DNA from: Oscillospiraceae bacterium
GTDB lineage: Bacteria > Bacillota > Clostridia > Oscillospirales > Oscillospiraceae
Length of the DNA stretch: 64,000 nucleotides
NCBI GenBank assembly: GCA_045628925.1
Contig: JAZQQF010000197.1
Location: forward strand, 758 to 64,757
Direction: 5' to 3'
Shown: positions 1-64,000 of the stretch, piece by piece
How positions within the stretch are numbered: the first letter of the stretch is position 1
Layout of the letters: each line of letters begins with the position of its first letter
The notes under the pieces: model-generated
Databases searched by the model: none
The model's input: the letters and a program-made list of their open reading frames with translations, nothing else
Told to the model about the DNA's origin: nothing
Position numbers and translations under genes: made by a program

Positions 1-844
1 TGGCAGCCTGACCATTCCCATGTCCACCGGCAATACCGACCGGCAGCTGCAGCTCATGGCCGATCTGGGCACCACGCTGCTGTGCTGCACGCCCTCCTAT
101 GCCGCCTATCTGGCGGAGACCGCCATCTCCACCGGCATCCGCGACCGGCTGAAGCTGAAGGCCGGCATCTTCGGCGCGGAGGCGTGGACGGAGGAGATGC
201 GCCGGGATATCGAGGAAAAGCTGGGGCTGAAAGCCTATGATATCTACGGCCTCACCGAGCTGAGCGGCCCGGGCGTTGCCTTTGAATGCTCCGCCCAGCA
301 CGGGATGCACGTGTGCGAGGACCATTTCATCGCCGAGATCGTGGATCCCGTCACGCTGGAGCCGCTGCCTCCCGGCGAAAAGGGCGAGCTGGTGTTCACC
401 AGCCTGACCAAGGAGGCGTTCCCCGTTCTGCGCTACCGCACGAAGGATATCTGCGTGCTGGATGATACGCCCTGCGCCTGCGGCCGTACCCACATCCGGA
501 TGAGTAAGCCCATGGGCCGGAGCGACGATATGCTCATCATCCGCGGCGTGAACGTGTTCCCCAGCCAGATCGAATCCGTCCTGCTGGACTGCGGTATGAC
601 CGCCAATTACCAGATCATCGTGGACCGGGTGAACAATACAGACACCTTCGATATCCTCGCGGAGATCCCGACCACCTTCGTGTCCGATACCCTGTCGGAG
701 ATCACGAAGAAGGAGAAGGAAGTGACCGGCGCGCTGAAAAGCATGCTGGGCATTCAGGCGAAGGTGCATCTGGTGGCCCCCAAGAGCATCGAGCGCAGCG
801 AGGGCAAGGCCAAGCGCGTGATCGATAAGAGAAATTTGTACTGA
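1..844 (+). CDS. paaK: phenylacetate-CoA ligase (PaaK family), C-terminal part; 5' end lies outside the window
   Basis: The frame is open from the window edge (..GSLTIPMSTGNTDRQ). The translation carries adenylate-forming C-terminal motifs typical of PaaK (YGLTELSGPG, RYRTKD, GRSDDMLIIRGVNVFPSQIE). An ACT-domain gene follows directly, as in many PaaK loci. Confidence 0.85.
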   Translation, partial: GSLTIPMSTGNTDRQLQLMADLGTTLLCCTPSYAAYLAETAISTGIRDRLKLKAGIFGAEAWTEEMRRDIEEKLGLKAYDIYGLTELSGPGVAFECSAQHGMHVCEDHFIAEIVDPVTLEPLPPGEKGELVFTSLTKEAFPVLRYRTKDICVLDDTPCACGRTHIRMSKPMGRSDDMLIIRGVNVFPSQIESVLLDCGMTANYQIIVDRVNNTDTFDILAEIPTTFVSDTLSEITKKEKEVTGALKSMLGIQAKVHLVAPKSIERSEGKAKRVIDKRNLY

Positions 845-859
845 GAAGGAGGAAACGTC

Positions 860-1264
860 ATGCTCGTGCAACAGCTTTCCGTATTTCTGGAAACCCGCCC
901 CGGCCAGCTGGCCGCCTTTACAAAGATGCTGGCGGAAAACCGCATCGACCTGCACGCCCTCAGCATCGCGGAGACGCAGGACTACGGCGTTCCCCGCATC
1001 ATCGTGGATAAACCGCAGGAGACTGCCGAACTGCTGACCGCAGAGGGCTGGCCCTGCACCGTGACCGAGGTGCTGGCCGTCACCGTGCCGGATGAGCCGG
1101 GCAGCCTGACGCGGCTCCTGAGCATCCTCGCGGAAAACGACATCAGCCTTGCTTACTGCTATGCCTTCTTCGAGCGCAGCGGGAATGCCGCCCGCGTCGT
1201 TCTCCGCGTGGCGGACAATGAAAAGGCCGCCCGGCTGCTGAATGCGGCGGGCATCGAATGCTGA
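860..1264 (+). CDS. ACT domain-containing protein (two ACT-like halves)
   Basis: 134 aa. There are two repeats of the ACT-type pattern (LSVFLETRPGQLAAFTKMLAENRIDL and VPDEPGSLTRLLSILAENDISL). GGAGG lies 7 nt upstream of the ATG, and the gene sits 15 nt after paaK. Confidence 0.8.
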   Translation: MLVQQLSVFLETRPGQLAAFTKMLAENRIDLHALSIAETQDYGVPRIIVDKPQETAELLTAEGWPCTVTEVLAVTVPDEPGSLTRLLSILAENDISLAYCYAFFERSGNAARVVLRVADNEKAARLLNAAGIEC

Positions 1265-1277
1265 AATCGGAGACCCC

Positions 1278-1310
1278 GGCGGGCGCACAGCCGTGCGCCC
1301 GCCTTTATTT
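1278..1310 (+). terminator. intrinsic terminator after the paaK-ACT operon
   Basis: An 11-bp GC-rich stem (ggcgggcgcac / gtgcgcccgcc) with a 4-nt loop, followed by tttattt. Confidence 0.6.
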
Positions 1311-1321
1311 GGAAAGAGTCT

Positions 1322-1349
1322 TTGCAAGGCGCTTTATTTATGCTATAAT
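1322..1349 (+). promoter_or_regulatory. sigma-A type promoter candidate (TTGCAA-16-TATAAT with TGc extended -10)
   Basis: ttgcaa at 1322-1327 and tgc-tataat at 1341-1349, about 95 nt upstream of the ATG at 1445. Confidence 0.5.
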
Positions 1350-1444
1350 GCGAAAGCTGGAAGGAACACGGATGGACCGGCAGCGAACACCGCTGTTCTG
1401 ATTCGTCCATCCCATGCAATAGAAAGAACAGGAGGCACATAAAA

Positions 1445-2272
1445 ATGGGTCTGTTGAAAAATCTGGTCAAGAACGGGATTAGCGAAGGCATCAGCAAGGG
1501 GATCAGCAAGGGCATCGGCGATGCGCTGGGCAAGGCCGTGGAAAAGGCCGTGAACCCCGCCGCCGAGCGTCTGGCGGGCAAGGCTGCCTCGCAGCTGGAT
1601 GAAGCCTCCGCCGCGCTGGATGCGTCCGCGCAGGCGGCGGCGGAAGCCGACAGCGAGGTGCAGGCCGCGAAGAAGGCCGGCGGCTTTGCCGCGCTGGAAA
1701 CTGCGCTGAACGGCTGGGCGAAGAATGCGGAGGCCTACGCCACCGAACTGAGCAAGAATCTCAAGGTCTGCCCCAAGTGCGGCGAGGCTGCCCCGGCGGA
1801 TAAGACTTTCTGCCCCAGCTGCGGCGCGAAGCTGCCGGAGAAGACGATGGCGGAGCAGGCGGTCTGCCCCAGCTGCGGTGCGCAGAATACCCCCGGCGCG
1901 GAATTCTGCGGCTCCTGCGGCGCGAAGATGCCCGCCATGCAGGCGTCCGGCGGCGCGGATTGGGAAACGAAGCTGGCGGGCTTCCCCAAGTGGAACCAGC
2001 CCGGTGACATTGATATCGACGAGAACGGCAGCGACCCGCAGGGCCGGCCCTACTATGCCGTCACCATCCGCAACAGCTCTCTGGCCGCGCTGGAGGCGTA
2101 TCTCGCCCTGCTGAAGGCCAGCGGCTTCCAGCAGAAGTATAAAGGCTCCGATCAGGTGCTGCTGAAGCGGGCGGGCGCGGACGTCTGGCTCTGCGGCAGC
2201 GTGGACGCGATGTATGACGATACCACCGTCTGCCTCGGCTTCTCCCGCGACCCGGCGGAGGCCGACAACTGA
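1445..2272 (+). CDS. zinc-ribbon domain protein
   Basis: 275 aa. It has two tandem CxxC-x(10-14)-CxxC ribbons (CPKCGEAAPADKTFCPSCG and CPSCGAQNTPGAEFCGSCG) after an Ala-rich helical N-terminus. GGAGG lies upstream of the start. Confidence 0.7.
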   Translation: MGLLKNLVKNGISEGISKGISKGIGDALGKAVEKAVNPAAERLAGKAASQLDEASAALDASAQAAAEADSEVQAAKKAGGFAALETALNGWAKNAEAYATELSKNLKVCPKCGEAAPADKTFCPSCGAKLPEKTMAEQAVCPSCGAQNTPGAEFCGSCGAKMPAMQASGGADWETKLAGFPKWNQPGDIDIDENGSDPQGRPYYAVTIRNSSLAALEAYLALLKASGFQQKYKGSDQVLLKRAGADVWLCGSVDAMYDDTTVCLGFSRDPAEADN

Positions 2273-2288
2273 GAAAAGAAGGAACGAT

Positions 2289-3839
2289 ATGAAAAAGATC
2301 ATTGCGCTCCTGCTGGCAGCCTGCCTGCTGCTGGCGCCCACCGCCTGCGGCGGCAATACGAACAGCGACCCCGCGCCCACCCAGCAGCCTGCCGCCACCC
2401 AGCAGCCCGCCGGGAACGGCAGCGACACGCAGCCCGCCGATACCGGCTCGGAATCAAGCGTGCATCTGGATACCGACGTCACGGACATACCGGACACGGG
2501 CAGCACCGCGCCGGAGGGCGCGGTCACGGACGAAACGAAGCTGGGCGAGGCCATCTCGTATTTCGTTGACGGCGATTATCTGTATCTGAAGATCAAGACC
2601 TCTTACGAGCTTGACGTCAGAAACGTGTGTTTTGATATCGTCAATCCCGGTATCTATCTGACAAGAGATTCCGAGTTCATCACGCAGGCCATTTTCAGCG
2701 ACTTCCGCTGCTTTGCCGAGGAGTATGATAAGGAATGGTTCGACGGGGTCTACGTGTTCAAGCTGGATAACGGCATCCTTACCGATCTTGCCTCGGATGA
2801 ATCGGAATGGGCGCCCGGGACGTGGACGATGATGCTGTATGAGGATGATACCGGTCTTGTGATCGGCGAGTGGTTCATCGTCCTCGAGGGCGGCGGCAAG
2901 TATCACTTTGAATACAAGGACGCGTGGCTCCGCGGCGCGGGCGAGGATAAGAAGGTCAAGGAGTACGACAGCCTTGAAAAGGAACTGGAAGCCAGCTTCC
3001 GCTTCCTCCCGGAGGAAAGCTACGACGAATGGGCTGCGTTCGATTTTGACGGATTTTATCTGGAAGAGATCGACCCGCAGGGATATGACAGTTATTATCT
3101 GATGGTCTGCCCGGAGGGCGACTATGCGACCTATGGCGAGGCGATGGATGCGCACGTCGGTGATTATGGCGGCTTCGGACAAAGATGCCCTTACGTTTTC
3201 TCAATTTATCAATATTCTATTGAACCCGGAAAATACACGATGGTGCTTGCGAGAGACGGAAGCAACGACCTGGGCGTCGGCGGCAACGTGGAGGTGCAGT
3301 TCGGCGCGGAAAAGAAGAGCGCCACCGAGTGGAAGCTGGACTTCAAGGACGCCAAGTGCCCCAGACTGAACGAGAAATACGGCCTTGCCCCTGCGGAAAC
3401 GGCCTCCGCGCCTGACGCGGCTCCCGCCGATCCGCAGACAGAGCTGCCCGCGGAAGGCTCCGTCCTCGCCCTCTGCGGCCTGACGGCGGCGGATATCCGC
3501 ACGGCCGACGGCGCGTTCGCCGGGGAACCTACCGAGAACAGCGAAGGCTATGCGGCCTGCATCGACTGCGGCGACACTTCCTTTGAGGCGTTTGAAAGCT
3601 GGCTGAACGCGCTGGCGGACAGCTGCCGCGCTGCCGCGAAGGACGGCATCATCTATGAGCCGAACTTCTTCGAGCCGGACAGCGTGGAGCCGCTGGAAGC
3701 CTTTGAGCTGGATCCCGCCGCCATCAACGTCGTGCAGTTCGCCTACAAGACGAACGGGCATGAAATTTACGTTACCGCCGCGAATACCGGCTCGGAGGAG
3801 TACCAGAACACGTTCTCCTGCTACCTCGCCGTGTACTGA
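2289..3839 (+). CDS. putative lipoprotein of unknown function
   Basis: An in-frame ATG at 2289 gives MKKIIALLLAACLLLAPTAC-GG (signal peptide plus a lipobox-like Cys), followed by a low-complexity Pro/Thr/Gln linker. The upstream extension of the ORF (from 2214) overlaps the previous gene and looks non-coding. Confidence 0.7.
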   Translation: MKKIIALLLAACLLLAPTACGGNTNSDPAPTQQPAATQQPAGNGSDTQPADTGSESSVHLDTDVTDIPDTGSTAPEGAVTDETKLGEAISYFVDGDYLYLKIKTSYELDVRNVCFDIVNPGIYLTRDSEFITQAIFSDFRCFAEEYDKEWFDGVYVFKLDNGILTDLASDESEWAPGTWTMMLYEDDTGLVIGEWFIVLEGGGKYHFEYKDAWLRGAGEDKKVKEYDSLEKELEASFRFLPEESYDEWAAFDFDGFYLEEIDPQGYDSYYLMVCPEGDYATYGEAMDAHVGDYGGFGQRCPYVFSIYQYSIEPGKYTMVLARDGSNDLGVGGNVEVQFGAEKKSATEWKLDFKDAKCPRLNEKYGLAPAETASAPDAAPADPQTELPAEGSVLALCGLTAADIRTADGAFAGEPTENSEGYAACIDCGDTSFEAFESWLNALADSCRAAAKDGIIYEPNFFEPDSVEPLEAFELDPAAINVVQFAYKTNGHEIYVTAANTGSEEYQNTFSCYLAVY

Positions 3840-3868
3840 GTCAGGCAATTCCCACCCATAACGAAAGC

Positions 3869-3900
3869 ATCCCCCGGCAGCAGGCCTGCCGGGGGATTTT
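3869..3900 (+). terminator. intrinsic terminator
   Basis: atcccccggcag / ctgccgggggat 12-bp stem with a 5-nt loop, followed by tttt. Confidence 0.6.
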
Positions 3901-3978
3901 CGCTGCCGGGGGAAAACCGCGTCTTTGAAACGAATGCCCCGGAGGGACAGGCATCCTTCCGGGGCTGCGTTCATATGC

Positions 3979-4938
3979 TTATTTCGGGCTTTCCGCATCC
4001 AGCAGGGCTTCGGAGATGAAATAGCGGGGGCGGCGCTTCGTTTCCAGATAGGTCTTGCCCACGTATTCGCCCACCACGCCCAGCATGAGGAGCTGCAGCC
4101 CGCCCAGCATCCAGATGGAGAAGAGCAGACTCGTCCACCCGGAAACGGTGGCCCCGCAGAGATGGCGGATGAGGGCATAGAGCAGGATGACGATGCCCAC
4201 GCAGAAGGCCGCCGCGCCGAGGATGAGACTCAGGTGCAGGGGCTTCACGCTGAAGGAGGTGATCCCGTCCTCCGCCAGGGCCAGCATCTTCCGCAGGGGA
4301 TACTTGCTCTCCCCGGCAAAGCGCTCGTGCCGCTCGTATTCCACCGTGTCGGTCTTAAAGCCCAGCTGCGGCGCGATGCCCCGGAGGAACAGGTTCCGCT
4401 CCGGGTATTCCGCCAGCGCCTCCAGCGCCCGGCGGCTCATGAGCCGGTAGTCCGCATGGTCGTAGACGATCTCCACGCCCAGCAGCTCCATGATCTTATA
4501 GAACCAGTGGGCGGTATTGCGCTTGAAGCCGGTGTCGGTCTCGCGGGAGGAACGCACGCCGTAGACGATATCGCAGCCCGCCTCGAATTTCTCACAGAAG
4601 CGGTAGATGGCGTCCACGTCGTCCTGCAGGTCGGCATCCAGACTGATGGCGGCGTCGGCATAGTCCTTCGCGGTCATGAGCCCGGCCAGCACCGCGTTCT
4701 GATGGCCCCGGTTCCGGCTGAGGCAGAGGCCGAGGCAGCGGCGGTCCACGCTGTGGAGCTGCTGTATGAGCGGCCACGTTTTATCCTTCGAGCCGTCGTT
4801 CACGAACAGGACGCGGCTTGACTCCGAGATGCGGCCCTGTTCCGCAAGGGTATCCAGCACGGCTGTGAGGCGCTTCGCCGTTTCCGGCAGCACGGCCTCC
4901 TCGTTATAACAGGGAACCACCAGCCATAAAGTAAACAC
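3979..4938 (-). CDS. GT2 family polyprenyl-phosphate glycosyltransferase (GtrB/ArnC-like)
   Basis: N-terminal VVPCYNEE, then NDGSKD, RNRGHQNA and the LDADLQDD (DxD) motif. Two C-terminal TM helices are typical of bactoprenol glycosyltransferases. Confidence 0.85.
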   Translation of the reverse strand: MFTLWLVVPCYNEEAVLPETAKRLTAVLDTLAEQGRISESSRVLFVNDGSKDKTWPLIQQLHSVDRRCLGLCLSRNRGHQNAVLAGLMTAKDYADAAISLDADLQDDVDAIYRFCEKFEAGCDIVYGVRSSRETDTGFKRNTAHWFYKIMELLGVEIVYDHADYRLMSRRALEALAEYPERNLFLRGIAPQLGFKTDTVEYERHERFAGESKYPLRKMLALAEDGITSFSVKPLHLSLILGAAAFCVGIVILLYALIRHLCGATVSGWTSLLFSIWMLGGLQLLMLGVVGEYVGKTYLETKRRPRYFISEALLDAESPK

Positions 4939-4969
4939 AGGCAGCCTCCTTTCCGGCAGCGGGGGGATT

Positions 4970-6775
4970 TTATTCGTCCAGTTTCAAAACCGCCATGAAC
5001 GCCTCCTGCGGGACGGAGACCGTGCCGAGGGAGCGCATCTTCTTCTTGCCTTCCTTCTGCTTTTCCAGCAGCTTCTTTTTGCGGGTGATGTCGCCGCCGT
5101 AGCACTTGGCGAGAACGTCCTTCCTGAGGGCCTTGATGGTCTCCCGGGCGATGATCTTCCCGCCGATGGCGGCCTGCACGGGGATCTCAAACATCTGGCG
5201 GGGGATATTGTCCTTGAGCTTTTCGCAGATGCGCCGCGCCCGGGGATAGGCCTTCTCCTTGTGGACGATGAAGCTCAGCGCGTCCACAATGTCGCCGTTC
5301 AGCAGGATATCTAGCTTCACCAGTTCGCTCTGCCGGTAGGAATCCAGATCGTAGTCTAGCGAGGCATAGCCCTTGGTGCGGGATTTCAGCGCATCGAAGA
5401 AGTCGTAGATAATTTCGTTCAGGGGCAGGAGATAGTGCAGCTCCACCCGGTCCTTGCCCTGATAGACCATGTCGGTATATTCGCCGCGCCGGTCCTGACA
5501 CAGGTCCATGATGTTGCCCACGTATTCCTGCGGGGTCATGATGCTGGCGGCCACGTAAGGCTCCTCCGCGTATTCAATGACGCTGGGATCCGGGTAGTTC
5601 AGCGGGTTGTCGATGGTCTCCAGCGTGCCGTCCGTCTTCATGACCTTGATGATGACGCTGGGGGCGGTGGTGATCAGCTCCAGATTGAACTCCCGTTCCA
5701 GCCGCTCGGTGATGACCTCCATGTGCAGCAGGCCGAGGAAGCCCGTGCGGAAGCCGAAGCCCAGCGCGGCGGAGCTTTCCGGCTCGAAGGAGAGCGCCGC
5801 GTCGTTCAGTTTCAGCTTTTCCAGCGCATCCCGCAGGTCGGGATAACGCGCTCCGTCGGCGGGGTAGATGCCGCTGTAGACCATGGGCTGGGCGGGCCGG
5901 TAGCCGGGAAGGGCTTCGGCGGTGGGGTTCTCCACGCCGGTGATGGTATCGCCCGGCTGGGTATCCGCCACATTTTTGATGCTGGCGGTGAAATAGCCAA
6001 CGTCGCCTGCGGCCAGCTCATCGCAGGGGTCCAGCGCCAGCGCGCCCATGTGGCCCACTTCCACGACCCGGTATTCCGCACCGGAGGCCATGAGCCGCAC
6101 GTCCATGCCCGCACGGATGCGCCCTTCCATGATGCGCATATAGACGATGACGCCCACGAAGGGGTCATACTGACTGTCAAACACCAGCGCCTTCAGCGGC
6201 GCGTCGGGGTCGCCCTTCGGGGCGGGGACACCATTCACGATCTCATCGAACACCTTGTCGATGTTGATGCCCATGCGGGCGGAGATCTCCGGCGCGTCCA
6301 TGGCGGGGATGCCGATCACGTCCTCGATATCGGCCTTTACACGCTGGGGGTCCGCGCCGGGCAGGTCGATCTTGTTGATGACGGGGAGGATCTCCAGCTC
6401 GTTGTCCAGCGCCAGATAGGCATTGCCCAGCGTCTGCGCTTCGATGCCCTGCCGGGCGTCCACCACCAGCAGCGCGCCCTCGCAGGCGGCAAGGCTGCGG
6501 CTCACTTCATAGTTGAAGTCCACGTGGCCCGGGGTGTCGATCAGGTTCAGACGGTAGGTTTCCCCGTCCGGCGCGGGGTATTCGAGGCTGACGGCACGAG
6601 CTTTGATGGTGATGCCGCGCTCCTTTTCCAGCTCCATATTGTCCAGTATCTGCGCCTCCATGTCCCGGGGGCTCACGGCATGGCAGGTCTCCAGCAGCCG
6701 GTCCGCCAGCGTGCTCTTGCCGTGGTCGATGTGGGCGATGATGGAGAAATTGCGGATCTTCGACTGGTCGATCAT
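4970..6775 (-). CDS. lepA: translation elongation factor 4 (LepA)
   Basis: 601 aa. GTPase motifs are [18 protein letters not shown] and NKIDL, and the LepA-specific C-terminal region (..[21 protein letters not shown]) is present. Confidence 0.97.
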
Positions 6776-6816
6776 AAGGGGACCATTCCTTTCTTCTTAT
6801 CGAAACGTATGGGGGT

Positions 6817-7377
6817 TCAGCGCTGCTCGGCCAGCAGCTCGGTAAGCTGCCGTTCGGCCTCACGGCGCAGATCATCGGGGATGGAGAAGCGCAGCTTTTC
6901 CTCCGCCCCGTCCAGCCGGAGGCGGAGGTGCAGGAGGCTGGATTCGGCTTCGCAGGCAAGCACCGCCTGCTCAAGGGTCAGCTCGCTTTCCGAAGGGTCA
7001 TACGGGCGCATCAGCCGGTAGCACAGAAGGGTCACCAGCCCGCTCATATCCTCCGCGCACTGGGGGCAGGTGCGGAGGCCGGAAAGGATGGCGTGCAGCG
7101 CCTCGGCGCCCGTGTCCGCCAGACTGCGCAGGTTCGCCGGAAGGTCCTCCGAGCCGGAAAAGCTGGTGCGCACCGTGCTGCGGCCCAGAAGATAGTCCGC
7201 CGAAACGCCGTAATACCGGCAGGCGGCATCCACAAAGGATAGGCCCGGCTCCCGCAGACCGTTTTCATAATGGCTCAGCAGCGCCTGCGAGATGTGCAGC
7301 GCGGCCGCCGCCGTCCGCTGGTTCAGCCGCCGTTCCTTCCGCAGACGGGAAAGAATTTCCGGGAAGCTCTCTGCCAT
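6817..7377 (-). CDS. XRE-family helix-turn-helix transcriptional regulator
   Basis: N-terminal HTH_3-type pattern (LSRLRKERRLNQRTAAAALHISQALLSHYENGLREP) followed by a ~110-aa unknown C-terminal domain. Confidence 0.8.
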   Translation of the reverse strand: MAESFPEILSRLRKERRLNQRTAAAALHISQALLSHYENGLREPGLSFVDAACRYYGVSADYLLGRSTVRTSFSGSEDLPANLRSLADTGAEALHAILSGLRTCPQCAEDMSGLVTLLCYRLMRPYDPSESELTLEQAVLACEAESSLLHLRLRLDGAEEKLRFSIPDDLRREAERQLTELLAEQR

Positions 7378-7503
7378 GGGTCACACGTCCCTTCCGATTG
7401 ATTACTGACAGTAGTATACCGAAAAGCGATGGATTTGTAAACAAGGTTTTTGCGTCGGACGCCCGGCTGCGGCCATAAATCCGGGGCCGGACCGGGAAAA
7501 TGC

Positions 7504-7532
7504 TTGTAGTTTTCGGAACCCTGTGATATAGT
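7504..7532 (+). promoter_or_regulatory. promoter candidate (TTGTAG-17-TATAGT with TGa extended -10)
   Basis: ttgtag at 7504-7509 and tga-tatagt at 7524-7532, ~60 nt upstream of the Asp23 gene. Confidence 0.4.
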
Positions 7533-7593
7533 ATACTTCCCCAAGTTTGCAACGGCGCAAGCCGAATACCTTTCGGACGAAAGGAGATTCCAA

Positions 7594-7950
7594 ATGGTCA
7601 GGATCAATACGGCTGCGGGTTCCATCCGCATTTCCAACGAGGTCTTTACCACGCTGGCCGGCGCGGCGGCGATGAGCTGCTTCGGCGTGCGGGGCATGGC
7701 GAAAAAGTCCGCCAGCGACGGGCTGGTGCACCTGCTGAAGCGGGAAGCCATGGGAAAGGGCGTGCGCGTCACCTTTCTGGAAGGGGAGGACGCGATCGCC
7801 ATCGAGCTGCATATCATTGTGAATAACGGGGTCAATATCCCCGTCCTCTGCGACGCCATCAGCTCCGCCGTTCGCTATAAGGTGACCGAGGCCACCGGCG
7901 TTCAGGTCAGGAGCGTGAACGTCTTTGTGGATTCCGTCATGCCGGAATGA
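7594..7950 (+). CDS. Asp23/Gls24 family envelope stress protein (YloU-like)
   Basis: 118 aa. Family-typical pattern I.IS..V...A..AA....GV..M. AGGAG RBS. Its stop overlaps the next ORF (ATGA). Confidence 0.9.
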   Translation: MVRINTAAGSIRISNEVFTTLAGAAAMSCFGVRGMAKKSASDGLVHLLKREAMGKGVRVTFLEGEDAIAIELHIIVNNGVNIPVLCDAISSAVRYKVTEATGVQVRSVNVFVDSVMPE

Positions 7951-7967
7951 GAGCGGAGGACAGAGAG

Positions 7968-9626
7968 ATGACTGAGATCGTAAACGGACAGCTTTTCCGC
8001 GACATGGTTCTGTATGCCGCTGCGGCGGTGGATGCGCGGAAGCAGGAGATCAACGAACTGAATGTGTTCCCGGTGCCGGACGGCGACACCGGCACCAATA
8101 TGAGCATGACCGTTAGCGCCGCGGCGCGGGAGCTGGAAGGGAAGCCCGTGAAGGGCGTGGACGACGCCAGCGCGCGGACGGCCTCCGCCATGCTGCGCGG
8201 CGCGAGAGGGAACAGCGGCGTCATCACCAGCCTGCTGTTCCGGGGCATTTCCCGTTTCCTCAAGGAGAAGAAGGAGGCCACGGCGGCGGAGTTCGCCGGG
8301 GCCATGAACGAGGGCGTGGCGGCGGCCTACAAGGCCGTCATGAAGCCTACGGAGGGGACGATCCTCACCGTATCCCGCCTTGCCTCCGCTGCGGCCGTGG
8401 AAGCGGCGCAGAAGGAAAAGGATCTTGTGAAGGTGCTGGAGGCCGCCGAAAAGGCCGGCGACGCGGCGCTGAAAAGCACGCAGGAGCTGAACCCCGTGCT
8501 GAAAAAGGCCGGCGTGGTGGACGCGGGCGGCGTGGGCTACATGGTCATCCTCCGGGCCTTCATCGCCGTGGTGAAGGGCGAAGCGGCCGAGATCGCCGCG
8601 CCCGCAGGGGCAAAAGAAGCCCCCGGCAGCGTTTTTGAGAAATTCGACACGGAGGCGGATATCCGCTATCCCTACTGCACGGAGTTCATCGTCTCCAGGG
8701 ACAACGACAAGCCCGTGGAACTGCTGAAAAGCTACCTCGCCAGCATCGGCGACAGTGCGGTGGTGCTGGAGGACGAGGAGCTCATCAAGGTCCACGTGCA
8801 TTCTGCCTGTCCCGGCGCGGTGCTGACCGAGGCCCTGACCTACGGGATGCTGCAGACCGTGAAGGTGGAAAATATGCGCCTGCAGCACACGGAGAAGCTG
8901 GCCGAGGTGCAGGGCGAGCCTGCGAAGACTGCCGAAATCCCCGCCGAAGCGGAAGAAACGAAGGTCACAAAGCCGCTGGGCGTGGTAGCCGTCTGCGCCG
9001 GCGCGGGGCTGGAAGCGCTGTTCCGGGAGCTGGGCGCGGACGAGGTGGTCTCCGGCGGGCAGACCATGAACCCCTCCACGGAGGATATCCTCCGTGCGGT
9101 GGAAAAGACCGGGGGCGAGACCGTGCTGGTGCTGCCCAACAATAAGAATATCATCATGGCCGCGCAGCAGTGCGTGGGCCTGACAGGGCAGAACGTGGTG
9201 GTCATCCCCACGGCGACGGTGCCGCAGGGCATCACCGCGATGCTGAATCTGGATCCGGAGGCCGACGGGGAGACCAATGCGTCGGCGATGGGCGAAGCCA
9301 TCGGGAACGTGAAGAGCTTTTCCGTCACCTATGCGGCGCGGGATTCCTCCTTCGACGGGCGCGAGATCCGGGCCGGGGAATACCTCGCCCTGCAGGACGG
9401 GAAGATGATCTGCAACACTTCCTCCGCCGAAACGCTCTGTGACGAGCTGTCGAAGGCGCTCAAGGCCGTGAACGCGGAGACCGTCAGCATCTTCTACGGG
9501 GAAGAAGTGCAGGAAGCGGACGCGCTGGCCTTCACGGATGCGCTGCAGGGGCAGCTGCCGAATGCGGAGGTCTCCGCCGTCAGCGGCGGCCAGCCGGTCT
9601 ACTATTACCTGATCAGCGCGGAATAA
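7968..9626 (+). CDS. DAK2 domain fusion protein (YloV/FakA-like fatty acid kinase subunit)
   Basis: Dak2 signature LNVFPVPDGDTGTNM and ~550 aa length. It sits in the canonical position after the Asp23 gene. The ATG at 7968 has GGAGG 8 nt upstream; an alternative ATG is at 7947. Confidence 0.9.
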   Translation: MTEIVNGQLFRDMVLYAAAAVDARKQEINELNVFPVPDGDTGTNMSMTVSAAARELEGKPVKGVDDASARTASAMLRGARGNSGVITSLLFRGISRFLKEKKEATAAEFAGAMNEGVAAAYKAVMKPTEGTILTVSRLASAAAVEAAQKEKDLVKVLEAAEKAGDAALKSTQELNPVLKKAGVVDAGGVGYMVILRAFIAVVKGEAAEIAAPAGAKEAPGSVFEKFDTEADIRYPYCTEFIVSRDNDKPVELLKSYLASIGDSAVVLEDEELIKVHVHSACPGAVLTEALTYGMLQTVKVENMRLQHTEKLAEVQGEPAKTAEIPAEAEETKVTKPLGVVAVCAGAGLEALFRELGADEVVSGGQTMNPSTEDILRAVEKTGGETVLVLPNNKNIIMAAQQCVGLTGQNVVVIPTATVPQGITAMLNLDPEADGETNASAMGEAIGNVKSFSVTYAARDSSFDGREIRAGEYLALQDGKMICNTSSAETLCDELSKALKAVNAETVSIFYGEEVQEADALAFTDALQGQLPNAEVSAVSGGQPVYYYLISAE

Positions 9627-9725
9627 GTCCAATGACCGGGAAGGACGCCCGGAGAACGAACCAGGATCCATATACGGGGCCGTGCCGATTCGGCGCGGCT
9701 CCTTTTTCGGAAGGGAGAGAGGTCT

Positions 9726-11351
9726 ATGGCAGACCGGAAAAAACAGAGCTTCGTCACCGGCGCCGCGGTGCTGACGGCCAGCACCGTCATCATCAAGGTG
9801 CTGGGCGCGCTGTTCAAGCTGCCGCTGGCGAATATCCTCGGCAGCGAGAGTATGGCGGATTTCGGCGCGGCCTACAATATCTATGCCCTGCTGCTCACCA
9901 TTTCCACGGCGGGCCTGCCGGTGGCGCTGAGCCGCATGATCTCGGCCTCCGACGCCATGGGGAAGCAGAATCAGGTGAAGCGCACCTTCCGGGTGGCCCG
10001 GGCGGCATTCTTCGTCATGGGTACCGTGACCACGCTGCTGATGCTCTTCGGCGCGAAGCAGCTGGCGGCCTTTGAGGGCGCGCCCACGGCGGTGACGGGC
10101 ATCCGCGTGCTGGCCCCGTCGCTGGTGTGCGTCTGCCTCACCTCGGCATACCGGGGCTATACGCAGGGCATGGGCAATATGGTGCCCACCAGCATCTCCC
10201 AGATCATCGAGACGTTGAGCAAGATCGTCTTCGGTCTCAGCGCGGCGTGGCTCATCATGCGCCGCTCCGGCAACGGGAGCATCGGCGCGGCGGGCGGCAT
10301 CTTCGGCGTGACCGTGGGCACCGTGCTGGCGCTTGCGTATATCATCCCAGCCAAGCTGCGGCTGGACCGGAAGACCATCACCCCGCTGGCAAATCCGGAC
10401 GTGCCGGAGAGCACGGGCAGCACGCTGAAAAAGCTCATCGCCATCGGCATCCCCATCACCATCGGCTCCTGCGTGCTGAACGTGGTGGCGGTCATCGACA
10501 TGAAGATGATCATGGAGCGGCTGCAGGGCGCGCTGCATTATGATTATCTCACCGCCAAGGGGCTTTACGGCATCTATTTCAACACCCAGACCCTGTATAA
10601 TCTGCCCTCCGCCTTCGCGGTGCCCATGGTCACCAGCGCCATCCCGGCCATCGCGGCCTATGCGGCGAAGAAGCAGCATAAGGACGCGGCACAGGTGCTG
10701 TGCGCGGCGCTGAAGCTGATGAATCTGCTGGCCATGCCCATGGCCGTGGGCATGGGCGTGCTGGCCGCGCCCATCATGGCCGGGCTTTACGGAGAGACCG
10801 ACGCGGTGGCGGGCGCGATCCTGAGCATCCTCAGCGCCGCCAGCTACGGCGTGTGCATCATGATGGTGACCAACGCCATCCTGCAGGCCTATGGGCACGA
10901 ATGGCGCAGTATGCTCCACGTGGCCATCGCCGCCGTGTGCAAGATCGTGGTGAACTACATCCTGCTGGGCGTTCCGGCCTTCGGCATCCTCGGCGCGGCG
11001 GCGGGCAACGTGGCCTGCTACGGGGTCGTCTGCCTGCTGAACCTGCTTGCCATCCGGCGGAAAGCGCCGGAATGCCCGCCGCTCCTGCCCCTGTTCGGGA
11101 AAACGCTGCTGGCCTCCCTGCTCATGGGCGTGTGCGCATGGCTGGTGAACCGGGGCGGCAGCCTCGTGCTGGGGAAGCTGGGGCTTTTCCAAAGCGGGCG
11201 CATGGCGGCGCTGGCCCCCATGGTACCCGCCATCCTCGTGGCCGTGGTGGTCTATCTGGTGCTGGTAGTGGTGCTGCGGGCCGTCACGAAGGAAGAACTG
11301 GAGCTGGTGCCCAAGGGCGATAAGGTCGCAAAGCTCCTGAAGATCCGATAA
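9726..11351 (+). CDS. MOP-superfamily flippase (SpoVB/MurJ-like polysaccharide biosynthesis protein)
   Basis: 541 aa and polytopic. The N-terminus F..GA.VL..S..I.K.LG...K.PL.N.LG..G...F..AY is typical of the SpoVB/MurJ family. Confidence 0.85.
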   Translation: MADRKKQSFVTGAAVLTASTVIIKVLGALFKLPLANILGSESMADFGAAYNIYALLLTISTAGLPVALSRMISASDAMGKQNQVKRTFRVARAAFFVMGTVTTLLMLFGAKQLAAFEGAPTAVTGIRVLAPSLVCVCLTSAYRGYTQGMGNMVPTSISQIIETLSKIVFGLSAAWLIMRRSGNGSIGAAGGIFGVTVGTVLALAYIIPAKLRLDRKTITPLANPDVPESTGSTLKKLIAIGIPITIGSCVLNVVAVIDMKMIMERLQGALHYDYLTAKGLYGIYFNTQTLYNLPSAFAVPMVTSAIPAIAAYAAKKQHKDAAQVLCAALKLMNLLAMPMAVGMGVLAAPIMAGLYGETDAVAGAILSILSAASYGVCIMMVTNAILQAYGHEWRSMLHVAIAAVCKIVVNYILLGVPAFGILGAAAGNVACYGVVCLLNLLAIRRKAPECPPLLPLFGKTLLASLLMGVCAWLVNRGGSLVLGKLGLFQSGRMAALAPMVPAILVAVVVYLVLVVVLRAVTKEELELVPKGDKVAKLLKIR

Positions 11352-11377
11352 TCCGATTTACAAAAGAGGGAATACCA

Positions 11378-11620
11378 ATGCGTTTAGACAAATATCTGAA
11401 GGTCTCCCGTCTCATCAAGCGCCGCACGGTGGCCAATGAAGCCTGCGACGGGGAGCGGGTGAGCGTGAACGGGAAGGTCGCCCGCGCCTCCTATGAGGTG
11501 AAGGTGGGCGATATCATCGAGATCCGCTTCGGGGAGCGTACCCTGAAGGTGCAGGTGGCCGAGGTGAACGAATACGCCTCCAAGGACAGCGCCGCCGCCA
11601 TGTATCAAGAGGTGCGGTGA
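11378..11620 (+). CDS. rqcP: S4-domain RNA-binding protein RqcP (YabO-like)
   Basis: 80 aa. MRLDKYLKVSRLIKRRTVA... aligns by eye along its whole length with B. subtilis YabO/RqcP. Confidence 0.85.
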   Translation: MRLDKYLKVSRLIKRRTVANEACDGERVSVNGKVARASYEVKVGDIIEIRFGERTLKVQVAEVNEYASKDSAAAMYQEVR

Positions 11621-13012
11621 TTGAAGCGGAATAAATGGATCGGCACCAGAGCGTTTTACGCCATGGTGCTTTCCGTCACCATCCCCATCGTCGTTCAGAA
11701 CGGCATCACGAACTTCGTGAACCTGCTGGACAACGTGATGGTGGGCCGGGTGGGCACGGAGGAAATGTCCGGCGTGGCCATCGCCAACCAGCTCATCATG
11801 GTCTTCAATCTGGGCATCTTCGGCGGCATCTCCGGCGCGGGCATCTTCACCGCCCAGTTTTACGGGCACAGCGATCTGAAAGGCGTGCGCAGCACCTTCC
11901 ATATCAAGCTCTTTACCGGCGTCGTCATCGCCGCGGTGAGCATCCTCGTCTTCCTCCTGTGGGGCGAGCCGCTCATCGGCCTGTTCCTGCAGGGCGAGAG
12001 CGATGTGGGCGACGCTGCCGCCGTGGCGATGTACGGCATGAAGTATCTTCGCATCAGCCTCATCGGCTTCCTGCCCTTCGCGGCGGTGCAGGTCTATGCC
12101 AGCACGCTGAAGGAATGCAGCGAGACGGTTCTGCCCATGAAGGCCAGCATCACCGCAGTGCTGACGAATCTGGTGCTGAACTACGTGTTCATTTTCGGCA
12201 AGCTGGGTCTCCCCGCCATGGGCGGCGCGGGCGCGGCCATCGCCACGGTCATCTCCCGCTACGTGGAGCTGGCCTTCGTTGTGATCGGCACCCACCGGAA
12301 TACGAAGAGATATGCCTTTGCTCAGGGACTTTACCGCGAGCTGCGCATCCCGCCCGCCCTGCTGGGGCAGGTGGTGAAGAAGGGCGTGCCGCTGCTGTTC
12401 AACGAGCTATTGTGGAGCGCGGGCATGGCGATCCTGAACCAGAGCTACAGCCTGCGGGGCCTGAGCGTGGTGGCAGCCATGAACATCAGCTCCACCATCG
12501 TGAACCTGTTCAACATCGTCATGATGGCCATGGGCAACACCGTCGCCATTCTGGTAGGGCAGGCGCTGGGCTCCGGGGATATGGAGCGGGCGAAGGATAC
12601 CGACCGGAAGCTCATCGTGTTCAGCGTGGGCGTCAGCACCGTGTTCGGCCTGCTGCTGGCCCTCGCCGCGCCCTATATCCCGAGGATCTACAACACGGAG
12701 GAGGCCGTTCGGTCGCTGGCTGCCACGCTGATGGTGATCTCCGGCGTGGTCACGCCCATCACGGCGTTTGCCCACGTGGCCTATTTCACCCTGCGCAGCG
12801 GCGGCAAAACGCTCATCACCTTCCTGTTCGACAGCGCCTATACCTGGGTGCTGACCGTGCCGCTGGCCTACGTCCTCGCCCATTTCACCAGCCTGCCCAT
12901 CGTGCCGGTCTACTGGATCGTGCAGCTCAGTAACCTCATCAAATGCGCCATGGGCTACATCATGGTGAAAAAGGGCATCTGGGTCAACAACATCGTGGCG
13001 GAAAACGATTAA
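11621..13012 (+). CDS. MATE family efflux transporter
   Basis: 463 aa with ~12 TM segments. The N-terminal pattern P....Q......LLD..MVG..G is MATE-typical. The start is uncertain (TTG at 11621 immediately after the rqcP stop). Confidence 0.9.
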   Translation: MKRNKWIGTRAFYAMVLSVTIPIVVQNGITNFVNLLDNVMVGRVGTEEMSGVAIANQLIMVFNLGIFGGISGAGIFTAQFYGHSDLKGVRSTFHIKLFTGVVIAAVSILVFLLWGEPLIGLFLQGESDVGDAAAVAMYGMKYLRISLIGFLPFAAVQVYASTLKECSETVLPMKASITAVLTNLVLNYVFIFGKLGLPAMGGAGAAIATVISRYVELAFVVIGTHRNTKRYAFAQGLYRELRIPPALLGQVVKKGVPLLFNELLWSAGMAILNQSYSLRGLSVVAAMNISSTIVNLFNIVMMAMGNTVAILVGQALGSGDMERAKDTDRKLIVFSVGVSTVFGLLLALAAPYIPRIYNTEEAVRSLAATLMVISGVVTPITAFAHVAYFTLRSGGKTLITFLFDSAYTWVLTVPLAYVLAHFTSLPIVPVYWIVQLSNLIKCAMGYIMVKKGIWVNNIVAEND

Positions 13013-13017
13013 AAAAA

Positions 13018-13040
13018 CGCCTCTCCCATCGGGAGAGGCG
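13018..13040 (-). terminator. intrinsic terminator between convergent genes (U-tract on the minus strand)
   Basis: cgcctctccc / gggagaggcg 10-bp stem. It is preceded on the + strand by aaaaaaa, which gives a T-tract for the minus-strand transcript. Confidence 0.55.
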
Positions 13041-13055
13041 CTTCGTATATGAACG

Positions 13056-13418
13056 TCAGTTCTTCTTATCGCGGGTAAAGTCACGCAGGGCTTCGATGGA
13101 ATCCTTCACCAGCTTCGCCAGCTCGGGGTCGCCATCGGTGACCACGTGGCGCAGGCGCTCGATCTGACTGTCGGGATCATAGCGCAGAGCGCCCAGACCT
13201 TTGACGGCGGCGACCTTCGCTTCCCGCTCGGGGCGGGCGAGGATATCGGTCAGGATATTGCGGCATTCTTCGCTTCTGCCGGTGCCGCAGGCTTCGGCAA
13301 TCTCCACCGCCAGCGACACGTCCTTTTTCTGACCAAGCCGTGCCAGCTTCTTCCACTTCTTCTCCGCGACCATCTTTGCGTACTTTTCGTTTGCCATTTT
13401 TACGGGACTTCCTTTCAT
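13056..13418 (-). CDS. hypothetical helical protein (HEAT-like repeats?)
   Basis: 120 aa with balanced, charged composition and no recognised motif. An alternative start at 13397 gives MANEKY. Confidence 0.55.
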   Translation of the reverse strand: MKGSPVKMANEKYAKMVAEKKWKKLARLGQKKDVSLAVEIAEACGTGRSEECRNILTDILARPEREAKVAAVKGLGALRYDPDSQIERLRHVVTDGDPELAKLVKDSIEALRDFTRDKKN

Positions 13419-13546
13419 GCGTTTTCCGAATCCTTCCGGAAGGGAAACAAAGTAGTATACTCCCTATCATATCGGAAAATATGACTTTTGTCAAGAAAAC
13501 GGCCCGCTTTTCATCGGAAAACGGGGCGAAAGCGGGGAAACGGAAA

Positions 13547-13585
13547 AGCGGACAGAGGCCGGGAAAAATCCGGTATCTGTCCGCT
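13547..13585 (-). terminator. hairpin downstream of the small lipoprotein gene
   Basis: agcggacaga / tctgtccgct outer stem plus an inner ccgg/ccgg stem. On the minus strand it is followed by tttccgtttcc. Confidence 0.45.
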
Positions 13586-13592
13586 TCTGCCG

Positions 13593-13916
13593 TCAGGCCA
13601 TGCCGCCGCCCGGCAGGATGCCGCGCCGCGCCTGCGGGGTCTCCGAGGGGACGGGCGCGTCCGTTGCGGACACGCCGCCGTCCGTTGCCGGTGCGCCGGT
13701 GGCGGGGACTTCGCTGGGCTTTTCCGTGGGCGCCTCGGCAGGCGTCTCCGTGGGCTTCACGGTGGGCGTGGGGCTGGCCGGGGCGGGGGAGGATGTGACG
13801 TTGGCGGTCACGCGGGGCGGATTTGTGTGCGCAGCGCCGCCCTTGTCGCTTTCACAGCCGCAGAACAGCAGCACAGGCAGCAGGATCGCCGCCATGAGAA
13901 GAAGGGTCCGTTTCAT
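13593..13916 (-). CDS. small Pro/Thr-rich putative lipoprotein
   Basis: MKRTLLLMAAILLPVLLFCGC signal/lipobox-like N-terminus, then low-complexity P/T/A/E-rich sequence. Confidence 0.6.
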   Translation of the reverse strand: MKRTLLLMAAILLPVLLFCGCESDKGGAAHTNPPRVTANVTSSPAPASPTPTVKPTETPAEAPTEKPSEVPATGAPATDGGVSATDAPVPSETPQARRGILPGGGMA

Positions 13917-14075
13917 CGATTTCCATGTTCCTTTCCTGCCGAAAAACCGGCTTCGCAGCTATTGTGCGCGTTCCATGCGGAAATCATGCAGGAAAGAACG
14001 GAAAATCGCCGCGTGTCCGAAAAATACCAAAATAAAATTCTGCGGCGCCGAAGCATCGCAGAATTTTGAAAGTTC

Positions 14076-14717
14076 TTATTCGGTGTACTCGCTGTGGATG
14101 AGAGCGCTGAGGCGAAGCGTCCCGTCCGCATCCTCGAAGACCATGCGGAGGATGCTCCAGTCCGTTCCCTCCGGGGCTTCGGGCGGGAAGTAGAGGTCCA
14201 CGAACTGCGCATCCGGGAAGACGCTGCTGAGATTCTCCAGGGCGTTGCCGCTGCGGACCACGGTATTGAAGCCGATGATGGGGGCCTTCCCGTAATCCCG
14301 GTCGTAAACGTAGGTCTCGAAATACTGCTTCGCGGTGAGCTGGATGGGTTCGTCGCTGTCCACCTTGGTGCCCCACGTATAAACGTTGGTGTCGCTGCCG
14401 ACGATTGCGACCCGATTGGCGGTAAAGCATTGATTGGAGCTGAGATTGATGGTAGAATAGGGGGAGAAGACCAGCCCGTATACCGGGTGGACGAGCGTGC
14501 TCAGGGTCTCATAATCCCCTTCCCGCAGCACATCCGCCACGCTGAGGGCCAGCTTTGTCAGTTCTTCGTGCTGCGCGCGGCTGCTCTGAACGGCGGGCAA
14601 CTCCGCCGCGGGCTCACGCGGGGTGTGCCCGTTCAGAAACGTGATGAGCAGGAAGCAGCCGATGCCCAGCGCGGCGCCCAGCAGGAGGCAGCCAAGACTG
14701 AGGAGTTGCTTTTTCAT
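14076..14717 (-). CDS. membrane-anchored hypothetical protein
   Basis: The internal ATG at 14717 gives MKKQLLSLGCLLLGAALGIGCFLLITFL (signal anchor). The remainder is a globular domain with no motif I recognise. Confidence 0.6.
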   Translation of the reverse strand: MKKQLLSLGCLLLGAALGIGCFLLITFLNGHTPREPAAELPAVQSSRAQHEELTKLALSVADVLREGDYETLSTLVHPVYGLVFSPYSTINLSSNQCFTANRVAIVGSDTNVYTWGTKVDSDEPIQLTAKQYFETYVYDRDYGKAPIIGFNTVVRSGNALENLSSVFPDAQFVDLYFPPEAPEGTDWSILRMVFEDADGTLRLSALIHSEYTE

Positions 14718-14841
14718 ACATACCTCGATTTGTGTTGATTTGGCGGGGCAGAACGATATCGACGATAAATACAAAACCCCATATTAAAGATACGCTATCA
14801 TAACCCATAAAAACAGATTTTGCAATTACAAACGGTTACAA

Positions 14842-15609
14842 ATGACCGAAAAGGAGCCAAAAATGCTGGTAAACGGAGTTGAATATCACATTCATTGCCG
14901 GAAAGAGGACATCGGAGAATACTGCATCCTGCCCGGAGACCCGGCCCGCTGCGACCTGATCGCGCGATATTTCGAGGAACCGAAGCTCATCGGGCAGAAC
15001 CGGGAATACCGGGTCATCACCGGCTGTCTGGGCGATAAGCGGGTCAGCGCCGTGTCCACGGGCATCGGCGGACCCAGCGCCGTCATCGCCATGGAGGAGC
15101 TGGCGGAGTTGGGCGCGCACACCTTCATCCGGGTGGGCACCTGCGGCGGCATCCGCACCGACGTGCGCCCCGGCGACGCGGTGATCGCCTCCGCCGCCGT
15201 TCGTGCGGAGGGGACCAGCCGGGAATACGCCCCCATCGAATTTCCCGCCGCGGCGGACTTCTCGGTCACGCTGGCGCTGAAGCAGGCGGCCGACGCGCTG
15301 GGTGTCCCCAATCACGTGGGCATCGTGCAGTGCAAGGATTCCTTCTACGGGCAGCACAGACCGGAGGTCATGCCCGTGGCGGGCGAGCTGCAGGCCAAAT
15401 GGGAGGCGTGGAAGCGCCTTGGCGTGCTGTGCAGCGAAATGGAAAGCGCGGCGCTCTACGTGGCGGCGGCGCATCTGGGCGTCAGATGCGGGTGCGTGCT
15501 GCACGTTTTCTGGAATCAGGAGCGTGCCGCGCTGGGCATTCAGGAGGATAATTCGCCGGATACGGACAATGCCATCCGCATCGCGGCGGAGGCTATCAGA
15601 AATCTGTAA
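14842..15609 (+). CDS. udp: uridine phosphorylase (PNP/UDP family 1)
   Basis: Aligns by eye with E. coli Udp across [33 protein letters not shown] and EMESA. Confidence 0.85.
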
Positions 15610-15613
15610 GAAA

Positions 15614-15644
15614 AGCGCCCGGGCTGAGATGAAGCCCGGGCGCT
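15614..15644. terminator. hairpin between convergent udp and obg
   Basis: Perfect 12-bp stem agcgcccgggct / agcccgggcgct with a 7-nt loop. Confidence 0.55.
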
Positions 15645-15655
15645 GTTGTATTCGA

Positions 15656-16939
15656 TCATCGCCGATAGAGAAATTCCAGATCGTAGAGGGAGATGGTGTC
15701 GCCCTCCTGCACGCCCATGTCCTCCAGCCGGTCATAGACGCCGCCGTCCCGCAGGCAGCGGTCGAAATACATCCGGCTTTCGCTGTCGCTGAGGTTCACG
15801 CGCATGAGCAGCCGCTCCAGCCACGGGCCTTCCACGACCCACAGGTCGGTATCCTGCCGGCGGATGGTCAGCTCATCCGCGCTGCCCGGCTCCGCTTCCG
15901 GCTCCACGTATTCCTCCTCAAAGAAGGGGATGGGGGGCAGCTCCTGCAGCTTCGCGGCGGCGGCCAGTGTCAGCTCCCGCACGCCCTGATTGGTGGCGGC
16001 GGAAATTTCATAGAGAGGGAGACCCAGCGAGGCGATATGCGCCCGGAACGCCTCCGTCAGCGCTTCATCCTGCGCGATATCGGACTTGTTGGCGGCGACG
16101 ATCTGGGGCCGCTCCGCCAGCGCGGGGGGATACTCCCGCAGCTCGGCATTGATGGCCTCGAAATCCGCCACGGGGTCGCGCCCCTCGCTGCCGGAAACGT
16201 CTACCACGTGGATGAGGAGCCTGCAGCGCTCGATGTGCCGCAGGAAATCATGCCCGAGGCCCGCGCCCTCTGCCGCGCCCTCGATGATGCCGGGGATATC
16301 CGCCATGACGAAGCTCTCGCCCTCGGCGGCCCAGACCACGCCCAGATTGGGGTAGAGCGTGGTGAAATGATAGTCCGCGATCTTCGGATGGGCGCGGGAG
16401 ACGGCGGCCAGCAGCGTGGATTTGCCCACGTTGGGGAAGCCCACGAGCCCCACGTCCGCCAGCAGCTTCAGCTCCAGAATGACCTCCCGCCGCTGGCCCT
16501 CCATGCCCGGCTTGGCGAAGCGGGGCACCTGCCGGGTGGGGGTGGCGAAATGCTTGTTGCCCCAGCCGCCCCGGCCACCCCGGGCCAGAATGAAGGCCTG
16601 CCCGTCGGACATATCGTGGATGACGGCGTTCGTCTCCCGGTCGCGGATGATGGTGCCCCGGGGCACGCGGATGACCAGGTCCTCCCCGTCCCGCCCGCTT
16701 TTCAGAGCGCCCTGCCCGTCGCCCCCGTTGGGCGCAACGTATTTCCGCTTGTAGCGGAAGTCCATCAGCGTGGACATATTTTCATCCACGGTCAGCACGA
16801 TATTGCCGCCGCGTCCGCCGTCGCCCCCGTCGGGTCCGCCGGCGGCAACGTATTTTTCCCGGTGGAAGGCCACGGCCCCGTTGCCGCCTCTGCCGGCGAC
16901 GACGGTGATGCCCGCCTTATCGACAAATGTGGATGCCAT
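15656..16939 (-). CDS. obg: GTPase ObgE/CgtA
   Basis: Obg-fold Gly-rich N-terminus (GGNGAVAFHREK..GGPDGGDGGRGGNIVL), G domain (GFPNVGKST, DIPGIIEGA, NKSD) and a C-terminal OCT domain. Confidence 0.97.
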   Translation of the reverse strand: MASTFVDKAGITVVAGRGGNGAVAFHREKYVAAGGPDGGDGGRGGNIVLTVDENMSTLMDFRYKRKYVAPNGGDGQGALKSGRDGEDLVIRVPRGTIIRDRETNAVIHDMSDGQAFILARGGRGGWGNKHFATPTRQVPRFAKPGMEGQRREVILELKLLADVGLVGFPNVGKSTLLAAVSRAHPKIADYHFTTLYPNLGVVWAAEGESFVMADIPGIIEGAAEGAGLGHDFLRHIERCRLLIHVVDVSGSEGRDPVADFEAINAELREYPPALAERPQIVAANKSDIAQDEALTEAFRAHIASLGLPLYEISAATNQGVRELTLAAAAKLQELPPIPFFEEEYVEPEAEPGSADELTIRRQDTDLWVVEGPWLERLLMRVNLSDSESRMYFDRCLRDGGVYDRLEDMGVQEGDTISLYDLEFLYRR

Positions 16940-17001
16940 CGTATCCCCTCCAAAACATGAAAAACGGCTGCCTCCGACGGAGACAGCCGTTTAGCAGCAG
17001 A

Positions 17002-17271
17002 TTATTCCGCGACTTCGGGAACCTCGTAAACAGAGACCTGCTTGCGATCCCGGCCCAGACGCTCGTAACGAACGATGCCGTCCTTCAGGGCGAAGAGATT
17101 GTAGTTGATTCCGCAGCCCACGTTCATGCCCGGGTGGATCTTCGTGCCGCACTGGGTGTAGAGAATATTGCCGGCGAGAACGAACTGACCGTCGGCCCGC
17201 TTTGCACCAAGACGCTTGGACTTAATGTCGCGACCGTTCTTGGTGGAGCCCATACCTTTTTTATGTGCCAT
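17002..17271 (-). CDS. rpmA: 50S ribosomal protein L27
   Basis: [15 protein letters not shown].. is the canonical L27 N-terminus. 89 aa. Confidence 0.95.
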
Positions 17272-17286
17272 GGTTTCTCCTCCTTC

Positions 17287-17607
17287 TCAGCCGACCGTGA
17301 TGGCGTCGATCTGAACCTGAGTATAGGGCTGACGATGGCCCTGACGCCGACGGTAATTCTTTTTGGCTTTGTACTTGAAAACGCGGATCTTCTTGCCCTT
17401 GCCGTTCTTGACGACCTTCGCGGTGACGGCGGCGCCGGCCACGGTGGGGGTGCCGAAGATGGGTTCGGCTTCGTCGCTCACGACGGCCAGGACCTGATCA
17501 AAGGTGACGATTTCGCCGGCTTCAGCAGGCAGCTTTTCGATGAACAGAAGATCGCCTTCCGCGACTCTGTACTGCTTGCCGCCGGTCACAATGATTGCAT
17601 GCTGCAA
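17287..17607 (-). CDS. rplU: 50S ribosomal protein L21
   Basis: [13 protein letters not shown] core. TTG at 17607 is preceded by AAGGAG at 9-nt spacing and gives a 106-aa product typical of L21. In-frame ATGs at 17628 and 17676 would add atypical extensions. Confidence 0.85.
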
Positions 17608-17713
17608 GGTTTCTTTCTCCTTGTCCATAATCTCGCTCTCGGGGGTGCGGGAGACCCGGCTTTCATACCCATTCAAAGCGGCTTAGAGACTATATCATTC
17701 TTTTGGGAGCGTG

Positions 17714-18919
17714 TCAAGATTTTTTGCCGTTATTTTCCCTGTTTTTCCCGTGCTTTTCGCCTTTTTCCTCCCGCCTGCGGAAACGGTAGATGATCTTCCC
17801 GGCGGGCGGCGGGGTCTCCTCCTGTTCGGCGGGCTTGAAGAGGTTGATGGGCACATCCGGGTCGTTGTTCAGATTCGTGATGATGGCGGCGGTGATGGGG
17901 AAGCCGAACAGGCCCCACACGCCGAACAGGCTGCTGCCCACGAACATACACGCCAGCGTGACCAGCGGGGGCAGGCCCACCTGCTTGCCCACCAGCTTGG
18001 GTTCGAGAAACTGGCGGACCACGATGACCACCACGTAGAGAATGGCAAGGCCGACGCCCCGGAGGATCTTCCCCTGAATGAAGGTGACGATGGCCCACGG
18101 CAGCAGGATCATGCCCGCGCCCACGATGGGGAAGATATCGAACAGGGCCATGAGCAGGGCGATGAGCGGCGCGTGCTTTACGCCGATGATCAGCAGGCCG
18201 ACGCAGATCTCGCAGAAGGTGATGAGCATCACCAGCGCGTAGCTCTTGCCGTAAAGTCCGATGATCTTGCGGAAGCTCTCGATGGCATAGCCGCCGGTGA
18301 CGCGCACCTTCTCCGGCAGGTTGCGCTGGAAGAAGCCCTTCATGGCGTCGAACGCGGTGGCCATGAAGATGGTGGCGATGATGGCGATGACGCCGGAGAG
18401 CAGGTAGCTGGGGACCTTGGTGGCCACGTTGGTCAGCTTGCCCACCGCGCTCACGCTGAAGCTGGTGATGGCGCCGGACACGGCGGAGAACACCTCCGGC
18501 AGCACCCGGTTCACCACCTCCACGATGGAGGGGTCGAAGCGGGCGGCCAGCGTCTGCGCATTGAGATAGAGGTTCTTCAGGCCCGGCTCCAGCGATTCGT
18601 TGTACCAGTCCGGCAGCCTGCCCGCATAGGACGCGAGGCTGCTCACCAGATTGGCGGCAAACAGCAGTACGATGCAGCCGATGATGAGATAGAACAGAAT
18701 AACAGTCGCCACCGTTACGGCGGTGGTGAGCTTGGAGTGGTTCGGGAACTTCCGGCGGAAGAATCTGCAGATGGGCCGCAGCAGCCATGCTACCAGCAGC
18801 GCGACGACAAAGGGCAGCAGCAGATTCAGCAGATAGCGGAAGATCAGATAGGCGATGGCCGCGATGATGGCCCAGTAAGAGACGTTGATGATAAAACGCC
18901 TGCGTTTTCCGATGTCCAA
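17714..18919 (-). CDS. AI-2E family transporter (YtvI-like sporulation integral membrane protein)
   Basis: 401 aa and polytopic. The family-typical C-terminal half reads ..DIFPIVGAGMILLPWA...F....P.LVG..VGL.PL. Confidence 0.8.
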   Translation of the reverse strand: MDIGKRRRFIINVSYWAIIAAIAYLIFRYLLNLLLPFVVALLVAWLLRPICRFFRRKFPNHSKLTTAVTVATVILFYLIIGCIVLLFAANLVSSLASYAGRLPDWYNESLEPGLKNLYLNAQTLAARFDPSIVEVVNRVLPEVFSAVSGAITSFSVSAVGKLTNVATKVPSYLLSGVIAIIATIFMATAFDAMKGFFQRNLPEKVRVTGGYAIESFRKIIGLYGKSYALVMLITFCEICVGLLIIGVKHAPLIALLMALFDIFPIVGAGMILLPWAIVTFIQGKILRGVGLAILYVVVIVVRQFLEPKLVGKQVGLPPLVTLACMFVGSSLFGVWGLFGFPITAAIITNLNNDPDVPINLFKPAEQEETPPPAGKIIYRFRRREEKGEKHGKNRENNGKKS

Positions 18920-18957
18920 AATGTCCTCCTTTCCGCGAAGGGCAAACAGCTTTTGTT

Positions 18958-19527
18958 TCAGAAGGAAATGACGCCCAGATGCTCCAGCAGGATCTTCAGG
19001 CCCAGCAGGATCAGAATGATGCCGCCTGCGGCCTCGGCTTTGGCTTTGTATTTCGTGCCGAAGACGCTGCCCACCTTCACGCCCGCCATACTGAGCAGGA
19101 AGGTGACCACGCCGATGAAGCTGACGGCGGGCACGATGCGCACCTGCAGGAAGGCGAAGGTGATGCCCACGGCCAGCGCGTCGATGCTGGTGGCGACGGC
19201 CATGGGCAGCATGGCTTTCACGCCGAGAGAGGCGTCCGCCTCATCCGGTTCCTCCTTGCCGAAGGCCTCCCGCAGCATATTCGCGCCGATGGCCGCCAGC
19301 AGGACGAAGGCGATCCAGTGATCCACACTGGTGATGTACTTTTCAAATCTGGCCCCCAGAAACCAGCCGATGAGCGGCATCAGCGCCTGAAAGCCGCCGA
19401 ACCAGAGGCCGGGGATGAGCGCATGGCGAAGCTGACATTTGCCCAGCGCGAGGCCCTTGCACACCGCCACGGCGAAAGCGTCCATGCTCAGTCCGATGGC
19501 GAGGATCAACAGTTCAGGTATGTTCAT
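18958..19527 (-). CDS. mntP: manganese efflux pump MntP
   Basis: 189 aa. Duplicated DUF204 pattern (LSMDAFAVA.. and ATSIDALAVGI). Confidence 0.9.
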   Translation of the reverse strand: MNIPELLILAIGLSMDAFAVAVCKGLALGKCQLRHALIPGLWFGGFQALMPLIGWFLGARFEKYITSVDHWIAFVLLAAIGANMLREAFGKEEPDEADASLGVKAMLPMAVATSIDALAVGITFAFLQVRIVPAVSFIGVVTFLLSMAGVKVGSVFGTKYKAKAEAAGGIILILLGLKILLEHLGVISF

Positions 19528-20344
19528 GTTCTTCTCCTGTAATGACCGACAGCTGCGACCAGACGCCGGTATATAATATGCTGCGCATCAGCTCCGCGTC
19601 CAGCACCAGCGGGAGCCGCTCCCATGCCTTCGTACAATCCGCCATGATGAGGAGCAGAATGTTGCGCAGGTCCTCCTCCGTCGCCCCGTCCGCCTGCAGG
19701 CAGAGGGCGGGATTATAGAGGCTTCGCTTCGTATCCGCTTCCCGGTCCAGCACCGCGTCCAGCAGATAGAGGAAGCGGCCCAGCGAATGGCCCATGAACC
19801 GAAGGTCCGACGCCCAGCGGTCCTCCTTCCGGACGAAAAGCGACGCCATCAGGCTGCCGAAAGCATTGGCCCCGGCGTCGGGATTCGGGTCTCGCCGGCG
19901 CTCCACATCCCGCAGGGCGGCCATCGCCTCCGTCATGGCGGACCACTGAGCGGGGTTCCGCTCCGCGGCTTCGGCGGCAGAACGGCGCAGAAGGCCCGCT
20001 TCCAGCTTTTTCACGGGTTTCCGCTCATCCTGCCAGTCGTCCTCCGCCTTCAGCAGCGCCAGCATCACGTTCAGGTCGGCGGCATAGCCGCTCGCTTCGC
20101 TTTGCCAGCTGGCCTTTTTTCGGAAGGGGTGGGCCGGGCAGGGGCGTTCCTCCGCCGTTTCCGCCGGTTCATAGAGCGAATGCAGCGTCAGCGTGAGAAA
20201 GACCATATCGTAGGTCAGCGTGCAGCGGCAAAGCTGCCCGCAGCGGCGGCCGAGGGCGCGGCACAGGCCGCAGTAGCAGCCTTCATAGCGGCGGCGCTGC
20301 GCTTCCGGCAGTGTCGCGGGGTCAACGGTAATATATCCAAACAT
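19514..20344 (-). CDS. Cys-rich hypothetical protein (resembles the DUF5685 family)
   Basis: MFGYITVD....RRRYEGCYCGLCRALGRRCGQLCR N-terminus. It overlaps the mntP start by 14 nt, so the two are probably co-transcribed. Confidence 0.65.
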   Translation of the reverse strand: MFGYITVDPATLPEAQRRRYEGCYCGLCRALGRRCGQLCRCTLTYDMVFLTLTLHSLYEPAETAEERPCPAHPFRKKASWQSEASGYAADLNVMLALLKAEDDWQDERKPVKKLEAGLLRRSAAEAAERNPAQWSAMTEAMAALRDVERRRDPNPDAGANAFGSLMASLFVRKEDRWASDLRFMGHSLGRFLYLLDAVLDREADTKRSLYNPALCLQADGATEEDLRNILLLIMADCTKAWERLPLVLDAELMRSILYTGVWSQLSVITGEEHEHT

Positions 20345-20397
20345 AGCAATAGTATACCACGGCTGTCAAGACGGGGGAAGCGGAAAACCTGCGGGGC

Positions 20398-20426
20398 TTG
20401 ACAGCAGGGGGCGTGTGCCGTAAACT
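20398..20426 (+). promoter_or_regulatory. promoter candidate (TTGACA-17-TAAACT)
   Basis: ttgaca at 20398-20403 and taaact at 20421-20426, ~45 nt upstream of the ATG at 20470. Confidence 0.45.
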
Positions 20427-20469
20427 GAACGGGAACGGATGAGGCGATCCGGGAAAAGAGGAAAGACGG

Positions 20470-21432
20470 ATGAAACGGGCGATCATGCTGCTGCTGGCAG
20501 CGGCGCTCTGTCTGCTGCCGGTCTCCGCCGCGGGGGCGGTCCTGTCGGAACAGAAGCTGACGGTGGACGGTGTCCCGGCGGAATGCGAAAAATACAATGT
20601 GGACGGCGAGAACTACTTCAAGCTGCGGGACCTTGCCCAGCTGATGAATGGCACGGGCAGCCGGTTCAGCGTGAGCTGGGACGGGGAAGCGGGCGTCGTT
20701 TCCATCGTGAGCGGGGAAACGTATATCCCCGTGGGCGGTGAGCTGGAAGTCGGTGCGGATAAGTCCGAAACGGCGGCGCCCAGTACGCAGACGGTCATGG
20801 TGAACGGTGAAGTGCGCACGGATCTGCGCGCCTACAATATCGGCGGCAATAACTATTTCCGGCTGCGCGACCTGGGCGAGGCTGTGGGCTTCCGGGTGGA
20901 CTATGACGCGGAAACAAGGACGGTGCTGGTCCGCTCCTTCGGCGAAGCGGGGGAGACGGGCTTCAGCGTGCCGGTGAAGGAGACGGTCATCTTCCGGGAT
21001 GCGGGAACGTTTTACCGGAGCGAAACGGAATACGTGCCGGGGCCTTCCGGCACGATCCTGCGGGAAACGCACAGCGACAGTCTCGGCGCGGGCTGGACGG
21101 TAGAGTATACCTACGACGGGAACGGGGATCTGCTCCGGGCCTGCCGGACCGATGCGGACGGGACCGTGACCGTCGCGGAGGGGCCGTTCCCCGGGCGGGA
21201 AGAGACGCAGACGGCGGAGCTGCCGAACGCGGCGGACGATCCGGACTGCCGCTGGGAATCCGGCTGCGACGAGGCCGGGAACCGCACGTGGATGCGCTGC
21301 ACTCTTTATGAAGACGGGGCCGAAGCCTGTACTGTGGAGTGGCGGCTGGAATATGTTTGCCTGCCGGACGAGGCTTCCTTCCAAAATTACCGGCGAAGCC
21401 TGACGGCGGCCGATCTCTGGCCGGAGGCGTGA
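20470..21432 (+). CDS. secreted protein with copper-amine-oxidase-N-like (stalk) domain and a degenerate YD repeat
   Basis: Signal peptide MKRAIMLLLAAALCLLPVSAAGA. Two NYFKLRDLA/NYFRLRDLGEAVGF half-domains are typical of Cu_amine_oxidN1-like domains. One YTYDGNGDLL YD-type repeat. Confidence 0.75.
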   Translation: MKRAIMLLLAAALCLLPVSAAGAVLSEQKLTVDGVPAECEKYNVDGENYFKLRDLAQLMNGTGSRFSVSWDGEAGVVSIVSGETYIPVGGELEVGADKSETAAPSTQTVMVNGEVRTDLRAYNIGGNNYFRLRDLGEAVGFRVDYDAETRTVLVRSFGEAGETGFSVPVKETVIFRDAGTFYRSETEYVPGPSGTILRETHSDSLGAGWTVEYTYDGNGDLLRACRTDADGTVTVAEGPFPGREETQTAELPNAADDPDCRWESGCDEAGNRTWMRCTLYEDGAEACTVEWRLEYVCLPDEASFQNYRRSLTAADLWPEA

Positions 21433-21530
21433 ACAGGTCCCGGGAAACGCGTGAGCGGATCCCGGGAAAAAACGCGGATACACAGCCGGGAAAACCGGCT
21501 GAACCGATATTCAAAAACGGAGGTACGAAC

Positions 21531-23120
21531 ATGAAAAAGATCCTTTCGATCGTGCTGGCACTGGTGCTGTGCTGCTCACTGGCGCCCTTTGCGCTGGCGG
21601 CGGGCGCGCAGGTCGTCCTTTCCGCGCAGGAGCTGCGCGTGGACGGGGCCTATGTGGACTGCGAGAAGTACAACATCGACGGCTCGAACTACTTCAAGCT
21701 GCGCGACCTTGCCTACCTGATGAACGGCACGGGCAGCCAGTTCAGCATCGGCTGGGACGGGGAGAAGGGCGTGATCGCCATCGTCACCGGCGAAGCCTAT
21801 ACGCCCGTGGGCGGTGAGCTGGTCCTCGGCGCGGACAAGTCCGAAACGGCGGTGCCCAGCGCCCAGACCATCACCATCAACGGCGAGGTGCGCGACGATC
21901 TGAGCGCCTACAACATCGGCGGCAACAACTACTTCAAGCTGCGCGATCTGGGCGAGGCCGTGGGCTTCTTCGTGGACTATGACCCGGAAACGCGGACCAT
22001 GCTGGTGTTCTCGTCCCTTGCGGCGCCGGAGGACGGGATCTGGGTGCCGGTGAAGTACTACACTTTCTTCAGGGACAGCGTAGATTTCTTCGAGAACACG
22101 TCGGAATACGTGCTGGGGCCTGCGGGCGCGATCATGGAAGAAACGTACACCACGAACAACGGCGGCGACTTTGCGCAGACCTTCACCTACGACGGGAAGG
22201 GGAACCTCACCGGCATCCGCTTTGACGGGGAAGACAGCTGGGAGGAAACGAAGCAGCAGTGGGATGAAAACGGCTGGCTCACCCGGAAGGACTATACGGA
22301 GAACGACGATTACTGGGAATCCACCATCTATACCTACGACGCGGCGGGTCAGGTGATCGGCGAAGTCCTGAACGGGGCTTACGATCTCTCGATCCACATC
22401 ACCCGCAGCTATGACGCCGAGGGCAATCTGCTGCGCGAGGTCACCGTGGACAACAGCGGCACGACCACCGCCGACTATACCTATGACGCGGAAGGCAGAA
22501 TGCTGCGCATCGACACGGTGGATGATGCGGGCTTCACCTATTCCTACGGCTTTGAATATGACGCATACGGCAACGTCGTCCGGGAATACTATTCCAACAG
22601 CGGCGGCAGCCGGTATGACGTGGTGATGACCTATGACACCGAGGGCCGGGAGACCATGTGCCGCACGGAGAGCGATGCCTACATCGCCGTGGAGACCTGG
22701 GCCTATGACGACTCCGGCAACCTGACCATGAAGCGCTATGAAATCACGGACAAGTCCGTATGGGATCTGGGTACCACGTGGTCTCAGGCGGACTACACGC
22801 CGGACGCTTACGGCAATCCGCTGACCGCGGTGAACAGCTATTCGGATGGGACGACCATGGTCACCACGCATGAATACACCTATGACGCCGAAGGACACAT
22901 CCTCCGGGATATCGAGACGGTGGACGGCGAAGTGGATATGGATCAGGTCTGCGTCTATGACGCGGCGGGCAATCTGACGGAGAAGACCACCATCTGGTAC
23001 TGGAACGGGGCGGAAGACTGGCGGAATTTCTGGAGCTGGGAATACGCCTGTCTGGGAAGCGAAGAAGAGCTGGCAAATTATGAGGCCAGTCTGGAGAACG
23101 TCCGCATCGTGATCGACTAA
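21531..23120 (+). CDS. secreted YD/RHS-repeat protein with N-terminal copper-amine-oxidase-N-like domain
   Basis: ATG at 21531 with GGAGG upstream. Signal peptide MKKILSIVLALVLCCSLAPFALA. The N-terminal ~170 aa are paralogous to the preceding gene. At least 9 YD repeats follow (YTYDAAGQV, YDAEGNLL, YTYDAEGRML, YDAYGNVV, YDDSGNLT, YTYDAEGHIL, YDAAGNLT..). Confidence 0.8.
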   Translation: MKKILSIVLALVLCCSLAPFALAAGAQVVLSAQELRVDGAYVDCEKYNIDGSNYFKLRDLAYLMNGTGSQFSIGWDGEKGVIAIVTGEAYTPVGGELVLGADKSETAVPSAQTITINGEVRDDLSAYNIGGNNYFKLRDLGEAVGFFVDYDPETRTMLVFSSLAAPEDGIWVPVKYYTFFRDSVDFFENTSEYVLGPAGAIMEETYTTNNGGDFAQTFTYDGKGNLTGIRFDGEDSWEETKQQWDENGWLTRKDYTENDDYWESTIYTYDAAGQVIGEVLNGAYDLSIHITRSYDAEGNLLREVTVDNSGTTTADYTYDAEGRMLRIDTVDDAGFTYSYGFEYDAYGNVVREYYSNSGGSRYDVVMTYDTEGRETMCRTESDAYIAVETWAYDDSGNLTMKRYEITDKSVWDLGTTWSQADYTPDAYGNPLTAVNSYSDGTTMVTTHEYTYDAEGHILRDIETVDGEVDMDQVCVYDAAGNLTEKTTIWYWNGAEDWRNFWSWEYACLGSEEELANYEASLENVRIVID

Positions 23121-23148
23121 CGCGGCGCGGAGCAGAAGAAACGAAAAA

Positions 23149-23181
23149 CAGCGGGGGAGCTTTCGCTCTCCCGCTGTTTTT
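23149..23181 (+). terminator. intrinsic terminator
   Basis: cagcgggggagc / gctctcccgctg stem (one mismatch), followed by tttttc. Confidence 0.6.
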
Positions 23182-23203
23182 CGCGGTTCGTGCGCATTCC
23201 CAT

Positions 23204-23232
23204 TTGACGGAAGCGGGGAAAGGGTATATACT
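23204..23232 (+). promoter_or_regulatory. promoter candidate (TTGACG-17-TATACT)
   Basis: ttgacg at 23204-23209 and tatact at 23227-23232, upstream of the FAD-protein gene. Confidence 0.4.
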
Positions 23233-23306
23233 ATATCGGTTTGAAAGCGGGGGGCCGGGTGCGGCGTTCCCGCAGGGATTCGGACGGCTGAGCCAAAGGA
23301 GCAAGA

Positions 23307-24701
23307 ATGAAAACGGAAGTCCTGATCATCGGCGCAGGCCCCGCGGGCATCTTCACGGCCATCGAGATGCTGCGCAGAGGCTCCAAAAAGAAGATCACCA
23401 TCGTGGAAAAGGGCAAGGCTGTGGAAGACCGGCGCTGCCCCAAGGCGCAGACGCAGAAGTGTGTGAACTGCCAGCCCAACTGCAATATCACCACCGGCTT
23501 TTCCGGCGCGGGCGCATTTTCCGACGGGAAGCTGAGCCTGAGCTGCGAGGTGGGCGGCGAGCTGCCCTCCCTGATCGGCGAAGCGGAGGCGCAGGCCCTC
23601 ATCGACTATACCGACACCATCTATCTGGACTTCGGCGCGGACACCCGCGTGGAGGGCGCGGAGGAGACGGCGGAGGTGAAGGATATCCGCCGCCGTGCCA
23701 TTTCCGCCGGGCTGAAGCTGGTGCTGTGCCCCATCCGCCATCTGGGCACCGAAAAAGCCCAGCAGCTCTATCTGGAGATCGAGAACTGGCTGCGGGCGCA
23801 GGGCGTGGAGCTTCTGATGGAAACGGAGTGCCGCAACCTGCTCATCGAAAACGATACCTGCCTCGGCGCGGAGATCGTCGTGAACGGCCGGGAGGAGACC
23901 ATCACCGCCGACGAGGTGGTCGTTGCCACCGGGCGGCGGGGCGCGGAATGGCTGGAAACGCTCTGCGAGAAGCACGGCATCGCCCACAGCCCCGGCACCG
24001 TGGATATCGGCGTGCGGTTGGAGGTGCGCAGCGAGGTCATGGAGACCATCAACCGGGTGCTGTATGAGGGGAAGCTCATCGGCTACCCCAAGCCCTTCAA
24101 AAACAAGGTGCGCACCTTCTGTCAGAACCCCGGCGGCTTCGTGAGCCAGGAGAATTACGACGGGGGCCTCGCCGTGGTGAACGGACACAGCTATAAGGAC
24201 ACGAAGAGCGAGAATACCAATGTGGCCATCCTCTGCTCCCATAATTTCAGCGTGCCCTTCAACCAGCCCATCGAATACGCCCGGAAGGTGGGCGAGCTGA
24301 CGAATATGCTGGCCGACGGGCGGCTGCTGGTGCAGCGCTACGGGGATATTCTGGACGGGAAGCGGACATGGGAAAAGGAACTGGCGCAGAGTAACGTGCG
24401 CCCCACCATCCCGGACGCGGTGGCGGGGGATATCACCGCCGCCATGCCCTACCGCAGCATGGCCAATATCATCGGCTTCATGCAGGCGATGGACGAGGTG
24501 GTGCCCGGCTTCGCCGCCAATGAGACGCTGCTCTATGCCCCGGAACTGAAATTCTACTCCAACCGTGTGAAGATGGACACGGATCTGAATACGAACGTGA
24601 AGCACCTGCACTGCCTCGGCGACTCCAGCGGCTGGACGCGGGGCCTGATGATGGCCTCCGCCATGGGGGTGCTGATGGGAAGGAAGCTGACGGAATGCTG
24701 A
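23307..24701 (+). CDS. NAD(P)/FAD-dependent oxidoreductase (COG2509-like)
   Basis: N-terminal Rossmann motif VLIIGAGPAGIF, a Cys cluster CPKAQTQKCVNCQPNC, 464 aa. Confidence 0.8.
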   Translation: MKTEVLIIGAGPAGIFTAIEMLRRGSKKKITIVEKGKAVEDRRCPKAQTQKCVNCQPNCNITTGFSGAGAFSDGKLSLSCEVGGELPSLIGEAEAQALIDYTDTIYLDFGADTRVEGAEETAEVKDIRRRAISAGLKLVLCPIRHLGTEKAQQLYLEIENWLRAQGVELLMETECRNLLIENDTCLGAEIVVNGREETITADEVVVATGRRGAEWLETLCEKHGIAHSPGTVDIGVRLEVRSEVMETINRVLYEGKLIGYPKPFKNKVRTFCQNPGGFVSQENYDGGLAVVNGHSYKDTKSENTNVAILCSHNFSVPFNQPIEYARKVGELTNMLADGRLLVQRYGDILDGKRTWEKELAQSNVRPTIPDAVAGDITAAMPYRSMANIIGFMQAMDEVVPGFAANETLLYAPELKFYSNRVKMDTDLNTNVKHLHCLGDSSGWTRGLMMASAMGVLMGRKLTEC

Positions 24702-25111
24702 TCACGGAAACGAAGATCGAGAGCCGCTATCCGGACTGCGACCGGATGGGCGTGGTGCATCACGCGGTGTGGCCCATCTGGTATGAGGCGGCGCGCATCG
24801 AATGGCTGGAGCGGGCGGGATATCCCTTCGCGCTCAGTCAGGAGATGCAGGTGAATCCGGCGATGGTGGATCTGAGTATGCAGTATAAGGCGGCGCTGAG
24901 CTATCCCGAAACGGTGACGGTCACGGTGAAGCCGGAGCTGGTGGCCCCGAAAAAGCTGGCCCTTACCTATGAGCTGCGCAAGGCGGACGGGACGCTGGCG
25001 GGCACGGCGCGCTCCTTCCATATCTGGACGGGACCGAACGGGCGCTCCTACGATCTGGCCGCCGGAATGCCGGAAATCTATGAAAAGCTGCGCATCGCCG
25101 CGGCGGAATGA
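24695..25111 (+). CDS. acyl-CoA thioesterase (4HBT/YbgC hot-dog fold)
   Basis: 138 aa. The D..G.V.H..Y pattern (PDCDRMGVVHHAVWPIWYE) is typical of the 4HBT family. It overlaps the previous gene by 7 nt. Confidence 0.8.
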   Translation: MLITETKIESRYPDCDRMGVVHHAVWPIWYEAARIEWLERAGYPFALSQEMQVNPAMVDLSMQYKAALSYPETVTVTVKPELVAPKKLALTYELRKADGTLAGTARSFHIWTGPNGRSYDLAAGMPEIYEKLRIAAAE

Positions 25112-25120
25112 GCGGAGAAG

Positions 25121-25822
25121 ATGCAGAAGAAGGAATTTCGACAGGCATTTATCGCCTCGCTGCCGGTCCTCGCGGGCTATCTCGGGCTGGGCGGCGGCTT
25201 CGGCATCCTGCTCAGTACGGTGGGGTATCAGGTGCTGTGGGCGCTGGGGATGAGCATCACCATGTATTCCGGCTCCATGCAGTACATGGCGGTGGATCTG
25301 ATCCCCAACGGAGCCAGCCTTGTGACCATCGCGGTGACCACGCTGCTGGTGAACGCCCGGCACCTGTTTTACGGGCTGAGCCTGCTGGACGAATATCAGG
25401 GCGCGGGCTGGAAAAAGTTTTTCATGATCTATGAGCTGACGGACGAGACCTACTCCATCGTCTGCGCGGGCGCGCCGGGGGCGGACAAGGCTTCAAGGCA
25501 GCGGTATTATTTCTATGTGTCGGTGCTGAACCACCTGTACTGGATCGCGGGGTGCAGCATCGGCTGCATCGTGGGTTCTCTGCTGAAATTCAACTCGCAG
25601 GGCATCGACTTCGTGCTGACGGCGCTGTTCATCACCGTGTTCACCGACCAGTGGCTCAAGAGCAGAAACCATCTGGCCGCCATCGTGGGCGTAGCTTCCA
25701 GCGTGCTGTGCAGGCTCATTTTCGGGACGGATTTCCTCATTCCGGCCATGGTCTGCATCGCCCTGAGCCTGACGCTGCTGCGGAAATACACCGGCGCGGA
25801 CGAGGAGGCGAAGCAGGCATGA
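25121..25822 (+). CDS. azlC: AzlC family branched-chain amino acid exporter subunit
   Basis: 233 aa and polytopic. SGSMQYMAV and LVNARHLFYG are AzlC-typical. The gene forms an ATGA overlap with azlD. Confidence 0.85.
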   Translation: MQKKEFRQAFIASLPVLAGYLGLGGGFGILLSTVGYQVLWALGMSITMYSGSMQYMAVDLIPNGASLVTIAVTTLLVNARHLFYGLSLLDEYQGAGWKKFFMIYELTDETYSIVCAGAPGADKASRQRYYFYVSVLNHLYWIAGCSIGCIVGSLLKFNSQGIDFVLTALFITVFTDQWLKSRNHLAAIVGVASSVLCRLIFGTDFLIPAMVCIALSLTLLRKYTGADEEAKQA

Positions 25823-26148
25823 GTGAAAAGCTGTATGCGATCCTCGCCATCGCCATCATCGCCCTCATCACGGCGGCGACCCGGTTCATCCCCTTCCTGC
25901 TCTTCGGCGGGAAGCGGAAAACGCCGGACTTTATCCTGTACCTGGGCAAGGTTCTGCCCTACGCCATCATGGGGATGCTGGTCATCTACTGCCTGCGGGA
26001 TACGAGCTTTACGAGCCTCGGCGGGTTCCTGCCCCAGCTCATCGCGGGCGCGCTGACGGCGGGGCTGTACGTGTGGAAAAAAAGCACGCTGCTGAGCATC
26101 GTGGCGGGAACGGTATCGTATATGCTGCTGGTGCAGCTGGTGTTCTGA
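25819..26148 (+). CDS. azlD: AzlD family branched-chain amino acid exporter subunit
   Basis: ATG at 25819 (MSEKLYAILAIAIIALITAATRFIPFLLF), 109 aa with 3-4 TM segments, directly coupled to azlC. Confidence 0.8.
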   Translation: MSEKLYAILAIAIIALITAATRFIPFLLFGGKRKTPDFILYLGKVLPYAIMGMLVIYCLRDTSFTSLGGFLPQLIAGALTAGLYVWKKSTLLSIVAGTVSYMLLVQLVF

Positions 26149-26238
26149 CAGCTGGGAAACGGCGGACCTGCGGAAAGCCTTGCAATCCGACAAGACGGAT
26201 GATATCATCCGGGTATCCGAAATAATGAGGTGAATGCC

Positions 26239-27009
26239 ATGATCGCCAATTACCATACCCATACCGCCCGCTGCGGACACGCCTCCGGCGCGGACGAAGA
26301 ATACGTACAGGCAGCCGCCGATGCGGGACTGCAAATCCTCGGAATGTCCGACCACGGGCCATGCCGCTTCCCGGACGGGTTTGAATCCGGCTACCGGGTG
26401 AAGGTCGCACAGCTGGAGGACTATTTTTCCACCTTCCGGGCGCTGCGGGAAAAATATGCTGACCGGCTGGAGCTGCACATCGGCTTCGAGCTGGAATACT
26501 ACCCCGAGCATTATGAGAGCATGATGGAGCGGGTGCGCAATGCCGGCTGCGAATATCTCATCCTCGGGCAGCACGCCATTTACAATGAGCGGCCGGGCAT
26601 GATGATGTCCGCCATGCCGTGGGACGACCCGGAAAAGCTCCGGCGCTATGCGTGGGAGCTGCGGGAGGCCATGCAGACCGGCAGCTTTACCTATGTCTGC
26701 CACCCGGAGGTGTTCCACTTCACCGGGCCGGAGGAACAGTTTCTGGAGGAGATGCGGCCCGCCGTCATCGCCGCACGGGAGACCGGCACGCCGCTGGAGA
26801 TCAATTTCCTCGGCATCCGGGACGGGCGCTATTACCCCATGGAGAGCTTCTGGAAGCTGGTGGGGGAGGTCGGCGCGCCGGTGGTGTTCGGCTCCGACGC
26901 CCACAGCCCGGACGTGGTGTGGGACCCTGCCAGCCTCGCCGTGGCGGAGGGCTGGGCAAAGAAATACGGGCTGAAGGTGCAGGAGACCGTGGAGCTGCGG
27001 AGACCGTAA
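26239..27009 (+). CDS. PHP-domain phosphatase (histidinol-phosphatase HisJ family)
   Basis: YHTHTARCGHA at the N-terminus, then MSDHGP, EL.Y. and GSDAH metal-binding motifs. GAGG lies 8 nt upstream of the ATG at 26239. Confidence 0.8.
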   Translation: MIANYHTHTARCGHASGADEEYVQAAADAGLQILGMSDHGPCRFPDGFESGYRVKVAQLEDYFSTFRALREKYADRLELHIGFELEYYPEHYESMMERVRNAGCEYLILGQHAIYNERPGMMMSAMPWDDPEKLRRYAWELREAMQTGSFTYVCHPEVFHFTGPEEQFLEEMRPAVIAARETGTPLEINFLGIRDGRYYPMESFWKLVGEVGAPVVFGSDAHSPDVVWDPASLAVAEGWAKKYGLKVQETVELRRP

Positions 27010-27073
27010 TCAGGATAACAGATCGCCGCCGGGGCTGCGTGGGCAGCTCCGGCGGTGCGGCTTTGCGGATACT

Positions 27074-27373
27074 TCAGCGGTAGTGATGCAGGACGACGAT
27101 GCAGTTATCCACGATGGCGCCGTAGTCCCGCTCCCCGGCGGGGGCGGAAGCGTTCCGGTAGCAGAAGCTGCCCACCAGCACGCAGGGCTCATCGGTCAGG
27201 TCCGGTACCTCCGCCTCGGCGGGGGTGCGGAGGATGCGAGCGTCCCCATCGTCGAAGAGATAGACGCCGAAGCGGTATTCCGGAGTTTCCGCCGCCAGTC
27301 CGTCCGCCTCGCGCAGCGTTTCGGCGACGGCGGCGCGATTGAGCTGCAGGAGCTTTACAAAGGTGTTTTCCAT
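27074..27373 (-). CDS. hypothetical protein (99 aa)
   Basis: Only the last 99 codons of the 399-aa ORF (from MENTFVKLLQL) have protein-like composition. The rest is antisense to the URO-D family gene. Confidence 0.45.
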   Translation of the reverse strand: MENTFVKLLQLNRAAVAETLREADGLAAETPEYRFGVYLFDDGDARILRTPAEAEVPDLTDEPCVLVGSFCYRNASAPAGERDYGAIVDNCIVVLHHYR

Positions 27374-27516
27374 GACGTTCCTCTCCCGTTTCGTTTTTTC
27401 TTTACTATAGCCCGGACGGGGCGCGGGGTCAAGCGAAAAACGCATCGCTACCCGGAGGGTATGCCCGCATGAGCCAAACGGAATAGAAACGGGGCAAATT
27501 CCGCACGCGGAAACGA

Positions 27517-27544
27517 TTGACAGACTTTTTCCAAGTAGTATAAT
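27517..27544 (+). promoter_or_regulatory. promoter candidate (TTGACA-16-TATAAT)
   Basis: ttgaca at 27517-27522 and tataat at 27539-27544, 70 nt upstream of the ATG at 27614. Confidence 0.55.
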
Positions 27545-27613
27545 AATGGTATTCGGAAATTCAGGCCCTGCGGCCCGCCGATGGGCGCAGGCAGACGAAC
27601 AGGAGGAAAAACC

Positions 27614-28657
27614 ATGCTTACAGCGAAAGAGAATATGCGTCAGGCCATTATCGCCGGCGGCAAGCCCGACCGCTTCGTGAACCAGTATGAAGCGATGAAG
27701 ATCCTCATGCACCCCATGATGGCCCACCGCGGCGGCGCCAAGAAGGGCGAGACCAACAAGCTCAACTTCTGGGGCGTTACCATGTCCTATCCCGAAAACG
27801 TGCCCGGCGCGTTCCCGGTGCATACGGCGGACAAGATCGTCGTGAAGGACATCGAGCACTGGCAGGATTACGTGAAGGCCCCCGCGCTGGACTATCCGCA
27901 GGAGGAGTGGGACCAGTTCAAGGCCATGTATGACGCGGTGGACCATGAGAAGGCCTTTACCGCCTCCTTCTTTGCCCCCGGTCTGTTCGAGCAGGTGCAT
28001 TACCTCTGCTCCATGACCGCCGCGCTGGAATACTATATGACCTACCCCGATGAGATGATGGATCTCATCAAGTACCTTACCGAGTGGGAGCTGAAGGTCG
28101 CCGAGCAGATCTGCGCCAACCTGAAGCCCGAAATGATGCTCCATCACGACGACTGGGGCAGCAGCACCAATTCCTTCCTCCGTCCCAGTATGTTCGAGGA
28201 CTTCTTCCTCGACGCCTACAAGCAGATCTACGGCTACTACCATGACCACGGCGTGGAGTTCATCGTGCATCATTCCGACTCCTACGGCGCGAATCTGGTG
28301 GACGCCATGATCGAGATGGGCATCGACGTGTGGCAGGGCGGCGTGGAGCTGAACAATACCCCCGCGCTGAACGAGAAGTACAAAGGCAAGATCTGCTTCA
28401 TGGGCGATATCGACAACAAGAGCGTCGACTTCACCGAGTGGAGCGAGGAGAACAACCGCAAGGTCGTCCGCGCCTGCATGGACCGCAATACGCCCGACGG
28501 CGTGATCCCCTGCATCATTCAGGGCGGCCCCGGCAGCGTGTTCCCCGGCGTGTACGATTCCCTCACCAAGGAGATCGACCTCTACAATGCCGAGAAGTTC
28601 GGCCTCTCCGTGGCGGAGATCGAGGCGGCCCGTCTGCCCATTCAGGTCATGTTCTGA
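27614..28657 (+). CDS. uroporphyrinogen decarboxylase (URO-D) family protein, MtaA/CmuA-like methyltransferase type
   Basis: ATG at 27614 with AGGAGG upstream. 347 aa. The overall pattern (..HHDDWGS....L.P..F..F....Y......H..G...I.HSDS.G) resembles URO-D/MtaA family members. Confidence 0.75.
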   Translation: MLTAKENMRQAIIAGGKPDRFVNQYEAMKILMHPMMAHRGGAKKGETNKLNFWGVTMSYPENVPGAFPVHTADKIVVKDIEHWQDYVKAPALDYPQEEWDQFKAMYDAVDHEKAFTASFFAPGLFEQVHYLCSMTAALEYYMTYPDEMMDLIKYLTEWELKVAEQICANLKPEMMLHHDDWGSSTNSFLRPSMFEDFFLDAYKQIYGYYHDHGVEFIVHHSDSYGANLVDAMIEMGIDVWQGGVELNNTPALNEKYKGKICFMGDIDNKSVDFTEWSEENNRKVVRACMDRNTPDGVIPCIIQGGPGSVFPGVYDSLTKEIDLYNAEKFGLSVAEIEAARLPIQVMF

Positions 28658-28722
28658 GTTTGTGAAGCATTCGCCGGGACCCCTTTCGGGGCCCCGGCTT
28701 CTAACTGAAAGGAGACAGCATC

Positions 28723-30330
28723 ATGCCTAAGAAAGCGATCCTGACCGTGCATCCCGCCTTCCGCGTCGGGGAAATCTCGCCCCGGCTCTACGGCGCGTTT
28801 CTGGAACCCATCGGCAATATGGTCAACGGCAATATGTATAACCCCAAGCACCCCACCGCGGACGACAAAGGCTTCCGCGGCGACTTCATCCAGTCTCTGA
28901 AGGAGACCCCGCTGCCCGCGGTGCGCCTCCCCGGCGGCAACTTCGTCTCCGGCTGGGACTGGAAGGATTCCATCGGCCCCATCGAGCAGCGCAAGGCGCA
29001 CCTTGACCTTGCGTGGCACCAGTACATCCCCAACGACGTGGGACACGACGAATATCTGCAGTGGGCCGAGCGGGTCGGCTTCGAGCCGCTGTATACCATC
29101 AATCTGGGCACCGGCAATCTGAACGACGCGGTGTATATCACCGAATACACGAACCACGAGGGCGGCACGTGGTGGTCCGACCTGCGGCGGAAATACGGAC
29201 ATGAGCAGCCCTACGGCGTGAAGCTCTGGTATCTGGGCAACGAGATGGACGGCCCGTGGCAGGTGGCCTCGTGGGAGCGGGATCCGAGAGGCTACGGCAT
29301 CCTCGCCAATGAGACCAGTAAGGCTATGAAGTGGGTGGACGGCTCCATCGAGACCGCCGTCTGCGTGTCCTCCTCGCCCTTCCTCGCCCACTACCCTCAG
29401 TGGGATCTGGAGGTGCTGCAGGAGTGCTATGAATCCGTGGACTACGTTTCCCTGCACCACTACCATTCCGCCCCGGCGGACGATTGGGGCGCGCTGCTGG
29501 GCGGCAGCATCTTCTTCGAGGATTACATCAACACGGAGATCGCCCTCTGCGACTTCGTGCAGACCAAGTGCCGCAGCCCGCGGAAGATGATGCTCTCCTT
29601 CGATGAATACGGCGTCATGCCCCGGGAGCACGGCACGGTGGCGCCGGGCTACGGGCCGCACAACCTCTACCGGGCGCACTATGCCTTCAACCCCAATCAG
29701 AAGTACGTCCGCCACGACCCGGACAAGATGCCCTCCTTCGGGCCGGGCATGGGCCACGGCGATATGCTGAACGCGCTGGGGAACACCAGCGTCCTGCTGG
29801 CCTTCCTGCGCCATGCCGACCGGGTGAAGGTCGGCTGCATGACCGGCGGCCTCGGCGCCCTCACCAGCGCCGACCATGACCACGTGTGGCGCAGCGCCTC
29901 CTACTATCCCTTCACCCAGCTGATGGAGTGGGGCAGAGGCACCAGTATGCAGGTCAGCGTGAGCTGCGATACCTTCGATATCCCCGGCTACGTGGTGGAT
30001 GATAACTCCACCTATTACACCCACGAGGGTCTGCCCTTCATCGACGCTGCCGCGGCCCTCAGCGAGGATGAGACGGAGCTGAACCTCTTCGTCATCAACC
30101 GGAACTGGGAGGCCTCTAACGAGCTGGAGCTGGACGTGAGCGGCTTCGAGGGCTGGCAGCTGACGGAGCATATCGAGATGTTCTCCAAAGACGTGAACGC
30201 GGCGAACACGTGGGACAATCCCGACGCGGTGAAGCCCGTGAAGAACGGTCAGACGAAGCTGGAGGGCGGAAAGGTGCTGGCCACCGTGCAGCCCCTGAGC
30301 TGGAACGTGTTCCGGCTGAAAAAAGCGTAA
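28723..30330 (+). CDS. abfA: alpha-L-arabinofuranosidase, glycoside hydrolase family 51
   Basis: RLYGAFLEPIG, RLPGGNFVSGWDWKD and the LGNEMDGPWQ acid/base Glu motif are GH51-typical. 535 aa. Confidence 0.9.
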   Translation: MPKKAILTVHPAFRVGEISPRLYGAFLEPIGNMVNGNMYNPKHPTADDKGFRGDFIQSLKETPLPAVRLPGGNFVSGWDWKDSIGPIEQRKAHLDLAWHQYIPNDVGHDEYLQWAERVGFEPLYTINLGTGNLNDAVYITEYTNHEGGTWWSDLRRKYGHEQPYGVKLWYLGNEMDGPWQVASWERDPRGYGILANETSKAMKWVDGSIETAVCVSSSPFLAHYPQWDLEVLQECYESVDYVSLHHYHSAPADDWGALLGGSIFFEDYINTEIALCDFVQTKCRSPRKMMLSFDEYGVMPREHGTVAPGYGPHNLYRAHYAFNPNQKYVRHDPDKMPSFGPGMGHGDMLNALGNTSVLLAFLRHADRVKVGCMTGGLGALTSADHDHVWRSASYYPFTQLMEWGRGTSMQVSVSCDTFDIPGYVVDDNSTYYTHEGLPFIDAAAALSEDETELNLFVINRNWEASNELELDVSGFEGWQLTEHIEMFSKDVNAANTWDNPDAVKPVKNGQTKLEGGKVLATVQPLSWNVFRLKKA

Positions 30331-30440
30331 GACGCAATAACGTGGGGGTCGCCCGGTGGGGCGGCCCCCTTTTCTGTGTCTTGCGTATCGGTGGGGATTC
30401 GGGTATAATCCGCTCAGACGGAGAAAAGGCAGGGAAGCAC

Positions 30441-31478
30441 ATGAGCGAATATTACTACGGGTATCTGGGGAAGACCCCGGACGGGCGGGAAAAGCAGCGG
30501 GCCTATCATCTCATCCGGCAGGGCGTTGCGGCGCTGGAGCCGTCCTTCGCCGTGCCGAGGCTGGAGAACGAGGCGCTGTCGGAGGTGTTCACCCTCGTGA
30601 TGCTGGATCACCCGGAGATCTTCTATGCGCCGGGCTTTACCTATTCCTTCTATCCGCAGGCGGATTCCGTGGAGCTGAAGCCCCGGTATCTGTTCAAAAA
30701 GAAGGAGATTCAGGAGCATCAGAAGGCCATCGACGCCCGCATCCGCAAGCTCATCCGCCCGGCGGAGGGGCTGGATCCGCTGGGACGGGAGCAGTTCGTG
30801 CATGACTTCATCTGCCGGAACGTGCGGTACGACAAGCTGAAAAAGGACTATTCCCATGAGATCATCGGGCCGCTGACACAGGGCGTGGGCGTCTGCGAGG
30901 GTATCGCCAAAACGGTGAAGGCCCTCTGCGACGCGCTGCAGCTGCCCTGTATCATCGCCTTCTGCCACAATAACCCGGAAAAGGGCATCAAATACCGCCA
31001 CGCATGGAACCTGGTGCAGCTGGGCGGGAAGTATTACAATCTGGACGCGACCTTTGATAATACCCTCACCGCGGGCGGCGAAGTGCGCTACGACTATTTC
31101 AATATCGACGATACCGCCCTCCGGCGGGACCATGAGCCGCTGGTATGGCCGGTGCCCGCCTGCACGGACAAGAGCGCTTTCTATTATCTCAGGCAGAAGC
31201 TTTCCTTTACAAAGCAGGAAGAGCTGCGTTCCCGCGCTGCACAGGCGGCGAAAAAGAACCGGGAGCTGACCTTCCACTGGCGGGGCGGCTACCTCACCCG
31301 CGAGACGCTGAAAGCGCTGTGCGCCATTCTGGAGGAGGAAGCGGGGAAACGGGACAAGGCCGCCAGCCTCAGCCTGAACTGGCCGCAGGCGGTGATGCGC
31401 GTGGGCTTTTCGCCCCGCAGCGCGGGCGGAGAGACGCAGCTGCGCATGGAGGAAGCAAACGAGGGCGAACTGGAATAA
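30441..31478 (+). CDS. transglutaminase-like cysteine peptidase superfamily protein
   Basis: ATG at 30441. Cys-His-Asp core pattern GVCEGIAK ... YRHAWNLVQLGGKYYNLDATFD. Confidence 0.75.
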   Translation: MSEYYYGYLGKTPDGREKQRAYHLIRQGVAALEPSFAVPRLENEALSEVFTLVMLDHPEIFYAPGFTYSFYPQADSVELKPRYLFKKKEIQEHQKAIDARIRKLIRPAEGLDPLGREQFVHDFICRNVRYDKLKKDYSHEIIGPLTQGVGVCEGIAKTVKALCDALQLPCIIAFCHNNPEKGIKYRHAWNLVQLGGKYYNLDATFDNTLTAGGEVRYDYFNIDDTALRRDHEPLVWPVPACTDKSAFYYLRQKLSFTKQEELRSRAAQAAKKNRELTFHWRGGYLTRETLKALCAILEEEAGKRDKAASLSLNWPQAVMRVGFSPRSAGGETQLRMEEANEGELE

Positions 31479-31482
31479 AGAA

Positions 31483-31508
31483 TCCCCGCAGGCAAAAGCC
31501 TGCGGGGA
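31483..31508. terminator. bidirectional terminator hairpin between convergent genes
   Basis: tccccgcaggc / gcctgcgggga perfect 11-bp stem with an aaaa loop. Confidence 0.6.
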
Positions 31509-31523
31509 TGAATCTGTTATTCG

Positions 31524-32984
31524 TCAGTTATCGCCCCGGTGATAGCGGATACGCATATGCTCGGAGGCGTTTTTCAGGATGCTGTTCAGCGCCTTGTCGG
31601 ATTCCTGCTTCACCATGTCCGCGATCTTCTGATTGGCTTCCTTCAGAATGGAAGCGTCCGCTCCGGCGATGAGCTTTTCATCGTATTCTTTGAGGAGCTT
31701 CCGGCTCCGGTTCCAGACGGCGTTTTCATAGCGCTCGTCGAAAATGAGGCTCGTGCCATAGTGCGCGTCCACCAGCGCGGCGATGAGGCGGCTGTGCCAG
31801 TACATCCGGTCGGTGCTGACGGTCTCGGTGGTGCCGGAAAAATAGGCGGGGAAGGCGTCCACCTTCGCGTAGACGGGGAAGCAGGCGGTGAAGCCGCTGC
31901 CGCCCATGCTGAACCACTCCACGCCCTTGATGGCGTCCGGCAGCCAGCCGCGGATCTGCAGGATGCCGCACACGTCGCTGTTGGGAACGCCGATGGTGCG
32001 GTATTTCCCCTTCATGGCGGCGGTCTTATCATAGGGGTCATAGGGCGTGCCCTGATAGTAGGAACCCAGCAGATAGCGCACGTCCTCCACCGTCACCTTC
32101 CGCTCCGGCACGAAGGACCAGGGGATATCGTTGCTCTCCGGGGTGAAGTCGGCGTTTTCCCCGTCCCAGCGGAAGCTGCGCTCGAGGAAATAGCGGGCCA
32201 TATACCACGCCCGGGGCGTATTGTAGATATGGTCGGAATCGGCGCGGGAGCCGAAGGCCAGCCGGGGATTGAACACGCTGGGATCCTGACCGGTGTAAAG
32301 GCGATTCTCTTCCGTGAACGCTTTCAGGTCGGCGGAGCAGAGGTTCTCCTTCTGCGCCCCGGCAGCGTCGGCAAAATCGAACGTATCCAGCCCGAACTGG
32401 TTGGGCATGATGACCACCCGGTCATCCGGCACGCGGCGGGCGATCCAGTGGTGGCCGCCGATGGTCTCCATCCACCAGACCTCGTTTTCGTCGCTGAAGG
32501 CGATGCCGTTGGGCTCATAGGTGCCGTACTGCTCCAGCAGGCTCCCCAGACGCAGCACGCCCTCCCGCGCCGAGCGGATATAGGGGAGCACCAGCGTGCA
32601 GAGATCCTCCTCGCCGATGCCGCCGGGCACTTCCTTTTTCCGGCCCTTTGCGGGCTGATATTCCACATAGGGGTCCGCGCCCAGCACGCGGGGGTTGGAG
32701 GTGACGGTCTCCGTGGCGGTCATGGCCACGTTCGCCTCGTTGATGCCGCAGGCGGGCCATACGCCGCGCTTCTGGTCCACATTGGGCGCGGTGGTATAGC
32801 GCATGGGATCGTCCGGCAGGGCCACCGTCAGATGGGAGATGACGGTCTTGTAGCTGCGGGGCTGCTTTTCGGGCGCGGTCACCAGCAGGCGCTTGGCCTC
32901 GAAGCCGCCGTCGTCATTCCGGGAGATGATGGTGGAGCCGTCGTTACTGGCTTTTTTGCCGACGAGAATGGTGGTACAGGGCAT
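31524..32984 (-). CDS. C69 family dipeptidase
   Basis: N-terminal MPCTTILVGKKAS.DGS (Ntn Cys nucleophile), 486 aa, with family-typical WW.E..GGH.W and NQF motifs. Confidence 0.9.
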   Translation of the reverse strand: MPCTTILVGKKASNDGSTIISRNDDGGFEAKRLLVTAPEKQPRSYKTVISHLTVALPDDPMRYTTAPNVDQKRGVWPACGINEANVAMTATETVTSNPRVLGADPYVEYQPAKGRKKEVPGGIGEEDLCTLVLPYIRSAREGVLRLGSLLEQYGTYEPNGIAFSDENEVWWMETIGGHHWIARRVPDDRVVIMPNQFGLDTFDFADAAGAQKENLCSADLKAFTEENRLYTGQDPSVFNPRLAFGSRADSDHIYNTPRAWYMARYFLERSFRWDGENADFTPESNDIPWSFVPERKVTVEDVRYLLGSYYQGTPYDPYDKTAAMKGKYRTIGVPNSDVCGILQIRGWLPDAIKGVEWFSMGGSGFTACFPVYAKVDAFPAYFSGTTETVSTDRMYWHSRLIAALVDAHYGTSLIFDERYENAVWNRSRKLLKEYDEKLIAGADASILKEANQKIADMVKQESDKALNSILKNASEHMRIRYHRGDN

Positions 32985-33153
32985 AGAAAGATCCTCCTTG
33001 ATGAGATATCCGTATTTTTCTCCAGTATACCACAGCTACGGCGGAAATTCGACCCCGTTTTGCCCCGAAAAAGCCGAAAACCCGTGCTTGACAGAACGCG
33101 ACTTTCATTATAGGATAGAATCAACAAAAATTTACGGAAAGGAAGATAGAATT

Positions 33154-34146
33154 ATGGCAGAAAAGAACGAATTCCTGTTTGATCTCAAGACACCGGAGAC
33201 CACGTGGAAGGGCATCTCCCACAGCTATTTCGCGAACGGGCAGGTTTCCTCCGACGTTGGCTCGGTTACGGACGCCGAGGGCGAACATGGCCTTTACTGG
33301 TGCCTCGACTCGCTGATGCACAAGACGCCCGACGCGGACAAGGTGGAAAAGACCCCCATGCCCCATTTCCACTGGCGCGGCTATGAGACCTTCTTCGTGG
33401 ACAGCGGCAGCCTCTATCTCTATATCGACGGGATGAAGGCCAAGGCGACGAAGGGCGACATCGTCCACCTGCAGGCGGGCCAGTCTCAGGGTATGCTGTT
33501 CCTTGACGACGTGAAGTGGCGCGGCACCTACCATGATTTTGAGACCTATCCCGAAGCCGGCGACGTGGGCCGCGTCAAGCGCTATATGCCCGAGCTGGCG
33601 GACGATCCGGAGCTGGCGGCCCTCGGCGCCCGCGGTTTCATGGATTCCAACCCCATCGAGCCCTTCCTCTGCCGCGAGGTGCCCACGGAGCAGTGCATCG
33701 CCATCAAGAACATTTCCCGTCCCCACGCCTCCTATGAGTTCCCCGGCTGCAGCTTCAAGATCGTGGTGGAGCGCTGGGAGAACGGCGGCGTGAAGGAGCT
33801 GGACTGCGCGGTCATGGAGCCGGGCTTCACCGCTCAGTGGGTGAAGTATCCGCCGCTCCGTGAGCTGTTCTACCTCCGCAGCGGCAAGGTGAAGTTCACC
33901 ATCTGCGGGCAGGAATTCATCGCGGACGATGAGTGCGTCATCAATGCGCCCCGCTACGCGCCCCGGAGCATCGAGGTTCTGGAAAAGGCCGAGATGTATG
34001 ACCTTGGCGGCCAGCCCTACTGGTCCCTGTTCCTGCAGAACTATGCTTCCATCCAGCACTACGATCCCGCCCGCCTCACCGCGGAGAAGATCGCCGAGCT
34101 GAAAAAGAAGTTCCACATTCAGGTCGAGAGCATCGGCATGAAGTGA
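33154..34146 (+). CDS. bicupin-like protein of unknown function
   Basis: ATG at 33154. First cupin core HFHWRGYETFFVDSGSLYLYIDG..AKATKGDIVHL. A second beta-barrel-like half lies near the C-terminus. Confidence 0.6.
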   Translation: MAEKNEFLFDLKTPETTWKGISHSYFANGQVSSDVGSVTDAEGEHGLYWCLDSLMHKTPDADKVEKTPMPHFHWRGYETFFVDSGSLYLYIDGMKAKATKGDIVHLQAGQSQGMLFLDDVKWRGTYHDFETYPEAGDVGRVKRYMPELADDPELAALGARGFMDSNPIEPFLCREVPTEQCIAIKNISRPHASYEFPGCSFKIVVERWENGGVKELDCAVMEPGFTAQWVKYPPLRELFYLRSGKVKFTICGQEFIADDECVINAPRYAPRSIEVLEKAEMYDLGGQPYWSLFLQNYASIQHYDPARLTAEKIAELKKKFHIQVESIGMK

Positions 34147-34180
34147 GTCCGCGGGTCTCCCGAAGACAGCTGAACATACG

Positions 34181-34218
34181 AATGACGATGGCAGGTTATG
34201 CTGCCATCGTCATTTTTT
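34181..34218 (+). terminator. intrinsic terminator
   Basis: Perfect 14-bp stem aatgacgatggcag / ctgccatcgtcatt with a 6-nt loop, followed by tttt. Confidence 0.7.
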
Positions 34219-34249
34219 CGTTATTGGAGCCTGCGGTTTCGGGGAAGGG

Positions 34250-35053
34250 TCACACAAAACGGCTCATTGCCGCAAACAGATGCGCGACCTCGATCGGCTT
34301 TTCGATGTGGTCGTCCATGCCGGCCTCTAGCGATTTCTGCCGATCCTCCGCGAAGGCATTGGCGGAAAGGGCGATGATGGGGATGTGCTGATTGGGATAC
34401 ATGGCGCGGATCGCCTTCGTGGCATCGTAGCCGTTCATATAAGGCATCTGGATATCCATCAGGATAAAGTCCACGTAATTGGCGCCCATTTTCCGCATCA
34501 GGTCGACCGCGACCGTGCCGTCCTCCGCGGTCTCCACGATCAGACCGGCTTCATCCTGCAGGATATCCGTTGCGATCTCGCGGTTCAGCTCGTTATCCTC
34601 CACCAGCAGGACCCGCTTTCCCTTCAATTTGGCGGAAGGGTCGTTCTGCGAAGCATCCCGATCCGCTTCCTCCGCAGCCTCCTCCCGGACGGCCATGGGG
34701 AATACGACGGTGAATGTGGTGCCCTGACCCAGCTTGCTCTCGCATCGGATGGTGCCGCCCATGATATCCACGAACGCTTTCGTAACGGAAAGCCCCAGCC
34801 CGGTACCCTGAATGCCGCTGGTGGTGGTATTGACCTCGCGGGCAAATTCCTCAAACATATGCTGCTGGAATTCCTCACTCATGCCCATGCCGTTGTCCGA
34901 TACCGTGAACTGATAATACCGGGTGTCGCCCTCCTCACGCTCCAACTGGGTGGCGGTCAGCCGGACCTGCCCGCCGCTCTGGGTGTATTTGATCGCGTTG
35001 GTGCCGAGATTCAGCAGCACGCGGCTGAAGCGGGTCTTGTCTACCAAAATGTG
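34250..35053 (-). pseudogene. 5'-truncated hybrid sensor histidine kinase (HATPase_c + receiver domain only)
   Basis: N box LLNLGTNAIKYT, G1 DNGMGM, F box FEEFAR and G2 GTGLGLSV, then a REC domain (VLLVEDNELN, ILMDIQMPYMNG, IIALSANAF, EKP). No HisKA/H-box and no sensor region are present. The only in-frame ATG (35401) adds 115 aa of Arg/Pro/Ser-rich non-homologous sequence overlapping the neighbouring gene. Confidence 0.7.
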
Positions 35054-35312
35054 TTCATGGAACGCATCGACAGATCGTTCCGGTTCTTCTCTTTCATAGG
35101 CTGCTTCTCTTTCCGGCAGCGCCGTGTGCTGCCGCCGACCTCCGAGCCGTGCGAGGACGGCAGTTTCGTTAAAAGCATATAAACTAACAGAGTAATTATA
35201 CACCGGATTGCGGAAGCAGCCAGCGGTTTCTGCGGACTTCCTGACGTTGGCCGCCCCTTCACGGGGGAGGGCGGGAAAGCGGCGGGGATGCGCGGATGAG
35301 CGGGAGCGCCCG

Positions 35313-35365
35313 AAAAAACGCCAGGCCCCCGAGGATGGGGACCCTGCCGTAGGGGGGCGGCGTTT
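35313..35365 (-). terminator. intrinsic terminator of the 1349-aa gene
   Basis: On the minus strand, aaacgccgcccccc ... gggggcctggcgtt forms an imperfect stem followed by tttttt, immediately after the TGA at 35367-35369. Confidence 0.5.
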
Positions 35366-35366
35366 C

Positions 35367-38300
35367 TCAGACGCCGGCCTCACGCTGATTCCGGGAAGCA
35401 TGGTTCGGATGCGTATCCGCGTACGCGCCCGGGCCGACGCCGGCGGCCCGTTCTGCTTCCGTCCAATAATAGTTCTGCATATTCTCTTTTGTCTTGAGCG
35501 CCGTGCAGGTCACTTCCCGCTTCTCCTGCAGAAGATCCTTCAGGCCCGCGGCGCCCAGCCCCGCGATATGCGCGTTGAACTCATGGGTCTTCATGACCCG
35601 CACGCGCTTTTCCGCCCGGGCGTTTCTGCCGGTCCCGGTGTCCTCCTCTGCCATGCGCCCACTCGCAGTCCGCACAGTCTGCCGGTCCGGTTTTCCGGGA
35701 TCGGTCAGCTCCGACATCAGCTGCCGGTCGACTGCTTTCAGATTGGAATCCAGAGAATTTTTCAGCCGCCGATGCCCGTCGGCAAGGCCATCCAGATATG
35801 CCTTCTCGGCATACAGGTTTTTCAGGAAAAGCTCATAGCTCAGATTGGGCTGCCAGATCAGGTCGCTGATCGCCACGATCTTACGCGCCACGCAGAGCCG
35901 GTCGACCTGATCGCTGTCCAGACGCTGGCCCTTCTTCTGACCGATGTAGGCTCTGGCGGTTTCGGCGAGTTCAAAGAAATCCTCTTTCATGGAACGCTCC
36001 CCGCCGGCTTCCATATCATAGCGGTCGAAGCGCTTGAAGATGTCTTTCAGCTGGTCGCTCATCTGCCGGCGCATCGTACCGGCGGGCAGCATCCCGTCCG
36101 CGCGGCTCAGATCCCTGATCAGCTGAGAGGTCAGCCTGATGGCGTCCGTGTAAATGAGGAGCTGCTCGGTCTGAATCGGCAGGTTGGGGGCGTCTTTCAG
36201 CGCATAGCTGGCGTTCTGCGCCGCTTCGGCGGGCGCGGCAAGGGTTTTGCCCTCATAGGTTTTGATATCCTTGCGAATGTAGAAGTGCGGTTTCCCGTCC
36301 GTCCGGCGAAGGTTGGCGGCAAGGACGCGGAGCGCAGGCTCCGGGTCGGCGGGTTTGTTCCCGCTAAACACCATGATCTGGCCTTTTTTGACCAGCTCCG
36401 TGAAGGATTCGTATTTCTGCGCGGTTGTCTCGCCCTTGAGCTCGAGGGAATTGAGGATCTTCTCCTCCTCTGCCGTCAGCGGTTCCCGCTGCGAGCCCGC
36501 GTTCCGGGCCGAAATGAAATATCGGTTTTTGAGATCGGCCTTCCGGGCGTCCCGGTCCGGGTACAGGAAATGCGCCGCCAGCTCTTTGCCGGAATACCGG
36601 AAGACCGGGCTGCTTTTCGCATCCGGCTGCTCCAGCGGGACGCTGCCGCGCACTTCGCCCATGAGCTGCCGGCTCGTCAGACCGGCCTTGACGTATTCCG
36701 GGCCCATCGCTTCCAGATTGACCAGCGCGGCTCTGTTTTTCAGCTCCGCCGTGCGGAAGGGGAGGTCGGAGGGCGGCTCCGGCTGGGACTGCGCCTCTGC
36801 GGCGGCCGCTTCCCTGACCGCCTCATAGACCGCCTGAAATTTGCTCATGGTCTTCAGCCGCGTGACCTGACGGGAGCTGAGCGAGGCGGACTCGCCCCTG
36901 GCTTCCTGATACTGCTCCATGGCCCGGACAGCCGGCTGGAACGCTTTTTCCAGATCGGAAAAGTTCTTGCGGATGAACTCCGGGTCGTCGAATTTCTTGC
37001 TTAATTCCACCAGCGCCTCGCTGGCCTTCACGTATTCCGGGGTGCTGTTGACCCAGAAATGCTGGGTGGAAAGCAGGTCCGCCGTCAGCTCGTTCACTCT
37101 GCCCTTCAGATAGGGGTAAACGGAAGCGGCCCCGTAGAATTTCACCTGATTGGTCAGCGTCGCGGCGCCGCTGTTCGCCACCTCGACGGAGCTGAACGAG
37201 CCGTTCCGATAGACGTGGAGATAGGAAACGTCATGCTCGTCGGCAGTGGCGGGGCGGATGCGCTCGAACAGGGCGGCGCATCCGGTGCTTCCGGGGATGG
37301 CCCTTCCGTTATTGTCCAGGATCAGGCCCTTGCCGAAGGCTTCCTCGACCATCTTCTCGGCTTTCTGATATTTTTCCGCTGCCGCGGCCGTTTTGCCCTG
37401 CTGCGCCTGCTGGGACGCGGAAAGGGCGTTCCATTCATCAAACCGGTCGAGGGTCTTGAGCATCCCCTCCAGAAACGCCTGATACGGCGTCTGTTCCGGA
37501 TGCTCGCCGTATTTGCCGACCCAGCCGTACGGGCCGACACCGGCTTCCTTCTCCACTTCCTTCCAGTGCTGCTGCAGGATGTTGACGCGGGTGTCGAGCG
37601 CCTTGCAGGTGGTTTCCCGGTCTTCACGGAGCAGCTTTTTCAGATCGCCGGCGCGCAGCTCCGTGCCCAGACTGGTCGTATGCATGGTGAAGTCATTGGA
37701 AGCAATGATGTCCTGCCGCCGCTGATCCATGGCGTCCTGCAGGCTTTTCGGGCTGGTGTAGTCCGTCAGCACCCTGACCATGGCCAACCGCGCTTCGTTG
37801 GGCTCGATTTTGAACGCATCCGCCAGAGAATGCGCCCGGGCATGGATATCGGCAATGCCATCGAGAAAGATCTTCTCGGCGTACATATTCCGAAGATATT
37901 CCGCGTGCGTCAGATCGGGCCTGCGGAGCAGCCCTTCCATGACGACGATCCTGTGCGCCACACAGAGCCGGTCGACCTGCCGGTCATCCATGCTCTGACC
38001 CGCCTTGTCGGCAATATAGGACGCGGCAGCCAGCGCGGCATCGTGCAGAAGGTACTGAACCTCCGCCTCCGGAGCACCACCGGGCCCGGGGAGGCTCTCC
38101 GAAGCTTTGGTGAGTTCGTCGTGCATCCGCTTCCGCTTGTCGCTGGGGCCGAAAACCGTTCCGGCGCGCTGCAGATCCGCTTCCAGCGACTTCAGATCGG
38201 AGCGGAGCTCCTGCAGGATCAGCCGTTTTTCCGCAGCGTTGGCGGCTGCGTTTGAAGGTTCGACGAAGAAGCTCATCGTTTCGGCGCCGGCATAGGAAGG

Positions 38301-39416
38301 ACGCCGCGTGACGACCATGCTTTCAAAGGTCTTCCCGTCCCCGGAAAGCCGGAAGATCGGGTCACGGCCTCTGTTCGGATTGTGAACGATCTCGGCGAGG
38401 GCATTTTCCGGCGCTGCTTCCTGACCGTCTCTGCCCGGCACGCGGAGCTTTCCCACGTTGACGTCCGTCCAGAAACGGCGGTATTTTTCCGGCGTGCTGA
38501 TCCGCTCCGGATAAAGCGCATCCAGGATCTGCGTTTCATCCTCCGAAAGCTCGGGCTCCTTCAGACGGTAGACGAGCGGGTCGGCATTCCGCTGTTCGGC
38601 GGCCTGCAGATCGACCGGGGAAAAAGGCGGCCGCTGCGGATCGGGCTGGCGTTCCGAGGCGGTCTTCAGCGCATCATAAAGGACTTTGAAGCCGTTCATC
38701 GCTTCCCGCACACCGGCCTCGCGGGGGTCGAGCGCTTCGTCTTTGCCTGCCTGCTGCAGGAACTGCTCCATTTTCTGATATGCGGGCGTGAGGTCGTTCA
38801 CCATGTCCCGCAGATCGTAGCGATGGCCGAGCTCGCGGCCCCTTTTGTCGGCGGTATAAAACCGGAGCATCGAACCCAGATCCTGCATCGCCTGCGTAAA
38901 TCCATCGGGTTCGGGGCTGCCTTCCAGCCAGAAATGCCGGGCGTCGAGCAGGTCGTTCGTCAGCGAGAGGACCCTGCTTTTCACATAGGGATAAACGGCG
39001 GCGGCTTCCGCAAATTTGACCGTTCTGTCGTCCGTCGTGTGTCCGTCGGCCCCCAGCGAGTAAGACTGATACTGCCCGTTCTGATAGATATGGATATGGC
39101 TGTCTTCCTGCGAGATCCTGTCGTTATCCGAGAGGGCCTGATACAATGCGAAGCAATCCGCGCCGAGAGCAAGGTCGCTTTCCAGATCGGGCAGAATGAG
39201 GCCCTTCCGGAGCGCGTCCTCGATGAGCTTCTCAGCACTGTCAAATTCATCGTCCGAAATATGCAGATCCTGAACGGCAGGCTGACCGTTTTCGGCCCGG
39301 CGCTGACCGACCTGCGCTTTCCACGCGTCAAACTGCCCGATGCGGCCGAGCATATCCTCCAGATAGGCATAGTAGACCCGGTTTTCTTCGGTATTGGTGA
39401 ATCTGGGTGTCGGCAT
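35367..39416 (-). CDS. large orphan protein (1349 aa) built of two ~670-aa homologous modules
   Basis: Protein-like charged/helical composition. GGGAGGGG RBS upstream of the ATG at 39416, with its own promoter and terminator. The internal duplication is visible in the translation. No signal peptide, TM segment or known catalytic motif was recognised. Confidence 0.75.
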   Translation of the reverse strand: MPTPRFTNTEENRVYYAYLEDMLGRIGQFDAWKAQVGQRRAENGQPAVQDLHISDDEFDSAEKLIEDALRKGLILPDLESDLALGADCFALYQALSDNDRISQEDSHIHIYQNGQYQSYSLGADGHTTDDRTVKFAEAAAVYPYVKSRVLSLTNDLLDARHFWLEGSPEPDGFTQAMQDLGSMLRFYTADKRGRELGHRYDLRDMVNDLTPAYQKMEQFLQQAGKDEALDPREAGVREAMNGFKVLYDALKTASERQPDPQRPPFSPVDLQAAEQRNADPLVYRLKEPELSEDETQILDALYPERISTPEKYRRFWTDVNVGKLRVPGRDGQEAAPENALAEIVHNPNRGRDPIFRLSGDGKTFESMVVTRRPSYAGAETMSFFVEPSNAAANAAEKRLILQELRSDLKSLEADLQRAGTVFGPSDKRKRMHDELTKASESLPGPGGAPEAEVQYLLHDAALAAASYIADKAGQSMDDRQVDRLCVAHRIVVMEGLLRRPDLTHAEYLRNMYAEKIFLDGIADIHARAHSLADAFKIEPNEARLAMVRVLTDYTSPKSLQDAMDQRRQDIIASNDFTMHTTSLGTELRAGDLKKLLREDRETTCKALDTRVNILQQHWKEVEKEAGVGPYGWVGKYGEHPEQTPYQAFLEGMLKTLDRFDEWNALSASQQAQQGKTAAAAEKYQKAEKMVEEAFGKGLILDNNGRAIPGSTGCAALFERIRPATADEHDVSYLHVYRNGSFSSVEVANSGAATLTNQVKFYGAASVYPYLKGRVNELTADLLSTQHFWVNSTPEYVKASEALVELSKKFDDPEFIRKNFSDLEKAFQPAVRAMEQYQEARGESASLSSRQVTRLKTMSKFQAVYEAVREAAAAEAQSQPEPPSDLPFRTAELKNRAALVNLEAMGPEYVKAGLTSRQLMGEVRGSVPLEQPDAKSSPVFRYSGKELAAHFLYPDRDARKADLKNRYFISARNAGSQREPLTAEEEKILNSLELKGETTAQKYESFTELVKKGQIMVFSGNKPADPEPALRVLAANLRRTDGKPHFYIRKDIKTYEGKTLAAPAEAAQNASYALKDAPNLPIQTEQLLIYTDAIRLTSQLIRDLSRADGMLPAGTMRRQMSDQLKDIFKRFDRYDMEAGGERSMKEDFFELAETARAYIGQKKGQRLDSDQVDRLCVARKIVAISDLIWQPNLSYELFLKNLYAEKAYLDGLADGHRRLKNSLDSNLKAVDRQLMSELTDPGKPDRQTVRTASGRMAEEDTGTGRNARAEKRVRVMKTHEFNAHIAGLGAAGLKDLLQEKREVTCTALKTKENMQNYYWTEAERAAGVGPGAYADTHPNHASRNQREAGV

Positions 39417-39490
39417 TTTCTGTCCCCTCCCGTGAAGAAACGCTGCTGAAATGGCGCGAAACGAGATGCTGTCTATTTACACATATTATA

Positions 39491-39518
39491 TTATATCGCA
39501 TGATCTGTAAAAAACAAG
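39491..39518 (-). promoter_or_regulatory. promoter candidate for the 1349-aa gene (TTGTTT-16-TATAAT on the minus strand)
   Basis: The reverse complement reads ttgttt-16 nt-tataat, within an AT-rich stretch of the divergent intergenic region. Confidence 0.4.
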
Positions 39519-39615
39519 AACGGCGGCCGGAATGCGGTCCTGCGGCCCTGTCCTGTCTGTAATAGGCTTCGGCGGCGCATTTGGTTACGCTTGCCGGAGA
39601 TACCGGCGGAAAAAC

Positions 39616-39643
39616 TTGCAGAAATCGATCTGCGTGCTATAAT
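39616..39643 (+). promoter_or_regulatory. promoter candidate (TTGCAG-16-TATAAT with TGc extended -10)
   Basis: ttgcag at 39616-39621 and tgc-tataat at 39635-39643. AAGGAG RBS at 39662-39667, ATG at 39676. Confidence 0.5.
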
Positions 39644-39675
39644 CGAACTATTCGTAAACATAAGGAGCGCTTGCC

Positions 39676-42528
39676 ATGAAAAAGAAGATGCTATCCATGC
39701 TGCTGCTTTGCATATTGCTGCTGTCCTGCGTTCCCGGGTATCCGCTCAAAGCAGATGCCGCAGCATCCTATAACCGGGAAGCGGCGATCGCCTACGCACA
39801 GGAACATTGGAACGATGGAAAGGGTCAGTGCGCGGCATTTGTCAGCCGCTGTATGATCGCCGGCGGCCTGAGCATGGACGTTGAGTCTTACGCCGATGGA
39901 GCTGCCTGCGCCATTTTGGGGGCCATAGGGAAACCGACCGCGTTCAGCACAGACTACGACCCTTATCAGGCCGTCTGCACCAAAGCCGTGCTGTCCGACG
40001 GCTATATGAAAAAGGCGGACAATGAAAACCTTCTGAAAGAGGGGGACGTTGTCTTTTATTACTGTGAAACCGATCACGTATCCCCGCATATCATGCTTTT
40101 CGGCGGGTGGAATAATAAAGGCTATGCAACTTTTTACTGCCATAATTCCGCCAACTGCCCGGCGAACCAGCAGGGTTACAACGTATATATGTTCACGGCC
40201 TCCTCTTCCGTTATGGTCAATAATGGCCATAAATCCAGCTGCCAATGCACGGCATATATCATCCATTTTGATGACTGCGACCATTCTCCCAGTCCGGACG
40301 GTTTCGGCTTCTGCACCCGCTGCGGCGCCTATGACCCGCAGAAGGACGTGAGGAGCAGCGGCGTCACGACGTATCCGAACGCCAGATACTACACCCTGAA
40401 CTGTGCCTGCCGGGTGCGCAAGGGACCCTATGAGGAGTGCGATTCGCCCGACGGCAGCAAGACCGCCAAAGGCACCCGATTCACGGTCGTCGGCGAACTG
40501 ACGAACGGGCGGGGCCACCTCTGGTACATCACTTCGGACGGGCGGTATATCTACGGAGAAAGGGCCGATTATGCAGGGGAGGACAGCGCCGTGCGCTTCG
40601 GCGAGGTGTCCGGCTCCGCGACCGATACCAATGCGGTCCTGAAGACGACCGTATACAAACAGCGCGGCGCAGATGCACAGACCTACGGCGTGGCGATCAT
40701 CGGCTTCCCGAAGAACGATATTTTCGGGAAACTGTTTGTCCGCACCAAGGAATTCCCCGACACTTACGTTAGTAACAGCAGCACCAGCTATACCTTAACG
40801 CTGGATCTGACGGAGGAAGCCGGATGGATCCTGCCTGTTGACCATACGTTTTACGCGAACCTGTTCGTGCAGGTCGACGGGGCCCGCTATACCGCGAAAA
40901 CGGTGAAGTTCGAGACCTCTGCCGGCGGGCTGTTCGTCAGCGATCCCATTCTGGATGCGGAGACCGTGAAGCAGATCGAGGCGGCGGGCCCGGAGCTTAC
41001 TCCCGCTGTCGCCGCCGAAAGCTCCGGGGCCATCACGTGGAACGACGCCTCCGTTACGAACGTTACGAACACCTCGGCGCTGGTGAAATATACCCTGACA
41101 CCGGACAAAAGCAGGATCCGCCGCATCGGGATGCAGTACTGCACCGACGGCAGCAGCTTTGCAGACGTACCCGGCTGCGAATGGGCGGGCAGCACGCTGA
41201 CCAGCTTCTGCAGCGTGGCCTTTGACGGCAGCGAGGGGCCGCGTCTGGCGCCCGGCACCACGTATTACTGCCGCTTCTACATCATCCGGACGGACGGCGG
41301 GACGGAATACAGCCCGGTCATCACCTTCACCACCGCCGCCGGAAGCTCCGAGGCCATCACGTGGAACGAGCCTTCGGTGACAGATCTGAGCGAGACCACG
41401 GCGCTGGTGAAATACACGCTGACGCCGAACAAGAGCCTGATCGCCCGCATCGGGATGCAGTACTGCACCGACGGCAGCAGTTTCGCAAACGTACCCGGCT
41501 GCGAGTGGGCGGGCAGCACGCTGACCAGCTTCTGCAGCGTGGCCTTTGACGGCAGCGAGGGCCCGTGTCTGACGCCCGGCACGAAATATTACTGCCGCTT
41601 CTACATCATCCGGACGGACGGCGCGGCGGAATACAGCCCGGTCATCACCTTCACCACCGGCGGCACCGCCATTCGGGAATACACCGTTTCGCTGAACGTC
41701 AACCGGGATGACGGCGCGATCACCGAAAGCACGCGCATCCGGGTCAGCACCGGCGGCACCTTCGGCTCGCTGCCCGCGCCCTTCTCTGCCTGCGCCGCGT
41801 TCCTCGGGTGGTATACCGAGCCGGAGGGCGGGCGGCTGATCGAGTCGAATACCCCGGTCACGGACGATTGTCCCGCCGAGCTTTATGCGCATTGGCAGCC
41901 GCTTTCCTATACGGTATTCTTTGACCCCGCGGGCGGCAGCGCGGCATACGGCAGCAAAATCGTGACCAACGATCTGCCCTTCGGCGAGCTGCCCGTCCCC
42001 GTGCGGAGCGGGTATGAGTTCCTCGGCTGGTTTGCGGATGACATGACTGCCTTCGCCGTGCAGCCGGAATGGGTCGTCAGCGCATGGCAGAACTTCACGC
42101 TGACCGCCCGCTGGGCAAAGCTGGAGGAGGAAGCCCCGGAGAAAGTGAACACGATCCAGCTCTGGATCGACAGACCCTTCCTCAGCGTCAACGGAGAAGT
42201 GACGGCCATCGACAGCGAAGGAACGGTCCCCGTGATCCGCAGCGACCGGACGCTGCTGCCGATCCGCTGCATCATCGAAGCCATGGGCGGCACCGTCGGC
42301 TGGGACGGCGCGAACCGCATGGTAACGCTCAGCCTCGGGGACAGATCGCTGTATATGATCATCGGCAGCACCAGCGTGCTGGATCAGAGCGGAACCTATC
42401 ACACGCTGGACAGCGCCCCGGTCATCATCCATGACCGCACCATGCTCCCCGTCCGATTCGTGTCGGAATTTTTCGGCGCGGCGGTGGATTGGGACGGCGA
42501 GACCAGAATGGTCACGATCACGTACTGA
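39676..42528 (+). CDS. secreted mosaic surface protein: putative amidase-like domain + 2 Fn3-like repeats + Flg_new (Listeria-Bacteroides) repeats + copper-amine-oxidase-N-like domain
   Basis: Signal peptide MKKKMLSMLLLCILLLSCVPGYPLKADA. N-terminus YNREAAIAYAQEHWND..GQCAAFVSRCM resembles the putative-amidase family. Two 108-aa repeats follow, then FLGWYTEPEGG / FLGWFAD Flg_new motifs. The C-terminus reads LLPIRCIIEAMGG.V.WDG and MLPVRFVSEFFGA.VDWDG. Confidence 0.85.
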   Translation: MKKKMLSMLLLCILLLSCVPGYPLKADAAASYNREAAIAYAQEHWNDGKGQCAAFVSRCMIAGGLSMDVESYADGAACAILGAIGKPTAFSTDYDPYQAVCTKAVLSDGYMKKADNENLLKEGDVVFYYCETDHVSPHIMLFGGWNNKGYATFYCHNSANCPANQQGYNVYMFTASSSVMVNNGHKSSCQCTAYIIHFDDCDHSPSPDGFGFCTRCGAYDPQKDVRSSGVTTYPNARYYTLNCACRVRKGPYEECDSPDGSKTAKGTRFTVVGELTNGRGHLWYITSDGRYIYGERADYAGEDSAVRFGEVSGSATDTNAVLKTTVYKQRGADAQTYGVAIIGFPKNDIFGKLFVRTKEFPDTYVSNSSTSYTLTLDLTEEAGWILPVDHTFYANLFVQVDGARYTAKTVKFETSAGGLFVSDPILDAETVKQIEAAGPELTPAVAAESSGAITWNDASVTNVTNTSALVKYTLTPDKSRIRRIGMQYCTDGSSFADVPGCEWAGSTLTSFCSVAFDGSEGPRLAPGTTYYCRFYIIRTDGGTEYSPVITFTTAAGSSEAITWNEPSVTDLSETTALVKYTLTPNKSLIARIGMQYCTDGSSFANVPGCEWAGSTLTSFCSVAFDGSEGPCLTPGTKYYCRFYIIRTDGAAEYSPVITFTTGGTAIREYTVSLNVNRDDGAITESTRIRVSTGGTFGSLPAPFSACAAFLGWYTEPEGGRLIESNTPVTDDCPAELYAHWQPLSYTVFFDPAGGSAAYGSKIVTNDLPFGELPVPVRSGYEFLGWFADDMTAFAVQPEWVVSAWQNFTLTARWAKLEEEAPEKVNTIQLWIDRPFLSVNGEVTAIDSEGTVPVIRSDRTLLPIRCIIEAMGGTVGWDGANRMVTLSLGDRSLYMIIGSTSVLDQSGTYHTLDSAPVIIHDRTMLPVRFVSEFFGAAVDWDGETRMVTITY
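41029..41676 (+). repeat. 2 x 324-bp in-frame tandem duplication inside the surface-protein gene
   Basis: gccatcacgtggaacga.. recurs at 41029 and 41353. The encoded 108-aa units (AITWN..ALVKYTLTP.KS.I.RIGMQYCTDGSSFA.VPGCEWAGSTLTSFCSVAFDGSEGP..) are ~85-90% identical by eye. Confidence 0.85.
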
Positions 42529-42591
42529 TCGCAGTTTCGGGAAGCACGTTTTCCCGACTGCGGGAACGCAGCACAAAAGCAGGAGGCAGAT

Positions 42592-44850
42592 ATGTTTGAT
42601 CGGCTGAAAAACAAAGGCCGCGGCAAAGCTCCGGCCCGGACGGAGCAGGAGACGATGCTGCGGGAGAAACCCGAAAACACGGCGGAAGCAGCTGCGGGAG
42701 CGGCGTTTGAATCGTTTCCGGCGTATCTGAAAACGGAATATCAGGAAGCGGAAAGCATGGTCGGGCGCAGCGAATACGGGCTGGAGCTGGATTATCTGTA
42801 TATCGGCAGCGACGGACACGCGGAGTTCGCGTCCTATGACTGCGACATGACGCCGCCCTCCACGTTTGAAGAATCGTTTGATCTGACGTTCGATCCGGAG
42901 GAAGCGGAAAAGCTCTTCCGTGCGCTGGAGATCGGGGAAGACGTGATCGCGCGCGGCGGGGTGGAACGGTTCGTCTGCGTGTTCCGCGCGCTGATGGGCT
43001 TCGTCGTGCCGCAGAGGGACAGCCTTCAGCTCAGCGATGCGTTTCCCGCGCTGCTCAAAAAGGCCGGTATCCGAACTGCTGACGACACCGAGCGCAGGCG
43101 TCTCTGGCGGGGCAGCCCGTTCAACTATGAGCGGATCGACGCGGATCGGGGATCGCCGCTTTGGAGGCTGGTGGAAAGGCTCCCCGCAGAGGTCGGTTTT
43201 TCCGATCCGAATGAGATCCGCGCGTATTATGCCAATGAAAACAGACGATACTCCCTGGATATCCGGCAGAGCGAGCGGCGCGGCGTTTACGTGCTGGAGC
43301 CGGAGACGCTCGAATGGGTGTATGATCCGGGGGAGACCTCGATCGTTCACTGGGATAAACCGCTGTGGCCGCCATGCTTTGCGCTGCCGCGTGAGCTGCC
43401 CGGAGATACCAGACTGGATGCGTTCCTGCGGTATGCGGAAATGCTGTTCCGGCCGGAAAACGCGCGGGAATGGGACACGGACGGGCAGATCGCGGGCGAG
43501 CGCAGAACGATGGAAAGCATCATGCCTGCCTTTCTGAAAGCCGGGTATGAGCTGACGATCGAGCTGCTGAAAGGGGAAGCCCGTTATCTCCTCGCGCCCG
43601 ATCTGAGCGAAATGGGGAAGTATGCGGAGCAGATGAGCCTGCAGTCCTGCCTGCAGTATCTGCTGTTCGCCTGCCGCGGCGCCGCGAAGTCCGGCGGGTT
43701 CCGGAACGCGTGGGAGGACGGCACGCTGCTGGCCGTCGTTCGCAGGGCGGCAAGCCTGCACCGGACGCAGCCGGCGATCCGTTCGGAAGAGAGCCGCCGG
43801 AAAAAAGACCGGTATGAGGGCTGCCTTCTGGGCGGCGCGGCGGGCGATGCGCTGGGCTACCCGATCGAATTTCTGAAAGAAGCGGAGATCGGGAGCCGGT
43901 ACGGAGAAACCGGCATCCGGGAGCTGCGGGAAGCCGGCAGCCCTGCCGTTATTTCCGATGACACGCAGATGACGCTGTTTGCGGCGAACGCGATCCTGTA
44001 CCACAAAACCACGGGCGCCTATCCGGAGAAATGCCTGCAGAGGGCGTATCTGGAATGGCTGGATACCCAGAACGGGAAGCAGACTTCGGAGCCGCGGATG
44101 TGGATCTCGGAGATCCCGCAGCTTCAGGTACGCAGAGCGCCGGGGCATACCTGCATTGCCGCCTGTCGCCGCATGGCGGCGAAGCCGCGGATCATGGAGG
44201 CGGAAAACGACAGCAAGGGCAACGGGACCGTGATGCGGGCGGCGCCGTTTGGCCTGATGCGCCGTCTGGATGAGCCCGGCAGCGGGGACGATGCGATGGC
44301 CGCTGTGCGGGGACTCGCGGAGTTCGACGCCGTGATGACGCACGGGCATCCGGAGGCCCACGAATCGTCCGCGTTTCTGGCGGGCCTGATCTTCAACCTC
44401 GTTCAGCGGGGTGCGCGATACGATACCCTGCAGGATGCGATACGGGACACGCTCACGGAAAGAGACGCACAGATCGAAACGGCGGTCGCCCTTGCGGAGG
44501 ACCGTTACGTTTCGGATATCGACGGGATCCATCAGCTGGGGGAGGGGTGGACGGCCGGGGAAGCCCTCGCCATCGCCGTGTTCTGCGCCGTGCGGTATCA
44601 GGACGACTTCGGAGCCGCCCTGCGCGCTGCCGTGAATCACGGCGGGGACAGCGATTCCACCGGCGCCATCTGCGGCAATCTTCTGGGCGCGCGTCTCGGT
44701 GCGCAGGCGGTGCGGAACGCCTTCCCGATGGCGGAGCTGGAGCTGGCCGATACGATCCGCGAGATCGCAGACGATCTGTTCCTGGCGGCGGAGGACGGCG
44801 TCCCGGTCCGGGGAGCGGATCCGGCATGGGATCAACGATATCGGAGATGA
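42592..44850 (+). CDS. ADP-ribosylglycohydrolase (ARH/DraG family) with ~400-aa N-terminal region of unknown function
   Basis: The C-terminal ~350 aa (from ~43800) carry ARH motifs GCLLGGAAGDALGYPIEF, SDDTQMT, GNGTVMRAAP, THGHP and NHGGDSDSTGAICGNLLGA. The N-terminal 400 aa have no motif I recognise. AGGAGG RBS. Confidence 0.85.
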   Translation: MFDRLKNKGRGKAPARTEQETMLREKPENTAEAAAGAAFESFPAYLKTEYQEAESMVGRSEYGLELDYLYIGSDGHAEFASYDCDMTPPSTFEESFDLTFDPEEAEKLFRALEIGEDVIARGGVERFVCVFRALMGFVVPQRDSLQLSDAFPALLKKAGIRTADDTERRRLWRGSPFNYERIDADRGSPLWRLVERLPAEVGFSDPNEIRAYYANENRRYSLDIRQSERRGVYVLEPETLEWVYDPGETSIVHWDKPLWPPCFALPRELPGDTRLDAFLRYAEMLFRPENAREWDTDGQIAGERRTMESIMPAFLKAGYELTIELLKGEARYLLAPDLSEMGKYAEQMSLQSCLQYLLFACRGAAKSGGFRNAWEDGTLLAVVRRAASLHRTQPAIRSEESRRKKDRYEGCLLGGAAGDALGYPIEFLKEAEIGSRYGETGIRELREAGSPAVISDDTQMTLFAANAILYHKTTGAYPEKCLQRAYLEWLDTQNGKQTSEPRMWISEIPQLQVRRAPGHTCIAACRRMAAKPRIMEAENDSKGNGTVMRAAPFGLMRRLDEPGSGDDAMAAVRGLAEFDAVMTHGHPEAHESSAFLAGLIFNLVQRGARYDTLQDAIRDTLTERDAQIETAVALAEDRYVSDIDGIHQLGEGWTAGEALAIAVFCAVRYQDDFGAALRAAVNHGGDSDSTGAICGNLLGARLGAQAVRNAFPMAELELADTIREIADDLFLAAEDGVPVRGADPAWDQRYRR

Positions 44851-44872
44851 TCGGCCGCAAAGACCGAAAATG

Positions 44873-44917
44873 ACCGGCGGTCTCCCCTGAGATACAGGGA
44901 AGGCCGCCGGTTTTGTT
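44873..44917. terminator. hairpin between convergent genes
   Basis: accggcgg / ccgccggt outer stem, followed by tttgtt on the + strand. Confidence 0.45.
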
Positions 44918-44935
44918 ATGGGTTGATTTTGTGTG

Positions 44936-45736
44936 TCAGCGATCAGACGCACCGTCGGCGGTGACGTCCTCTCCCGGAACCAGATACCGGGACAGGACGC
45001 CGCGGACGGCGTCGAATACGGTCAGATCCTTCGGATCCAAATTGTCCTGCGTGATGCGGATCAGCCGGTCTCCGCGCCGGAACTTGCAGGTCTTCGGCGA
45101 TCCGCCCATCATCATCGCGGCGATCCCGCGCCTGCCCTCAAAGCGGTCCAGACCATATTGGTCGATGACCGCGTAGGCCGCCGCCTCCGCATCGGAGGGG
45201 ACGAACCACGTCAGGCGGTTTTCCGGACTCCGGGAGCTTGCCCTGCAGTATTCATCCAGCTGGAGCCTCCCGTCGGGATATCGGCTCAGCACCAGCTCGT
45301 AGGTGGAGCTCATCCCCACGGCCTCGTTCGCGGGCGTCGTGCCGAAATAGCAGTCCACCAGCAGCTCATTGCCTTCTCCGGGCCTGGGCATACCGGAATT
45401 GCGGGCCGGCTCGTCCTGTGCCGGAGCGGGGTTGAGGTCGGGAAAAGCCTTCCGGGCCTGTTCACCGTCCATGAATAATCCGGGGATGGGGCTGAACATT
45501 GTGGCGGCGCTCAGACCGATATTCTGCGGCTGGGACGGCAGCGGCTTCGCGGTCAGATCCCGAAGCGGTGCGCCGCAGTTCATACAGAATTTCTGATCCG
45601 GCTGAACGGGTTCCCCGCAGCCGGGGCAGAATTTCTGCTTTGGCAGGACAGATTCCCCACAGCTGGTGCAGAATTTCTGATTCGGCAGAATGGGTTCCCC
45701 GCAGCGGGGGCAAACGGATACTGCGTTTTCGTTCAT
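44936..45736 (-). CDS. triple zinc-ribbon protein with unknown C-terminal domain
   Basis: N-terminus CPRCGEPILPNQKFCTSCGESVLPKQKFCPGCGEPVQPDQKFCMNCG (three consecutive ribbons), a Pro-rich linker and a ~150-aa globular C-terminal domain. Confidence 0.7.
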   Translation of the reverse strand: MNENAVSVCPRCGEPILPNQKFCTSCGESVLPKQKFCPGCGEPVQPDQKFCMNCGAPLRDLTAKPLPSQPQNIGLSAATMFSPIPGLFMDGEQARKAFPDLNPAPAQDEPARNSGMPRPGEGNELLVDCYFGTTPANEAVGMSSTYELVLSRYPDGRLQLDEYCRASSRSPENRLTWFVPSDAEAAAYAVIDQYGLDRFEGRRGIAAMMMGGSPKTCKFRRGDRLIRITQDNLDPKDLTVFDAVRGVLSRYLVPGEDVTADGASDR

Positions 45737-45783
45737 GCGCTCCTCCCTGCTTTCTGTCGTTTCAAGATCTTCGATCGGGGATG

Positions 45784-46461
45784 TTATTTCCCGAAGGCGC
45801 CGGTCGCACCTTCCAGACCCAGCGAACGGTCGCCGCTGTCACCGGCAGCGTCGGACGGTTCCACCGTGATGATCTTGTCCACATAGGTATAGTCGCTGTA
45901 GCCCATCCGGGCCAGCGGCCTGATCTTCAGCATATCCAGCTTCCCGTCCGCCCCGATGACCTCGTCCCTGATGTGCACGCCCACGACCCTGCCGATGATG
46001 ATGTCCGCGGAGCCGACGCTGCTGTCGCCGGGCAGGTGGATGGTCTGCACGTATTTGCATTCCAGCTGCACCGGCGATTCGGCCACCCGATAGGGCTTGA
46101 CCAGCACGGATCCGGCCTTTGTCAGCCCCGCGGCCTCAAATTCGTCCACGTCCGGCGGGAAGGGCGCGGCGGTGAGGTTCATCTTGTCCATCAGCTCATA
46201 GGTCACCATGTTGTGCACGAACTCGCCCGTGCGCTCGATGTTGTTGGTGGTGTCCTTCCGCTTGCTCTCCGGCGTCATGTTGATGGACAGCAGGACATAC
46301 GGCGGGTCGAAGGTCAGGTTGGTGAACTGACTGTAGGGGGCAAGGTTCGCCTTCCCGTTTTCGTCCAGCGTGGAGATCCAGCCGATGGGGCGGGGGACGG
46401 CGATCGACTTGAAGGGCGGTCTGGGCAGACCGTGGTCATTCTTTTCCGTTTCGTAGAACAC
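45784..46461 (-). CDS. flavin reductase-like (FMN-binding split-barrel) protein
   Basis: 225 aa. The pattern PRPIGWIST.D..G..NLAPYS.F and the hot spot P.V.ES...LECK are typical of flavin reductase domain proteins. Confidence 0.85.
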   Translation of the reverse strand: MFYETEKNDHGLPRPPFKSIAVPRPIGWISTLDENGKANLAPYSQFTNLTFDPPYVLLSINMTPESKRKDTTNNIERTGEFVHNMVTYELMDKMNLTAAPFPPDVDEFEAAGLTKAGSVLVKPYRVAESPVQLECKYVQTIHLPGDSSVGSADIIIGRVVGVHIRDEVIGADGKLDMLKIRPLARMGYSDYTYVDKIITVEPSDAAGDSGDRSLGLEGATGAFGK

Positions 46462-46636
46462 GAGGCGCCTCCTGTTCGCTTCGGAGCCGGTGCGGCTCCT
46501 GTTTTTCGGCAGTATATCATAAATCGCGCCGGAATGGGAGAAAATCGCGGATAAATGCCGGATTTTTTGAAGCTGCCTGTTCTTTCCGCCGGCCCGGTCG
46601 GACGTTTCGACAGAATTCGATTTTTAGCGCGTAATG

Positions 46637-46665
46637 TTGACAAATTCGAGATGAGCTTGTATAAT
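46637..46665 (+). promoter_or_regulatory. consensus sigma-A promoter (TTGACA-17-TATAAT) at the head of the lipid cluster
   Basis: ttgaca at 46637-46642, exactly 17 nt of spacer, tataat at 46660-46665. It sits in an AT-rich stretch ~140 nt upstream of the ATG at 46805. Confidence 0.6.
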
Positions 46666-46804
46666 TACAGTTAAATAGTGCAATAAAGTGCGAAGCGCCG
46701 GAGAATATACTTTCCGGAGTGCGGCTTTCGGGCCGCAGCGGATAAAGGAAACCGGGAAACGCAGAGAAACCGATAGAAATTCGTTAGATGGGATACAGGC
46801 AGAT

Positions 46805-48754
46805 ATGAAGATCGAGACCCTGGGACCGTATAAAACACTGAATTCGTTTGTGTCGGCCAAGATAAACCGGTTCAATTCCGCGGAGCACAGTTTCCGCGCC
46901 ATGTTTGAACTGATGTTTTCCGAGAAGGAAAACGTGATCTATGAAAAGAGCAGCGGGTATCAGATCGAGTATACGAAATACGGCGAAGCCTGCGATCAGA
47001 CAAGCGAATGCGCGGCGCATCTTCGATTCCTGCTGAAACGTCTCCCGGATGATTCCATCGTCGGATTGTATATGAAAAATGACATCAGCTGGATCATTGC
47101 ATTCTGGGCGATCCTGAAAAGCGGGCACAGGCCGCTTCTGCTGAATACAAGACTGGGCGACGATATCATCAATCTGGTCATGCGCAATGCCGGCGCATCC
47201 GCAGTGATCACGGACGGAAAGACGTTCCCCGAGTTTGAGACCATTCCGTATGCGGATATCCGGCTGTCCGATCGCTGCGAACAGGCAGCGGAGCAGTTCG
47301 GTTCCGAGGTGCTTGTGATGTCCTCCGGCACGACAGCGCTCCCGAAGATCTGCGCATATTCCGCCGAGGAATTCTATTACCAGATCAACGACAGTTTTCA
47401 TATTATCTGTGAATGCAGACAGATCAAGAAACACTATGACGGTCAGCTGAAACTGCTGACATTTTTGCCGTTTTATCATGTTTTCGGGCTGATCGCCGTA
47501 TATATCTGGTTCGCGTTTTTTTCCAGAACGTTTGTCCATCTGAGCGATCTCGCACCGCAGACGATCATCAACACCATCCGGCGGCACAAGGTGACACATA
47601 TTTTCGCCGTTCCGATGTTCTGGAATGAAGTATATAAACAATCCGTAAAGACGATCAAAGGCCGCGGGGAGGAGACGTATCACCGGTTTTTGAAGGGCAT
47701 GGACATCGCGGAAAAGCTCCAGCTGGTACCCGTGCTGGGTTCCGCGTTTATCCGTCTGGCATTCCGGGAGGTCCGGGAGAACCTGTTCGGGGACAGCATC
47801 TGTTTTCTGATCACCGGCGGAAGCGAGATCCAGAGCGAGGTCCTTTCCTTTTTCAACCTGATCGGCTACCATCTTGCAAACGGATACGGCATGACGGAGA
47901 TCGGCATCACATCCGTTGAACTCAGCACGAAAAGAAATCTGCGGAACGCGGGCTATGTGGGAAAACCGTTCTCCTCCATCGAGTATCGGATCTCACCGGA
48001 CGGCTGCCTTCAGGTGAGCGGCAGGTCGACCGCCAGATATATCATGGAGGGCGAGAGAAAGAAAGCGCGTGACGAATGGTTTGACACGGGCGATATTGCG
48101 GAATGTGTCAACGGGCATTATCGGATCCTTGGCCGCAGAGATGACGTTGTGATATCCGAAAGCGGAGAAAACCTGAATCCGTTCCTGATCGAGCCGCTGC
48201 TTGCGGACGATCCGAATTATCAGATCTGCCTCATCGGGCACACGGAAAACAGACAGATCGTGCCGACGCTGCTTGTGTTTGCGGGCCGTCACGTGAGTGC
48301 GGAGAAGTACAGAAACGTCCGCCGGAATATCGAAAAGAAACTGCAGGACAACAGATTATCGACCCGGATCTCGAATATCGTATTTGTGCAGGAACCGCTG
48401 ATATCGCCGGATGACATCAAGATCAACCGTGCCCGGCTGAGAAAGCAGTATGATGAAAACGCGCTCAGCCTCCTGAATCCCGAACGGATCACAGACCGGG
48501 GCGCGGAGGACGATCCGGTCTATAACTATGTCAGAGAGCTGTTTGCCGCTGCGTTCGGCAAACCGGCAGGCGAATTCGGACCGGACACGGATTTCTTCCT
48601 GGATGAAGGCGGCAGCAGTCTGGACTATTTCGCGCTCATCTCCAAGATCCAGGAGGATCATGATATCCGATTCCCCGCATCGCAGGAGAAGACGATCTCT
48701 ACCATAGCGGAACTGAGCGCGTTTATTGAGGACGAACACAATCATGTGGGTTAA
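46805..48754 (+). CDS. adenylate-forming enzyme fused to a PCP-type carrier domain (A-T didomain, NRPS-like/fatty acyl-AMP ligase-like)
   Basis: AMP-binding motifs LVMSSGTTALPK, GYGMTE and WFDTGDIA..GRRDDVVISESGENLNP. The C-terminal carrier motif is DFFLDEGGSSLDYFALI. The start at 46805 was chosen over the GTG at 46688, which would lie almost at the predicted TSS. Confidence 0.85.
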   Translation: MKIETLGPYKTLNSFVSAKINRFNSAEHSFRAMFELMFSEKENVIYEKSSGYQIEYTKYGEACDQTSECAAHLRFLLKRLPDDSIVGLYMKNDISWIIAFWAILKSGHRPLLLNTRLGDDIINLVMRNAGASAVITDGKTFPEFETIPYADIRLSDRCEQAAEQFGSEVLVMSSGTTALPKICAYSAEEFYYQINDSFHIICECRQIKKHYDGQLKLLTFLPFYHVFGLIAVYIWFAFFSRTFVHLSDLAPQTIINTIRRHKVTHIFAVPMFWNEVYKQSVKTIKGRGEETYHRFLKGMDIAEKLQLVPVLGSAFIRLAFREVRENLFGDSICFLITGGSEIQSEVLSFFNLIGYHLANGYGMTEIGITSVELSTKRNLRNAGYVGKPFSSIEYRISPDGCLQVSGRSTARYIMEGERKKARDEWFDTGDIAECVNGHYRILGRRDDVVISESGENLNPFLIEPLLADDPNYQICLIGHTENRQIVPTLLVFAGRHVSAEKYRNVRRNIEKKLQDNRLSTRISNIVFVQEPLISPDDIKINRARLRKQYDENALSLLNPERITDRGAEDDPVYNYVRELFAAAFGKPAGEFGPDTDFFLDEGGSSLDYFALISKIQEDHDIRFPASQEKTISTIAELSAFIEDEHNHVG

Positions 48755-49379
48755 ATTTGTCAACGCCTTTACAAAGATCACCGGCTGGCCGGTCCAGTTC
48801 CTCTGCTTTCGCACGAAGGTGTATTACGAAGATCCGGCGATCCAGAGGAGAAAGCTGTCGGGGCCCGCGATCATCGTATCAAATCATACTTCGGTCTTTG
48901 ACTACGCAGTCTATCTGTTCGTATTCCTTTTTCGGACCCTCCGCTTTCAGATGGCGGAGGTCCTGTTCGAGAAAAAACCGCTGGGGCTGCTGCTGAAGGG
49001 ACTCGGCGGGATCCGGGTGAACCGATACTCACATGATCTGGGGTTCGTTACAAAATCGGAGGAGATCCTTCGCGGCGGCGGCGTGGTGGGCATTTTTCCG
49101 GAAGGCCGTCTGCCTAAGCCGGAGGAAGCGCGGCCGCTGCCGTTTTCTCCCAGCGTCGCGTATCTGGCGCTGTCCACAAAAGCGCCGATCATCCCCGTCT
49201 ATACGAACGGATCCTATTTCAACCGAAAAAGAGCGCGCGTGCTGATCGGCTGCCCGATGCACGCTTCACAGTTTCTGGACCCGGATATGACGGAAAAAGA
49301 GAACCTTGCGTATGTTACGGAGCGGATCAGAGACCGCATCATCGAACTGGGGAAAAAACTGGATGAAAAAGTCAAATAA
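48744..49379 (+). CDS. PlsC/LPLAT-family acyltransferase 1
   Basis: HX4D motif NHTSVFD, plus GGIRVNR and FPEGRLP blocks. The ATG at 48744 overlaps the upstream stop by 11 nt. Confidence 0.8.
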   Translation: MWVKFVNAFTKITGWPVQFLCFRTKVYYEDPAIQRRKLSGPAIIVSNHTSVFDYAVYLFVFLFRTLRFQMAEVLFEKKPLGLLLKGLGGIRVNRYSHDLGFVTKSEEILRGGGVVGIFPEGRLPKPEEARPLPFSPSVAYLALSTKAPIIPVYTNGSYFNRKRARVLIGCPMHASQFLDPDMTEKENLAYVTERIRDRIIELGKKLDEKVK

Positions 49380-50010
49380 AAGCCGGCTGTTTTCCATGAA
49401 ATATCTCTTTCACGATTTTGTGAAGCTGACAGCCATGCTCCCGGGCCTGATCGCCTTCCGGCCGAGGATCCTGTTTGAAAATGAGGCGGCGAGAAAACCG
49501 ATCCGGAATGCGGCGCTCCTGATCGGGAATCATGCAGGTTATTTTGACCCGGTATATATGCAGTTCGCCGTCTGGTACAGACGGCATCATTTCATCTGCA
49601 CGAAGGAGTTCTTTGAAGGGAAGAAGAGATTCTTCTTCAAGAACTTTCTCTGTATTCCCATTGACCGGGACAATTTCGGCATTGATTCCTTCCGGGAGAT
49701 CGTCTCGCACCTGAAGCAGGGCGAGCTTGTGAGTATGTTTCCGGAGGGGAAGATCGAGAACGGGCTGAAATCCTTCAAATCCGGGATGATCCTGATGGCC
49801 TTGCAGAGCGGGGCGCCGATCGTGCCCATGTATATCAGGAGCCAGAAAAAATGGACGGAACGCCTGACCATGGCGATCGGCGAACCGATCGATGTCTCGA
49901 ACGGCAGCGGCGCAAGACCGAGTATGTCTCAGATCAAAGAAGCGGCGGAGAGGCTGCACCAGAAAGAGATGCAGCTGCGGGAACTATGTGAAAGGGGTAA
50001 GAAAGGATGA
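49363..50010 (+). CDS. PlsC/LPLAT-family acyltransferase 2
   Basis: HX4D motif NHAGYFD, plus CIPIDRD and FPEGKI blocks. The ATG at 49363 overlaps the upstream gene by 17 nt. Confidence 0.8.
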   Translation: MKKSNKSRLFSMKYLFHDFVKLTAMLPGLIAFRPRILFENEAARKPIRNAALLIGNHAGYFDPVYMQFAVWYRRHHFICTKEFFEGKKRFFFKNFLCIPIDRDNFGIDSFREIVSHLKQGELVSMFPEGKIENGLKSFKSGMILMALQSGAPIVPMYIRSQKKWTERLTMAIGEPIDVSNGSGARPSMSQIKEAAERLHQKEMQLRELCERGKKG

Positions 50011-51521
50011 AAACGCAATCTGCAGAAGTCTTTTCCGGATATACAGACGCCGAAACCTTTGAAAAGATCGTCAATTATCCGTCTGTGAGCGCGATGTGGG
50101 AGCATTGCATTGCGGAATACGGAGCATTGCCCGCGGTCTGCGACGGCGAAAAGACATATACTTACGAAGAAACGGAAGCTGCGGTCTCCGGATTCAGAAC
50201 GGTCCTCAGAAATGCGCATCGGGATCCCGCGAAGCGGATCGGGATCTACGCGGCGAGTTCCTTCGATTTTGTGAAAGCCTTTCTCGCGGTGACGACGCTG
50301 GGGTATACCGCGGTGATCCTTCCGACACAGCTGGACGCGGGGACCGTGTTCGGGTGCTGCATGAAGTTCAATATCGGAACGCTGGTCTATCAGCCGGAGC
50401 TGGAACAGAACACCGACATTGCGGCGCAGCGGTGCGGCGGTCTTGCACGGATACGGACGGATGAGAGCAGCGAGGCGCACACACCGCTCGTCCCCTGCGA
50501 AGCGGCGGCCCCCTGCGTCATCATGTTCACGGGCGGTACGACCGGACGGAGCAAGGGCGCGCTGCTGTCAAACGGGGCGGTGATGCAGGGCGTCGTGAAC
50601 GGCTGCTACGGATATCAGGATGTTTTTTATCAGAGATATATGCTGGTCCTTCCGCTTTCGCACGTATTCGGCCTGATCCGCAATCTGCTCACGTCTCTGT
50701 ATACCGGCAGCTCCATCTTTATCTGCCGCAACACCAAGGATATGTTCCGGGATATGGCCGCCTTCCGCCCGACCATCTGGGTGGTCGTTCCCGCGCTGGC
50801 GGAAATGGCGCTGACACTGTCCAAAAAGTTCGGCAGAAATATGCTGGGCGCGGATATGAAATACATCATCTGCGGCGCGGCTGCCGTGTCGCCGTATCTG
50901 GTGCGGGAGTATCAGGCGTTCGGCATTTCCCTGTTTCCCGGATACGGTCTGACGGAATCCGCGAATCTCGTTTCCGGCAACCCGGAATCGTCGCGGAAGC
51001 CGGATTCGGTGGGGATCCTGTATCCGAATCAGGAATATCAGATCGTCGACGGAGAGCTGTGGCTCCGGGGCGCGAATATGCTGGACGCCTATGTGGGAGA
51101 AGCGGAAGAAGCATATACGGACGGGTGGTTCCGCACCGGAGACCTTGCCAGAGTGGACGAAGAGGGGTATCTGTACATTACCGGGCGGATCAAGGAGATC
51201 ATCGTACTGTCCAACGGTGAGAACATCTCGCCGGCAGAGGTGGAAGCCAGATTCAACGAGCTGCCCTTTGTGCAGGATTCACAGGTGTTTGAGGATGTGA
51301 GCGAGAGCGGCACGCATTTCCTCGCGCTGGAGATCGTTCCCCGGGCGACGGAACTGAAGAAGATCCAGACGGAGGACCCGCAGGGGTATATGATGGCGGA
51401 GCTGGAAAAGGTCAATCGGCAGCTTCCGGGCTATGAACGCGTCAACAGGATCGTGATCCGGGATTCGGATTTTGACAGAACACCAAGTATGAAGATTGTG
51501 AGATATCAGAAATGCAACTGA
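50007..51521 (+). CDS. AMP-dependent synthetase/ligase (acyl-CoA or acyl-carrier-protein ligase)
   Basis: Motifs FTGGTTGRSKGA, GYGLTES and WFRTGDLA..GRIKEIIVLSNGENISP, with a terminal Lys region SMKIVR. ATGA start/stop overlap at 50007. Confidence 0.9.
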   Translation: MKTQSAEVFSGYTDAETFEKIVNYPSVSAMWEHCIAEYGALPAVCDGEKTYTYEETEAAVSGFRTVLRNAHRDPAKRIGIYAASSFDFVKAFLAVTTLGYTAVILPTQLDAGTVFGCCMKFNIGTLVYQPELEQNTDIAAQRCGGLARIRTDESSEAHTPLVPCEAAAPCVIMFTGGTTGRSKGALLSNGAVMQGVVNGCYGYQDVFYQRYMLVLPLSHVFGLIRNLLTSLYTGSSIFICRNTKDMFRDMAAFRPTIWVVVPALAEMALTLSKKFGRNMLGADMKYIICGAAAVSPYLVREYQAFGISLFPGYGLTESANLVSGNPESSRKPDSVGILYPNQEYQIVDGELWLRGANMLDAYVGEAEEAYTDGWFRTGDLARVDEEGYLYITGRIKEIIVLSNGENISPAEVEARFNELPFVQDSQVFEDVSESGTHFLALEIVPRATELKKIQTEDPQGYMMAELEKVNRQLPGYERVNRIVIRDSDFDRTPSMKIVRYQKCN

Positions 51522-51769
51522 ACAGAATTGAAATATTCGAACGGCTGAAGGACATCCTTCTGCTTTCGGATGATCAGAATCAGGCGGCGATCGCGGCCTG
51601 CAGCGAAGACAGCGGGCTGATCACGGATCTGGGCCTGTCCTCTGTCGGAATGCTGTATGTCGTCATTGCCGCGGAAGAGACATTCGACATCCGCTTTGAA
51701 AATGTCGGCATGGCAGATTTTGAAACGGTGAAAGACGTGATCGATTACATAGAGGCAAGACTGAAATGA
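51512..51769 (+). CDS. acyl carrier protein (stand-alone, 85 aa)
   Basis: ACP-type attachment motif DLGLSSVGMLYVV and helix III EETFDIRF. It overlaps the ligase gene by 10 nt. Confidence 0.8.
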   Translation: MQLNRIEIFERLKDILLLSDDQNQAAIAACSEDSGLITDLGLSSVGMLYVVIAAEETFDIRFENVGMADFETVKDVIDYIEARLK

Positions 51770-52812
51770 AGTGGTGGCCGGACGTATGCTGCCCGGGCGA
51801 TATGGTCAGAGCCAGCATCGGCTCGGTGAAACACTACGGTGTTTTCATCAGCGAACAGGAGATCATCCAGTTCGGCCCTCCGCCGATCGCACGGACCGCG
51901 ATCGATGACAGCAGCATCTGCGTCTGCGCTGCGACAGCGGAAGCGTTTTCCTGCGGGTATATCATCGAAAAGGCGATCCTGGATAAAAGCGAGAAGCGCA
52001 GACGTCTGCCCCCGCAGAAAACGATCGAGATCGCACGTTCGCGCATGGGAGAGACCGGGTATAATCTGCTCCATAATAACTGCGAACACTTCGCCTATGA
52101 GTGCGTGTTCGGCATCAAAAAAAGCACGCAGGAGGACGAGGCCCGGGAACGGTGGAACAGCCGGCCGGTCATGGACGTATATCTGGCGCCGCTTCCGGAC
52201 GAGGTGGCGGATCAGCACTTCCTGTGCAAGGAGCGGGAGGAGGAGATCCGGAACACCGCAAATGAGAAGCTGAGGATGTGCCGGCTTTTTGACTGGCAGG
52301 TCCTGCTGTATGCGGCAAACCGCTCGTTCGGGCTGAAAGAAAGCGATCTCACGTTTCAGAAAACGTCCGCCGGGAAATGGAAGTGCGACCGGTTCTGGTT
52401 TTCCCTGTCGCATACGGACGGCGCCGTCCTTGTGGGGGTGTCCAACGAAAAGATCGGCGTGGATATCGAGAACACGGCTTCATGGGAACGGAAACCGTAT
52501 GCGGATCCCGCTACCGAAAAAAAGCTGCGCAGGAGGATCTGCACTTCCGGGGAGGCGGCCTCCGGGGAGCCGGACCTCATGCACCTCTGGACGCTGAAGG
52601 AAAGCATCTTCAAATGCTATGGCCGCTCGTTTATTCCGACGAGGATCGACACGGATAAATACCGCGCAGAGACCTTTCAGATCTCGGCGTTCCCTGAAAT
52701 GCTGATGGCGGTGTGCGGTGAGCAGCTGGATCATGTCCGGTTCTATCAGTTTGACGATGGTCATGCGCGATCCGTCCATTCGGAAATGATCAGAAACGGA
52801 AAGCGCCAATGA
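51766..52812 (+). CDS. fusion protein: LRAT/PLAAT-like (NlpC/P60 superfamily) acyltransferase domain + Sfp-type 4'-phosphopantetheinyl transferase
   Basis: The N-terminal half has KHYGVFIS (His box) and LLHNNCEHFAYECVFG (the NCEHF catalytic Cys motif of LRAT/H-RAS-like suppressor enzymes). The C-terminal half has FSLSHTDG, IGVDIEN and LWTLKESIFKCYG (PPTase motifs). ATGA overlap at 51766. Confidence 0.8.
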   Translation: MKWWPDVCCPGDMVRASIGSVKHYGVFISEQEIIQFGPPPIARTAIDDSSICVCAATAEAFSCGYIIEKAILDKSEKRRRLPPQKTIEIARSRMGETGYNLLHNNCEHFAYECVFGIKKSTQEDEARERWNSRPVMDVYLAPLPDEVADQHFLCKEREEEIRNTANEKLRMCRLFDWQVLLYAANRSFGLKESDLTFQKTSAGKWKCDRFWFSLSHTDGAVLVGVSNEKIGVDIENTASWERKPYADPATEKKLRRRICTSGEAASGEPDLMHLWTLKESIFKCYGRSFIPTRIDTDKYRAETFQISAFPEMLMAVCGEQLDHVRFYQFDDGHARSVHSEMIRNGKRQ

Positions 52813-53732
52813 CATGGATCTATTGTCTGCTGATCGCTGTATCGGCGTATGTCATCTTTATTGCGGCTCCCGCACTCGTTGCATATCGCTCGGTCTTCTG
52901 CCGGAAGACCGGAGTCCCGTTTGTCGATCGCGACCTGAAGAATTCCTGTCTGGCGCCATATGAGAAACGGATCGCAGCGGATTTCGACTTTTTCCGGCGG
53001 CACGAAAAAGAAAGCGTGTCGATATGCGCGGACGATGGGGTGAAGCTGGTCGGAAGCTATTATTCCGAAGGGAACCGTCGGCTGGCGATCTGCATACACG
53101 GCTATAACTCCACGCCGCTGAACTGCTTCGCGTCATTGGGGCGGTTCCTGCTTTCAGCCGGATACGATGTTCTGATGCCCGACCAGCGGGCGCACGGAGA
53201 AAGCGGCGGGAAACATTCCACGCTCGGACTTACCGAGCAATATGACGTGCTTTCGTGGATCGGCTGGGCAGACGGCCTTGCGGAAGTGGAGGAGGTCATC
53301 CTGGTCGGGGTGTCCATGGGCTGCGCGTCAGTCGCCTATGCTTCCGATAAGATCAGAAGCCCGAAGGTGAAGGGGATGATCCTGGACTGCGGTTTTGCTT
53401 CGCCCTACGAGCAGATCAAAACCGATTGTCAGGCGCGCCACGTCCCGTATCCGCTGATCCTGCCGCTCATCAGAGATCACGCGAAACGCAGGCTGAAGAT
53501 CGATATTTCGCAGCAGGTGGGTACCTCTCTGGAGCATACGGCGATCCCTGCGCTGTTCATGCACGGGGGAAAGGATACGACAGTCGATCTTCGGGTGACG
53601 GAGGAGCACTACAGACGCTGCAGCTCGAAAAAAGAATTCTATTTTGCGGAAAACGGGTTCCACGCCAATGCATTTATGACCGGCGGCAAAGAGGCTGAGG
53701 CTGCGGTCTCTTCCTTCCTTGCATCAATATAA
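52809..53732 (+). CDS. membrane-anchored alpha/beta hydrolase 1
   Basis: N-terminal TM segment (WIYCLLIAVSAYVIFIAAPALVAY), nucleophile elbow GVSMG, acid HGGKDTTV and His GFHAN. ATGA overlap at 52809. Confidence 0.8.
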   Translation: MTWIYCLLIAVSAYVIFIAAPALVAYRSVFCRKTGVPFVDRDLKNSCLAPYEKRIAADFDFFRRHEKESVSICADDGVKLVGSYYSEGNRRLAICIHGYNSTPLNCFASLGRFLLSAGYDVLMPDQRAHGESGGKHSTLGLTEQYDVLSWIGWADGLAEVEEVILVGVSMGCASVAYASDKIRSPKVKGMILDCGFASPYEQIKTDCQARHVPYPLILPLIRDHAKRRLKIDISQQVGTSLEHTAIPALFMHGGKDTTVDLRVTEEHYRRCSSKKEFYFAENGFHANAFMTGGKEAEAAVSSFLASI

Positions 53733-53745
53733 TGGAGGCGAGTTT

Positions 53746-54681
53746 ATGCAGAGCTTTGTCATTTTAGCGGATTCGACCTGCGACCTGCCGGGTGAGTTTC
53801 AGGAAAAGTATGAGATCGTCGTGATCCCGGGGCACCTGATCTTTCCGGATAAACGGGACATTCCGGCTTTCCTGTCCTGGGATACCTGCTCCAGAGAAGA
53901 CTTCTATGCGGAGCTGAAAAGCGACCCGAACGGGTTTTCAACGTCGCCGCCCAATATCGCCGAGTATTATCAGGCATTCATGCGGTATGTATCCGAAGGA
54001 TATCCCGTTTTGTGCCTGACGATCTCCAGCGGGATCAGCGGCGCCTATAACTTTGCCTCGGCAGCAAAAAAACAGGTGCTGGAGCACGAGCCGTCCGCCA
54101 GGATCGAGGTCATCGACACGCTGCGCTTCGGACCGGCGATCGGCCTGATGGCGGTCCACGCTGCGATGCTGCGGGAGAGCGGCCGGAGCATGGACGAGAC
54201 AGCGCGGTATCTGGAAGAGAATAAAAACCGTTTTCATCAGGCAGGCTGGCTGGATGATCTGTCCTTTGTCGCCAAAAAGGGGAGACTGACCCACGCGAAG
54301 GCGTTTCTGGGCACGCTGGCCGGCGTGAAGCCCATCGGCGAATTTGACTACAACGGGCTGACAACGGTCATCGGGAAAGCGAAGGGGGCGAAAGCCGCCT
54401 ACGCAGCACTGCTGACCTATATCCGGAAGACCATTCAGGATCCGTCTGAGCAGATCATTTTCATCGCGCAGACGAATCGCCTCGAACAGGCAAAGGAATA
54501 TCAGCGGATGATCGAAGCGGAGATCAGGCCGAAGGCCGTCTTCATCCACGATGTGTATCCTTCCTGCGGCATCAATATCGGACCGGGGCTGATGGCGGCT
54601 TATTATATGGGAACTCCGATCTCGAGCGACCTCGCGGAAGAGCGCGGGATCCTGGAGCTTGCACTGAATGGGGAGAAATAA
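53746..54681 (+). CDS. DegV family fatty-acid-binding protein (FakB-like)
   Basis: The ATG at 53746 has GGAGG 7 nt upstream. The N-terminus FVILADSTCDLP and the SSGISG(A)Y motif are DegV hallmarks. Confidence 0.9.
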   Translation: MQSFVILADSTCDLPGEFQEKYEIVVIPGHLIFPDKRDIPAFLSWDTCSREDFYAELKSDPNGFSTSPPNIAEYYQAFMRYVSEGYPVLCLTISSGISGAYNFASAAKKQVLEHEPSARIEVIDTLRFGPAIGLMAVHAAMLRESGRSMDETARYLEENKNRFHQAGWLDDLSFVAKKGRLTHAKAFLGTLAGVKPIGEFDYNGLTTVIGKAKGAKAAYAALLTYIRKTIQDPSEQIIFIAQTNRLEQAKEYQRMIEAEIRPKAVFIHDVYPSCGINIGPGLMAAYYMGTPISSDLAEERGILELALNGEK

Positions 54682-54684
54682 GAA

Positions 54685-56028
54685 ATGAAACAGATCAAAG
54701 GAAAAGCCGGTATCATCCTGTACGCCCTGTCCGGTATGGGCATCAATATGCTGAATATCATGATGGGGTCCTATCTGTGCAGCGCGCTCCTCATCGGCGG
54801 CTTCGGAAAGGACGTCATTCCGTTCCAGACCTATGCCCAGAGGGATCTGATCGTTCCGGCTGTCTGGGCAGTGTTCTCTCTGGCCGCCAAGATCCTTGAC
54901 GGCATTATCGACATTCCGATGGCCTCTTTTTCCGATCAGCTGAAGACCCGCTGGGGACGTCGGCGTCCGTCCATCCTGATCGGTATGGTCATGACGATCG
55001 TTTCGTATCTGCTGTTCCTTGTGATCCCCGATAAGGGCGGCGTGTCCATCCTGAATACGGTTTACTACGGGATCGTTCTCTGCCTCTTCTATGCGTTTTA
55101 TACGCTGACCATGGTCTCTTTTTATGCCACCTTTACGGAGATCGTTGAGACGACGGAAGACCGCAATCTCCTGTCAAATGCGAAGTCTTTCTTTGATGTC
55201 GTGTATTTCGTCCTGGGTTATGTCGTGGTCAGAATGCTTCTGAACGGGCTCAACGTCCGCACGGTCGCGCTGCTGGTCCTGCCCATTGCCCTCACGATGC
55301 TGATCCCGCTCTTCATGATCAAGGAGAAGTCTACCAAAGAGGGCGCGGAGAGAACGACGGAAACGGTCCATCTGGTGCAGTCGCTGTGCCTGACGTTTAA
55401 GAACAAAAAGTTTATCGTCTGGATGATCACGTATGCGTTTATGACGTTCGGCGTGCAGCTGTTCCTCGGCGGGATCAATGAATATTTCTCATTCGTTGGT
55501 CTGAATATGATCAAGATCATGACGACCACCTTCGCGCCGGTGCCGTTCATGCTGATCTTTTATAACCGCCTGATCAAAAAGCGCGGGTTTGGCTTTGCGT
55601 TTCGGTATGTCCTGCTGATGTATGTGATCGGAATGGTATTTCTGGGGATCGTCGGTCTGCTGGAGCCGGCGCCCGAGAAGGAATGGCTGTCGATCCTGGC
55701 GGGCCTGTGCTGTTCCGTTGCGGTCGGCGCGCTCTTCTCCGTGGCGTATTCGGTCCCTTCGCAGCTTGCCGCAGACGAAGAAAAGGAGACCGGGATCTCC
55801 AACTCCGCCATGTACTTTGCCGTTCAGGGACTCTTTTCCGGCGTGGCTTCGGGCATTGCGACCGGCGTCGTGCTGACGGCACTGAAGGGAAGCGAGACCA
55901 ATCCGACGAACGCCATGCAGTATATGACGTTTGTCGCTGCGGCGGGATGCTTTGCCGCGATCCTCTTCACGTGGCTGCTTCCCAGATCGATCATTACGAT
56001 GGGGCGTCAGGATAAAAAGCAGCATTGA
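54685..56028 (+). CDS. MFS transporter of the glycoside-pentoside-hexuronide (GPH/MFS_2) type
   Basis: 447 aa with ~12 TM segments. GPH signature LDGIIDIPMASFSDQLKTRWGRRRP. Confidence 0.85.
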   Translation: MKQIKGKAGIILYALSGMGINMLNIMMGSYLCSALLIGGFGKDVIPFQTYAQRDLIVPAVWAVFSLAAKILDGIIDIPMASFSDQLKTRWGRRRPSILIGMVMTIVSYLLFLVIPDKGGVSILNTVYYGIVLCLFYAFYTLTMVSFYATFTEIVETTEDRNLLSNAKSFFDVVYFVLGYVVVRMLLNGLNVRTVALLVLPIALTMLIPLFMIKEKSTKEGAERTTETVHLVQSLCLTFKNKKFIVWMITYAFMTFGVQLFLGGINEYFSFVGLNMIKIMTTTFAPVPFMLIFYNRLIKKRGFGFAFRYVLLMYVIGMVFLGIVGLLEPAPEKEWLSILAGLCCSVAVGALFSVAYSVPSQLAADEEKETGISNSAMYFAVQGLFSGVASGIATGVVLTALKGSETNPTNAMQYMTFVAAAGCFAAILFTWLLPRSIITMGRQDKKQH

Positions 56029-56036
56029 GGCACCCG

Positions 56037-57686
56037 ATGAAAACAAAGAAGATCAACGGAACACATTTTGAAAAGATGCTCCAGAACGGGCTTGCCAATC
56101 TGTGCAGGTTCGAGGAGGAGCTGAACAGCCTGAACGTCTTTCCGGTAGCGGACGGGGATACTGGCTCGAATATGCGGGCAACGCTGGCGTATGGCCTTCG
56201 GGAGGCGGCCAGCGCACCCGCGGCGGGCGCCTATCTGAAATCGCTGTCGGAGGCGATGCTTTTCGGCGCGCACGGGAATTCCGGCGTCATTCTGTCGCAG
56301 CTGTTCAGAGGGATCTATCTGGCGCTTTCCAGATGCGGCAATGTAAACCCGGGGGAATTGCGCAATGCCTTTATCATGGGGTATAAAACAGCGTATTCTG
56401 CGGTCGTTCGCCCGGTGGAGGGCACGATCCTCACGGTCGCGCGGGAAGGCATCGAGAATATCCGGAATCAGATCGACCGCGGTTCGACATTTGAGGATCT
56501 GCTCAGTATGTATGTCGCGGAAATGCGGAAAAGCCTTGCGCGTACACCGGATATCCTCCCGCAGCTGAAGGATGCGGGCGTGGTCGACAGCGGCGCTCTT
56601 GGCTATATTATCCTTGTGGAAGGAATGCTGGGCTATCTGTTCGGCGATATCATCCCATCCGATGAGATACCGAAGAAGGAGAAACTGATGCCGGAAACCA
56701 CCCCGGGTGAGGCGCTTTTCAACGAGTACAGTATGTTTGAAGACGGCTATTGCGTGGAATTTGTTCTTCAGCTCATGAAAAGCGGTCAGTATTCACAGCA
56801 CTTTTCCCTGAGCCGGTATATTGCGGATCTGAAGGATTTCGGCAATTCGATCGTCGCGGTGCAGAGCGACAGCCGAGTGAAGGTGCATATCCACACATTC
56901 AAGCCGGGAAAGATCCTGTGGCTGAGTCAGGAATACGGAGAATTCGTTTCCTGCAAGGTGGAAAATATGCAGATCCAGCATAATGCCACGATCCCGGAAG
57001 CGGAAGCCGCAAAAGAGCGGAAGGCCTTTTCGGTCATCTCGGTCTGTGATTGTGCGGCAACGCAGGAACTGTTCAGCGACCTTGGCAGCTCCTCCGTGAT
57101 CTGCGGCGGCAGCAAAATGGATGTTTCCGTTCAGGACTTTATCAATGCGCTGAATACAGAGAATGCGCAGACCACCGTGATCCTGCCAGACAATCCGAAT
57201 CTGCTCCACGTTGCGAAACAGGCAAAGGAGCTTTTCCGGGAAGGCGACGTCGTGATCCTGGAAACGAAGACGATCCCGGAAGGGTATTGCGCGCTGGCCA
57301 TGAGCAATCCGGACGAAACGGATATCGACCGGCGCATTCGGCAGATGCAGTCCGGATTCGAGGGGATCCATACGCTTTCGGCGGCGATCGCCAGCAGGGC
57401 GTATCATACCGATCAGGTGGAGTGCCTGCCGGGAATGCGGATCGCTGTTCTGGACGGCGAAGTCGTCAGCGCCGGGGACGAGGATGTTCAGGTGTTATGC
57501 GAGGGACTGAAACAGATACCGGACATCCGTGAGAAAGAGTCCTGCATCATTTTCCGCGGGGAAAACAGTTCCGAAGCAATGGAGCCGCTCCTGGAGGAAC
57601 GGATCCGCAGCCTTTTCCCGGATCTGGAGATCAGTTTCCTGTATTGCGGCTCGCAGCTGTATCTGTGGTCTGCAGCGATTTCGTAA
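56037..57686 (+). CDS. DAK2 domain fusion protein (second YloV/FakA-like copy)
   Basis: LNVFPVADGDTGSNM Dak2 signature. ~550 aa and collinear with the copy at 7968-9626. ATG at 56037 with GAGG upstream; the TTG at 56025 overlaps the MFS stop. Confidence 0.9.
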   Translation: MKTKKINGTHFEKMLQNGLANLCRFEEELNSLNVFPVADGDTGSNMRATLAYGLREAASAPAAGAYLKSLSEAMLFGAHGNSGVILSQLFRGIYLALSRCGNVNPGELRNAFIMGYKTAYSAVVRPVEGTILTVAREGIENIRNQIDRGSTFEDLLSMYVAEMRKSLARTPDILPQLKDAGVVDSGALGYIILVEGMLGYLFGDIIPSDEIPKKEKLMPETTPGEALFNEYSMFEDGYCVEFVLQLMKSGQYSQHFSLSRYIADLKDFGNSIVAVQSDSRVKVHIHTFKPGKILWLSQEYGEFVSCKVENMQIQHNATIPEAEAAKERKAFSVISVCDCAATQELFSDLGSSSVICGGSKMDVSVQDFINALNTENAQTTVILPDNPNLLHVAKQAKELFREGDVVILETKTIPEGYCALAMSNPDETDIDRRIRQMQSGFEGIHTLSAAIASRAYHTDQVECLPGMRIAVLDGEVVSAGDEDVQVLCEGLKQIPDIREKESCIIFRGENSSEAMEPLLEERIRSLFPDLEISFLYCGSQLYLWSAAIS

Positions 57687-57697
57687 AGGTAGAAAAA

Positions 57698-58645
57698 ATG
57701 AGCATCGAAGGTCTTGTGATAACCATTGTACTATCGGCACTCGTTCTGCTTTTTCTCGCACCGACGATCCTCCTTTCCTACGTTCTGTACCGGATCATCC
57801 TTGTCAGGACCGGTCCGGGAAAGTGGAGCAGGGAATGCAGTATGCCGGACGACGCGGAAAGCAGACAGATGTTCGATATCGGGCTCGAATGGGCGCAGAA
57901 ACATTCCGAATGCAGATCCGGTGTGTCGATCAGCAATGATGGGTTCCGTCTGGAAGGGGAGTACTTCGATTTCGGTTTCGAGAAAGCGGTCATCATCATT
58001 CCGGGCAGAACGGAGTCCTGCCTGTATTCCTATTATTTCGCGGAACCGTTTCTGACCGAGGGCTATAATGTGCTCGTGATCGACAACCGCTCGCATGGAC
58101 TGTCGGAGGGGCGGCGCAGCTCGCTGGGCTTTAAGGAGTACCGGGATATCCTCGCATGGGGCAGGTTCCTGCACAGCGAGAAAGGCGTAACGTCCGTTGT
58201 CCTGCATGGGATCTGCATCGGCGCTTCCACCGCGCTCTTTGCGCTGACCTCCGCGGACTGCCCGTCTTATTTTCGCGGCATGATCGCTGAGGGAATGTAT
58301 ACGACCTTTGCCGAATCCTTCAAAAATCATATGATCGTGGACAAAAGACCGATCTTCCCGTTTTTCATGGCGACAATGCTTCAGATCAGACTGCTGTCCG
58401 GGGCGAACGTTGTATCCGATGGGCCGATCAAACGGATCGATCAGCTGCAGAAGCCGATCCTGTTTTTGCACAGCCGGGAGGATCTGTTCTCCCTTCCGGA
58501 GAAGGCGCAGATCCTGTTCGACAAATGTACATCCCGAAAAACACTGGTCTGGTTTGACAAAGGTGCGCATTCGCGCATCCGCATCAACAATACGGAAGCA
58601 TATGACAATGCGATCTCCTGTTTCCTTCGCAGCGATATCCATTAA
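57698..58645 (+). CDS. membrane-anchored alpha/beta hydrolase 2 (Cys in the nucleophile elbow)
   Basis: N-terminal TM segment (LVITIVLSALVLLFLAPTILLSYVLY). The elbow reads HGICIGAS (G-x-C-x-G). Acid HSREDLF and His GAHSR. Confidence 0.75.
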   Translation: MSIEGLVITIVLSALVLLFLAPTILLSYVLYRIILVRTGPGKWSRECSMPDDAESRQMFDIGLEWAQKHSECRSGVSISNDGFRLEGEYFDFGFEKAVIIIPGRTESCLYSYYFAEPFLTEGYNVLVIDNRSHGLSEGRRSSLGFKEYRDILAWGRFLHSEKGVTSVVLHGICIGASTALFALTSADCPSYFRGMIAEGMYTTFAESFKNHMIVDKRPIFPFFMATMLQIRLLSGANVVSDGPIKRIDQLQKPILFLHSREDLFSLPEKAQILFDKCTSRKTLVWFDKGAHSRIRINNTEAYDNAISCFLRSDIH

Positions 58646-58671
58646 ACCGGTTCAGAAAGGAGGCGCAGTCT

Positions 58672-58917
58672 ATGGAACCGAATCTTCAAAATGAGTATAA
58701 ACCGTTGAGTCCATGGGCATATTGGGGGCTTTCGATCCTTTACACGATCCCGATCGTCGGGTTTATTTTCATGATCGTTTTTTCGATCAGCAAAGCGAAC
58801 ATCAATCGCAGAAACTTTACACGATCTTATTGGTGCTGGTATATTCTAGTCGGAATCGCGGTGCTCATCCTGGCAGTGACCGGCGTTCTGGGAGACCTCA
58901 TATACTATATGTTCTAA
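58672..58917 (+). CDS. small two-TM membrane protein
   Basis: 81 aa. AAAGGAGG RBS. Two hydrophobic helices flank a basic loop (KANINRRNFTR). Confidence 0.55.
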   Translation: MEPNLQNEYKPLSPWAYWGLSILYTIPIVGFIFMIVFSISKANINRRNFTRSYWCWYILVGIAVLILAVTGVLGDLIYYMF

Positions 58918-58938
58918 TGTGTTGTGGGAGGAGACATT

Positions 58939-59316
58939 ATGTTCTGCAAAAACTGTGGAAGCAATGTGGCAGATGGAACGAAATACTGCCCGAGCTGCGG
59001 CACTGCGATGACGGCAGGCCCGTCTCAATATCAGTTCAGCCCCGCTCCGGCGCCGCAAGCCGCTGCCGGAAACCCGGTCCCCGTGCTTGTGTGGGGTATT
59101 ATCGGACTGGCTTTCGCCTGCACGTTCTATCTCAGCATTCTCGGCATCATTTTTTCGGCCGTTGGCAAGAAGAAAGCAAGGGAATACACGGCCGTGTACG
59201 GAACGGCATCTAATCAGGCGCGCATCGGAGGGAAACTTGCGAACGCAGGCATGATCGTCGGCATTATTCTCGCGATTCTGAGCCTGTTCGTTCTGGTCGT
59301 TTTGCTGGCAAGCTGA
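58939..59316 (+). CDS. zinc-ribbon membrane protein
   Basis: ATG at 58939 with GGGAGGAG upstream. MFCKNCGSNVADGTKYCPSCG ribbon, a Pro-rich linker and two TM helices. Confidence 0.6.
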   Translation: MFCKNCGSNVADGTKYCPSCGTAMTAGPSQYQFSPAPAPQAAAGNPVPVLVWGIIGLAFACTFYLSILGIIFSAVGKKKAREYTAVYGTASNQARIGGKLANAGMIVGIILAILSLFVLVVLLAS

Positions 59317-59359
59317 TCGGCAGCAGCCGGTCGATCGAATCTGATTCGGTTTGAGAATG

Positions 59360-59395
59360 AAGTCAGGGAGAGCAATGCGCTTTCCCTGACTTTCT
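59360..59395 (+). terminator. internal terminator-like hairpin within the cluster
   Basis: aagtcaggga / tccctgactt 10-bp stem with a 13-nt loop, followed by tct. Confidence 0.4.
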
Positions 59396-59445
59396 CCGTA
59401 ATGTTTATTTCTGCACTTTTTGGAAAGAATCGGAAGGTGGGCAAT

Positions 59446-60522
59446 ATGACGCACAAGAACAGAAAACAATCACGCGCTTTGACAGCAAAAAGGGTGTTTT
59501 GTATCGTATTGGCGGTTATGGTCGCACTGTCCCTTCTTTCGATGATGGCGTCGGTGATCGTGTTCCGAGCCGTTTTTCAGCGCAGAGACGGGGGACCGTA
59601 TGAACTGAAAATGGCATATTCCGACAGCGACGCGGCAAAGCATCCCCGACAGAGCGTCGAATTCCGCTCCGGGGATCGTACGCTCAGAGGCAATATCTAC
59701 GGAATGGATAACCATTCCGGGATCATTATTCTGGTCAACGGGTTTCACGCAACGACGGACAACCACCTGGCGGAAGCGTTCTTCTTCGCGGATGCGGGAT
59801 GGACCGTGTTCACGTTTGACGGGACCGGCACGGGGAGAAGCGACGGAACGAGCGTGATCGGACTGGAGCAATCGGGAAAAGACGTGCGGGCAGCGATCGA
59901 TTATATTTCGGGCGATGCGCAATTATCGGACAGGCCGATCTTCCTGTACGGACACAGCGCCGGGGGATACGCCGTCTCGACCCTGTGCGACGACGACAGA
60001 GTCCGCGCAACGGTATGTATTTCCGGTTTCAATTCTCCCTGCGAGATCATGGAACACTTCAGCAGGAAGTATGTCGGCTTTTTGGCTGAAGTGAGCTATC
60101 CCTTCCTGCTTGCTTACGACAAGCTGCTGTTCGGGGCGTCCGGGAACGTATCGGCCCGGGAGCATATCCTCAGCGCCGACCGGCCGGTCCTGATCGTTCA
60201 GGGAACGGATGACGAGATCGTGCCGCTGGAACTCAGCATCTATACTGCCTGCAGATCGGACCGCAGCAGCAACATTGAGCTTGCGCTGATCAGCGACGAG
60301 TATCGGAACCGGCATTCGACGATCTGGCTCACGGCGGATGCGGCCAAAGAGCTTGCACAGCTTCAGAGCCATGTGGAAAGCATCGAAACGGACGGCATTT
60401 CCGAAGAAGAGGAAGAACAGCTGGCAGAGAACGCTGCGCTGTCAGATGAGATATTCAGACGGGTCGATACCGAATTTCTGGAATATGTTTCCGCATTTTT
60501 CACGCGGGCGCTGACTCGCTGA
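59446..60522 (+). CDS. membrane-anchored alpha/beta hydrolase 3
   Basis: ATG at 59446. TM segment VFCIVLAVMVALSLLSMMASVIVF, elbow GHSAGG, acid QGTDDEIV and His NRHST. Acidic C-terminal tail. Confidence 0.8.
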   Translation: MTHKNRKQSRALTAKRVFCIVLAVMVALSLLSMMASVIVFRAVFQRRDGGPYELKMAYSDSDAAKHPRQSVEFRSGDRTLRGNIYGMDNHSGIIILVNGFHATTDNHLAEAFFFADAGWTVFTFDGTGTGRSDGTSVIGLEQSGKDVRAAIDYISGDAQLSDRPIFLYGHSAGGYAVSTLCDDDRVRATVCISGFNSPCEIMEHFSRKYVGFLAEVSYPFLLAYDKLLFGASGNVSAREHILSADRPVLIVQGTDDEIVPLELSIYTACRSDRSSNIELALISDEYRNRHSTIWLTADAAKELAQLQSHVESIETDGISEEEEEQLAENAALSDEIFRRVDTEFLEYVSAFFTRALTR

Positions 60523-60555
60523 TGCACGGGAAACCGCACGCGGAAAAGCATGGAA

Positions 60556-60641
60556 AGACCCGGAATACCTGAAAAAACAGGTGCTCCGGGTCTTGCGTTC
60601 CGAGAGAAGAGGCGGGGGCGGGAAAAGCCCCTGCCTCTTCT
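60556..60641 (+). terminator. two consecutive hairpins ending the cluster
   Basis: Hairpin 1 is agacccgga..acctg/caggt..tccgggtct (60556-60593). Hairpin 2 is agaagaggcgggg/cccctgcctcttct (60605-60641). Neither has a strong U-tract. Confidence 0.4.
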
Positions 60642-60775
60642 ATATCTGTCGCTGCCGCTGACAGGAAAAACTTCCGGTAACCTTTTCCGGAAATGCGCCG
60701 TATTTACGACAGACCGGTATCAGCGGGAAATCCGTATTGCATAACAGAGCCTGTAAACGAATTTGCGCATAAAGA

Positions 60776-60805
60776 TTGACATTACCCCCGCGTTTCATGT
60801 ATACT
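60776..60805 (+). promoter_or_regulatory. promoter candidate (TTGACA-18-TATACT)
   Basis: ttgaca at 60776-60781 and tatact at 60800-60805, ~150 nt upstream of the ATG at 60955. Confidence 0.45.
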
Positions 60806-60954
60806 TACCTGATACTGGCAATTCGGTGATCTGCCCTTCGTTCTGAGGCTCGCTTTTCCGAAGGATAAACAGCTCTGTCAGTGCTTTTTCGATCATTTTC
60901 TGACCGGACACGTGTTTCGAGTACGGTCAGGTCATACAGGAGGAGAACAGAAAA

Positions 60955-62838
60955 ATGCCCAAACCCCCAGAAGAACTGGAAGCGGATCTGAAAACGCTGC
61001 ACAGCCAGTATAAAGATCTGGACGACCATCTGAAGCGGATCCACAAATACTATGATTTTGCTCAGAAAAACTCGAGTCAGTTCACGTATCAGCAGAAAGC
61101 GGCTTTTCAGGCCAAAGCATCCGCCGAGGCGGCGGCGATCCTGAAGCAATACGGAAACGAGTTTTCCGATTCGCTGGAACGGTTTTTCGCCGGTCCCGAA
61201 GCAGACGATGATGAAAGCGTTCAGAAGTGGATCACCCAGAACTATGTCGCCGCAAGACTGTTTACCAGTTCGGAATTTCTGAGTGCCTGTCCCTTCCTGG
61301 AAACTGATCGGGTCGAACGTCAGATGCACGGCGCGGCGCGAATGGTCAGACTGTACTTTGAAAAGCACAGACCGGACCTGATCTGCTGGGGGAACAACAC
61401 GCCCGAAGAGATCAGCGATACCGACTATCGGAAATGGATGCCGGACAACCGCAAAGACCTGCAGACGGATTATGAGACGTTCCGTGAAGCCGATGCCGAG
61501 CCGTTTAACGTACTGAGAGCCAGATTGAGCGAGTATGCGCCCGCTGTGGCCGCCAATGCCCCGTCCGCCCCGGCGGCGACCGTTTCGGAGCAGGCTGCGG
61601 CGAAACCCGCGAAGCGGGATCCTTACAGAGAGGACAAGGCCCGGCTGGATGCTTTCGCAGCAAAACTGGAAAAGGCCCAGACGACCTTCGGCAACTCTGA
61701 CCAATACAAGCAGATCTTCAACACGATCAAGCTGCTGAACAGGACGGAGTATCCGCAGCTTCCCGGTTACCCGAAGCAGAATGAGATGAGCCCGGAAAAG
61801 AACCACGCGATGAAGCTGTTTGCGATCAGGAACATGATCAACGCCTATCTGACCCATAAGGGGAAAGACGGCGTAAAGCCGAACGTATATTCCAAGCTGG
61901 CTGCGGTGGAAGAGCTGAATCAGTTCGTCTGCTCCAGAATTCAGGAGCTGGATCTCGAGCCTTTCGATTTCGGCAAAGGGCACTTCGACCGTGCCGACGC
62001 TCCCGTCACCTATCTGGATGAAGCACTGAAGCAGCCGAAGCATGAATTCCTGGATTATTCGGAGGAGGAAGTCCGGAGCAGGTTCCCCGGAACGGACAAA
62101 GACCCCGCGATCGCGGAGAAGCGGAGCGAATACCGGAACGCGATGGACTGCATGGGGCGCATCATCCTGAACGCAGAGCAGAACGGCCGAAGCGAAGCAC
62201 GGATCGGTGACCTGAAAAATATGCATCAGGCATTCCGGAATGCCCCGGGCGCGAATTCCGGCCCGGCAGCCCCCGAAAACAGCAGGCTGGCACAAAACGC
62301 ACTGAAGGCCATGCAGAAAAGGGATCAGATGCTGGTCATCCATAACAAGCAGATCGTTGAAGCGACCGAAAGGATCGAGCCGGAATATCGGTACTCGAAA
62401 CAGGACGCGACGTATTATCGGTTCGTCAGAAATTACGTGTCGCTTTCCGGAGACGATAAGCATTATTACGACGACTGGCTGAAAACGGGGCACAAAGCTA
62501 TCATGAGAGCAAATGACATGGAATTGACTAACCGCGGGGATCACTTTACCTTAGATAACTTCTTCAGCGCGTGCAGATTTGCTGCAGAGCATTACATCGC
62601 GGCACATATGGATGACTTTACCAAGCTGGCAGATAAGAAACTGACGGACAGTCAGCTGATCGACCAGTGGCCGGAGCTGAGCGTGAAGCTCGGCTGCTTC
62701 AAGGGCGCATTCAGTAAAGAGTATGACACGAAACCGGAAATCCGGAAGATCATTGACAGGTATGACCAGATGGAAGCGCGAATGAATGAGCTCGCCGCGC
62801 CTGCGCGCAAAAAGGAAAGCTCTCAGCGCAGCCTGTGA
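60955..62838 (+). CDS. orphan 627-aa soluble helical protein
   Basis: AGGAGGAG RBS. Lys/Glu/Asp-rich protein-like composition. No signal peptide, TM segment or motif recognised. Own promoter and terminator. Confidence 0.7.
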   Translation: MPKPPEELEADLKTLHSQYKDLDDHLKRIHKYYDFAQKNSSQFTYQQKAAFQAKASAEAAAILKQYGNEFSDSLERFFAGPEADDDESVQKWITQNYVAARLFTSSEFLSACPFLETDRVERQMHGAARMVRLYFEKHRPDLICWGNNTPEEISDTDYRKWMPDNRKDLQTDYETFREADAEPFNVLRARLSEYAPAVAANAPSAPAATVSEQAAAKPAKRDPYREDKARLDAFAAKLEKAQTTFGNSDQYKQIFNTIKLLNRTEYPQLPGYPKQNEMSPEKNHAMKLFAIRNMINAYLTHKGKDGVKPNVYSKLAAVEELNQFVCSRIQELDLEPFDFGKGHFDRADAPVTYLDEALKQPKHEFLDYSEEEVRSRFPGTDKDPAIAEKRSEYRNAMDCMGRIILNAEQNGRSEARIGDLKNMHQAFRNAPGANSGPAAPENSRLAQNALKAMQKRDQMLVIHNKQIVEATERIEPEYRYSKQDATYYRFVRNYVSLSGDDKHYYDDWLKTGHKAIMRANDMELTNRGDHFTLDNFFSACRFAAEHYIAAHMDDFTKLADKKLTDSQLIDQWPELSVKLGCFKGAFSKEYDTKPEIRKIIDRYDQMEARMNELAAPARKKESSQRSL

Positions 62839-62897
62839 TATTCAGCCCACCGTATTTCAAAGCGCGAAACGCCTTCGCGGAAACCGCTCTAATAGTC

Positions 62898-62933
62898 AAA
62901 AGGGCACCGACTGACAACAGCCGGTGCCTTTTG
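62898..62933. terminator. bidirectional terminator hairpin
   Basis: ggcaccg / cggtgcc stem flanked by aaaa on the left and tttt on the right. Confidence 0.5.
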
Positions 62934-62977
62934 CATTGGTGCATTGAGAACGGAGAAGCCCCGCGGCCGTTGATCGA

Positions 62978-63229
62978 TCATTCGATCACTTCCCCGTGAA
63001 TATGTACCCGGCATTCATCCGGACACATCGCGTCAAAGCACTTTGCCCGCACGGTTCCGTGATCAAGCGCTGCTCCGTTTTTTAAAGCATATACGGATGG
63101 ATAGATCGCATTCCATAATTCATGGCAAATCGGCGGACAAAGGTCGTCAACGATAAAGGTGTCTCCCGTTTTCAGATAACCGCCTCTGCATCTGCTTTCG
63201 GTTACCGTTAATCTGACTTTATGCATCAT
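62978..63229 (-). CDS. TIGR04076-family small Cys-rich protein
   Basis: The pattern V....S.C.GGY..GD.F.......PP.C...W..I.P in MHKVRLTVTESRCRGGYLKTGDTFIVDDLCPPICHELWNAIYP matches what I remember of this family. Start at 63229 with GAGG upstream. Confidence 0.7.
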   Translation of the reverse strand: MMHKVRLTVTESRCRGGYLKTGDTFIVDDLCPPICHELWNAIYPSVYALKNGAALDHGTVRAKCFDAMCPDECRVHIHGEVIE

Positions 63230-63387
63230 TTTTACCTCTATGATCATCGTTTTTTGTCAGGCGTTGATCTCAACATCATCGGCAGGACATATCGCGCTCC
63301 TCTATCATACGAATCTTTCCGCGATAGCTTCCGCTCCGAGCTTCGTGTTTTTCCCGGTGACAGCATCGCAATGCCGCCAATGCTCCA

Positions 63388-63918
63388 TCAGCTTTGCCGC
63401 AGGCGCTTCTCGATCAGCACCAGATTTACGCCTTCCAGGCCGTTGAAAACACAGGGAACGATGCCGATCTCCTTGTAGCCCATGCTCCTGTAGAGTCGGC
63501 GTGCAGCGGCGTTGAGCTCATTCGTATCGATCCGCAGATAAGGGCAGCCGTTTTCAAGCGCATAGTGTTCGTAGAACCGAACGAAGCGCTTCCCGTAACC
63601 CCGGCCCTGCATCTCAGGATCAATGACCAGCGTATGCATCACCATCACTTCGGACGGTTCAGCTTTATACTTCCAGTTCCCTTCGGAATATACGTCGACC
63701 TGTATTCTGTTCAGGATCCCTGCCCCGACGATCCGGCCGTCTTCCTCGATCACGAACAGGTCATCCCTGTGCAGTGCTGCCAGCGCGGTATCCCGTTCCG
63801 GATAGACGCCCCGCTTCCAGCCGATCGTGGCTTCACCGTTTTCTTCCGCAGTGTGGATCTTCGCATAAATGGCCGCCACTGCGTCAATATCCCGCTCCGT
63901 GCCTTTTCTGATCATCAT
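63388..63918 (-). CDS. GNAT family N-acetyltransferase
   Basis: 176 aa. Acetyl-CoA binding motif A: LVIDPEMQGRGYGKRFV. C-terminus AARRLYRSMGYKE. Confidence 0.85.
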   Translation of the reverse strand: MMIRKGTERDIDAVAAIYAKIHTAEENGEATIGWKRGVYPERDTALAALHRDDLFVIEEDGRIVGAGILNRIQVDVYSEGNWKYKAEPSEVMVMHTLVIDPEMQGRGYGKRFVRFYEHYALENGCPYLRIDTNELNAAARRLYRSMGYKEIGIVPCVFNGLEGVNLVLIEKRLRQS

Positions 63919-64000
63919 AAACTCCCGCAGATGAAACGCATCAGCCGCCCTGTCCGCTGCAGATTGTCAGGGCTTTCTTCAGCGTAATAATTTCTTCTGT

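Follow-up and report, generated by a model that had tools for sequence, protein, structure and literature searches.

P0001, a 1349-residue protein of an uncultured gut bacterium, is built from four diverged copies of a single unit, and the helical bundle predicted in each copy also turns up behind the protease domain of calpain-like proteins in this genome and in a relative's. In our preferred reading, which we put tentatively at a probability of roughly 45%, P0001 is soluble, binds several partners at once rather than acting as an enzyme, and belongs to a network that is restricted to its lineage and includes calpain-like proteases.

The gene lies on the minus strand at 35367..39416 of the window, the 64,000-nucleotide stretch of DNA that we analyzed. 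As originally predicted, it is an open reading frame with an ATG start; it encodes 1349 residues plus a stop codon (151 kDa; pI 5.7). It had also been credited with its own promoter, strong ribosome-binding site and terminator, and on the minus strand we find a candidate for each: a sigma-70-like match, TTTACA-17-TAATAT (39483..39511; 9/12), a Shine-Dalgarno-like GGGAGGGG read from the sequence (39424..39431, ending 7 nt before the ATG), and a terminator-like hairpin of 8 pairs followed by a T run (35313..35344, ~20 nt past the stop), all of them consensus matches only. Among the upstream regions of nine bundle or calpain genes, the only shared motif was a -10-like GATATAAT, present in five. 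Compared over its whole length with a homologue at locus L005 in another genome, P0001 gives pN 0.24 and pS 0.63 (dN 0.29, dS 1.39), and the resulting dN/dS of ~0.2 shows that the gene is real, constrained and under purifying selection. Contigs of four sequencing runs from three studies (X1, X2, X3 and X5) cover part of it, with indels near its 3′ end that total 9 nt. In three runs, about 39.5–45 kb was without contig cover, an observation from which we draw no interpretation. No RNA run with the gene was found among the 24 runs listed; 18 DNA runs, from seven studies, have it.

The two halves of P0001 are collinear. BLASTP of residues 1–640 against 641–1349 returned two alignments, one pairing residues 286–639 with positions 337–699 of the C-terminal half (30% identity, 382 columns, E 1.2e-37) and the other pairing residues 11–359 with positions 1–303 (28% identity, 352 columns, E 1.8e-35), and by this measure the half-to-half similarity is far above chance. 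These alignments bear out the original prediction of two diverged modules. The peptide blocks that had been quoted for it were all found in the translation, and W.E.E..AGVGP closes each module as described, with AGVGP at residues 625–629 (37530..37544) and 1325–1329 (35430..35444), both on the minus strand. We found no DNA-level repeat between the halves, so the duplication is old. The count of two needs amending, however, as each module is itself an internal duplication. The A half of the module profile matches the B half with an hhalign probability of 95.7% (E 9.5e-9, 255 columns), so each ~650-residue module consists of two diverged units of ~220 residues, A and B, giving four units in P0001 rather than two. 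Module 1 (residues 1–640; 37497..39416) is the faster-evolving copy and contains unit A1 (residues 48–263; 38628..39275), an alpha/beta part plus four-helix bundle, and unit B1 (residues 287–510; 37887..38558), the most diverged of the four, with 42% identity to the L005 homologue. Module 2 (residues 641–1349; 35370..37496) is nearer to the single-module relatives P0004 and P0005, and contains units A2 (residues 678–880; 36777..37385) and B2 (residues 975–1200; 35817..36494; pLDDT 83 and pTM 0.67 when modelled alone). Between them is a helical insert of ~94 residues (881–974; 36495..36776) that is common to P0004 and P0005 and absent from module 1; all of these features are on the minus strand. 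P0001 was thus built from a ~220-residue unit that duplicated twice in succession, with the resulting order A1-B1-A2-B2.

The P0001 sequence family is undescribed and extremely rare. No family in Pfam, PHROGs or PADLOC matches the protein, and NCBIfam gave only a GrpE noise match (17.7 bits against a cut-off of 231); across Pfam-A, NCBIfam, PHROGs and PADLOC, no profile match reached its curated cut-off or E ≤ 0.01. Sequence and profile searches of the PDB yielded no match, only coiled-coil or designed-bundle noise, and the ESM Atlas gave no usable match. An exhaustive search of 1.84 billion representatives recovered two distant single-module relatives, while a word-index search recovered two double-module relatives and no shorter ones. 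The L005 homologue, 61% identical to P0001, was found in a second contig scan, with P0003 as query. The metagenome proteins P0004 (1115 aa) and P0005 (791 aa) share the module of A unit, insert, B unit and tail (E 1.6e-23 and 5.6e-22 against module 2), but each has a single module, a composition rich in lysine and asparagine, and no more than 21–25% identity; P0004 also has an N-terminal extension of ~350 residues. A search of 400 further genomes from the same taxonomic family did not find it. A module-profile search of genome, metagenome and viral contigs returned nothing, using a single pattern that would miss P0003, and neither an accession nor a locus tag of P0003 appears in the literature searched. 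The description of P0001 as an orphan that matches no known family therefore holds for the whole protein, but not for its bundle domain, which recurs elsewhere.

Each unit is predicted to fold as a small alpha/beta part followed by a four-helix bundle. In the AF2 models, built on 6 and 10 sequences, both halves show the same order of elements: a helix, short strands, a helix, three strands and four long helices. Fold searches returned generic four-helix bundles only, with scores no better than those of matches to designed bundles. Among the closest known systems are proteins of the talin rod, vinculin and alpha-catenin type, which are rods of serial four- or five-helix bundles; for a rod of this kind (talin, vinculin or spectrin-type helical bundles) we looked for a fold match clearly above the helical-bundle background. 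For a lipid-binding or membrane-localization bundle we looked for an above-background fold match together with conserved basic/hydrophobic tip residues. The bundles of this second kind that we compared were SidC P4C, the N-terminal bundles of large glucosylating toxins and MARTX RID.

The highest 19-residue Kyte-Doolittle mean in P0001 is 1.12, and thus the protein has no transmembrane-like segment; its N-terminus, judged by hydropathy and by eye, is polar and carries no signal peptide. Together with the lack of an enzyme family match, this agrees with the original reading, which had recognized no signal peptide, transmembrane segment or catalytic motif. The same features count against P0001 leaving the cell, by a route without a classical signal peptide, to act as an effector (exported or injected) or in association with the surface. 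P0001 also lacks an LXG or WXG100 match in Pfam, WXG100 (PF06013) was not found in G000, the genome that encodes P0001 (81% complete; control genomes matched), secretion genes were absent beside every bundle gene examined, and the fold matches did not rise above those to designed bundles. We consider either role unlikely.

The alpha/beta part, ~100 residues per unit, is hardly covered by the fold-search rows, and a K-G-x-I/L-x-V/L strand has an invariant G in 10 of 10 units. Both observations would suit an enzyme or ligand-binding protein with its active site in the alpha/beta subdomain. In a six-row module alignment, most invariant columns are hydrophobic; those that are polar comprise two R, one K, one D and two T. 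No constellation of conserved Cys, His, Ser, Asp or Glu runs across the units, and this, with the absence of any Pfam or NCBIfam match, makes such an active site quite improbable. P0001 probably functions by binding, not catalysis.

Profile comparison places the predicted bundle in further large proteins that lack a Pfam match, both in G000 and in a relative's genome. We searched with a profile built from the units alone, for which reversed-sequence controls gave E-values of 0.06–0.41, and counted as members those proteins whose four-helix bundle matched the profile and showed the pattern L..DL / S..Y / A..Y / L-s-x-R-Q-x-x-R-L. The family so defined comprises the units of P0001–P0005, four of them in P0001, as well as a 729-aa ORF of genome G401, P0008, proteins on contigs C130 and C31 of G000, and the C-termini of calpain-like proteins. 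P0008 matches the unit profile at E 8e-8 per genome (hhalign 86.6%), the 729-aa ORF matches it twice, and the C130 and C31 proteins match at 89% (E 2e-6) and 84% (E 7e-6), respectively.

On the same kind of evidence, calpain-like cysteine proteases have a predicted bundle immediately behind their catalytic domain. In G401, the calpain-like protein matches the unit profile with its C-terminus at 91% (E 1e-6), and the calpain-like protein of contig C43 matches with a HMMER i-E of 2.3e-6 among 45 proteins, into a P-x-L-x-Y..L..AEK stretch. Taken alone, the bundle matches of the calpain-like proteins of C206 (hhalign E 0.08) and of C124 with G783 (E 0.04) are weak; for these two of the three G000 proteins, support for the bundle comes from a transitive match, in which the G401 C-terminus aligns with C124 with G783 (78%, E 1.9e-5). 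For both G401 and G000, the helical region after the protease domain of the calpain-like proteins aligns with the unit bundle and part of the tail. A scan for the CysPc catalytic core (PF00648) detected it in each calpain-like protein (C43, C206, C124, G401 and G783), with C206, C124 and C43 the only contigs of G000 to match, and did not detect it in P0001; unlike the calpain-like peptidases, P0001 has no protease domain. Both groups are rare and patchily distributed. In the accessible text of Rawlings (2015; PMC4631099), a survey of bacterial calpain-like peptidases (Peptidase_C2, PF00648), 19 of 681 Firmicutes genomes are counted as having them, and no such C-terminal domain is mentioned.

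Given that calpain-like proteins share the bundle, P0001 may not be a general scaffold but may serve the bundle-tagged enzymes as substrate, inhibitor or regulator, either with each unit engaging one protease or with cleavage at the conserved module ends. Two other bundle proteins are encoded close to calpain-like genes: the P0008 gene is divergent from that of C43 across a gap of 299 bp, and the 729-aa ORF is 2.2 kb from the sole calpain-like gene of G401. Calpain-like genes are present in both genomes with double-module proteins (three and one), compared to 2 of 250 other genomes of the family. The presence of four units and of a conserved W.E.E..AGVGP at each module end would also fit a protease regulator. 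Yet the P0001 gene itself adjoins no calpain-like gene and is unlinked to any protease gene, and the co-occurrence comes from a very small number of genomes and is in part inherent, since proteases and bundle are fused. We found no bundle match in the two calpain-like genes of the 250 other genomes, so calpain-like proteins do not generally carry the bundle. The neighbors of other bundle genes are housekeeping and metabolic, with no recurring partner except calpain. Complex prediction that paired unit B2 with the 728-aa calpain-like protein of C43 returned no answer (score 0.00), which is evidence neither way.

Calpastatin consists of four repeated calpain-inhibitory domains and is intrinsically disordered. 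P0001 likewise has four repeated units and occurs alongside calpain-type proteases, but this is an analogy only. The two proteins share no sequence similarity, Pfam Calpain_inhib does not match P0001, and the units of P0001 are predicted to be folded (pLDDT 83) rather than disordered. Collectively, we regard a dedicated protease regulator working by calpastatin logic, or by cleavage, as rather unlikely.

Downstream of the P0001 gene is an ORF with HATPase_c and Response_reg matches and no HisKA match; upstream and divergent is an Amidase_6/fn3/Flg_new/Cu_amine_oxidN1 protein, beyond which lies an ADP_ribosyl_GH protein of 752 aa. Proximity to this ADP-ribosylglycohydrolase had raised the idea of a conflict system. 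The surroundings of the L005 homologue show no conserved association: it sits between the IleRS and RecQ genes, and 0 of its 11 neighboring ORFs match any ORF of the window. The ADP-ribosylglycohydrolase gene was found in none of five same-genus genomes. No PADLOC model for a known anti-phage defence system matched. As the neighbors are not conserved, the link to the ADP-ribosylglycohydrolase is unsupported, and the conflict-system idea fails by the refuting condition originally set for it.

The sporadic distribution of the family, the lower GC3 of the L005 homologue (0.56 vs 0.70–0.79 in its neighbors) and the absence of any DNA match to about 34.2–45.9 kb of the window in the five same-genus genomes would fit P0001 as the cargo or a structural component of a mobile element (phage, plasmid or another), or as part of a defence system that includes the adjacent kinase-like and ADP-ribosylglycohydrolase genes. 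However, we found neither an integrase nor a tRNA or flanking repeat that would mark an island border, tblastn gave no match among 50,697 phage and 72,556 plasmid records, and viral contigs held no relative with the patterns used. With PHROGs and PADLOC also silent and the neighbors in L005 entirely different, we judge mobile or defence cargo to be very improbable.

These data are consistent with our preferred model, in which P0001 would be a soluble 151-kDa protein without a recognizable enzyme domain, made up of units A1-B1-A2-B2. The bundle may be a protein-binding or docking domain; if so, the four-unit protein could serve as a multivalent intracellular adaptor or scaffold, and it would belong to a lineage-restricted, bundle-tagged set that includes calpain-like proteases. 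A more specific proposal, which we think doubtful, is that the bundle is the docking tag of a private proteolytic network, in which large bundle proteins are recruited to, regulated by or regulate calpain-like proteases. The four-unit P0001 would then be the most multivalent bundle protein, and the network would be a bacterial counterpart of calpain-calpastatin logic, from an unrelated folded domain. If its function is plainly structural, P0001 would still represent a new sequence family, of modest importance. In either case, it is a clear nested duplication, in which one unit became two and then four and one copy evolves faster than the other. G000 has three calpain-like proteases alongside an expanded complement of large proteins, and the domain that the two groups have in common, not described before, would offer a concrete handle for the docking question.

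P0001 is encoded by a single reading frame of 1349 codons with an ATG start (35367-39416, minus strand), and has a mass of 151 kDa and a pI of 5.7. The original prediction gave the gene its own promoter, ribosome-binding site and terminator. In agreement with this, consensus matching places on the same strand a candidate sigma-70-like promoter, TTTACA-17-TAATAT (39511-39483), GGGAGGGG 7 nt before the ATG, as read from the sequence, and a candidate terminator, a hairpin then a T run, directly after the stop codon (35344-35313). The adjoining ORF at 34250-35401 (minus strand) carries HATPase_c and receiver domains, with HisKA not matched; as its first ATG lies inside the P0001 coding region, ahead of the candidate terminator, its true start must be later and its N-terminal part short. 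The N-terminus of P0001 is polar and the protein has no hydrophobic stretch (19-residue hydropathy maximum, 1.12); export would have to use an unrecognised route, which is possible at lower odds. Between P0001 and its 61%-identical homologue P0003, encoded at locus L005, pN is 0.24 and pS 0.63, and dN is 0.29 with a dS of 1.39 that is near saturation. pN is below pS in all parts of the protein, the fastest being the repeat unit B1 (42% identity). Contigs from 4 sequencing runs in 3 studies cover P0001 partially with few differences, and their small indels toward its 3' end add up to 9 nt, which agrees with the tail of P0002, a 91%-identical double-module relative, differing by three residues. 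P0001 is thus a real gene under constraint.

P0001 had been described as two diverged, collinear modules, each ending in ..W.E.E..AGVGP. All blocks quoted in support are present, AGVGP occurs at residues 625 and 1325, and BLASTP of residues 1-640 against 641-1349 aligns the halves collinearly in two segments, one of 382 columns at 30% identity (E = 1.2e-37) and one of 352 columns at 28% (E = 1.8e-35). No repeat was found between the halves at the DNA level, so the duplication is old. When the first and second parts of a 6-row module alignment were compared profile to profile by hhalign, they matched each other with 95.7% probability (E = 9.5e-9, 255 columns); no significant match between them emerged from single-sequence BLASTP (E = 0.15-2). 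An AlphaFold2 model of module 2 from 6 sequences (pLDDT 73.8, pTM 0.45) shows one order of elements twice, namely helix, short strands, helix, three strands and four long helices, and unit B2 modelled alone from 10 sequences (pLDDT 83, pTM 0.67) has the same layout. Given the profile match and the repeated element order, the architecture is A1-B1-A2-B2, four units each comprising an alpha/beta part of ~100 aa and a four-helix bundle of ~115 aa. Each B unit is succeeded by a helical tail terminating in W.E.E..AGVGP, and module 2 alone contains a helical insert of 94 aa. When 8 module sequences are placed in a maximum-likelihood tree, midpoint-rooted for drawing only, the three module-1 and three module-2 copies fall in separate, fully supported clades with identical internal order, which points to one module duplication that would have preceded the divergence of the double-module proteins. 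The stem of module 1 measures 0.94 against 0.30 for that of module 2, a threefold difference.

Consistent with its designation as an orphan, P0001 matched 0 families in Pfam-A, PADLOC and PHROGs, and only noise in NCBIfam (GrpE, 17.7 bits against a cut-off of 231). The PDB, searched by sequence and by profile, gave coiled-coil or designed-bundle noise, the ESM Atlas gave no usable match, and the structure search suggested originally, run by Foldseek, was empty for PDB and BFVD at E <= 0.001. An exhaustive phmmer search of 1,835,955,588 representatives with module 1 (E <= 0.001) returned 3 proteins: P0001 itself, P0004 (1115 aa, E = 3.4e-10) and P0005 (791 aa, E = 5.2e-5). The latter two have one module each, best matched by module 2 (E = 1.6e-23 and 5.6e-22). 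Word-index searching found P0002 and P0003 only, and no shorter relatives. The module profile matched 0/400 other genomes of the family, among them 0/5 of the genus, and the unit profile 0/400 other genomes of the order; the window's own genome, G000, is a MAG (81% complete, 2.37 Mb, 211 contigs). In the libraries searched, nothing described matches the sequence family or its unit; the fold elements of the unit are common. Neither the accession nor the locus tag of P0003 was found in the literature searched. The L005 record (JAGHUH010000009.1) is titled Candidatus Cacconaster stercorequi, with 'Clostridiales bacterium' as the protein's source name. Candidatus Cacconaster is put in Bacteroidales by NCBI taxonomy and PMC8957277; in contrast, LepA of P0003's genome (G401) is 74% identical to that of G000, whose genes have Shine-Dalgarno sites and belong to Firmicute-type families.

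Profiles of the units alone reached further proteins. In G401, a 729-aa ORF (L009:55-2244, minus strand) contains two units, which the module profile picked up at E = 1.4e-6 and 1.5e-5 per genome, and its halves match each other by BLASTP (E = 1e-8); about ten consecutive PQQA repeats link the units, and the calpain-like protein of a further genome, G783 (L041:5721-9704, minus strand), terminates in a similar (P)AQQA run. In G000, the 1232-aa P0008 has one unit (C43:3497-7195, plus strand; E = 8e-8 per genome, hhalign 86.6%), and ORFs on contigs C130 (L044:1-1737, minus strand; hhalign 89%, E = 2e-6) and C31 (L045:5544-7841, minus strand; 84%, E = 7e-6) have one bundle copy each. These three proteins are large and lack a Pfam match and a signal; searches of 60 relatives and of G401 did not find P0008. 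The bundle also matched the C-terminal region of the G401 calpain-like protein (hhalign 91%, E = 1e-6) and the C43 calpain-like protein (L016:1012-3198, minus strand; hhalign E = 1.7e-3, HMMER i-E 2.3e-6 among 45 proteins). Against reversed-sequence controls at E = 0.06-0.41, the calpain-like proteins of C206 (L019:8356-11103, minus strand; hhalign E = 0.08 alone) and C124 (L020:8251-12120, minus strand; E = 0.04 with its G783 orthologue) are weak cases, linked transitively by the match of the G401 C-terminus to C124 and G783 (78%, E = 1.9e-5, 166 columns).

Two bundle genes are close to calpain-like genes. P0008 is divergent from the 728-aa C43 calpain-like gene (PF00648, E = 1.2e-10), 299 bp away, and the 729-aa ORF lies 2.2 kb from G401's sole calpain-like gene; the remaining bundle genes occur singly amid housekeeping and metabolic genes. 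A4, a bundle profile that includes the calpain bundles, matched G000 at 10 places, distributed over 7 ORFs, matches to its own building sequences being by construction; it matched 0/250 other family genomes and 2/80 relatives of G401. PF00648 is present in 2/250 other family genomes, whose calpain-like genes gave no bundle match, and once in G401; G000 has three such genes in its 2.4-Mb genome. By eye, the Cys, His and Asn of the expected motifs are kept in 5/5 calpain-like proteins examined.

The original prediction also suggested, as a possibility, that P0001 belongs with a nearby ADP-ribosylglycohydrolase gene or to a conflict system, an association that its own check of conserved neighbours does not support: at L005 the homologue is flanked by isoleucyl-tRNA-synthetase-like and RecQ-like genes, 0/11 neighbouring ORFs match any window ORF, and the ADP-ribosylglycohydrolase protein occurs in 0/5 same-genus genomes. 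Window DNA from 31000 to 46600 matches these five genomes only at ~33.1-34.1 kb and ~45.9-46.5 kb, on different contigs, which places P0001 within a species-specific stretch. A mobile or defence origin is possible, at lower odds; the stretch lacks an integrase, a tRNA and flanking repeats, and no phage or plasmid relatives of P0001 were found. The ADP-ribosylglycohydrolase domain of the 752-aa protein (42592-44850, plus strand) spans residues 410-707 (E = 6e-62), and the N-terminal region of ~400 aa has no Pfam match. The amidase-like surface protein (39676-42528, plus strand; Amidase_6, fn3, Flg_new, Cu_amine_oxidN1) matches same-genus genomes via a common C-terminal domain only, and its gene holds two tandem 300-nt copies with 87% identity (41010-41633). 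Elsewhere in the window, the gene of a double zinc-ribbon protein (44936-45736, minus strand) includes three overlapping 56-nt copies at 42-nt spacing (45573-45712), with a second, similar zinc-ribbon protein at 1445-2272, and a 593-aa protein with RHS repeats (21339-23120, plus strand; E = 1e-14) sits amid housekeeping genes. GC is about 0.62 up to 46 kb and about 0.54 beyond it, and the low-GC part (about 46000-64000) holds an acyl/lipid cluster: AMP-binding plus carrier domain, acyltransferase, a second AMP-binding gene, LRAT plus phosphopantetheinyl transferase, three alpha/beta hydrolases, DegV, MFS and a second FakA-like gene.

P0001 is a constrained, soluble-looking, four-unit protein whose bundle is common to calpain-like proteases and other large orphans of G000. 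No catalytic constellation is conserved across the units; a hidden enzymatic subdomain is possible, at lower odds. Being common to an enzyme and to non-enzymatic partners, with the genes linked, usually marks a domain as one for docking. We tentatively propose, at a probability of roughly 45%, that the bundle binds protein and that P0001 would act as a multivalent adaptor within the bundle-bearing set, because a conserved catalytic constellation is lacking, because valency rises when a binding unit is repeated, and because an enzyme and non-enzymatic partners have the domain in common, their genes being linked at two loci. A sharper version, in which P0001 would serve the calpain-like proteases as substrate, inhibitor or regulator, seems unlikely. 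What makes P0001 noteworthy is its nested duplication, the lineage-specific expansion of its bundle and its connection with the bacterial calpains, which are rare.

Follow-up and report, generated by a model that had tools for sequence, protein, structure and literature searches.

A fourteen-gene operon encoding acyl-activating enzymes, carriers and acyltransferases: a candidate lipid salvage and remodelling system

What is the role of an operon that encodes two acyl-activating enzymes, two carriers, an enzyme of the carrier-priming type and acyltransferases? We analysed such a locus at positions 46637-60641 of a 64,000-nt window (the whole stretch of DNA analysed; all coordinates are positions in it). 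Fourteen genes lie on the + strand between 46805 and 60522, and each ORF was confirmed at its coordinates. The junctions from g1 to g14 are, in order, -11, -17, -4, -10, -4, -4, +13, +3, +8, +11, +26, +21 and +129 nt (six of the 13 are overlaps), in agreement with the preliminary description of this DNA, which had reported near-abutting or overlapping genes, a perfect promoter and a double hairpin. The sigma-70-type promoter, TTGACA-17-TATAAT (46637..46665, + strand), matches the consensus at 12 of 12 positions. It is the sole 12/12 match within 45500-61500 (16 kb), the chance expectation being, by our own estimate, ~0.006 perfect matches per 32 kb of strand; looser matches (at least 9/12) were not enriched (10 observed vs. 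9.6 expected). The 5' leader of ~140 nt (46666..46804, + strand) contains no recognised RNA element (no Rfam match, folding z-score of -0.6). The double hairpin, a putative terminator (60555..60641, + strand), comprises one hairpin at 60555-60594 and another at 60605-60641; its folding energy is -74.1 kcal/mol (z = -7.4, with 0 of 200 shuffles folding equally well), and it has no clear T-tract.

The first gene, g1 (46805..48754, + strand), combines an acyl-adenylating (ANL) enzyme and a PCP-type carrier in one polypeptide, and both of the domains announced earlier were recovered (Pfam AMP-binding 127.8 bits, PP-binding 41.5 bits). Conservation across 65 homologues is at least 95% for its SSGTT, YGMTE and GENLNP motifs, its A10 Lys and its GGxS Ser. 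Among solved structures, MenE, 4-chlorobenzoate-CoA ligase and FadD13 lie closest; since the nearest solved relatives (MenE and 4-chlorobenzoate-CoA ligase) are aryl-acid ligases, one of the chains may not be a fatty acid. The second AMP-ligase, g4 (50007..51521, + strand), is a fatty-acyl ligase and putative acyl-ACP synthetase (Pfam AMP-binding 173.1 bits, with AMP-binding_C_3 also matched), and direct BLASTP aligned it with the C-terminal domain of E. coli Aas (28% identity, E = 2e-25). Neither ligase is of the amino-acid type; both group with the enzymes for carboxylic or fatty acids. The g4 gene overlaps by 10 nt that of a dedicated 85-aa acyl carrier protein, g5 (51512..51769, + strand, motif DLGLSS), and the gap between the two is at most 20 nt in 72 of 74 loci. 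Although g5 falls just short in Pfam (PP-binding 20.6 bits, cut-off 20.8), its assignment as an ACP stands: it matches NCBIfam ACP models at E = 3e-9, under those models' cut-offs, and its Ser is invariant across 78 homologues. Related loci L011 and L028 are missing g4, and L033 is missing both g4 and the ACP, indicating that two parallel ligase-carrier lines are not obligatory.

Two PlsC/LPLAT-family acyltransferases separate the ligases, as had been read from their motifs: PlsCa (g2, 48744..49379, + strand; NHxxxxD, FPExR; Pfam Acyltransferase 65.2 bits) and PlsCb (g3, 49363..50010, + strand; NHxxxxDP, FPEG; 73.7 bits). The top NCBIfam match of both is the acyltransferase domain of an Aas-type model (PRK08633 for PlsCa), and PlsCb aligned with the N-terminal domain of E. 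coli Aas in direct BLASTP (22% identity, E = 4e-8). PlsCa and PlsCb are fused as a single ORF in L008, L046 and L080. Downstream of the ACP, g6 (51766..52812, + strand) is indeed the proposed fusion of a PLAAT/LRAT-type Cys acyltransferase with an Sfp-type PPTase (Pfam LRAT 52.0 bits, ACPS 31.7 bits). Its AF2 model (pLDDT 90.8) matched Sfp (TMt 0.61) and PLAAT3 (TMt 0.78) in Foldseek, and its catalytic residues are invariant, including H23 and C106 (NCEHF) in the LRAT half.

The middle of the operon encodes a Fak-like pair and a transporter, all three in the families first assigned to them. The DegV/FakB-like fatty-acid-binding protein g8 (53746..54681, + strand; Pfam DegV 197 bits) scored 204.8 against TIGR00762 (cut-off 99.7) and 113 against the FakB1 equivalog (cut-off 350). 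The FakA-like kinase paralogue g10 (56037..57686, + strand; Pfam Dak2, FakA_M and FakA_C) has conserved DGDTG and Cys/His motifs and scored 449 against the YloV subfamily (cut-off 396) and 333 against the FakA equivalog (cut-off 975); none of the enzymes of g1-g14 attains any NCBIfam equivalog cut-off. A canonical FakA of host-like composition is also present in the window (7947-9626, YloV 568 bits), and g10 is 30% identical to it vs. 40-61% to the in-cluster FakAs of other species. In the Firmicute pathway the FakA product normally feeds PlsY/PlsX, and the canonical FakA thus implies that the standard route exists here. Between g8 and g10, g9 (54685..56028, + strand) is a GPH-type (MFS_2) cation symporter (Pfam MFS_2 102.9 bits) with an invariant DGIID...RWGRRRP signature. 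Retention of this GPH cation-site signature suggests import; GPH members usually transport glycosides. No solved relative of g9 was detectable, profile search included. An LplT-like transporter was rejected in favour of a MelB-like one, as hhalign revealed no specific similarity to LplT (probability ~1%, vs. 86.8% for MelB).

The preliminary description also proposed three paralogous, anchored hydrolases that free fatty acids. All three match Pfam Hydrolase_4, but Hyd1 and Hyd2 are only 25% identical, Hyd3 matched neither of them at E < 0.01, and the nucleophile of Hyd2 is Cys. Topology, called by simple hydropathy and a positive-inside count, places the membrane-anchored Ser alpha/beta-hydrolase Hyd1 (g7, 52809..53732, + strand; conserved GVSMG motif) facing the cytoplasm, with 0.1 K/R before and 2.0 after the TM segment in 57 homologues. 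The membrane-anchored alpha/beta-fold enzyme Hyd2 (g11, 57698..58645, + strand; GICIG) is likewise predicted to face the cytoplasm; its C173 is invariant in 25 of 25 sequences and falls opposite the Ser in an alignment with esterase 5g59. Alpha/beta enzymes with a Cys nucleophile are often transferases. The signal-anchored Ser alpha/beta-hydrolase Hyd3 (g14, 59446..60522, + strand; GHSAG), with 5.1 K/R before and 2.0 after the TM segment in 32 homologues, is predicted to lie outside the cytoplasm. Consequently, extracellular release of fatty acids fits Hyd3, but not Hyd1 or Hyd2. The operon also includes g12 (58672..58917, + strand), a poorly conserved small membrane protein with two TM segments that gave no family match and was found by tblastn only in L001, and g13 (58939..59316, + strand), a zinc-ribbon and DUF4190-like membrane protein identified with Pfam.

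The LRAT-PPTase fusion was detected in 436 of 185,579 GTDB species. Nearly all of these are Clostridia of the gut or rumen that have not been cultured, and they are spread thinly across several Clostridial families. In dozens of species the homologues sit together and follow one order: in 80 fetched loci gene order was identical and the flanks were different. The core, g1-g6 (AMP-PCP, PlsCa, PlsCb, AMP-ligase, ACP and LRAT-PPTase), was found in 56-59 of 60 loci, and the GPH-type MFS is counted with it; 85-100% of core gene pairs have tight junctions, and catalytic residues are at least 95% conserved (45-80 homologues per gene). Class A loci, including the present one, add Hyd1, DegV, FakA, Hyd2 and often Hyd3 (g7-g11 in 34-38 of 38 loci; Hyd3 in 25 of 38 complete loci), whereas class B loci have the core without these five genes. 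The Fak pair had been counted as part of the machine; its domains are present here, but the pair is an add-on. Its absence and that of Hyd1/Hyd2 from class B indicate that the conserved machine is two ligase-carrier-PlsC lines, the LRAT-PPTase and the MFS. No flank was shared between the window and the other loci compared, no other gene family recurred in the flanks, and among related loci that of g13 was the only additional one to recur (30 loci). GC3 was 0.68 in the cluster vs. 0.82 ± 0.05 in 31 host genes. With this GC3 island and, outside the operon, a canonical FakA in the same stretch of DNA, the cluster looks like an acquired accessory module, self-contained and horizontally spread.

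The likeliest reading, to which we give about an even chance, is that the operon salvages or remodels lipids in the manner of Aas, with the Aas functions split and duplicated; it would move exogenous fatty acids through dedicated carriers onto a membrane-lipid acceptor. The Sfp-type half of g6 would prime both carriers, the g1 PCP and g5. One acyl chain would be adenylated by g1 and loaded onto its own PCP, and another adenylated by g4 and loaded onto g5; PlsCa and PlsCb would take one acyl-carrier each and esterify two positions of the acceptor. Candidate acceptors are a lysolipid, glycerol-phosphate or a glyceryl head group, which g9 would import by cation coupling. The PLAAT/LRAT half of g6, kept beside the carriers by the PPTase half, would form an acyl-Cys intermediate that may clear or off-load acyl-carriers, or shuttle acyl chains between phospholipid and carrier. 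In class A, the outward-facing Hyd3 would liberate fatty acids from complex lipids for capture by the DegV/FakA paralogues, and the cytoplasm-facing Hyd1 (Ser) and Hyd2 (Cys) would deacylate or transacylate at the inner membrane face. The cluster encodes no acceptor-specific enzyme (no head-group transferase, glycosyltransferase or, as previously noted, PlsX/PlsY), leaving the lipid class unconstrained. A Fak pair in a cluster without PlsX/PlsY speaks against an Aas-like reading, as do an MFS unlike LplT, the aryl-acid ligase relatives of g1 and the loci that lack g4.

It is possible, though rather unlikely, that the operon instead makes a specialised, perhaps secreted acylated metabolite or signalling lipid by a logic akin to Clostridial fatty-acid-amide NRPS-like pathways, with PlsC and LRAT substituting for a condensation domain, an alpha/beta enzyme releasing the product and the MFS exporting it. 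The parts list shared with the FAA clusters of gut Clostridia, the A-PCP architecture of g1 with its aryl-acid ligase relatives, the Cys nucleophile of Hyd2 and a patchy, island-like distribution, as with secondary-metabolite clusters, point this way. However, condensation (C) and KS domains are absent, as previously noted, and so are reductases and tailoring enzymes. Moreover, the MFS bears the cation-symport signature of GPH importers, the FakA/DegV pair and Aas-like PlsC domains indicate bulk fatty-acid handling, and PlsC-family enzymes are typically glycerolipid acyltransferases.

A defence or repair role, in which rapid esterification detoxifies antimicrobial free fatty acids or re-acylates lysolipids that phospholipases of the host or the diet have generated, seems improbable. 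It calls for parts identical to those of scavenging and re-acylation, and in E. coli the Aas/LplT cycle likewise serves repair (PMC8154325). Lysolipids and toxic unsaturated free fatty acids abound in the rumen and gut, and the strong consensus promoter and accessory status would suit such a role; against it, neither a regulator nor a stress-responsive element was found adjoining the operon, and sequence alone cannot distinguish it from nutritional scavenging. Housekeeping phospholipid synthesis in fatty-acid-auxotrophic Clostridia, with the two PlsC as the cell's only GPAT and LPAAT and with private carriers and PPTase replacing AcpP and AcpS in genomes without FASII, is very improbable: activation, carriers, priming and two acylations would suffice to convert glycerol-3-phosphate to phosphatidate, and many hosts are uncultured inhabitants of the gut, possibly with reduced genomes, but the GC3 island, the unrelated flanks in every genome examined, the few and scattered species and the canonical FakA of host composition in the same window all argue against it.

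The cluster had been put forward as a candidate undescribed system, and no account of this architecture was found in the full-text literature searched; the operon is apparently unstudied. Two known systems resemble it in part. The FAA clusters of gut Clostridia have a stand-alone adenylating enzyme, an ACP, their own Sfp-type PPTase and a hydrolase, and the operon has all four. As a salvage or remodelling system it would work similarly to Aas/LplT re-acylation in E. coli, but distributed over separate genes and duplicated: PlsCb aligns with the N-terminal and g4 with the C-terminal domain of Aas, and in L053 PlsCb and the ligase are fused in a single 727-aa ORF that repeats the domain order of Aas.

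The preliminary description had placed 14 ORFs on the + strand in the region 46637-60641, and they were located there, running from 46805 to 60522: AMP-PCP (g1), the acyltransferases PlsCa (g2) and PlsCb (g3), an AMP-ligase (g4), an ACP (g5), an LRAT-PPTase fusion (g6), the hydrolase Hyd1 (g7), a DegV protein (g8), an MFS transporter (g9), a FakA-like protein (g10), Hyd2 (g11), a small membrane protein (g12), a zinc-ribbon/DUF4190 protein (g13) and Hyd3 (g14). The junctions from g1 to g14 measure, in order, -11, -17, -4, -10, -4, -4, +13, +3, +8, +11, +26, +21 and +129 nt (overlaps are negative). The promoter reported at the cluster head (TTGACA-17-TATAAT, 46637-46665) matched at 12/12 positions and was unique within the 16 kb scanned, where by our own arithmetic chance alone would give approximately 0.006 perfect matches; weaker promoter-like sites were not enriched (10 found vs. 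9.6 expected). The double hairpin reported at the cluster end was also recovered, as two long hairpins (60555-60594 and 60605-60641) past the last stop codon, with a folding energy of -74.1 kcal/mol (z = -7.4). A riboswitch or leader RNA ahead of g1 was rejected: Rfam gave no match at the gathering threshold anywhere in the window and none at E ≤ 1 over 46450-46900, and the 5' leader (about 140 nt) folded no better than shuffles. A conserved operator upstream of g1 was likewise rejected, as a k-mer scan of 62 loci gave just AT-rich and promoter-like words. Past the hairpins, a 627-aa ORF without Pfam or NCBIfam match (60955-62838, +) has a GC3 as low as that of the cluster (0.69) and is preceded by a promoter of its own (TTGACA-18-TATACT, 11/12, 60776-60805).

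Relatives of the LRAT-PPTase fusion numbered 292 in the 90%-clustered protein collection, and the 50%-clustered library contained 136 clusters at E ≤ 1e-30, nearly all of them full-length (330-350 aa). The fusion is encoded in 436 GTDB species representatives; almost all of the hosts are uncultured gut Clostridia (Oscillospiraceae, Lachnospiraceae, Christensenellales and others) of human, ruminant, horse and bird origin. Eighty loci were fetched, and the 14 window proteins were mapped onto each. The homologues clearly do not lie apart in other genomes, and the co-localisation seen in the window was confirmed: g1-g6 were present in identical order and strand in 56-59 of the 60 loci with sufficient upstream DNA, and overlaps or junctions of 20 nt or less were preserved in 85-100% of the core gene pairs. 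Two architectures were distinguished. In class A (56 loci, the window among them), the core is followed by Hyd1, DegV, MFS, FakA and Hyd2 in 34-38 of 38 complete loci, and then usually by zinc-ribbon membrane proteins and Hyd3 (25/38). Class B (15 loci, mostly Christensenellales-like MAGs) has the order AMP-PCP, MFS, PlsCa, PlsCb, ligase, ACP, LRAT-PPTase, without the Fak pair, Hyd1 and Hyd2.

Natural variants of the core were also found. PlsCa and PlsCb form one ORF of about 425-431 aa in three loci (L008:6956-8251, L046:877-2151 and L080:2781-4064). PlsCb and the AMP-ligase, which the window encodes in adjacent, coupled genes, form a single 727-aa ORF in L053 (5825-8005), with the domain order and almost the length of E. 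coli Aas (719 aa); two further candidates for this fusion (L024 and L040) were dismissed because of an in-frame stop between the genes. The g4 ligase is absent from L011 and L028, both g4 and the ACP are absent from L033, and L066 carries a divergent ligase upstream of AMP-PCP. Clustering of 500 flank ORFs gave the zinc-ribbon membrane proteins as the sole recurring family; no extra conserved regulator, glycosyltransferase or head-group enzyme was present among the recurrent flank families. Zinc-ribbon proteins, the sole non-enzymatic family recurring in related clusters (30 loci), occur three times in the window (1445-2272, +; 44936-45736, -; 58939-59316, +), the third being g13. Plasmid carriage was considered and rejected, as the LRAT-only protein found on a C. 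butyricum megaplasmid is unrelated. This 416-aa LRAT-family protein without a PPTase domain (L083, CBM588 megaplasmid NZ_CP132345.1, 7917-9167) adjoins a phospholipase D gene as well as transposases of the IS66 and IS5 types, and shows that LRAT domains in Clostridia also occupy other contexts.

All domain assignments of the preliminary description were recovered by Pfam profile search. AMP-binding and PP-binding domains were found in g1, Acyltransferase (PlsC-type) domains in g2 and g3 (65.2 and 73.7 bits), and AMP-binding and AMP-binding_C_3 in g4. The PP-binding score of g5 (20.6 bits) was slightly under the Pfam cut-off, and NCBIfam ACP models matched it at E = 3e-9. LRAT (52 bits, cut-off 24.3) and ACPS (31.7, cut-off 25) were found in g6, Hydrolase_4 in g7, g11 and g14, DegV in g8 (197.3 bits; TIGR00762 204.8 vs. 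a cut-off of 99.7) and MFS_2 in g9 (102.9 bits, cut-off 27). Dak2, FakA-like_M and FakA-like_C were present in g10 (114.1, 74.8 and 129.9 bits respectively; YloV 449 vs. a cut-off of 396), which kept the DGDTG and Cys/His motifs. A zinc ribbon and DUF4190 were found in g13, and no family in g12. None of the cluster proteins reached an NCBIfam equivalog cut-off, so that no protein here can be recognised as the orthologue of any characterised enzyme. Catalytic motifs were at least 95% conserved in every enzyme family among the cluster homologues, including the NH....D motif (HX4D) in 71 PlsCa and 73 PlsCb homologues. Both g1 and g4 were akin to carboxylic-acid and fatty-acid ANL enzymes (MenE, FadD13, oxalyl-CoA and feruloyl-CoA ligases) and unlike amino-acid adenylation domains.

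The AlphaFold model of g6 (pLDDT 90.8, pTM 0.78) combines an LRAT/PLAAT fold carrying the catalytic His and Cys with a two-lobed Sfp-type PPTase. In Foldseek, the model matched Sfp (4mrt) with a TMt of 0.61 (E = 2.8e-10), and G231, D233, E235, W275, K278, E279 and K283 of the PPTase half (GxD..E and WxxKE(S/A)xxK motifs) were invariant. The LRAT half resembles the mammalian PLAAT/HRASLS/LRAT enzymes in fold (TMt 0.77-0.79 against human PLAAT2/PLAAT3, 0.78 for PLAAT3) and in its His and NCEHF Cys (H23 and C106, invariant in 20 sequences). It differs from them in that the C-terminus is fused to the PPTase domain, in place of the membrane anchor; no TM segment was found in the window protein, and the median over 80 homologues was 0.

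The three hydrolases had been described as paralogous, but they are not equivalent: Hyd1 and Hyd2 shared 25% identity, and Hyd3 had no match to either. The Ser nucleophile was kept in Hyd1 (GVSMG) and Hyd3 (GHSAG), and the nucleophile of Hyd2 is an invariant Cys (GICIG) that aligned to the catalytic Ser of a Pyrococcus esterase. Positive-inside counts over 32-57 homologues predicted a cytoplasm-facing catalytic domain for Hyd1 and Hyd2 and, among the three hydrolases, an outside one for Hyd3 alone.

The GPH signature (DGIID ... RWGRRRP) was invariant in g9, with D72, D76 and G91-P95 fixed across 25 sequences, and the signature region aligned with the MelB motif. By hhalign, the g9 profile matched E. 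coli MelB with 86.8% probability vs. approximately 1% for E. coli LplT. Judged from its sequence, g9 is a GPH (MFS_2) member, and a divergent one, since TIGR00792 scored only 58 vs. 231; no solved relative was found by sequence or by profile search. The class B MFS is about 180 aa longer than that of the window (620-660 vs. 447 aa), with extra hydrophobic segments in a C-terminal extension, and its gene sits between AMP-PCP and PlsCa (L029:5049-6956, L063:5048-6916 and 13 more class B loci).

These results partly support and refine the interpretation first given to the cluster: the domains and the co-localisation stood, while the equivalence of the hydrolases (Cys in Hyd2, topology) did not, and the MFS proved MelB-like, not LplT-like. 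We propose that the core couples carrier-dependent fatty-acid activation to acyl transfer of the PlsC type, as an Aas-like machine that is split, duplicated and equipped with private carriers, and we give an even chance to its function being to incorporate exogenous acyl chains, by way of these carriers, into a lipid acceptor. From the parts, motifs, order, fusions and distribution observed, we infer substrates, carrier-acyltransferase pairing, transport direction and product as follows. The Sfp-type half of g6 would prime the PCP domain of g1 and the ACP g5; g1 and g4 would each activate one acyl chain by adenylation and load it onto the carrier belonging to that enzyme; and PlsCa and PlsCb would esterify two positions of an acceptor delivered by the cation-coupled GPH-type transporter g9. 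In g6, the PLAAT-like Cys domain is joined to a PPTase, which binds carriers, and has no membrane anchor; this Cys domain would most plausibly work on acyl-carrier thioesters, editing or off-loading them, or alternatively it might act as an acyl shuttle between phospholipid and carrier. Class A loci would add a layer of capture and turnover, formed by the outward Hyd3 esterase, a Fak pair of their own and two alpha/beta enzymes at the inner face, of which one would form a thioester. The boldest version, which taken as a whole we consider unlikely, is a complete pathway independent of FASII, AcpP and CoA. It would import a lysolipid or head-group glyceride and, with two exogenous fatty acids, rebuild it into a diacyl membrane lipid; two orthogonal carriers would set chain position, the GPH-type MFS would correspond in bacteria to the lysolipid symporter Mfsd2a, the LRAT-PPTase would be a new enzyme that primes and edits, or trans-loads, carrier proteins, and Hyd2 would be a Cys-dependent membrane transacylase.

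The same parts might instead make a specialised, possibly secreted, acyl metabolite, which we regard as conceivable though somewhat unlikely; a classical NRPS or PKS was ruled out, as C, KS and reductase domains are missing. A role in stress, detoxification or repair, based on the same chemistry, appears improbable. Housekeeping phospholipid synthesis in FASII-less lineages is a very improbable explanation, against which stand the GC3 island, the differing flanks and the canonical FakA encoded elsewhere in the window.

The GC content drops at about 46.5 kb, at the cluster head, from about 0.61 to 0.53-0.56, and GC3 from 0.82 to about 0.68 (0.68 in the cluster vs. 0.82 ± 0.05 in 31 upstream genes). 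The flanks differed in every genome compared. The window also harbours a canonical FakA/YloV gene (7947-9626, +, 559 aa) with a host-like GC3 (0.86) and a higher YloV score than g10 (568 vs. 449 bits); it shared 30% identity with g10, whereas g10 and the in-cluster FakAs of other species shared 40-61%. The genome therefore contains two FakA paralogues, which to our knowledge is unusual for Firmicutes. The canonical FakA implies that the standard Fak-to-PlsY/PlsX route is probably present in the host, by analogy with the established Firmicute pathway. The low cluster GC3, the differing flanks and the second FakA favour an acquired accessory module rather than a housekeeping one. As the low-GC stretch runs beyond the cluster end to the window edge (about 46500-64000), the putative island may be larger than the 14 genes. 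A shared insertion site was rejected (tblastx of the window flanks against the 80 loci gave zero matches), and no tRNA genes were found within the window.

None of the neighbouring genes belongs to lipid metabolism (flavin reductase, zinc-ribbon protein, ADP-ribosylglycohydrolase, surface amidase, the 627-aa ORF and GNAT). Elsewhere in the window, an RHS-repeat protein (21339-23120, +) and a 950-aa surface protein (39676-42528, +; amidase_6, fn3, Listeria-Bacteroides repeat and Cu-amine-oxidase N1) are cell-surface or contact-related, with no relation to the cluster. No Pfam family matched a 1349-aa ORF (35367-39416, -) at E ≤ 1e-4; its codon bias is host-like. The window start truncates a PaaK-like phenylacetate-CoA ligase, leaving its C-terminal part (20-844, +); this is a further ANL enzyme without relation to the cluster.

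Gram-positive gut bacteria import host and dietary fatty acids via FakAB. The operon suggests a second, carrier-protein-based uptake route in at least 436 species of the least-studied gut and rumen Clostridia. Several of its parts are unusual: an LRAT domain fused to a PPTase, two private carriers, a second pair of Fak proteins and an alpha/beta enzyme with a Cys nucleophile. The GPH-type MFS is a candidate for lysolipid or amphiphile entry into Gram-positive cells, the two private ligase-carrier-PlsC lines for the choice of acyl position without FASII, and the LRAT-PPTase fusion for the role of bacterial LRAT/PLAAT homologues. Such a route may be relevant to predicting resistance to FASII inhibitors, to rumen tolerance of toxic dietary fatty acids and to possible host-active lipids.

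No published account of this composition, nor of an LRAT-PPTase fusion, was found in the full-text literature, mostly outside subscription journals, in agreement with the preliminary description; the cluster is a genuine and strongly conserved feature that is uncharacterised, and a prior description is possible. The nearest likeness is to Aas-LplT and the MFS-PlsC-AAS fusions (NCBIfam PRK08633), which combine a PlsC-type acyltransferase, an acyl-ACP-forming ANL ligase and an MFS lipid transporter; in E. coli, Aas and LplT form a re-acylation cycle for 2-acyl-glycerophosphoethanolamine (PMC8154325). The acyltransferase domain of PRK08633, an Aas-type MFS-PlsC-ligase fusion family, was the top NCBIfam match of both PlsCa and PlsCb. 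PlsCb and g4 aligned to the two halves of E. coli Aas (E = 4e-8 and 2e-25 respectively), and g4, 28% identical to the C-terminal domain of Aas, is a putative acyl-ACP synthetase. By contrast with Aas-LplT, the cluster encodes its functions in separate and duplicated genes (ligases, carriers and PlsC enzymes, two of each), AcpP is replaced by the cluster's own PCP domain, ACP and Sfp-type PPTase, the MFS is GPH-type and not of the LplT family (TC 2.A.1.42), LRAT, the Fak pair and alpha/beta enzymes are added, and the hosts are Gram-positive. In Chlamydia trachomatis, AasC (CT776) and the lysophospholipid acyltransferase CT775 bring host fatty acids into bacterial lipids, and the acyl-ACP synthetase and PlsC-type LPLAT are likewise adjacent separate genes (PMC5693948); that system relies on one ligase, one LPLAT and the housekeeping ACP, and contains no PPTase, LRAT domain, Fak proteins, MFS or hydrolases.

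In the NRPS-like clusters for fatty-acid amides in gut Clostridia (OaaA/OaaACP/OaaC; ebf/ecf), a dedicated ACP receives the fatty acid from a stand-alone adenylating enzyme (PMC10871352; PMC13310621). These clusters share with ours the clade, the habitat, a stand-alone A domain, an ACP, an in-cluster PPTase and a hydrolase; here the A domain is g4, the ACP is g5 and the PPTase is the C-terminal half of g6. They differ in transferring to an amine by a free-standing condensation domain and in containing an SCP2-like protein, whereas two PlsC enzymes, LRAT, a second ligase-carrier, MFS and Fak are present here; none of the 14 cluster proteins matched the Pfam Condensation domain. Likeness to FakA/FakB lies in g10, with all three FakA domains, and in the DegV protein g8. 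However, this pair is a second, divergent one, absent from class B, and misses the equivalog thresholds (FakA_VfrB 333 vs. 975 for g10; FakB1 113 vs. 350 for g8). The window's canonical FakA was also under the FakA_VfrB threshold (484), so that this cut-off is Staphylococcus-centred. PlsX and PlsY domains were found neither in the 14 genes nor in the recurrent flank families. In Rhodobacteria, a specialised ACP and an acyl-CoA-synthetase-like protein serve serine palmitoyltransferase in bacterial sphingolipid synthesis. This dedicated ligase-ACP pair, too, feeds one lipid-synthesis enzyme outside FASII and so provides a precedent (PMC9386255), but the acceptor enzyme is a PLP-dependent SPT and not PlsC, the taxa are others and there is one ligase-carrier line. 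Without an LplT-type MFS, and with carriers other than AcpP, our cluster is not an Aas/LplT member, and without a C domain it is not a fatty-acid-amide cluster; it also lacks defining features of Fak (no PlsX/PlsY, scores below the equivalog level), and its LRAT has no membrane anchor. The cluster would function like the known systems and is a member of none of them.

Follow-up and report, generated by a model that had tools for sequence, protein, structure and literature searches.

A conserved gene of gut and rumen Clostridia joins an LRAT/PLAAT-type domain to an Sfp-type phosphopantetheinyl transferase in a putative lipid-salvage operon

Can a single bacterial gene join a cysteine acyltransferase domain of the LRAT/PLAAT type to an enzyme that primes acyl carriers, and what could the first of these domains be acting on? 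The question is raised by g6, an open reading frame at 51766..52812 on the plus strand of the window, the 64,000-nucleotide stretch of Oscillospiraceae DNA analyzed here. The original prediction had read its product as an unusual fusion of an LRAT/PLAAT-type domain and an Sfp-type phosphopantetheinyl transferase (PPTase), start/stop-coupled to an acyl carrier protein (ACP) gene upstream and to a hydrolase gene downstream, and had suggested that the LRAT domain acts on the same carrier-bound acyl groups that the PPTase makes possible.

The reading frame encodes a single chain of 348 aa, and its translation contains every motif on which the fusion had been proposed: VKHYGVFIS at residues 21-29, NCEHF at 105-109, FSLSHTDG at 212-219, IGVDIEN at 230-236, and WTLKESIFK at 275-283. 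The coupling to both neighbors is also real. The ACP (g5) stop codon at 51767-51769 overlaps the g6 ATG at 51766, and the g6 stop codon at 52810-52812 overlaps the ATG of the hydrolase gene (g7) at 52809, each as ATGA. The two halves of g6 and their key residues are as follows:

51766..52164, plus strand: N-terminal half of g6 (aa 1-133), a permuted NlpC/P60 domain of LRAT/PLAAT type, predicted to be soluble
Plus strand: LRAT key residues His23 (51832-51834), Gln35, Cys106 (52081-52083) and a second cysteine, Cys113
52165..52812, plus strand: C-terminal half of g6 (aa 134-348 and the stop codon), a predicted Sfp-type (group II) 4'-phosphopantetheinyl transferase
Plus strand: PPTase key residues His216, Asp233 (52462-52464), Glu235, Lys278/Glu279 (52597-52602) and Lys283

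When the two halves were considered separately, each matched its own Pfam family above the gathering score. The N-terminal half matches the LRAT family (PF04970) with 52 bits over aa 10-116 (gathering score 24.3), and homologues of g6, stand-alone forms included, reach 59-72 bits with this profile. A PDB sequence search matches aa 10-123 to PLAAT3 (E 3e-5), and Foldseek places the half on PLAAT3 (7ZOM, TMt 0.78), 4DOT (0.79) and 4DPZ (0.76). The permuted core is present, His23 and Cys106 (the latter in NCEHF) aligning with His23 and Cys113 of PLAAT3. Among 67 fusions H23, C106 and C113 are invariant, and the string HNNCEHFA is identical in all 80 loci studied. The histidine at the third position of the C-H-H triad is absent from g6, where Gln35 aligns with His35 of PLAAT3; across the loci this position is Q, with A, E or S in some members. 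The residue equivalent to this third catalytic position is reported to be non-essential in LRAT and LnsA (PMC13559823). A cell-wall NlpC/P60 peptidase was rejected as a reading of the half because its topology is permuted, it matches the LRAT profile and a signal peptide is lacking.

The membrane tether typical of the LRAT/PLAAT family was not found in g6, which has no hydrophobic segment of transmembrane grade (maximum 19-residue hydropathy 1.42), and no signal peptide, membrane anchor or lipid anchor was detected in its sequence. The protein is therefore predicted to be cytoplasmic and soluble. A cytoplasmic location is also demanded by the C-terminal half, because a PPTase has to meet CoA and apo-ACP. 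Stand-alone LRAT forms of the family terminate after the helix at residues 121-131.

The C-terminal half matches the Pfam ACPS family (PF01648) with 31.7 bits over aa 230-289 (gathering score 25), and the PDB sequence search matches aa 150-295 to Sfp (E 9e-4). By Foldseek it aligns with Sfp (4MRT) over 217 columns (E 4e-10, TMt 0.62) and also matches AASDHPPT, PptT and PptAb, and it displays the two-lobed pseudo-dimeric fold of ~220 residues in one chain. It contains FSLSHT, IGVDIE and WTLKESIFK, which we take to be the Sfp catalytic and Mg/CoA motifs (S)xSH, G-x-D-x-E and (W/F)-x-x-K-E-x-x-x-K. The residues H216, D233, E235, W275, K278, E279 and K283 are each conserved in at least 90% of 67 fusions. 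Judged by these motifs and by the modeled fold, this is a complete PPTase of the Sfp type whose catalytic set is intact. It scores far below the cutoffs of all NCBIfam PPTase equivalogs compared (AusB, AcpT, EntD and HetI) and thus belongs to none of these named orthologue groups. Both domain assignments of the original prediction are thereby borne out by Pfam, the PDB sequence search and Foldseek, the structural comparison putting the N-terminal half on PLAAT3 and the C-terminal half on Sfp.

A fused frame of this kind could be an artefact, namely two adjacent genes joined by a frameshift, a missed stop codon or misassembly, or a protein to which chance motif matches lend a false identity. 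We give this explanation practically no weight. Frameshift and missed stop can be dismissed, since many independent assemblies and species share the full-length fusion as a continuous architecture of 327-360 aa, and chance matches are ruled out by two Pfam domains that both pass their gathering thresholds. In addition, a single high-confidence AlphaFold2 model (pLDDT 94.3, pTM 0.81) covers both halves. The g6 gene is a genuine, conserved gene joining an LRAT/PLAAT-type domain to a PPTase.

Overall, 292 relatives of g6 were found, nearly all with both Pfam domains; the best 120 of the 292 are listed at a query coverage of at least 90%, nearly all of them 320-360 aa long. Roughly 100 full-length fusions occur among the top 150 representatives of 50%-identity clusters. 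At the genome level there were 119 species-level hits, from which 80 loci were kept, all in Clostridia, and about 52 of the 80 carry the same fusion. Carriers of the fusion are all Clostridia from gut or rumen, and NCBI automatic annotation names the family 'lecithin retinol acyltransferase family protein'. The description of the fusion as unusual therefore stands in part: a literature search for an LRAT/NlpC-PPTase fusion (PF04970 with PF01648) found no description of it, but it is no one-off, being a large family of gut and rumen Clostridia.

The two halves differ in how they are retained. Of the 80 loci, 20 lack the PPTase half altogether and 7 others keep it only in decayed form, without its catalytic motifs and Pfam signal; these losses are spread over about 12 separate clades. 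The LRAT half is lost in none of the 80 loci, and its identity across loci is 39-71% vs 24-51% for the PPTase half. Thus, the PPTase half is dispensable and the two activities are not obligatorily coupled; given its repeated loss and decay, the fusion in itself is no proof of substrate channelling or of a shared substrate. Two PPTase-only relatives were found. One, 45% identical to the C-terminal half of g6 and pointing to a possible source of that half, is a stand-alone PPTase that adjoins groESL in an unrelated context; split LRAT and PPTase genes were found with neither, the contig of the other relative being too short to judge.

The g6 gene lies within a run of genes on the same strand, which we describe below together with a promoter-like site:

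46637..46665, plus strand: sigma-70-type promoter-like site (TTGACA-17-TATAAT, 12/12 consensus match) directly upstream of g1, the first operon gene; such sites are no commoner in the region than in shuffled sequence
46688..48754, plus strand: g1, ANL adenylating enzyme with a carrier (PP-binding) domain (Pfam AMP-binding 127 bits, PP-binding 41 bits)
48726..49379, plus strand: g2, PlsC/LPLAT-family acyltransferase with HX4D (Pfam Acyltransferase 65 bits; H54 and D59 invariant in 73/73)
49306..50010, plus strand: g3, second PlsC/LPLAT-family acyltransferase with HX4D (Pfam 73 bits; H76 and D81 invariant in 76/76)
50007..51521, plus strand: g4, stand-alone ANL acyl ligase, candidate acyl-ACP synthetase (Pfam AMP-binding 173 bits)
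51512..51769, plus strand: g5, acidic ACP of 85 aa, pI 4.1, with Ser44 in DLGLSS (invariant in 79/79)
52809..53732, plus strand: g7, alpha/beta hydrolase of the Hydrolase_4 type (Pfam) with GVSMG and an N-terminal TM anchor
53719..54681, plus strand: g8, DegV-family fatty-acid-binding protein, FakB-like (Pfam DegV 197 bits; TIGR00762 205 bits, above cutoff)
54685..56028, plus strand: g9, MFS_2 (GPH-family) transporter (Pfam MFS_2 103 bits)
56025..57686, plus strand: g10, DAK2-domain fatty acid kinase subunit of the YloV/FakA type (TIGR03599 YloV 449 bits, cutoff 396)
57644..58645, plus strand: g11, TM-anchored alpha/beta-fold enzyme with a Cys nucleophile elbow, GICIG (Pfam)
59401..60522, plus strand: g12, third TM-anchored alpha/beta hydrolase (weak NCBIfam matches)

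The carrier domain of g1, whose true start is probably an internal ATG, has its attachment serine, Ser644, in GGSS, and this residue is invariant in 66/66 homologues. Of the two acyltransferases, g2 has the acyl-[ACP]--phospholipid O-acyltransferase family as its top NCBIfam match, below cutoff, and g3 matches PlsC of T. maritima (5KYM). The end of g4 overlaps the start of the ACP gene, and among NCBIfam models g4 comes closest to long-chain fatty-acid ligase families, likewise below cutoff. In the PDB sequence search both adenylases matched generic ANL enzymes (MenE, 4-chlorobenzoate, oxalyl and feruloyl enzymes, FadD13), which point to no particular substrate. The ACP itself reaches ~36 bits with NCBIfam ACP families, below cutoff, and 20.6 bits with Pfam PP-binding against a cutoff of 20.8 bits. 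Further downstream, the hydrolase g7 has a TM segment from aa 6 and keeps its nucleophile Ser in 63/64 homologues, whereas in g11 (TM segment from aa 24) the elbow residue is Cys in 58/60. The transporter g9 had no match in the PDB sequence search. The fatty acid kinase components fall below the strictest models: g8 scores 113 against the FakB1 equivalog (cutoff 350), and g10 scores 332 bits against the FakA equivalog (cutoff 975). No Rfam families were found in the window.

The gene order g1-g11 is conserved across the related loci with g1 at the operon head, and homologues of g12 lie downstream of g11 in 49 loci. Compact variant loci retain only the A-T protein, the MFS_2 transporter (encoded directly after g1), two PlsC enzymes, the ligase, the ACP and the LRAT-PPTase, and are flanked by unrelated housekeeping genes. 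The LRAT gene is located immediately 3' of the ACP gene in 78/78 loci that hold both, and in nearly all loci the ACP stop codon either overlaps the LRAT start codon, as is mostly the case, or abuts it. Since both carrier serines (Ser44 of g5 and Ser644 of g1) are invariant, a PPTase is required by the system. A lipid theme runs through the gene set (FakA/YloV, DegV, HX4D acyltransferases and membrane-anchored Hydrolase_4 enzymes), and we infer that the operon is a conserved salvage and re-esterification pathway for exogenous fatty acids and lipids.

Co-evolution was assessed in an exploratory mirror-tree analysis, which recovered the known pairs FakA-FakB (g10-g8, partial r 0.54-0.58) and ligase-ACP (g4-g5, 0.39-0.48). 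For the LRAT half, covariation was seen with the adenylation part of g1 (0.41-0.57) and the ligase g4 (0.32-0.38), whereas it was about 0 both with the ACP and with the carrier domain of g1.

Taken as a whole, the best explanation, which we consider somewhat better than evenly supported, is that g6 is a two-domain cytoplasmic enzyme of a lipid-salvage operon, with a PPTase that primes the carriers and an LRAT domain that serves as the core acyl mover. The PPTase half most likely primes the two carriers of the operon, turning the apo forms of the g5 ACP and the g1 carrier domain into holo forms; where a lineage has lost this half, the task would fall to a stand-alone PPTase encoded elsewhere in its genome. 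The LRAT half would be the indispensable partner, forming an acyl-thioester on Cys106 and shifting acyl chains within the same pathway, alongside the two PlsC-type acyltransferases. The fusion, presumably ancestral in the family, would offer the convenience of co-expression and co-localization and not an obligatory channel.

It is plausible, though slightly short of an even call, that acyl groups are exchanged between the LRAT half and the phosphopantetheine thioester of the ACP translated along with it. At its most conservative, the route would run from acyl-ACP through Cys106 to a lipid, a lysolipid or water as acceptor. The adjacency and overlap of the ACP gene and the absence of a membrane anchor favor an action on carrier-bound acyl groups, as the original prediction had proposed; the absence of LRAT-ACP covariation in the mirror-tree and the presence of Gln35 (or A/E/S) in place of the His of PLAAT/LRAT count against it. 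In LRAT, the PLAATs, LnsA and Tox-Act1 the acyl donor is a glycerophospholipid ester and not a carrier thioester (PMC13559823, PMC12994826). BtrH sets a precedent for the uptake of acyl groups from an ACP by a papain-like enzyme (PMC10318531). The stronger claim, that this domain is the first LRAT/PLAAT member to work on carrier-protein thioesters, moving acyl groups either from acyl-ACP to lipid or from a (lyso)phospholipid ester to holo-ACP, is an unlikely possibility. In its radical version, holo-ACP would receive the acyl group on its phosphopantetheine thiol directly from a (lyso)phospholipid ester, with no ATP spent, and the fused PPTase, or its catalytically dead remnant, would recruit the ACP.

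Two other roles for the LRAT half have to be weighed against this one. It could be an ordinary PLAAT-like phospholipase A/transacylase that handles ester lipids only and never ACP, its fusion to the PPTase being a co-expression accident of operon history. In a remodelling of the Lands-cycle type, such an enzyme would remove acyl chains from (lyso)phospholipids that are imported or come from the membrane; the two ligases and FakAB would then activate the freed fatty acids anew, and the PlsC enzymes would re-esterify them. This reading agrees with the phospholipid ester donors of all characterised relatives, with the retention of the LRAT half where the PPTase half has repeatedly been lost or has decayed, and with the presence of the MFS_2 transporter and membrane-anchored lipase-like hydrolases in the operon; shared acyl-chain specificity would likewise explain why the LRAT half covaries with both acyl-activating enzymes but not with the ACP. 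However, characterised members are membrane-tethered or extracytoplasmic, whereas g6 has neither a TM helix nor a lipid anchor nor a signal peptide, and in every locus that holds both genes it directly follows the ACP gene. A phospholipase A that worked from the cytoplasm on the cell's own membrane would also have to be tightly controlled, and no such control is evident. We consider this role a real contender, yet on balance rather doubtful.

Alternatively, the LRAT half could be an editing thioesterase, similar to type II enzymes, that clears wrong or stalled acyl groups from the carriers of the operon. If, for example, a promiscuous PPTase put acyl-phosphopantetheine on them from acyl-CoA, a fusion of PPTase and editor would be logical, in keeping with the attachment to the PPTase and the adjoining ACP gene. 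Cys-His chemistry fits thioester hydrolysis, and the operon has no other obvious carrier editor, its alpha/beta hydrolases being membrane-anchored. On the other hand, an accessory editor should be the dispensable part of the protein, but it is the LRAT half that is kept in all 80 loci and conserved best, and known type II thioesterases are alpha/beta hydrolases. This role appears improbable to us, and the preferred reading remains that of an acyl mover joined to a carrier-priming PPTase.

The LRAT/PLAAT family is known from membrane-bound eukaryotic lipid remodellers and, lately, from secreted bacterial lipoprotein acylases and toxins. Here, a member predicted to be soluble and cytoplasmic forms the invariant core of a 7-to-13-gene operon that occurs in over 100 clostridial species of the gut and rumen, mostly uncultured; culturable carriers include Ruminococcus sp. 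JL13D9, which has a stand-alone LRAT form, and Ruminococcaceae bacterium P7. A literature search on this operon type found nothing relevant, and the operon contents point to an unstudied route by which abundant gut anaerobes may take up lipids of the host or its diet and rebuild them. If carrier thioesters do prove to be substrates of the LRAT domain, the chemistry of the family would be extended, and under the radical version gut Clostridia could make acyl-ACP from such lipids at no energy cost. The fusion is a ready experimental handle, because one polypeptide has both the predicted holo-ACP-forming activity and the putative acyl-transfer step.

Compared with known systems, the N-terminal half is most similar to the mammalian PLAAT/HRASLS 1-5 proteins and LRAT (PF04970), sharing the fold (Foldseek TMt 0.76-0.79 to PLAAT3 and HRASLS2), the permuted order with His before Cys and, as in the C161/C168 pair of LRAT, a second Cys 7 residues past the catalytic one (PMC3142127). 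Unlike these proteins, g6 is bacterial, is predicted to be cytoplasmic and soluble without a C-terminal TM helix, and has Gln35 instead of His35; in its family the domain either continues into a PPTase or stops after a short helix, and it is encoded in an operon with an ACP, ligases and PlsC enzymes. The C-terminal half resembles Sfp of B. subtilis and other group II PPTases (PptT, AASDHPPT, PcpS) in its whole two-lobed fold and motifs, and is similarly encoded beside carriers that need priming. It differs from Sfp in carrying an N-terminal LRAT domain, in an identity of only about 21%, and in its repeated loss or inactivation within the family.

Among bacterial proteins, LnsA (the S. aureus lipoprotein N-acyltransferase), Lnb/DUF4105 and Tox-Act1 belong to the same permuted superfamily and share the His/Cys dyad. 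This group uses acyl-thioester chemistry, and the third polar residue of LnsA is non-essential (PMC13559823, PMC12994826). These enzymes are secreted or periplasmic, work at the membrane surface and take the sn-1 acyl group of phospholipids, whereas g6 has no signal peptide. Arylamine N-acetyltransferase-type enzymes are papain-like Cys enzymes that move an acyl group from a carrier or CoA thioester to an acceptor. BtrH, a papain-like ACP:aminoglycoside acyltransferase, is a precedent for the path from carrier thioester through a Cys enzyme to an acceptor (PMC10318531). Both belong to other, non-permuted papain-like families with no detected sequence relationship to g6.

Finally, the operon as a whole can be compared with the Aas-LplT system of E. 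coli, which re-acylates lysophospholipids, and with the Gram-positive FakAB pathway for exogenous fatty acids: it encodes an MFS transporter, PlsC-type acyltransferases, an acyl-activating ANL ligase and its ACP, together with a kinase similar to FakA and a DegV/FakB-like binder; Aas-family models are the top NCBIfam matches of its PlsC domains, although far below cutoff. It departs from Aas-LplT in its MFS_2/GPH-type transporter, which is not LplT, in the division of ligase, acyltransferases and ACP into separate proteins, and in a dedicated ACP and a second adenylase-carrier didomain, and from FakAB in Fak components that lie below the NCBIfam equivalog cutoffs. The LRAT-type enzyme has no counterpart in either system.

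The original prediction, that a single ORF joins an LRAT-type domain to an Sfp-type phosphopantetheinyl transferase (PPTase), is borne out by Pfam, PDB matches and AlphaFold2/Foldseek. The gene, g6, is one continuous ORF (51766..52812 (+), 348 aa) with no frameshift, and all motifs quoted for it are found in the translation. As predicted, it shares an ATGA with each neighbor: at 51766-51769 its ATG overlaps the stop codon of the gene for an 85-aa ACP, and at 52809-52812 its stop codon overlaps the ATG that starts an alpha/beta-hydrolase gene downstream. In Pfam, the LRAT model (PF04970) matches aa 10-116 (52 bits, gathering score 24.3) and the ACPS model (PF01648) matches aa 230-289 (31.7 bits, gathering score 25). 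Among PDB sequences, human PLAAT3 and relatives match aa 10-123 (E 3e-5), with His23, Gln35 and Cys106 of g6 paired with PLAAT3 His23, His35 and Cys113, and Sfp matches residues 150-295 (E 9e-4). In a Foldseek search of the PDB with the AlphaFold2 model (67-homologue alignment; pLDDT 94.3, pTM 0.81), the C-terminal half hit the Sfp-PCP complex 4MRT (E 4e-10, 217 columns, TMt 0.62), then AASDHPPT and PptT. The N-terminal half hit PLAAT3, HRASLS2 and PLAAT4 (TMt 0.71-0.79), confirming its LRAT-like fold. H23, C106 and C113 are invariant in 67 fusions, and conservation is 90% or higher at H216, D233, E235, W275, K278, E279 and K283. Thus, g6 is a real, conserved two-domain protein, each half being a structural member of its family with its catalytic residues kept, apart from Gln in place of His as the third LRAT residue. 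Judged by this conservation, both halves look catalytically competent.

The fusion is not an isolated case but represents a family. A word-indexed search returned 292 relatives; the best 120 of these all have query coverage of at least 90%, nearly all are 320-360 aa long with 38-66% identity, and nearly all carry both Pfam domains. Only a few have names, either 'lecithin retinol acyltransferase family protein' or 'phosphopantetheinyl transferase'. When 1.84 billion representatives were scanned exhaustively with HMMER, 2110 matched at E<=1e-3, including 136 at E<=1e-30; among the 150 top-ranked representatives of 50%-identity clusters, about 100 aligned end to end. Scanning one genome per GTDB species, we confirmed 119 loci and kept 80. 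All 80 belong to Clostridia (Oscillospiraceae, Christensenellaceae, Acutalibacteraceae, Ruminococcus, Faecousia and others); their sources are gut samples of humans, ruminants, horses and rabbits, and nearly all are MAGs. Literature searches found no publication on the fusion or its operon.

The PPTase half is dispensable and was repeatedly lost, whereas the LRAT half is invariant. By extending each LRAT match to its stop codon, we sorted the 80 loci into intact fusions of 327-360 aa (about 52), stand-alone LRAT proteins of 136-146 aa encoded at the corresponding place in the operon (20), and proteins whose C-terminal half lacks catalytic residues (7, some also truncated); one more gene is short because a contig end interrupts it (L054). 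The stand-alone forms, among them Ruminococcus sp. JL13D9 (complete genome) and Ruminococcaceae bacterium P7 (isolate), end just past a conserved helix (aa 121-131), and the next gene begins at the LRAT stop or within ~130 nt of it (usually <35 nt). No PPTase match was found within 10 kb on either side in these 20 loci. All seven decayed forms lack the Pfam ACPS signal (motifs in locus L007, FSLACAEG, GLAVEN and KQSARQ), and their LRAT domain still scores 60-65 bits. Across the 80 loci, identity to the window protein is 39-71% for the LRAT half versus 24-51% for the PPTase half, and HNNCEHFA is identical in every one. In a neighbor-joining tree of g4 without support values, stand-alone forms fall into about six separate clades and decayed forms into about six more, and the deep-branching clade of the compact variant (see below) contains fusions only. 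Judged by this distribution, the fusion is probably ancestral and was undone repeatedly.

Two decayed proteins (L007 10001-11047, L039 10001-11014) retain PPTase-length C-terminal halves in which the catalytic His, Asp or Glu has gone, as has the Pfam signal. They look like pseudo-PPTase domains, which may have been kept to serve without catalysis, e.g. by binding ACP, or may be mid-decay. In addition, a metagenomic Clostridia-like contig (L082 5692-6345) encodes, directly after groES-groEL in an unrelated context, a stand-alone PPTase of 217 aa that shares 45% identity with the C-terminal half of the fusion and has no precomputed Pfam match. A housekeeping enzyme of this type could have been the source of the domain and could now stand in for it.

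A tblastn search with the operon proteins of the window revealed a single gene order conserved over the 80 loci. In the window, these genes lie within 46688-58645 (+):

g1, ANL adenylase with a carrier domain (A-T)
g2 and g3, two PlsC/LPLAT acyltransferases
g4, ANL acyl ligase
g5, ACP
g6, 51766..52812 (+), LRAT(-PPTase)
g7, alpha/beta hydrolase with a transmembrane anchor
g8, DegV (FakB-like)
g9, MFS_2 transporter
g10, YloV/FakA-type DAK2 protein (YloV 449 bits, cutoff 396)
g11, 57644-58645 (+), second alpha/beta-fold enzyme with a transmembrane anchor

Downstream of g11, the loci often also encode a Zn-ribbon/DUF4190 membrane protein and a third hydrolase. The core module is the gene set of a compact variant found in nine loci, with only A-T, MFS_2, two PlsC, ligase, ACP and LRAT-PPTase; one such locus (L033) is flanked by unrelated genes, glutamate dehydrogenase and TatD. 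Its MFS_2 protein (L033 5108-6997, 629 aa), as in other compact loci, has an extra C-terminal stretch of ~160 aa without a Pfam match. The carrier serines (ACP S44, 79/79; g1 S644, 66/66) and the PlsC HX4D motifs are invariant. The operon genes in the window are tightly packed and overlapping. The probable theme of the operon is that exogenous fatty acids and lipids are activated and re-esterified.

A perfect 12/12 sigma-70 consensus (TTGACA-17 nt-TATAAT, 46637-46665) lies ~20 nt upstream of the annotated g1 GTG, which suggests an internal ATG near 46805 as the true start. The nucleophile elbow of g11 carries Cys, not Ser (G-I-C-I-G), as in 58/60 homologues. Cys nucleophiles in this fold are typical of thioester-intermediate enzymes, e.g. 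PHA synthase and dienelactone hydrolase, so g11 could act as an acyltransferase and not as a lipase. The operon region (46688-62838) has a G+C content of 0.548 versus 0.596 for the whole window, and third-position GC is 0.63-0.74 versus 0.75-0.89 in most upstream genes, which is compatible with horizontal acquisition or different expression constraints. The flanking genes in the window have no relation to lipids. Two predicted proteins, at 35367-39416 (-) (1349 aa) and 60955-62838 (+) (627 aa), have no Pfam match at E<=1e-4; a third (42592-44850 (+), 752 aa) has an ADP-ribosylglycohydrolase domain in its C-terminal 300 residues only, after a long N-terminal region without a domain call, and the 1385-aa ORF antisense to it (40795-44952) is most likely a high-GC artefact.

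The PPTase half likely primes the operon ACP and the g1 carrier domain. For the LRAT half, we rank three possible roles with low confidence. The foremost, itself tentative, is that it would exchange acyl groups with the carrier thioester. A soluble, protein-bound substrate of this kind is favored because the LRAT half appears cytoplasmic and soluble (no signal peptide or hydrophobic segment, maximum hydropathy 1.42), because g6 is fixed directly after the ACP gene, usually with a stop/start overlap, and because the ancestral fusion was to an ACP-binding enzyme. Less probably, it would be a PLAAT-like phospholipase or transacylase of the conventional type that supplies the ligases, and an editing thioesterase is improbable. 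In an exploratory mirror-tree analysis (partial correlations of pairwise protein distances; 30 loci with all genes, 41 for the core; phylogeny not corrected for), the expected partners were recovered (FakB-FakA 0.54-0.58, g4-ACP 0.39-0.48). The LRAT half was linked to the g1 adenylation part (0.41-0.57, bootstrap 95% interval 0.28-0.65) and to g4 (0.32-0.38), and in the same 30-41 loci it showed no link to ACP (about -0.05) or the g1 carrier domain (about 0). This fits a shared acyl-chain specificity, as would be expected were the LRAT half to supply or consume fatty acids that these enzymes also use. A specific ACP-LRAT interface finds no support in these data; the result argues against carrier-thioester exchange but only tempers that reading, because the sample is small and kinship is ignored. 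The original proposal that the LRAT domain acts on carrier-bound acyl groups, weakened by the dispensability of the PPTase half, is plausible but unproven.

Among known systems, BtrH is a papain-like enzyme that uses acyl-ACP (PMC10318531). LRAT and PLAATs carry transmembrane helices, whereas the g6 LRAT half has none; LnsA, Lnb and Tox-Act1 lie outside the cytoplasm and use phospholipid as their acyl donor, in contrast to the g6 half without a signal peptide (PMC13559823, PMC12994826, PMC3142127). Finally, the operon is partly similar to Aas-LplT and to FakAB but does not appear to belong to either system.
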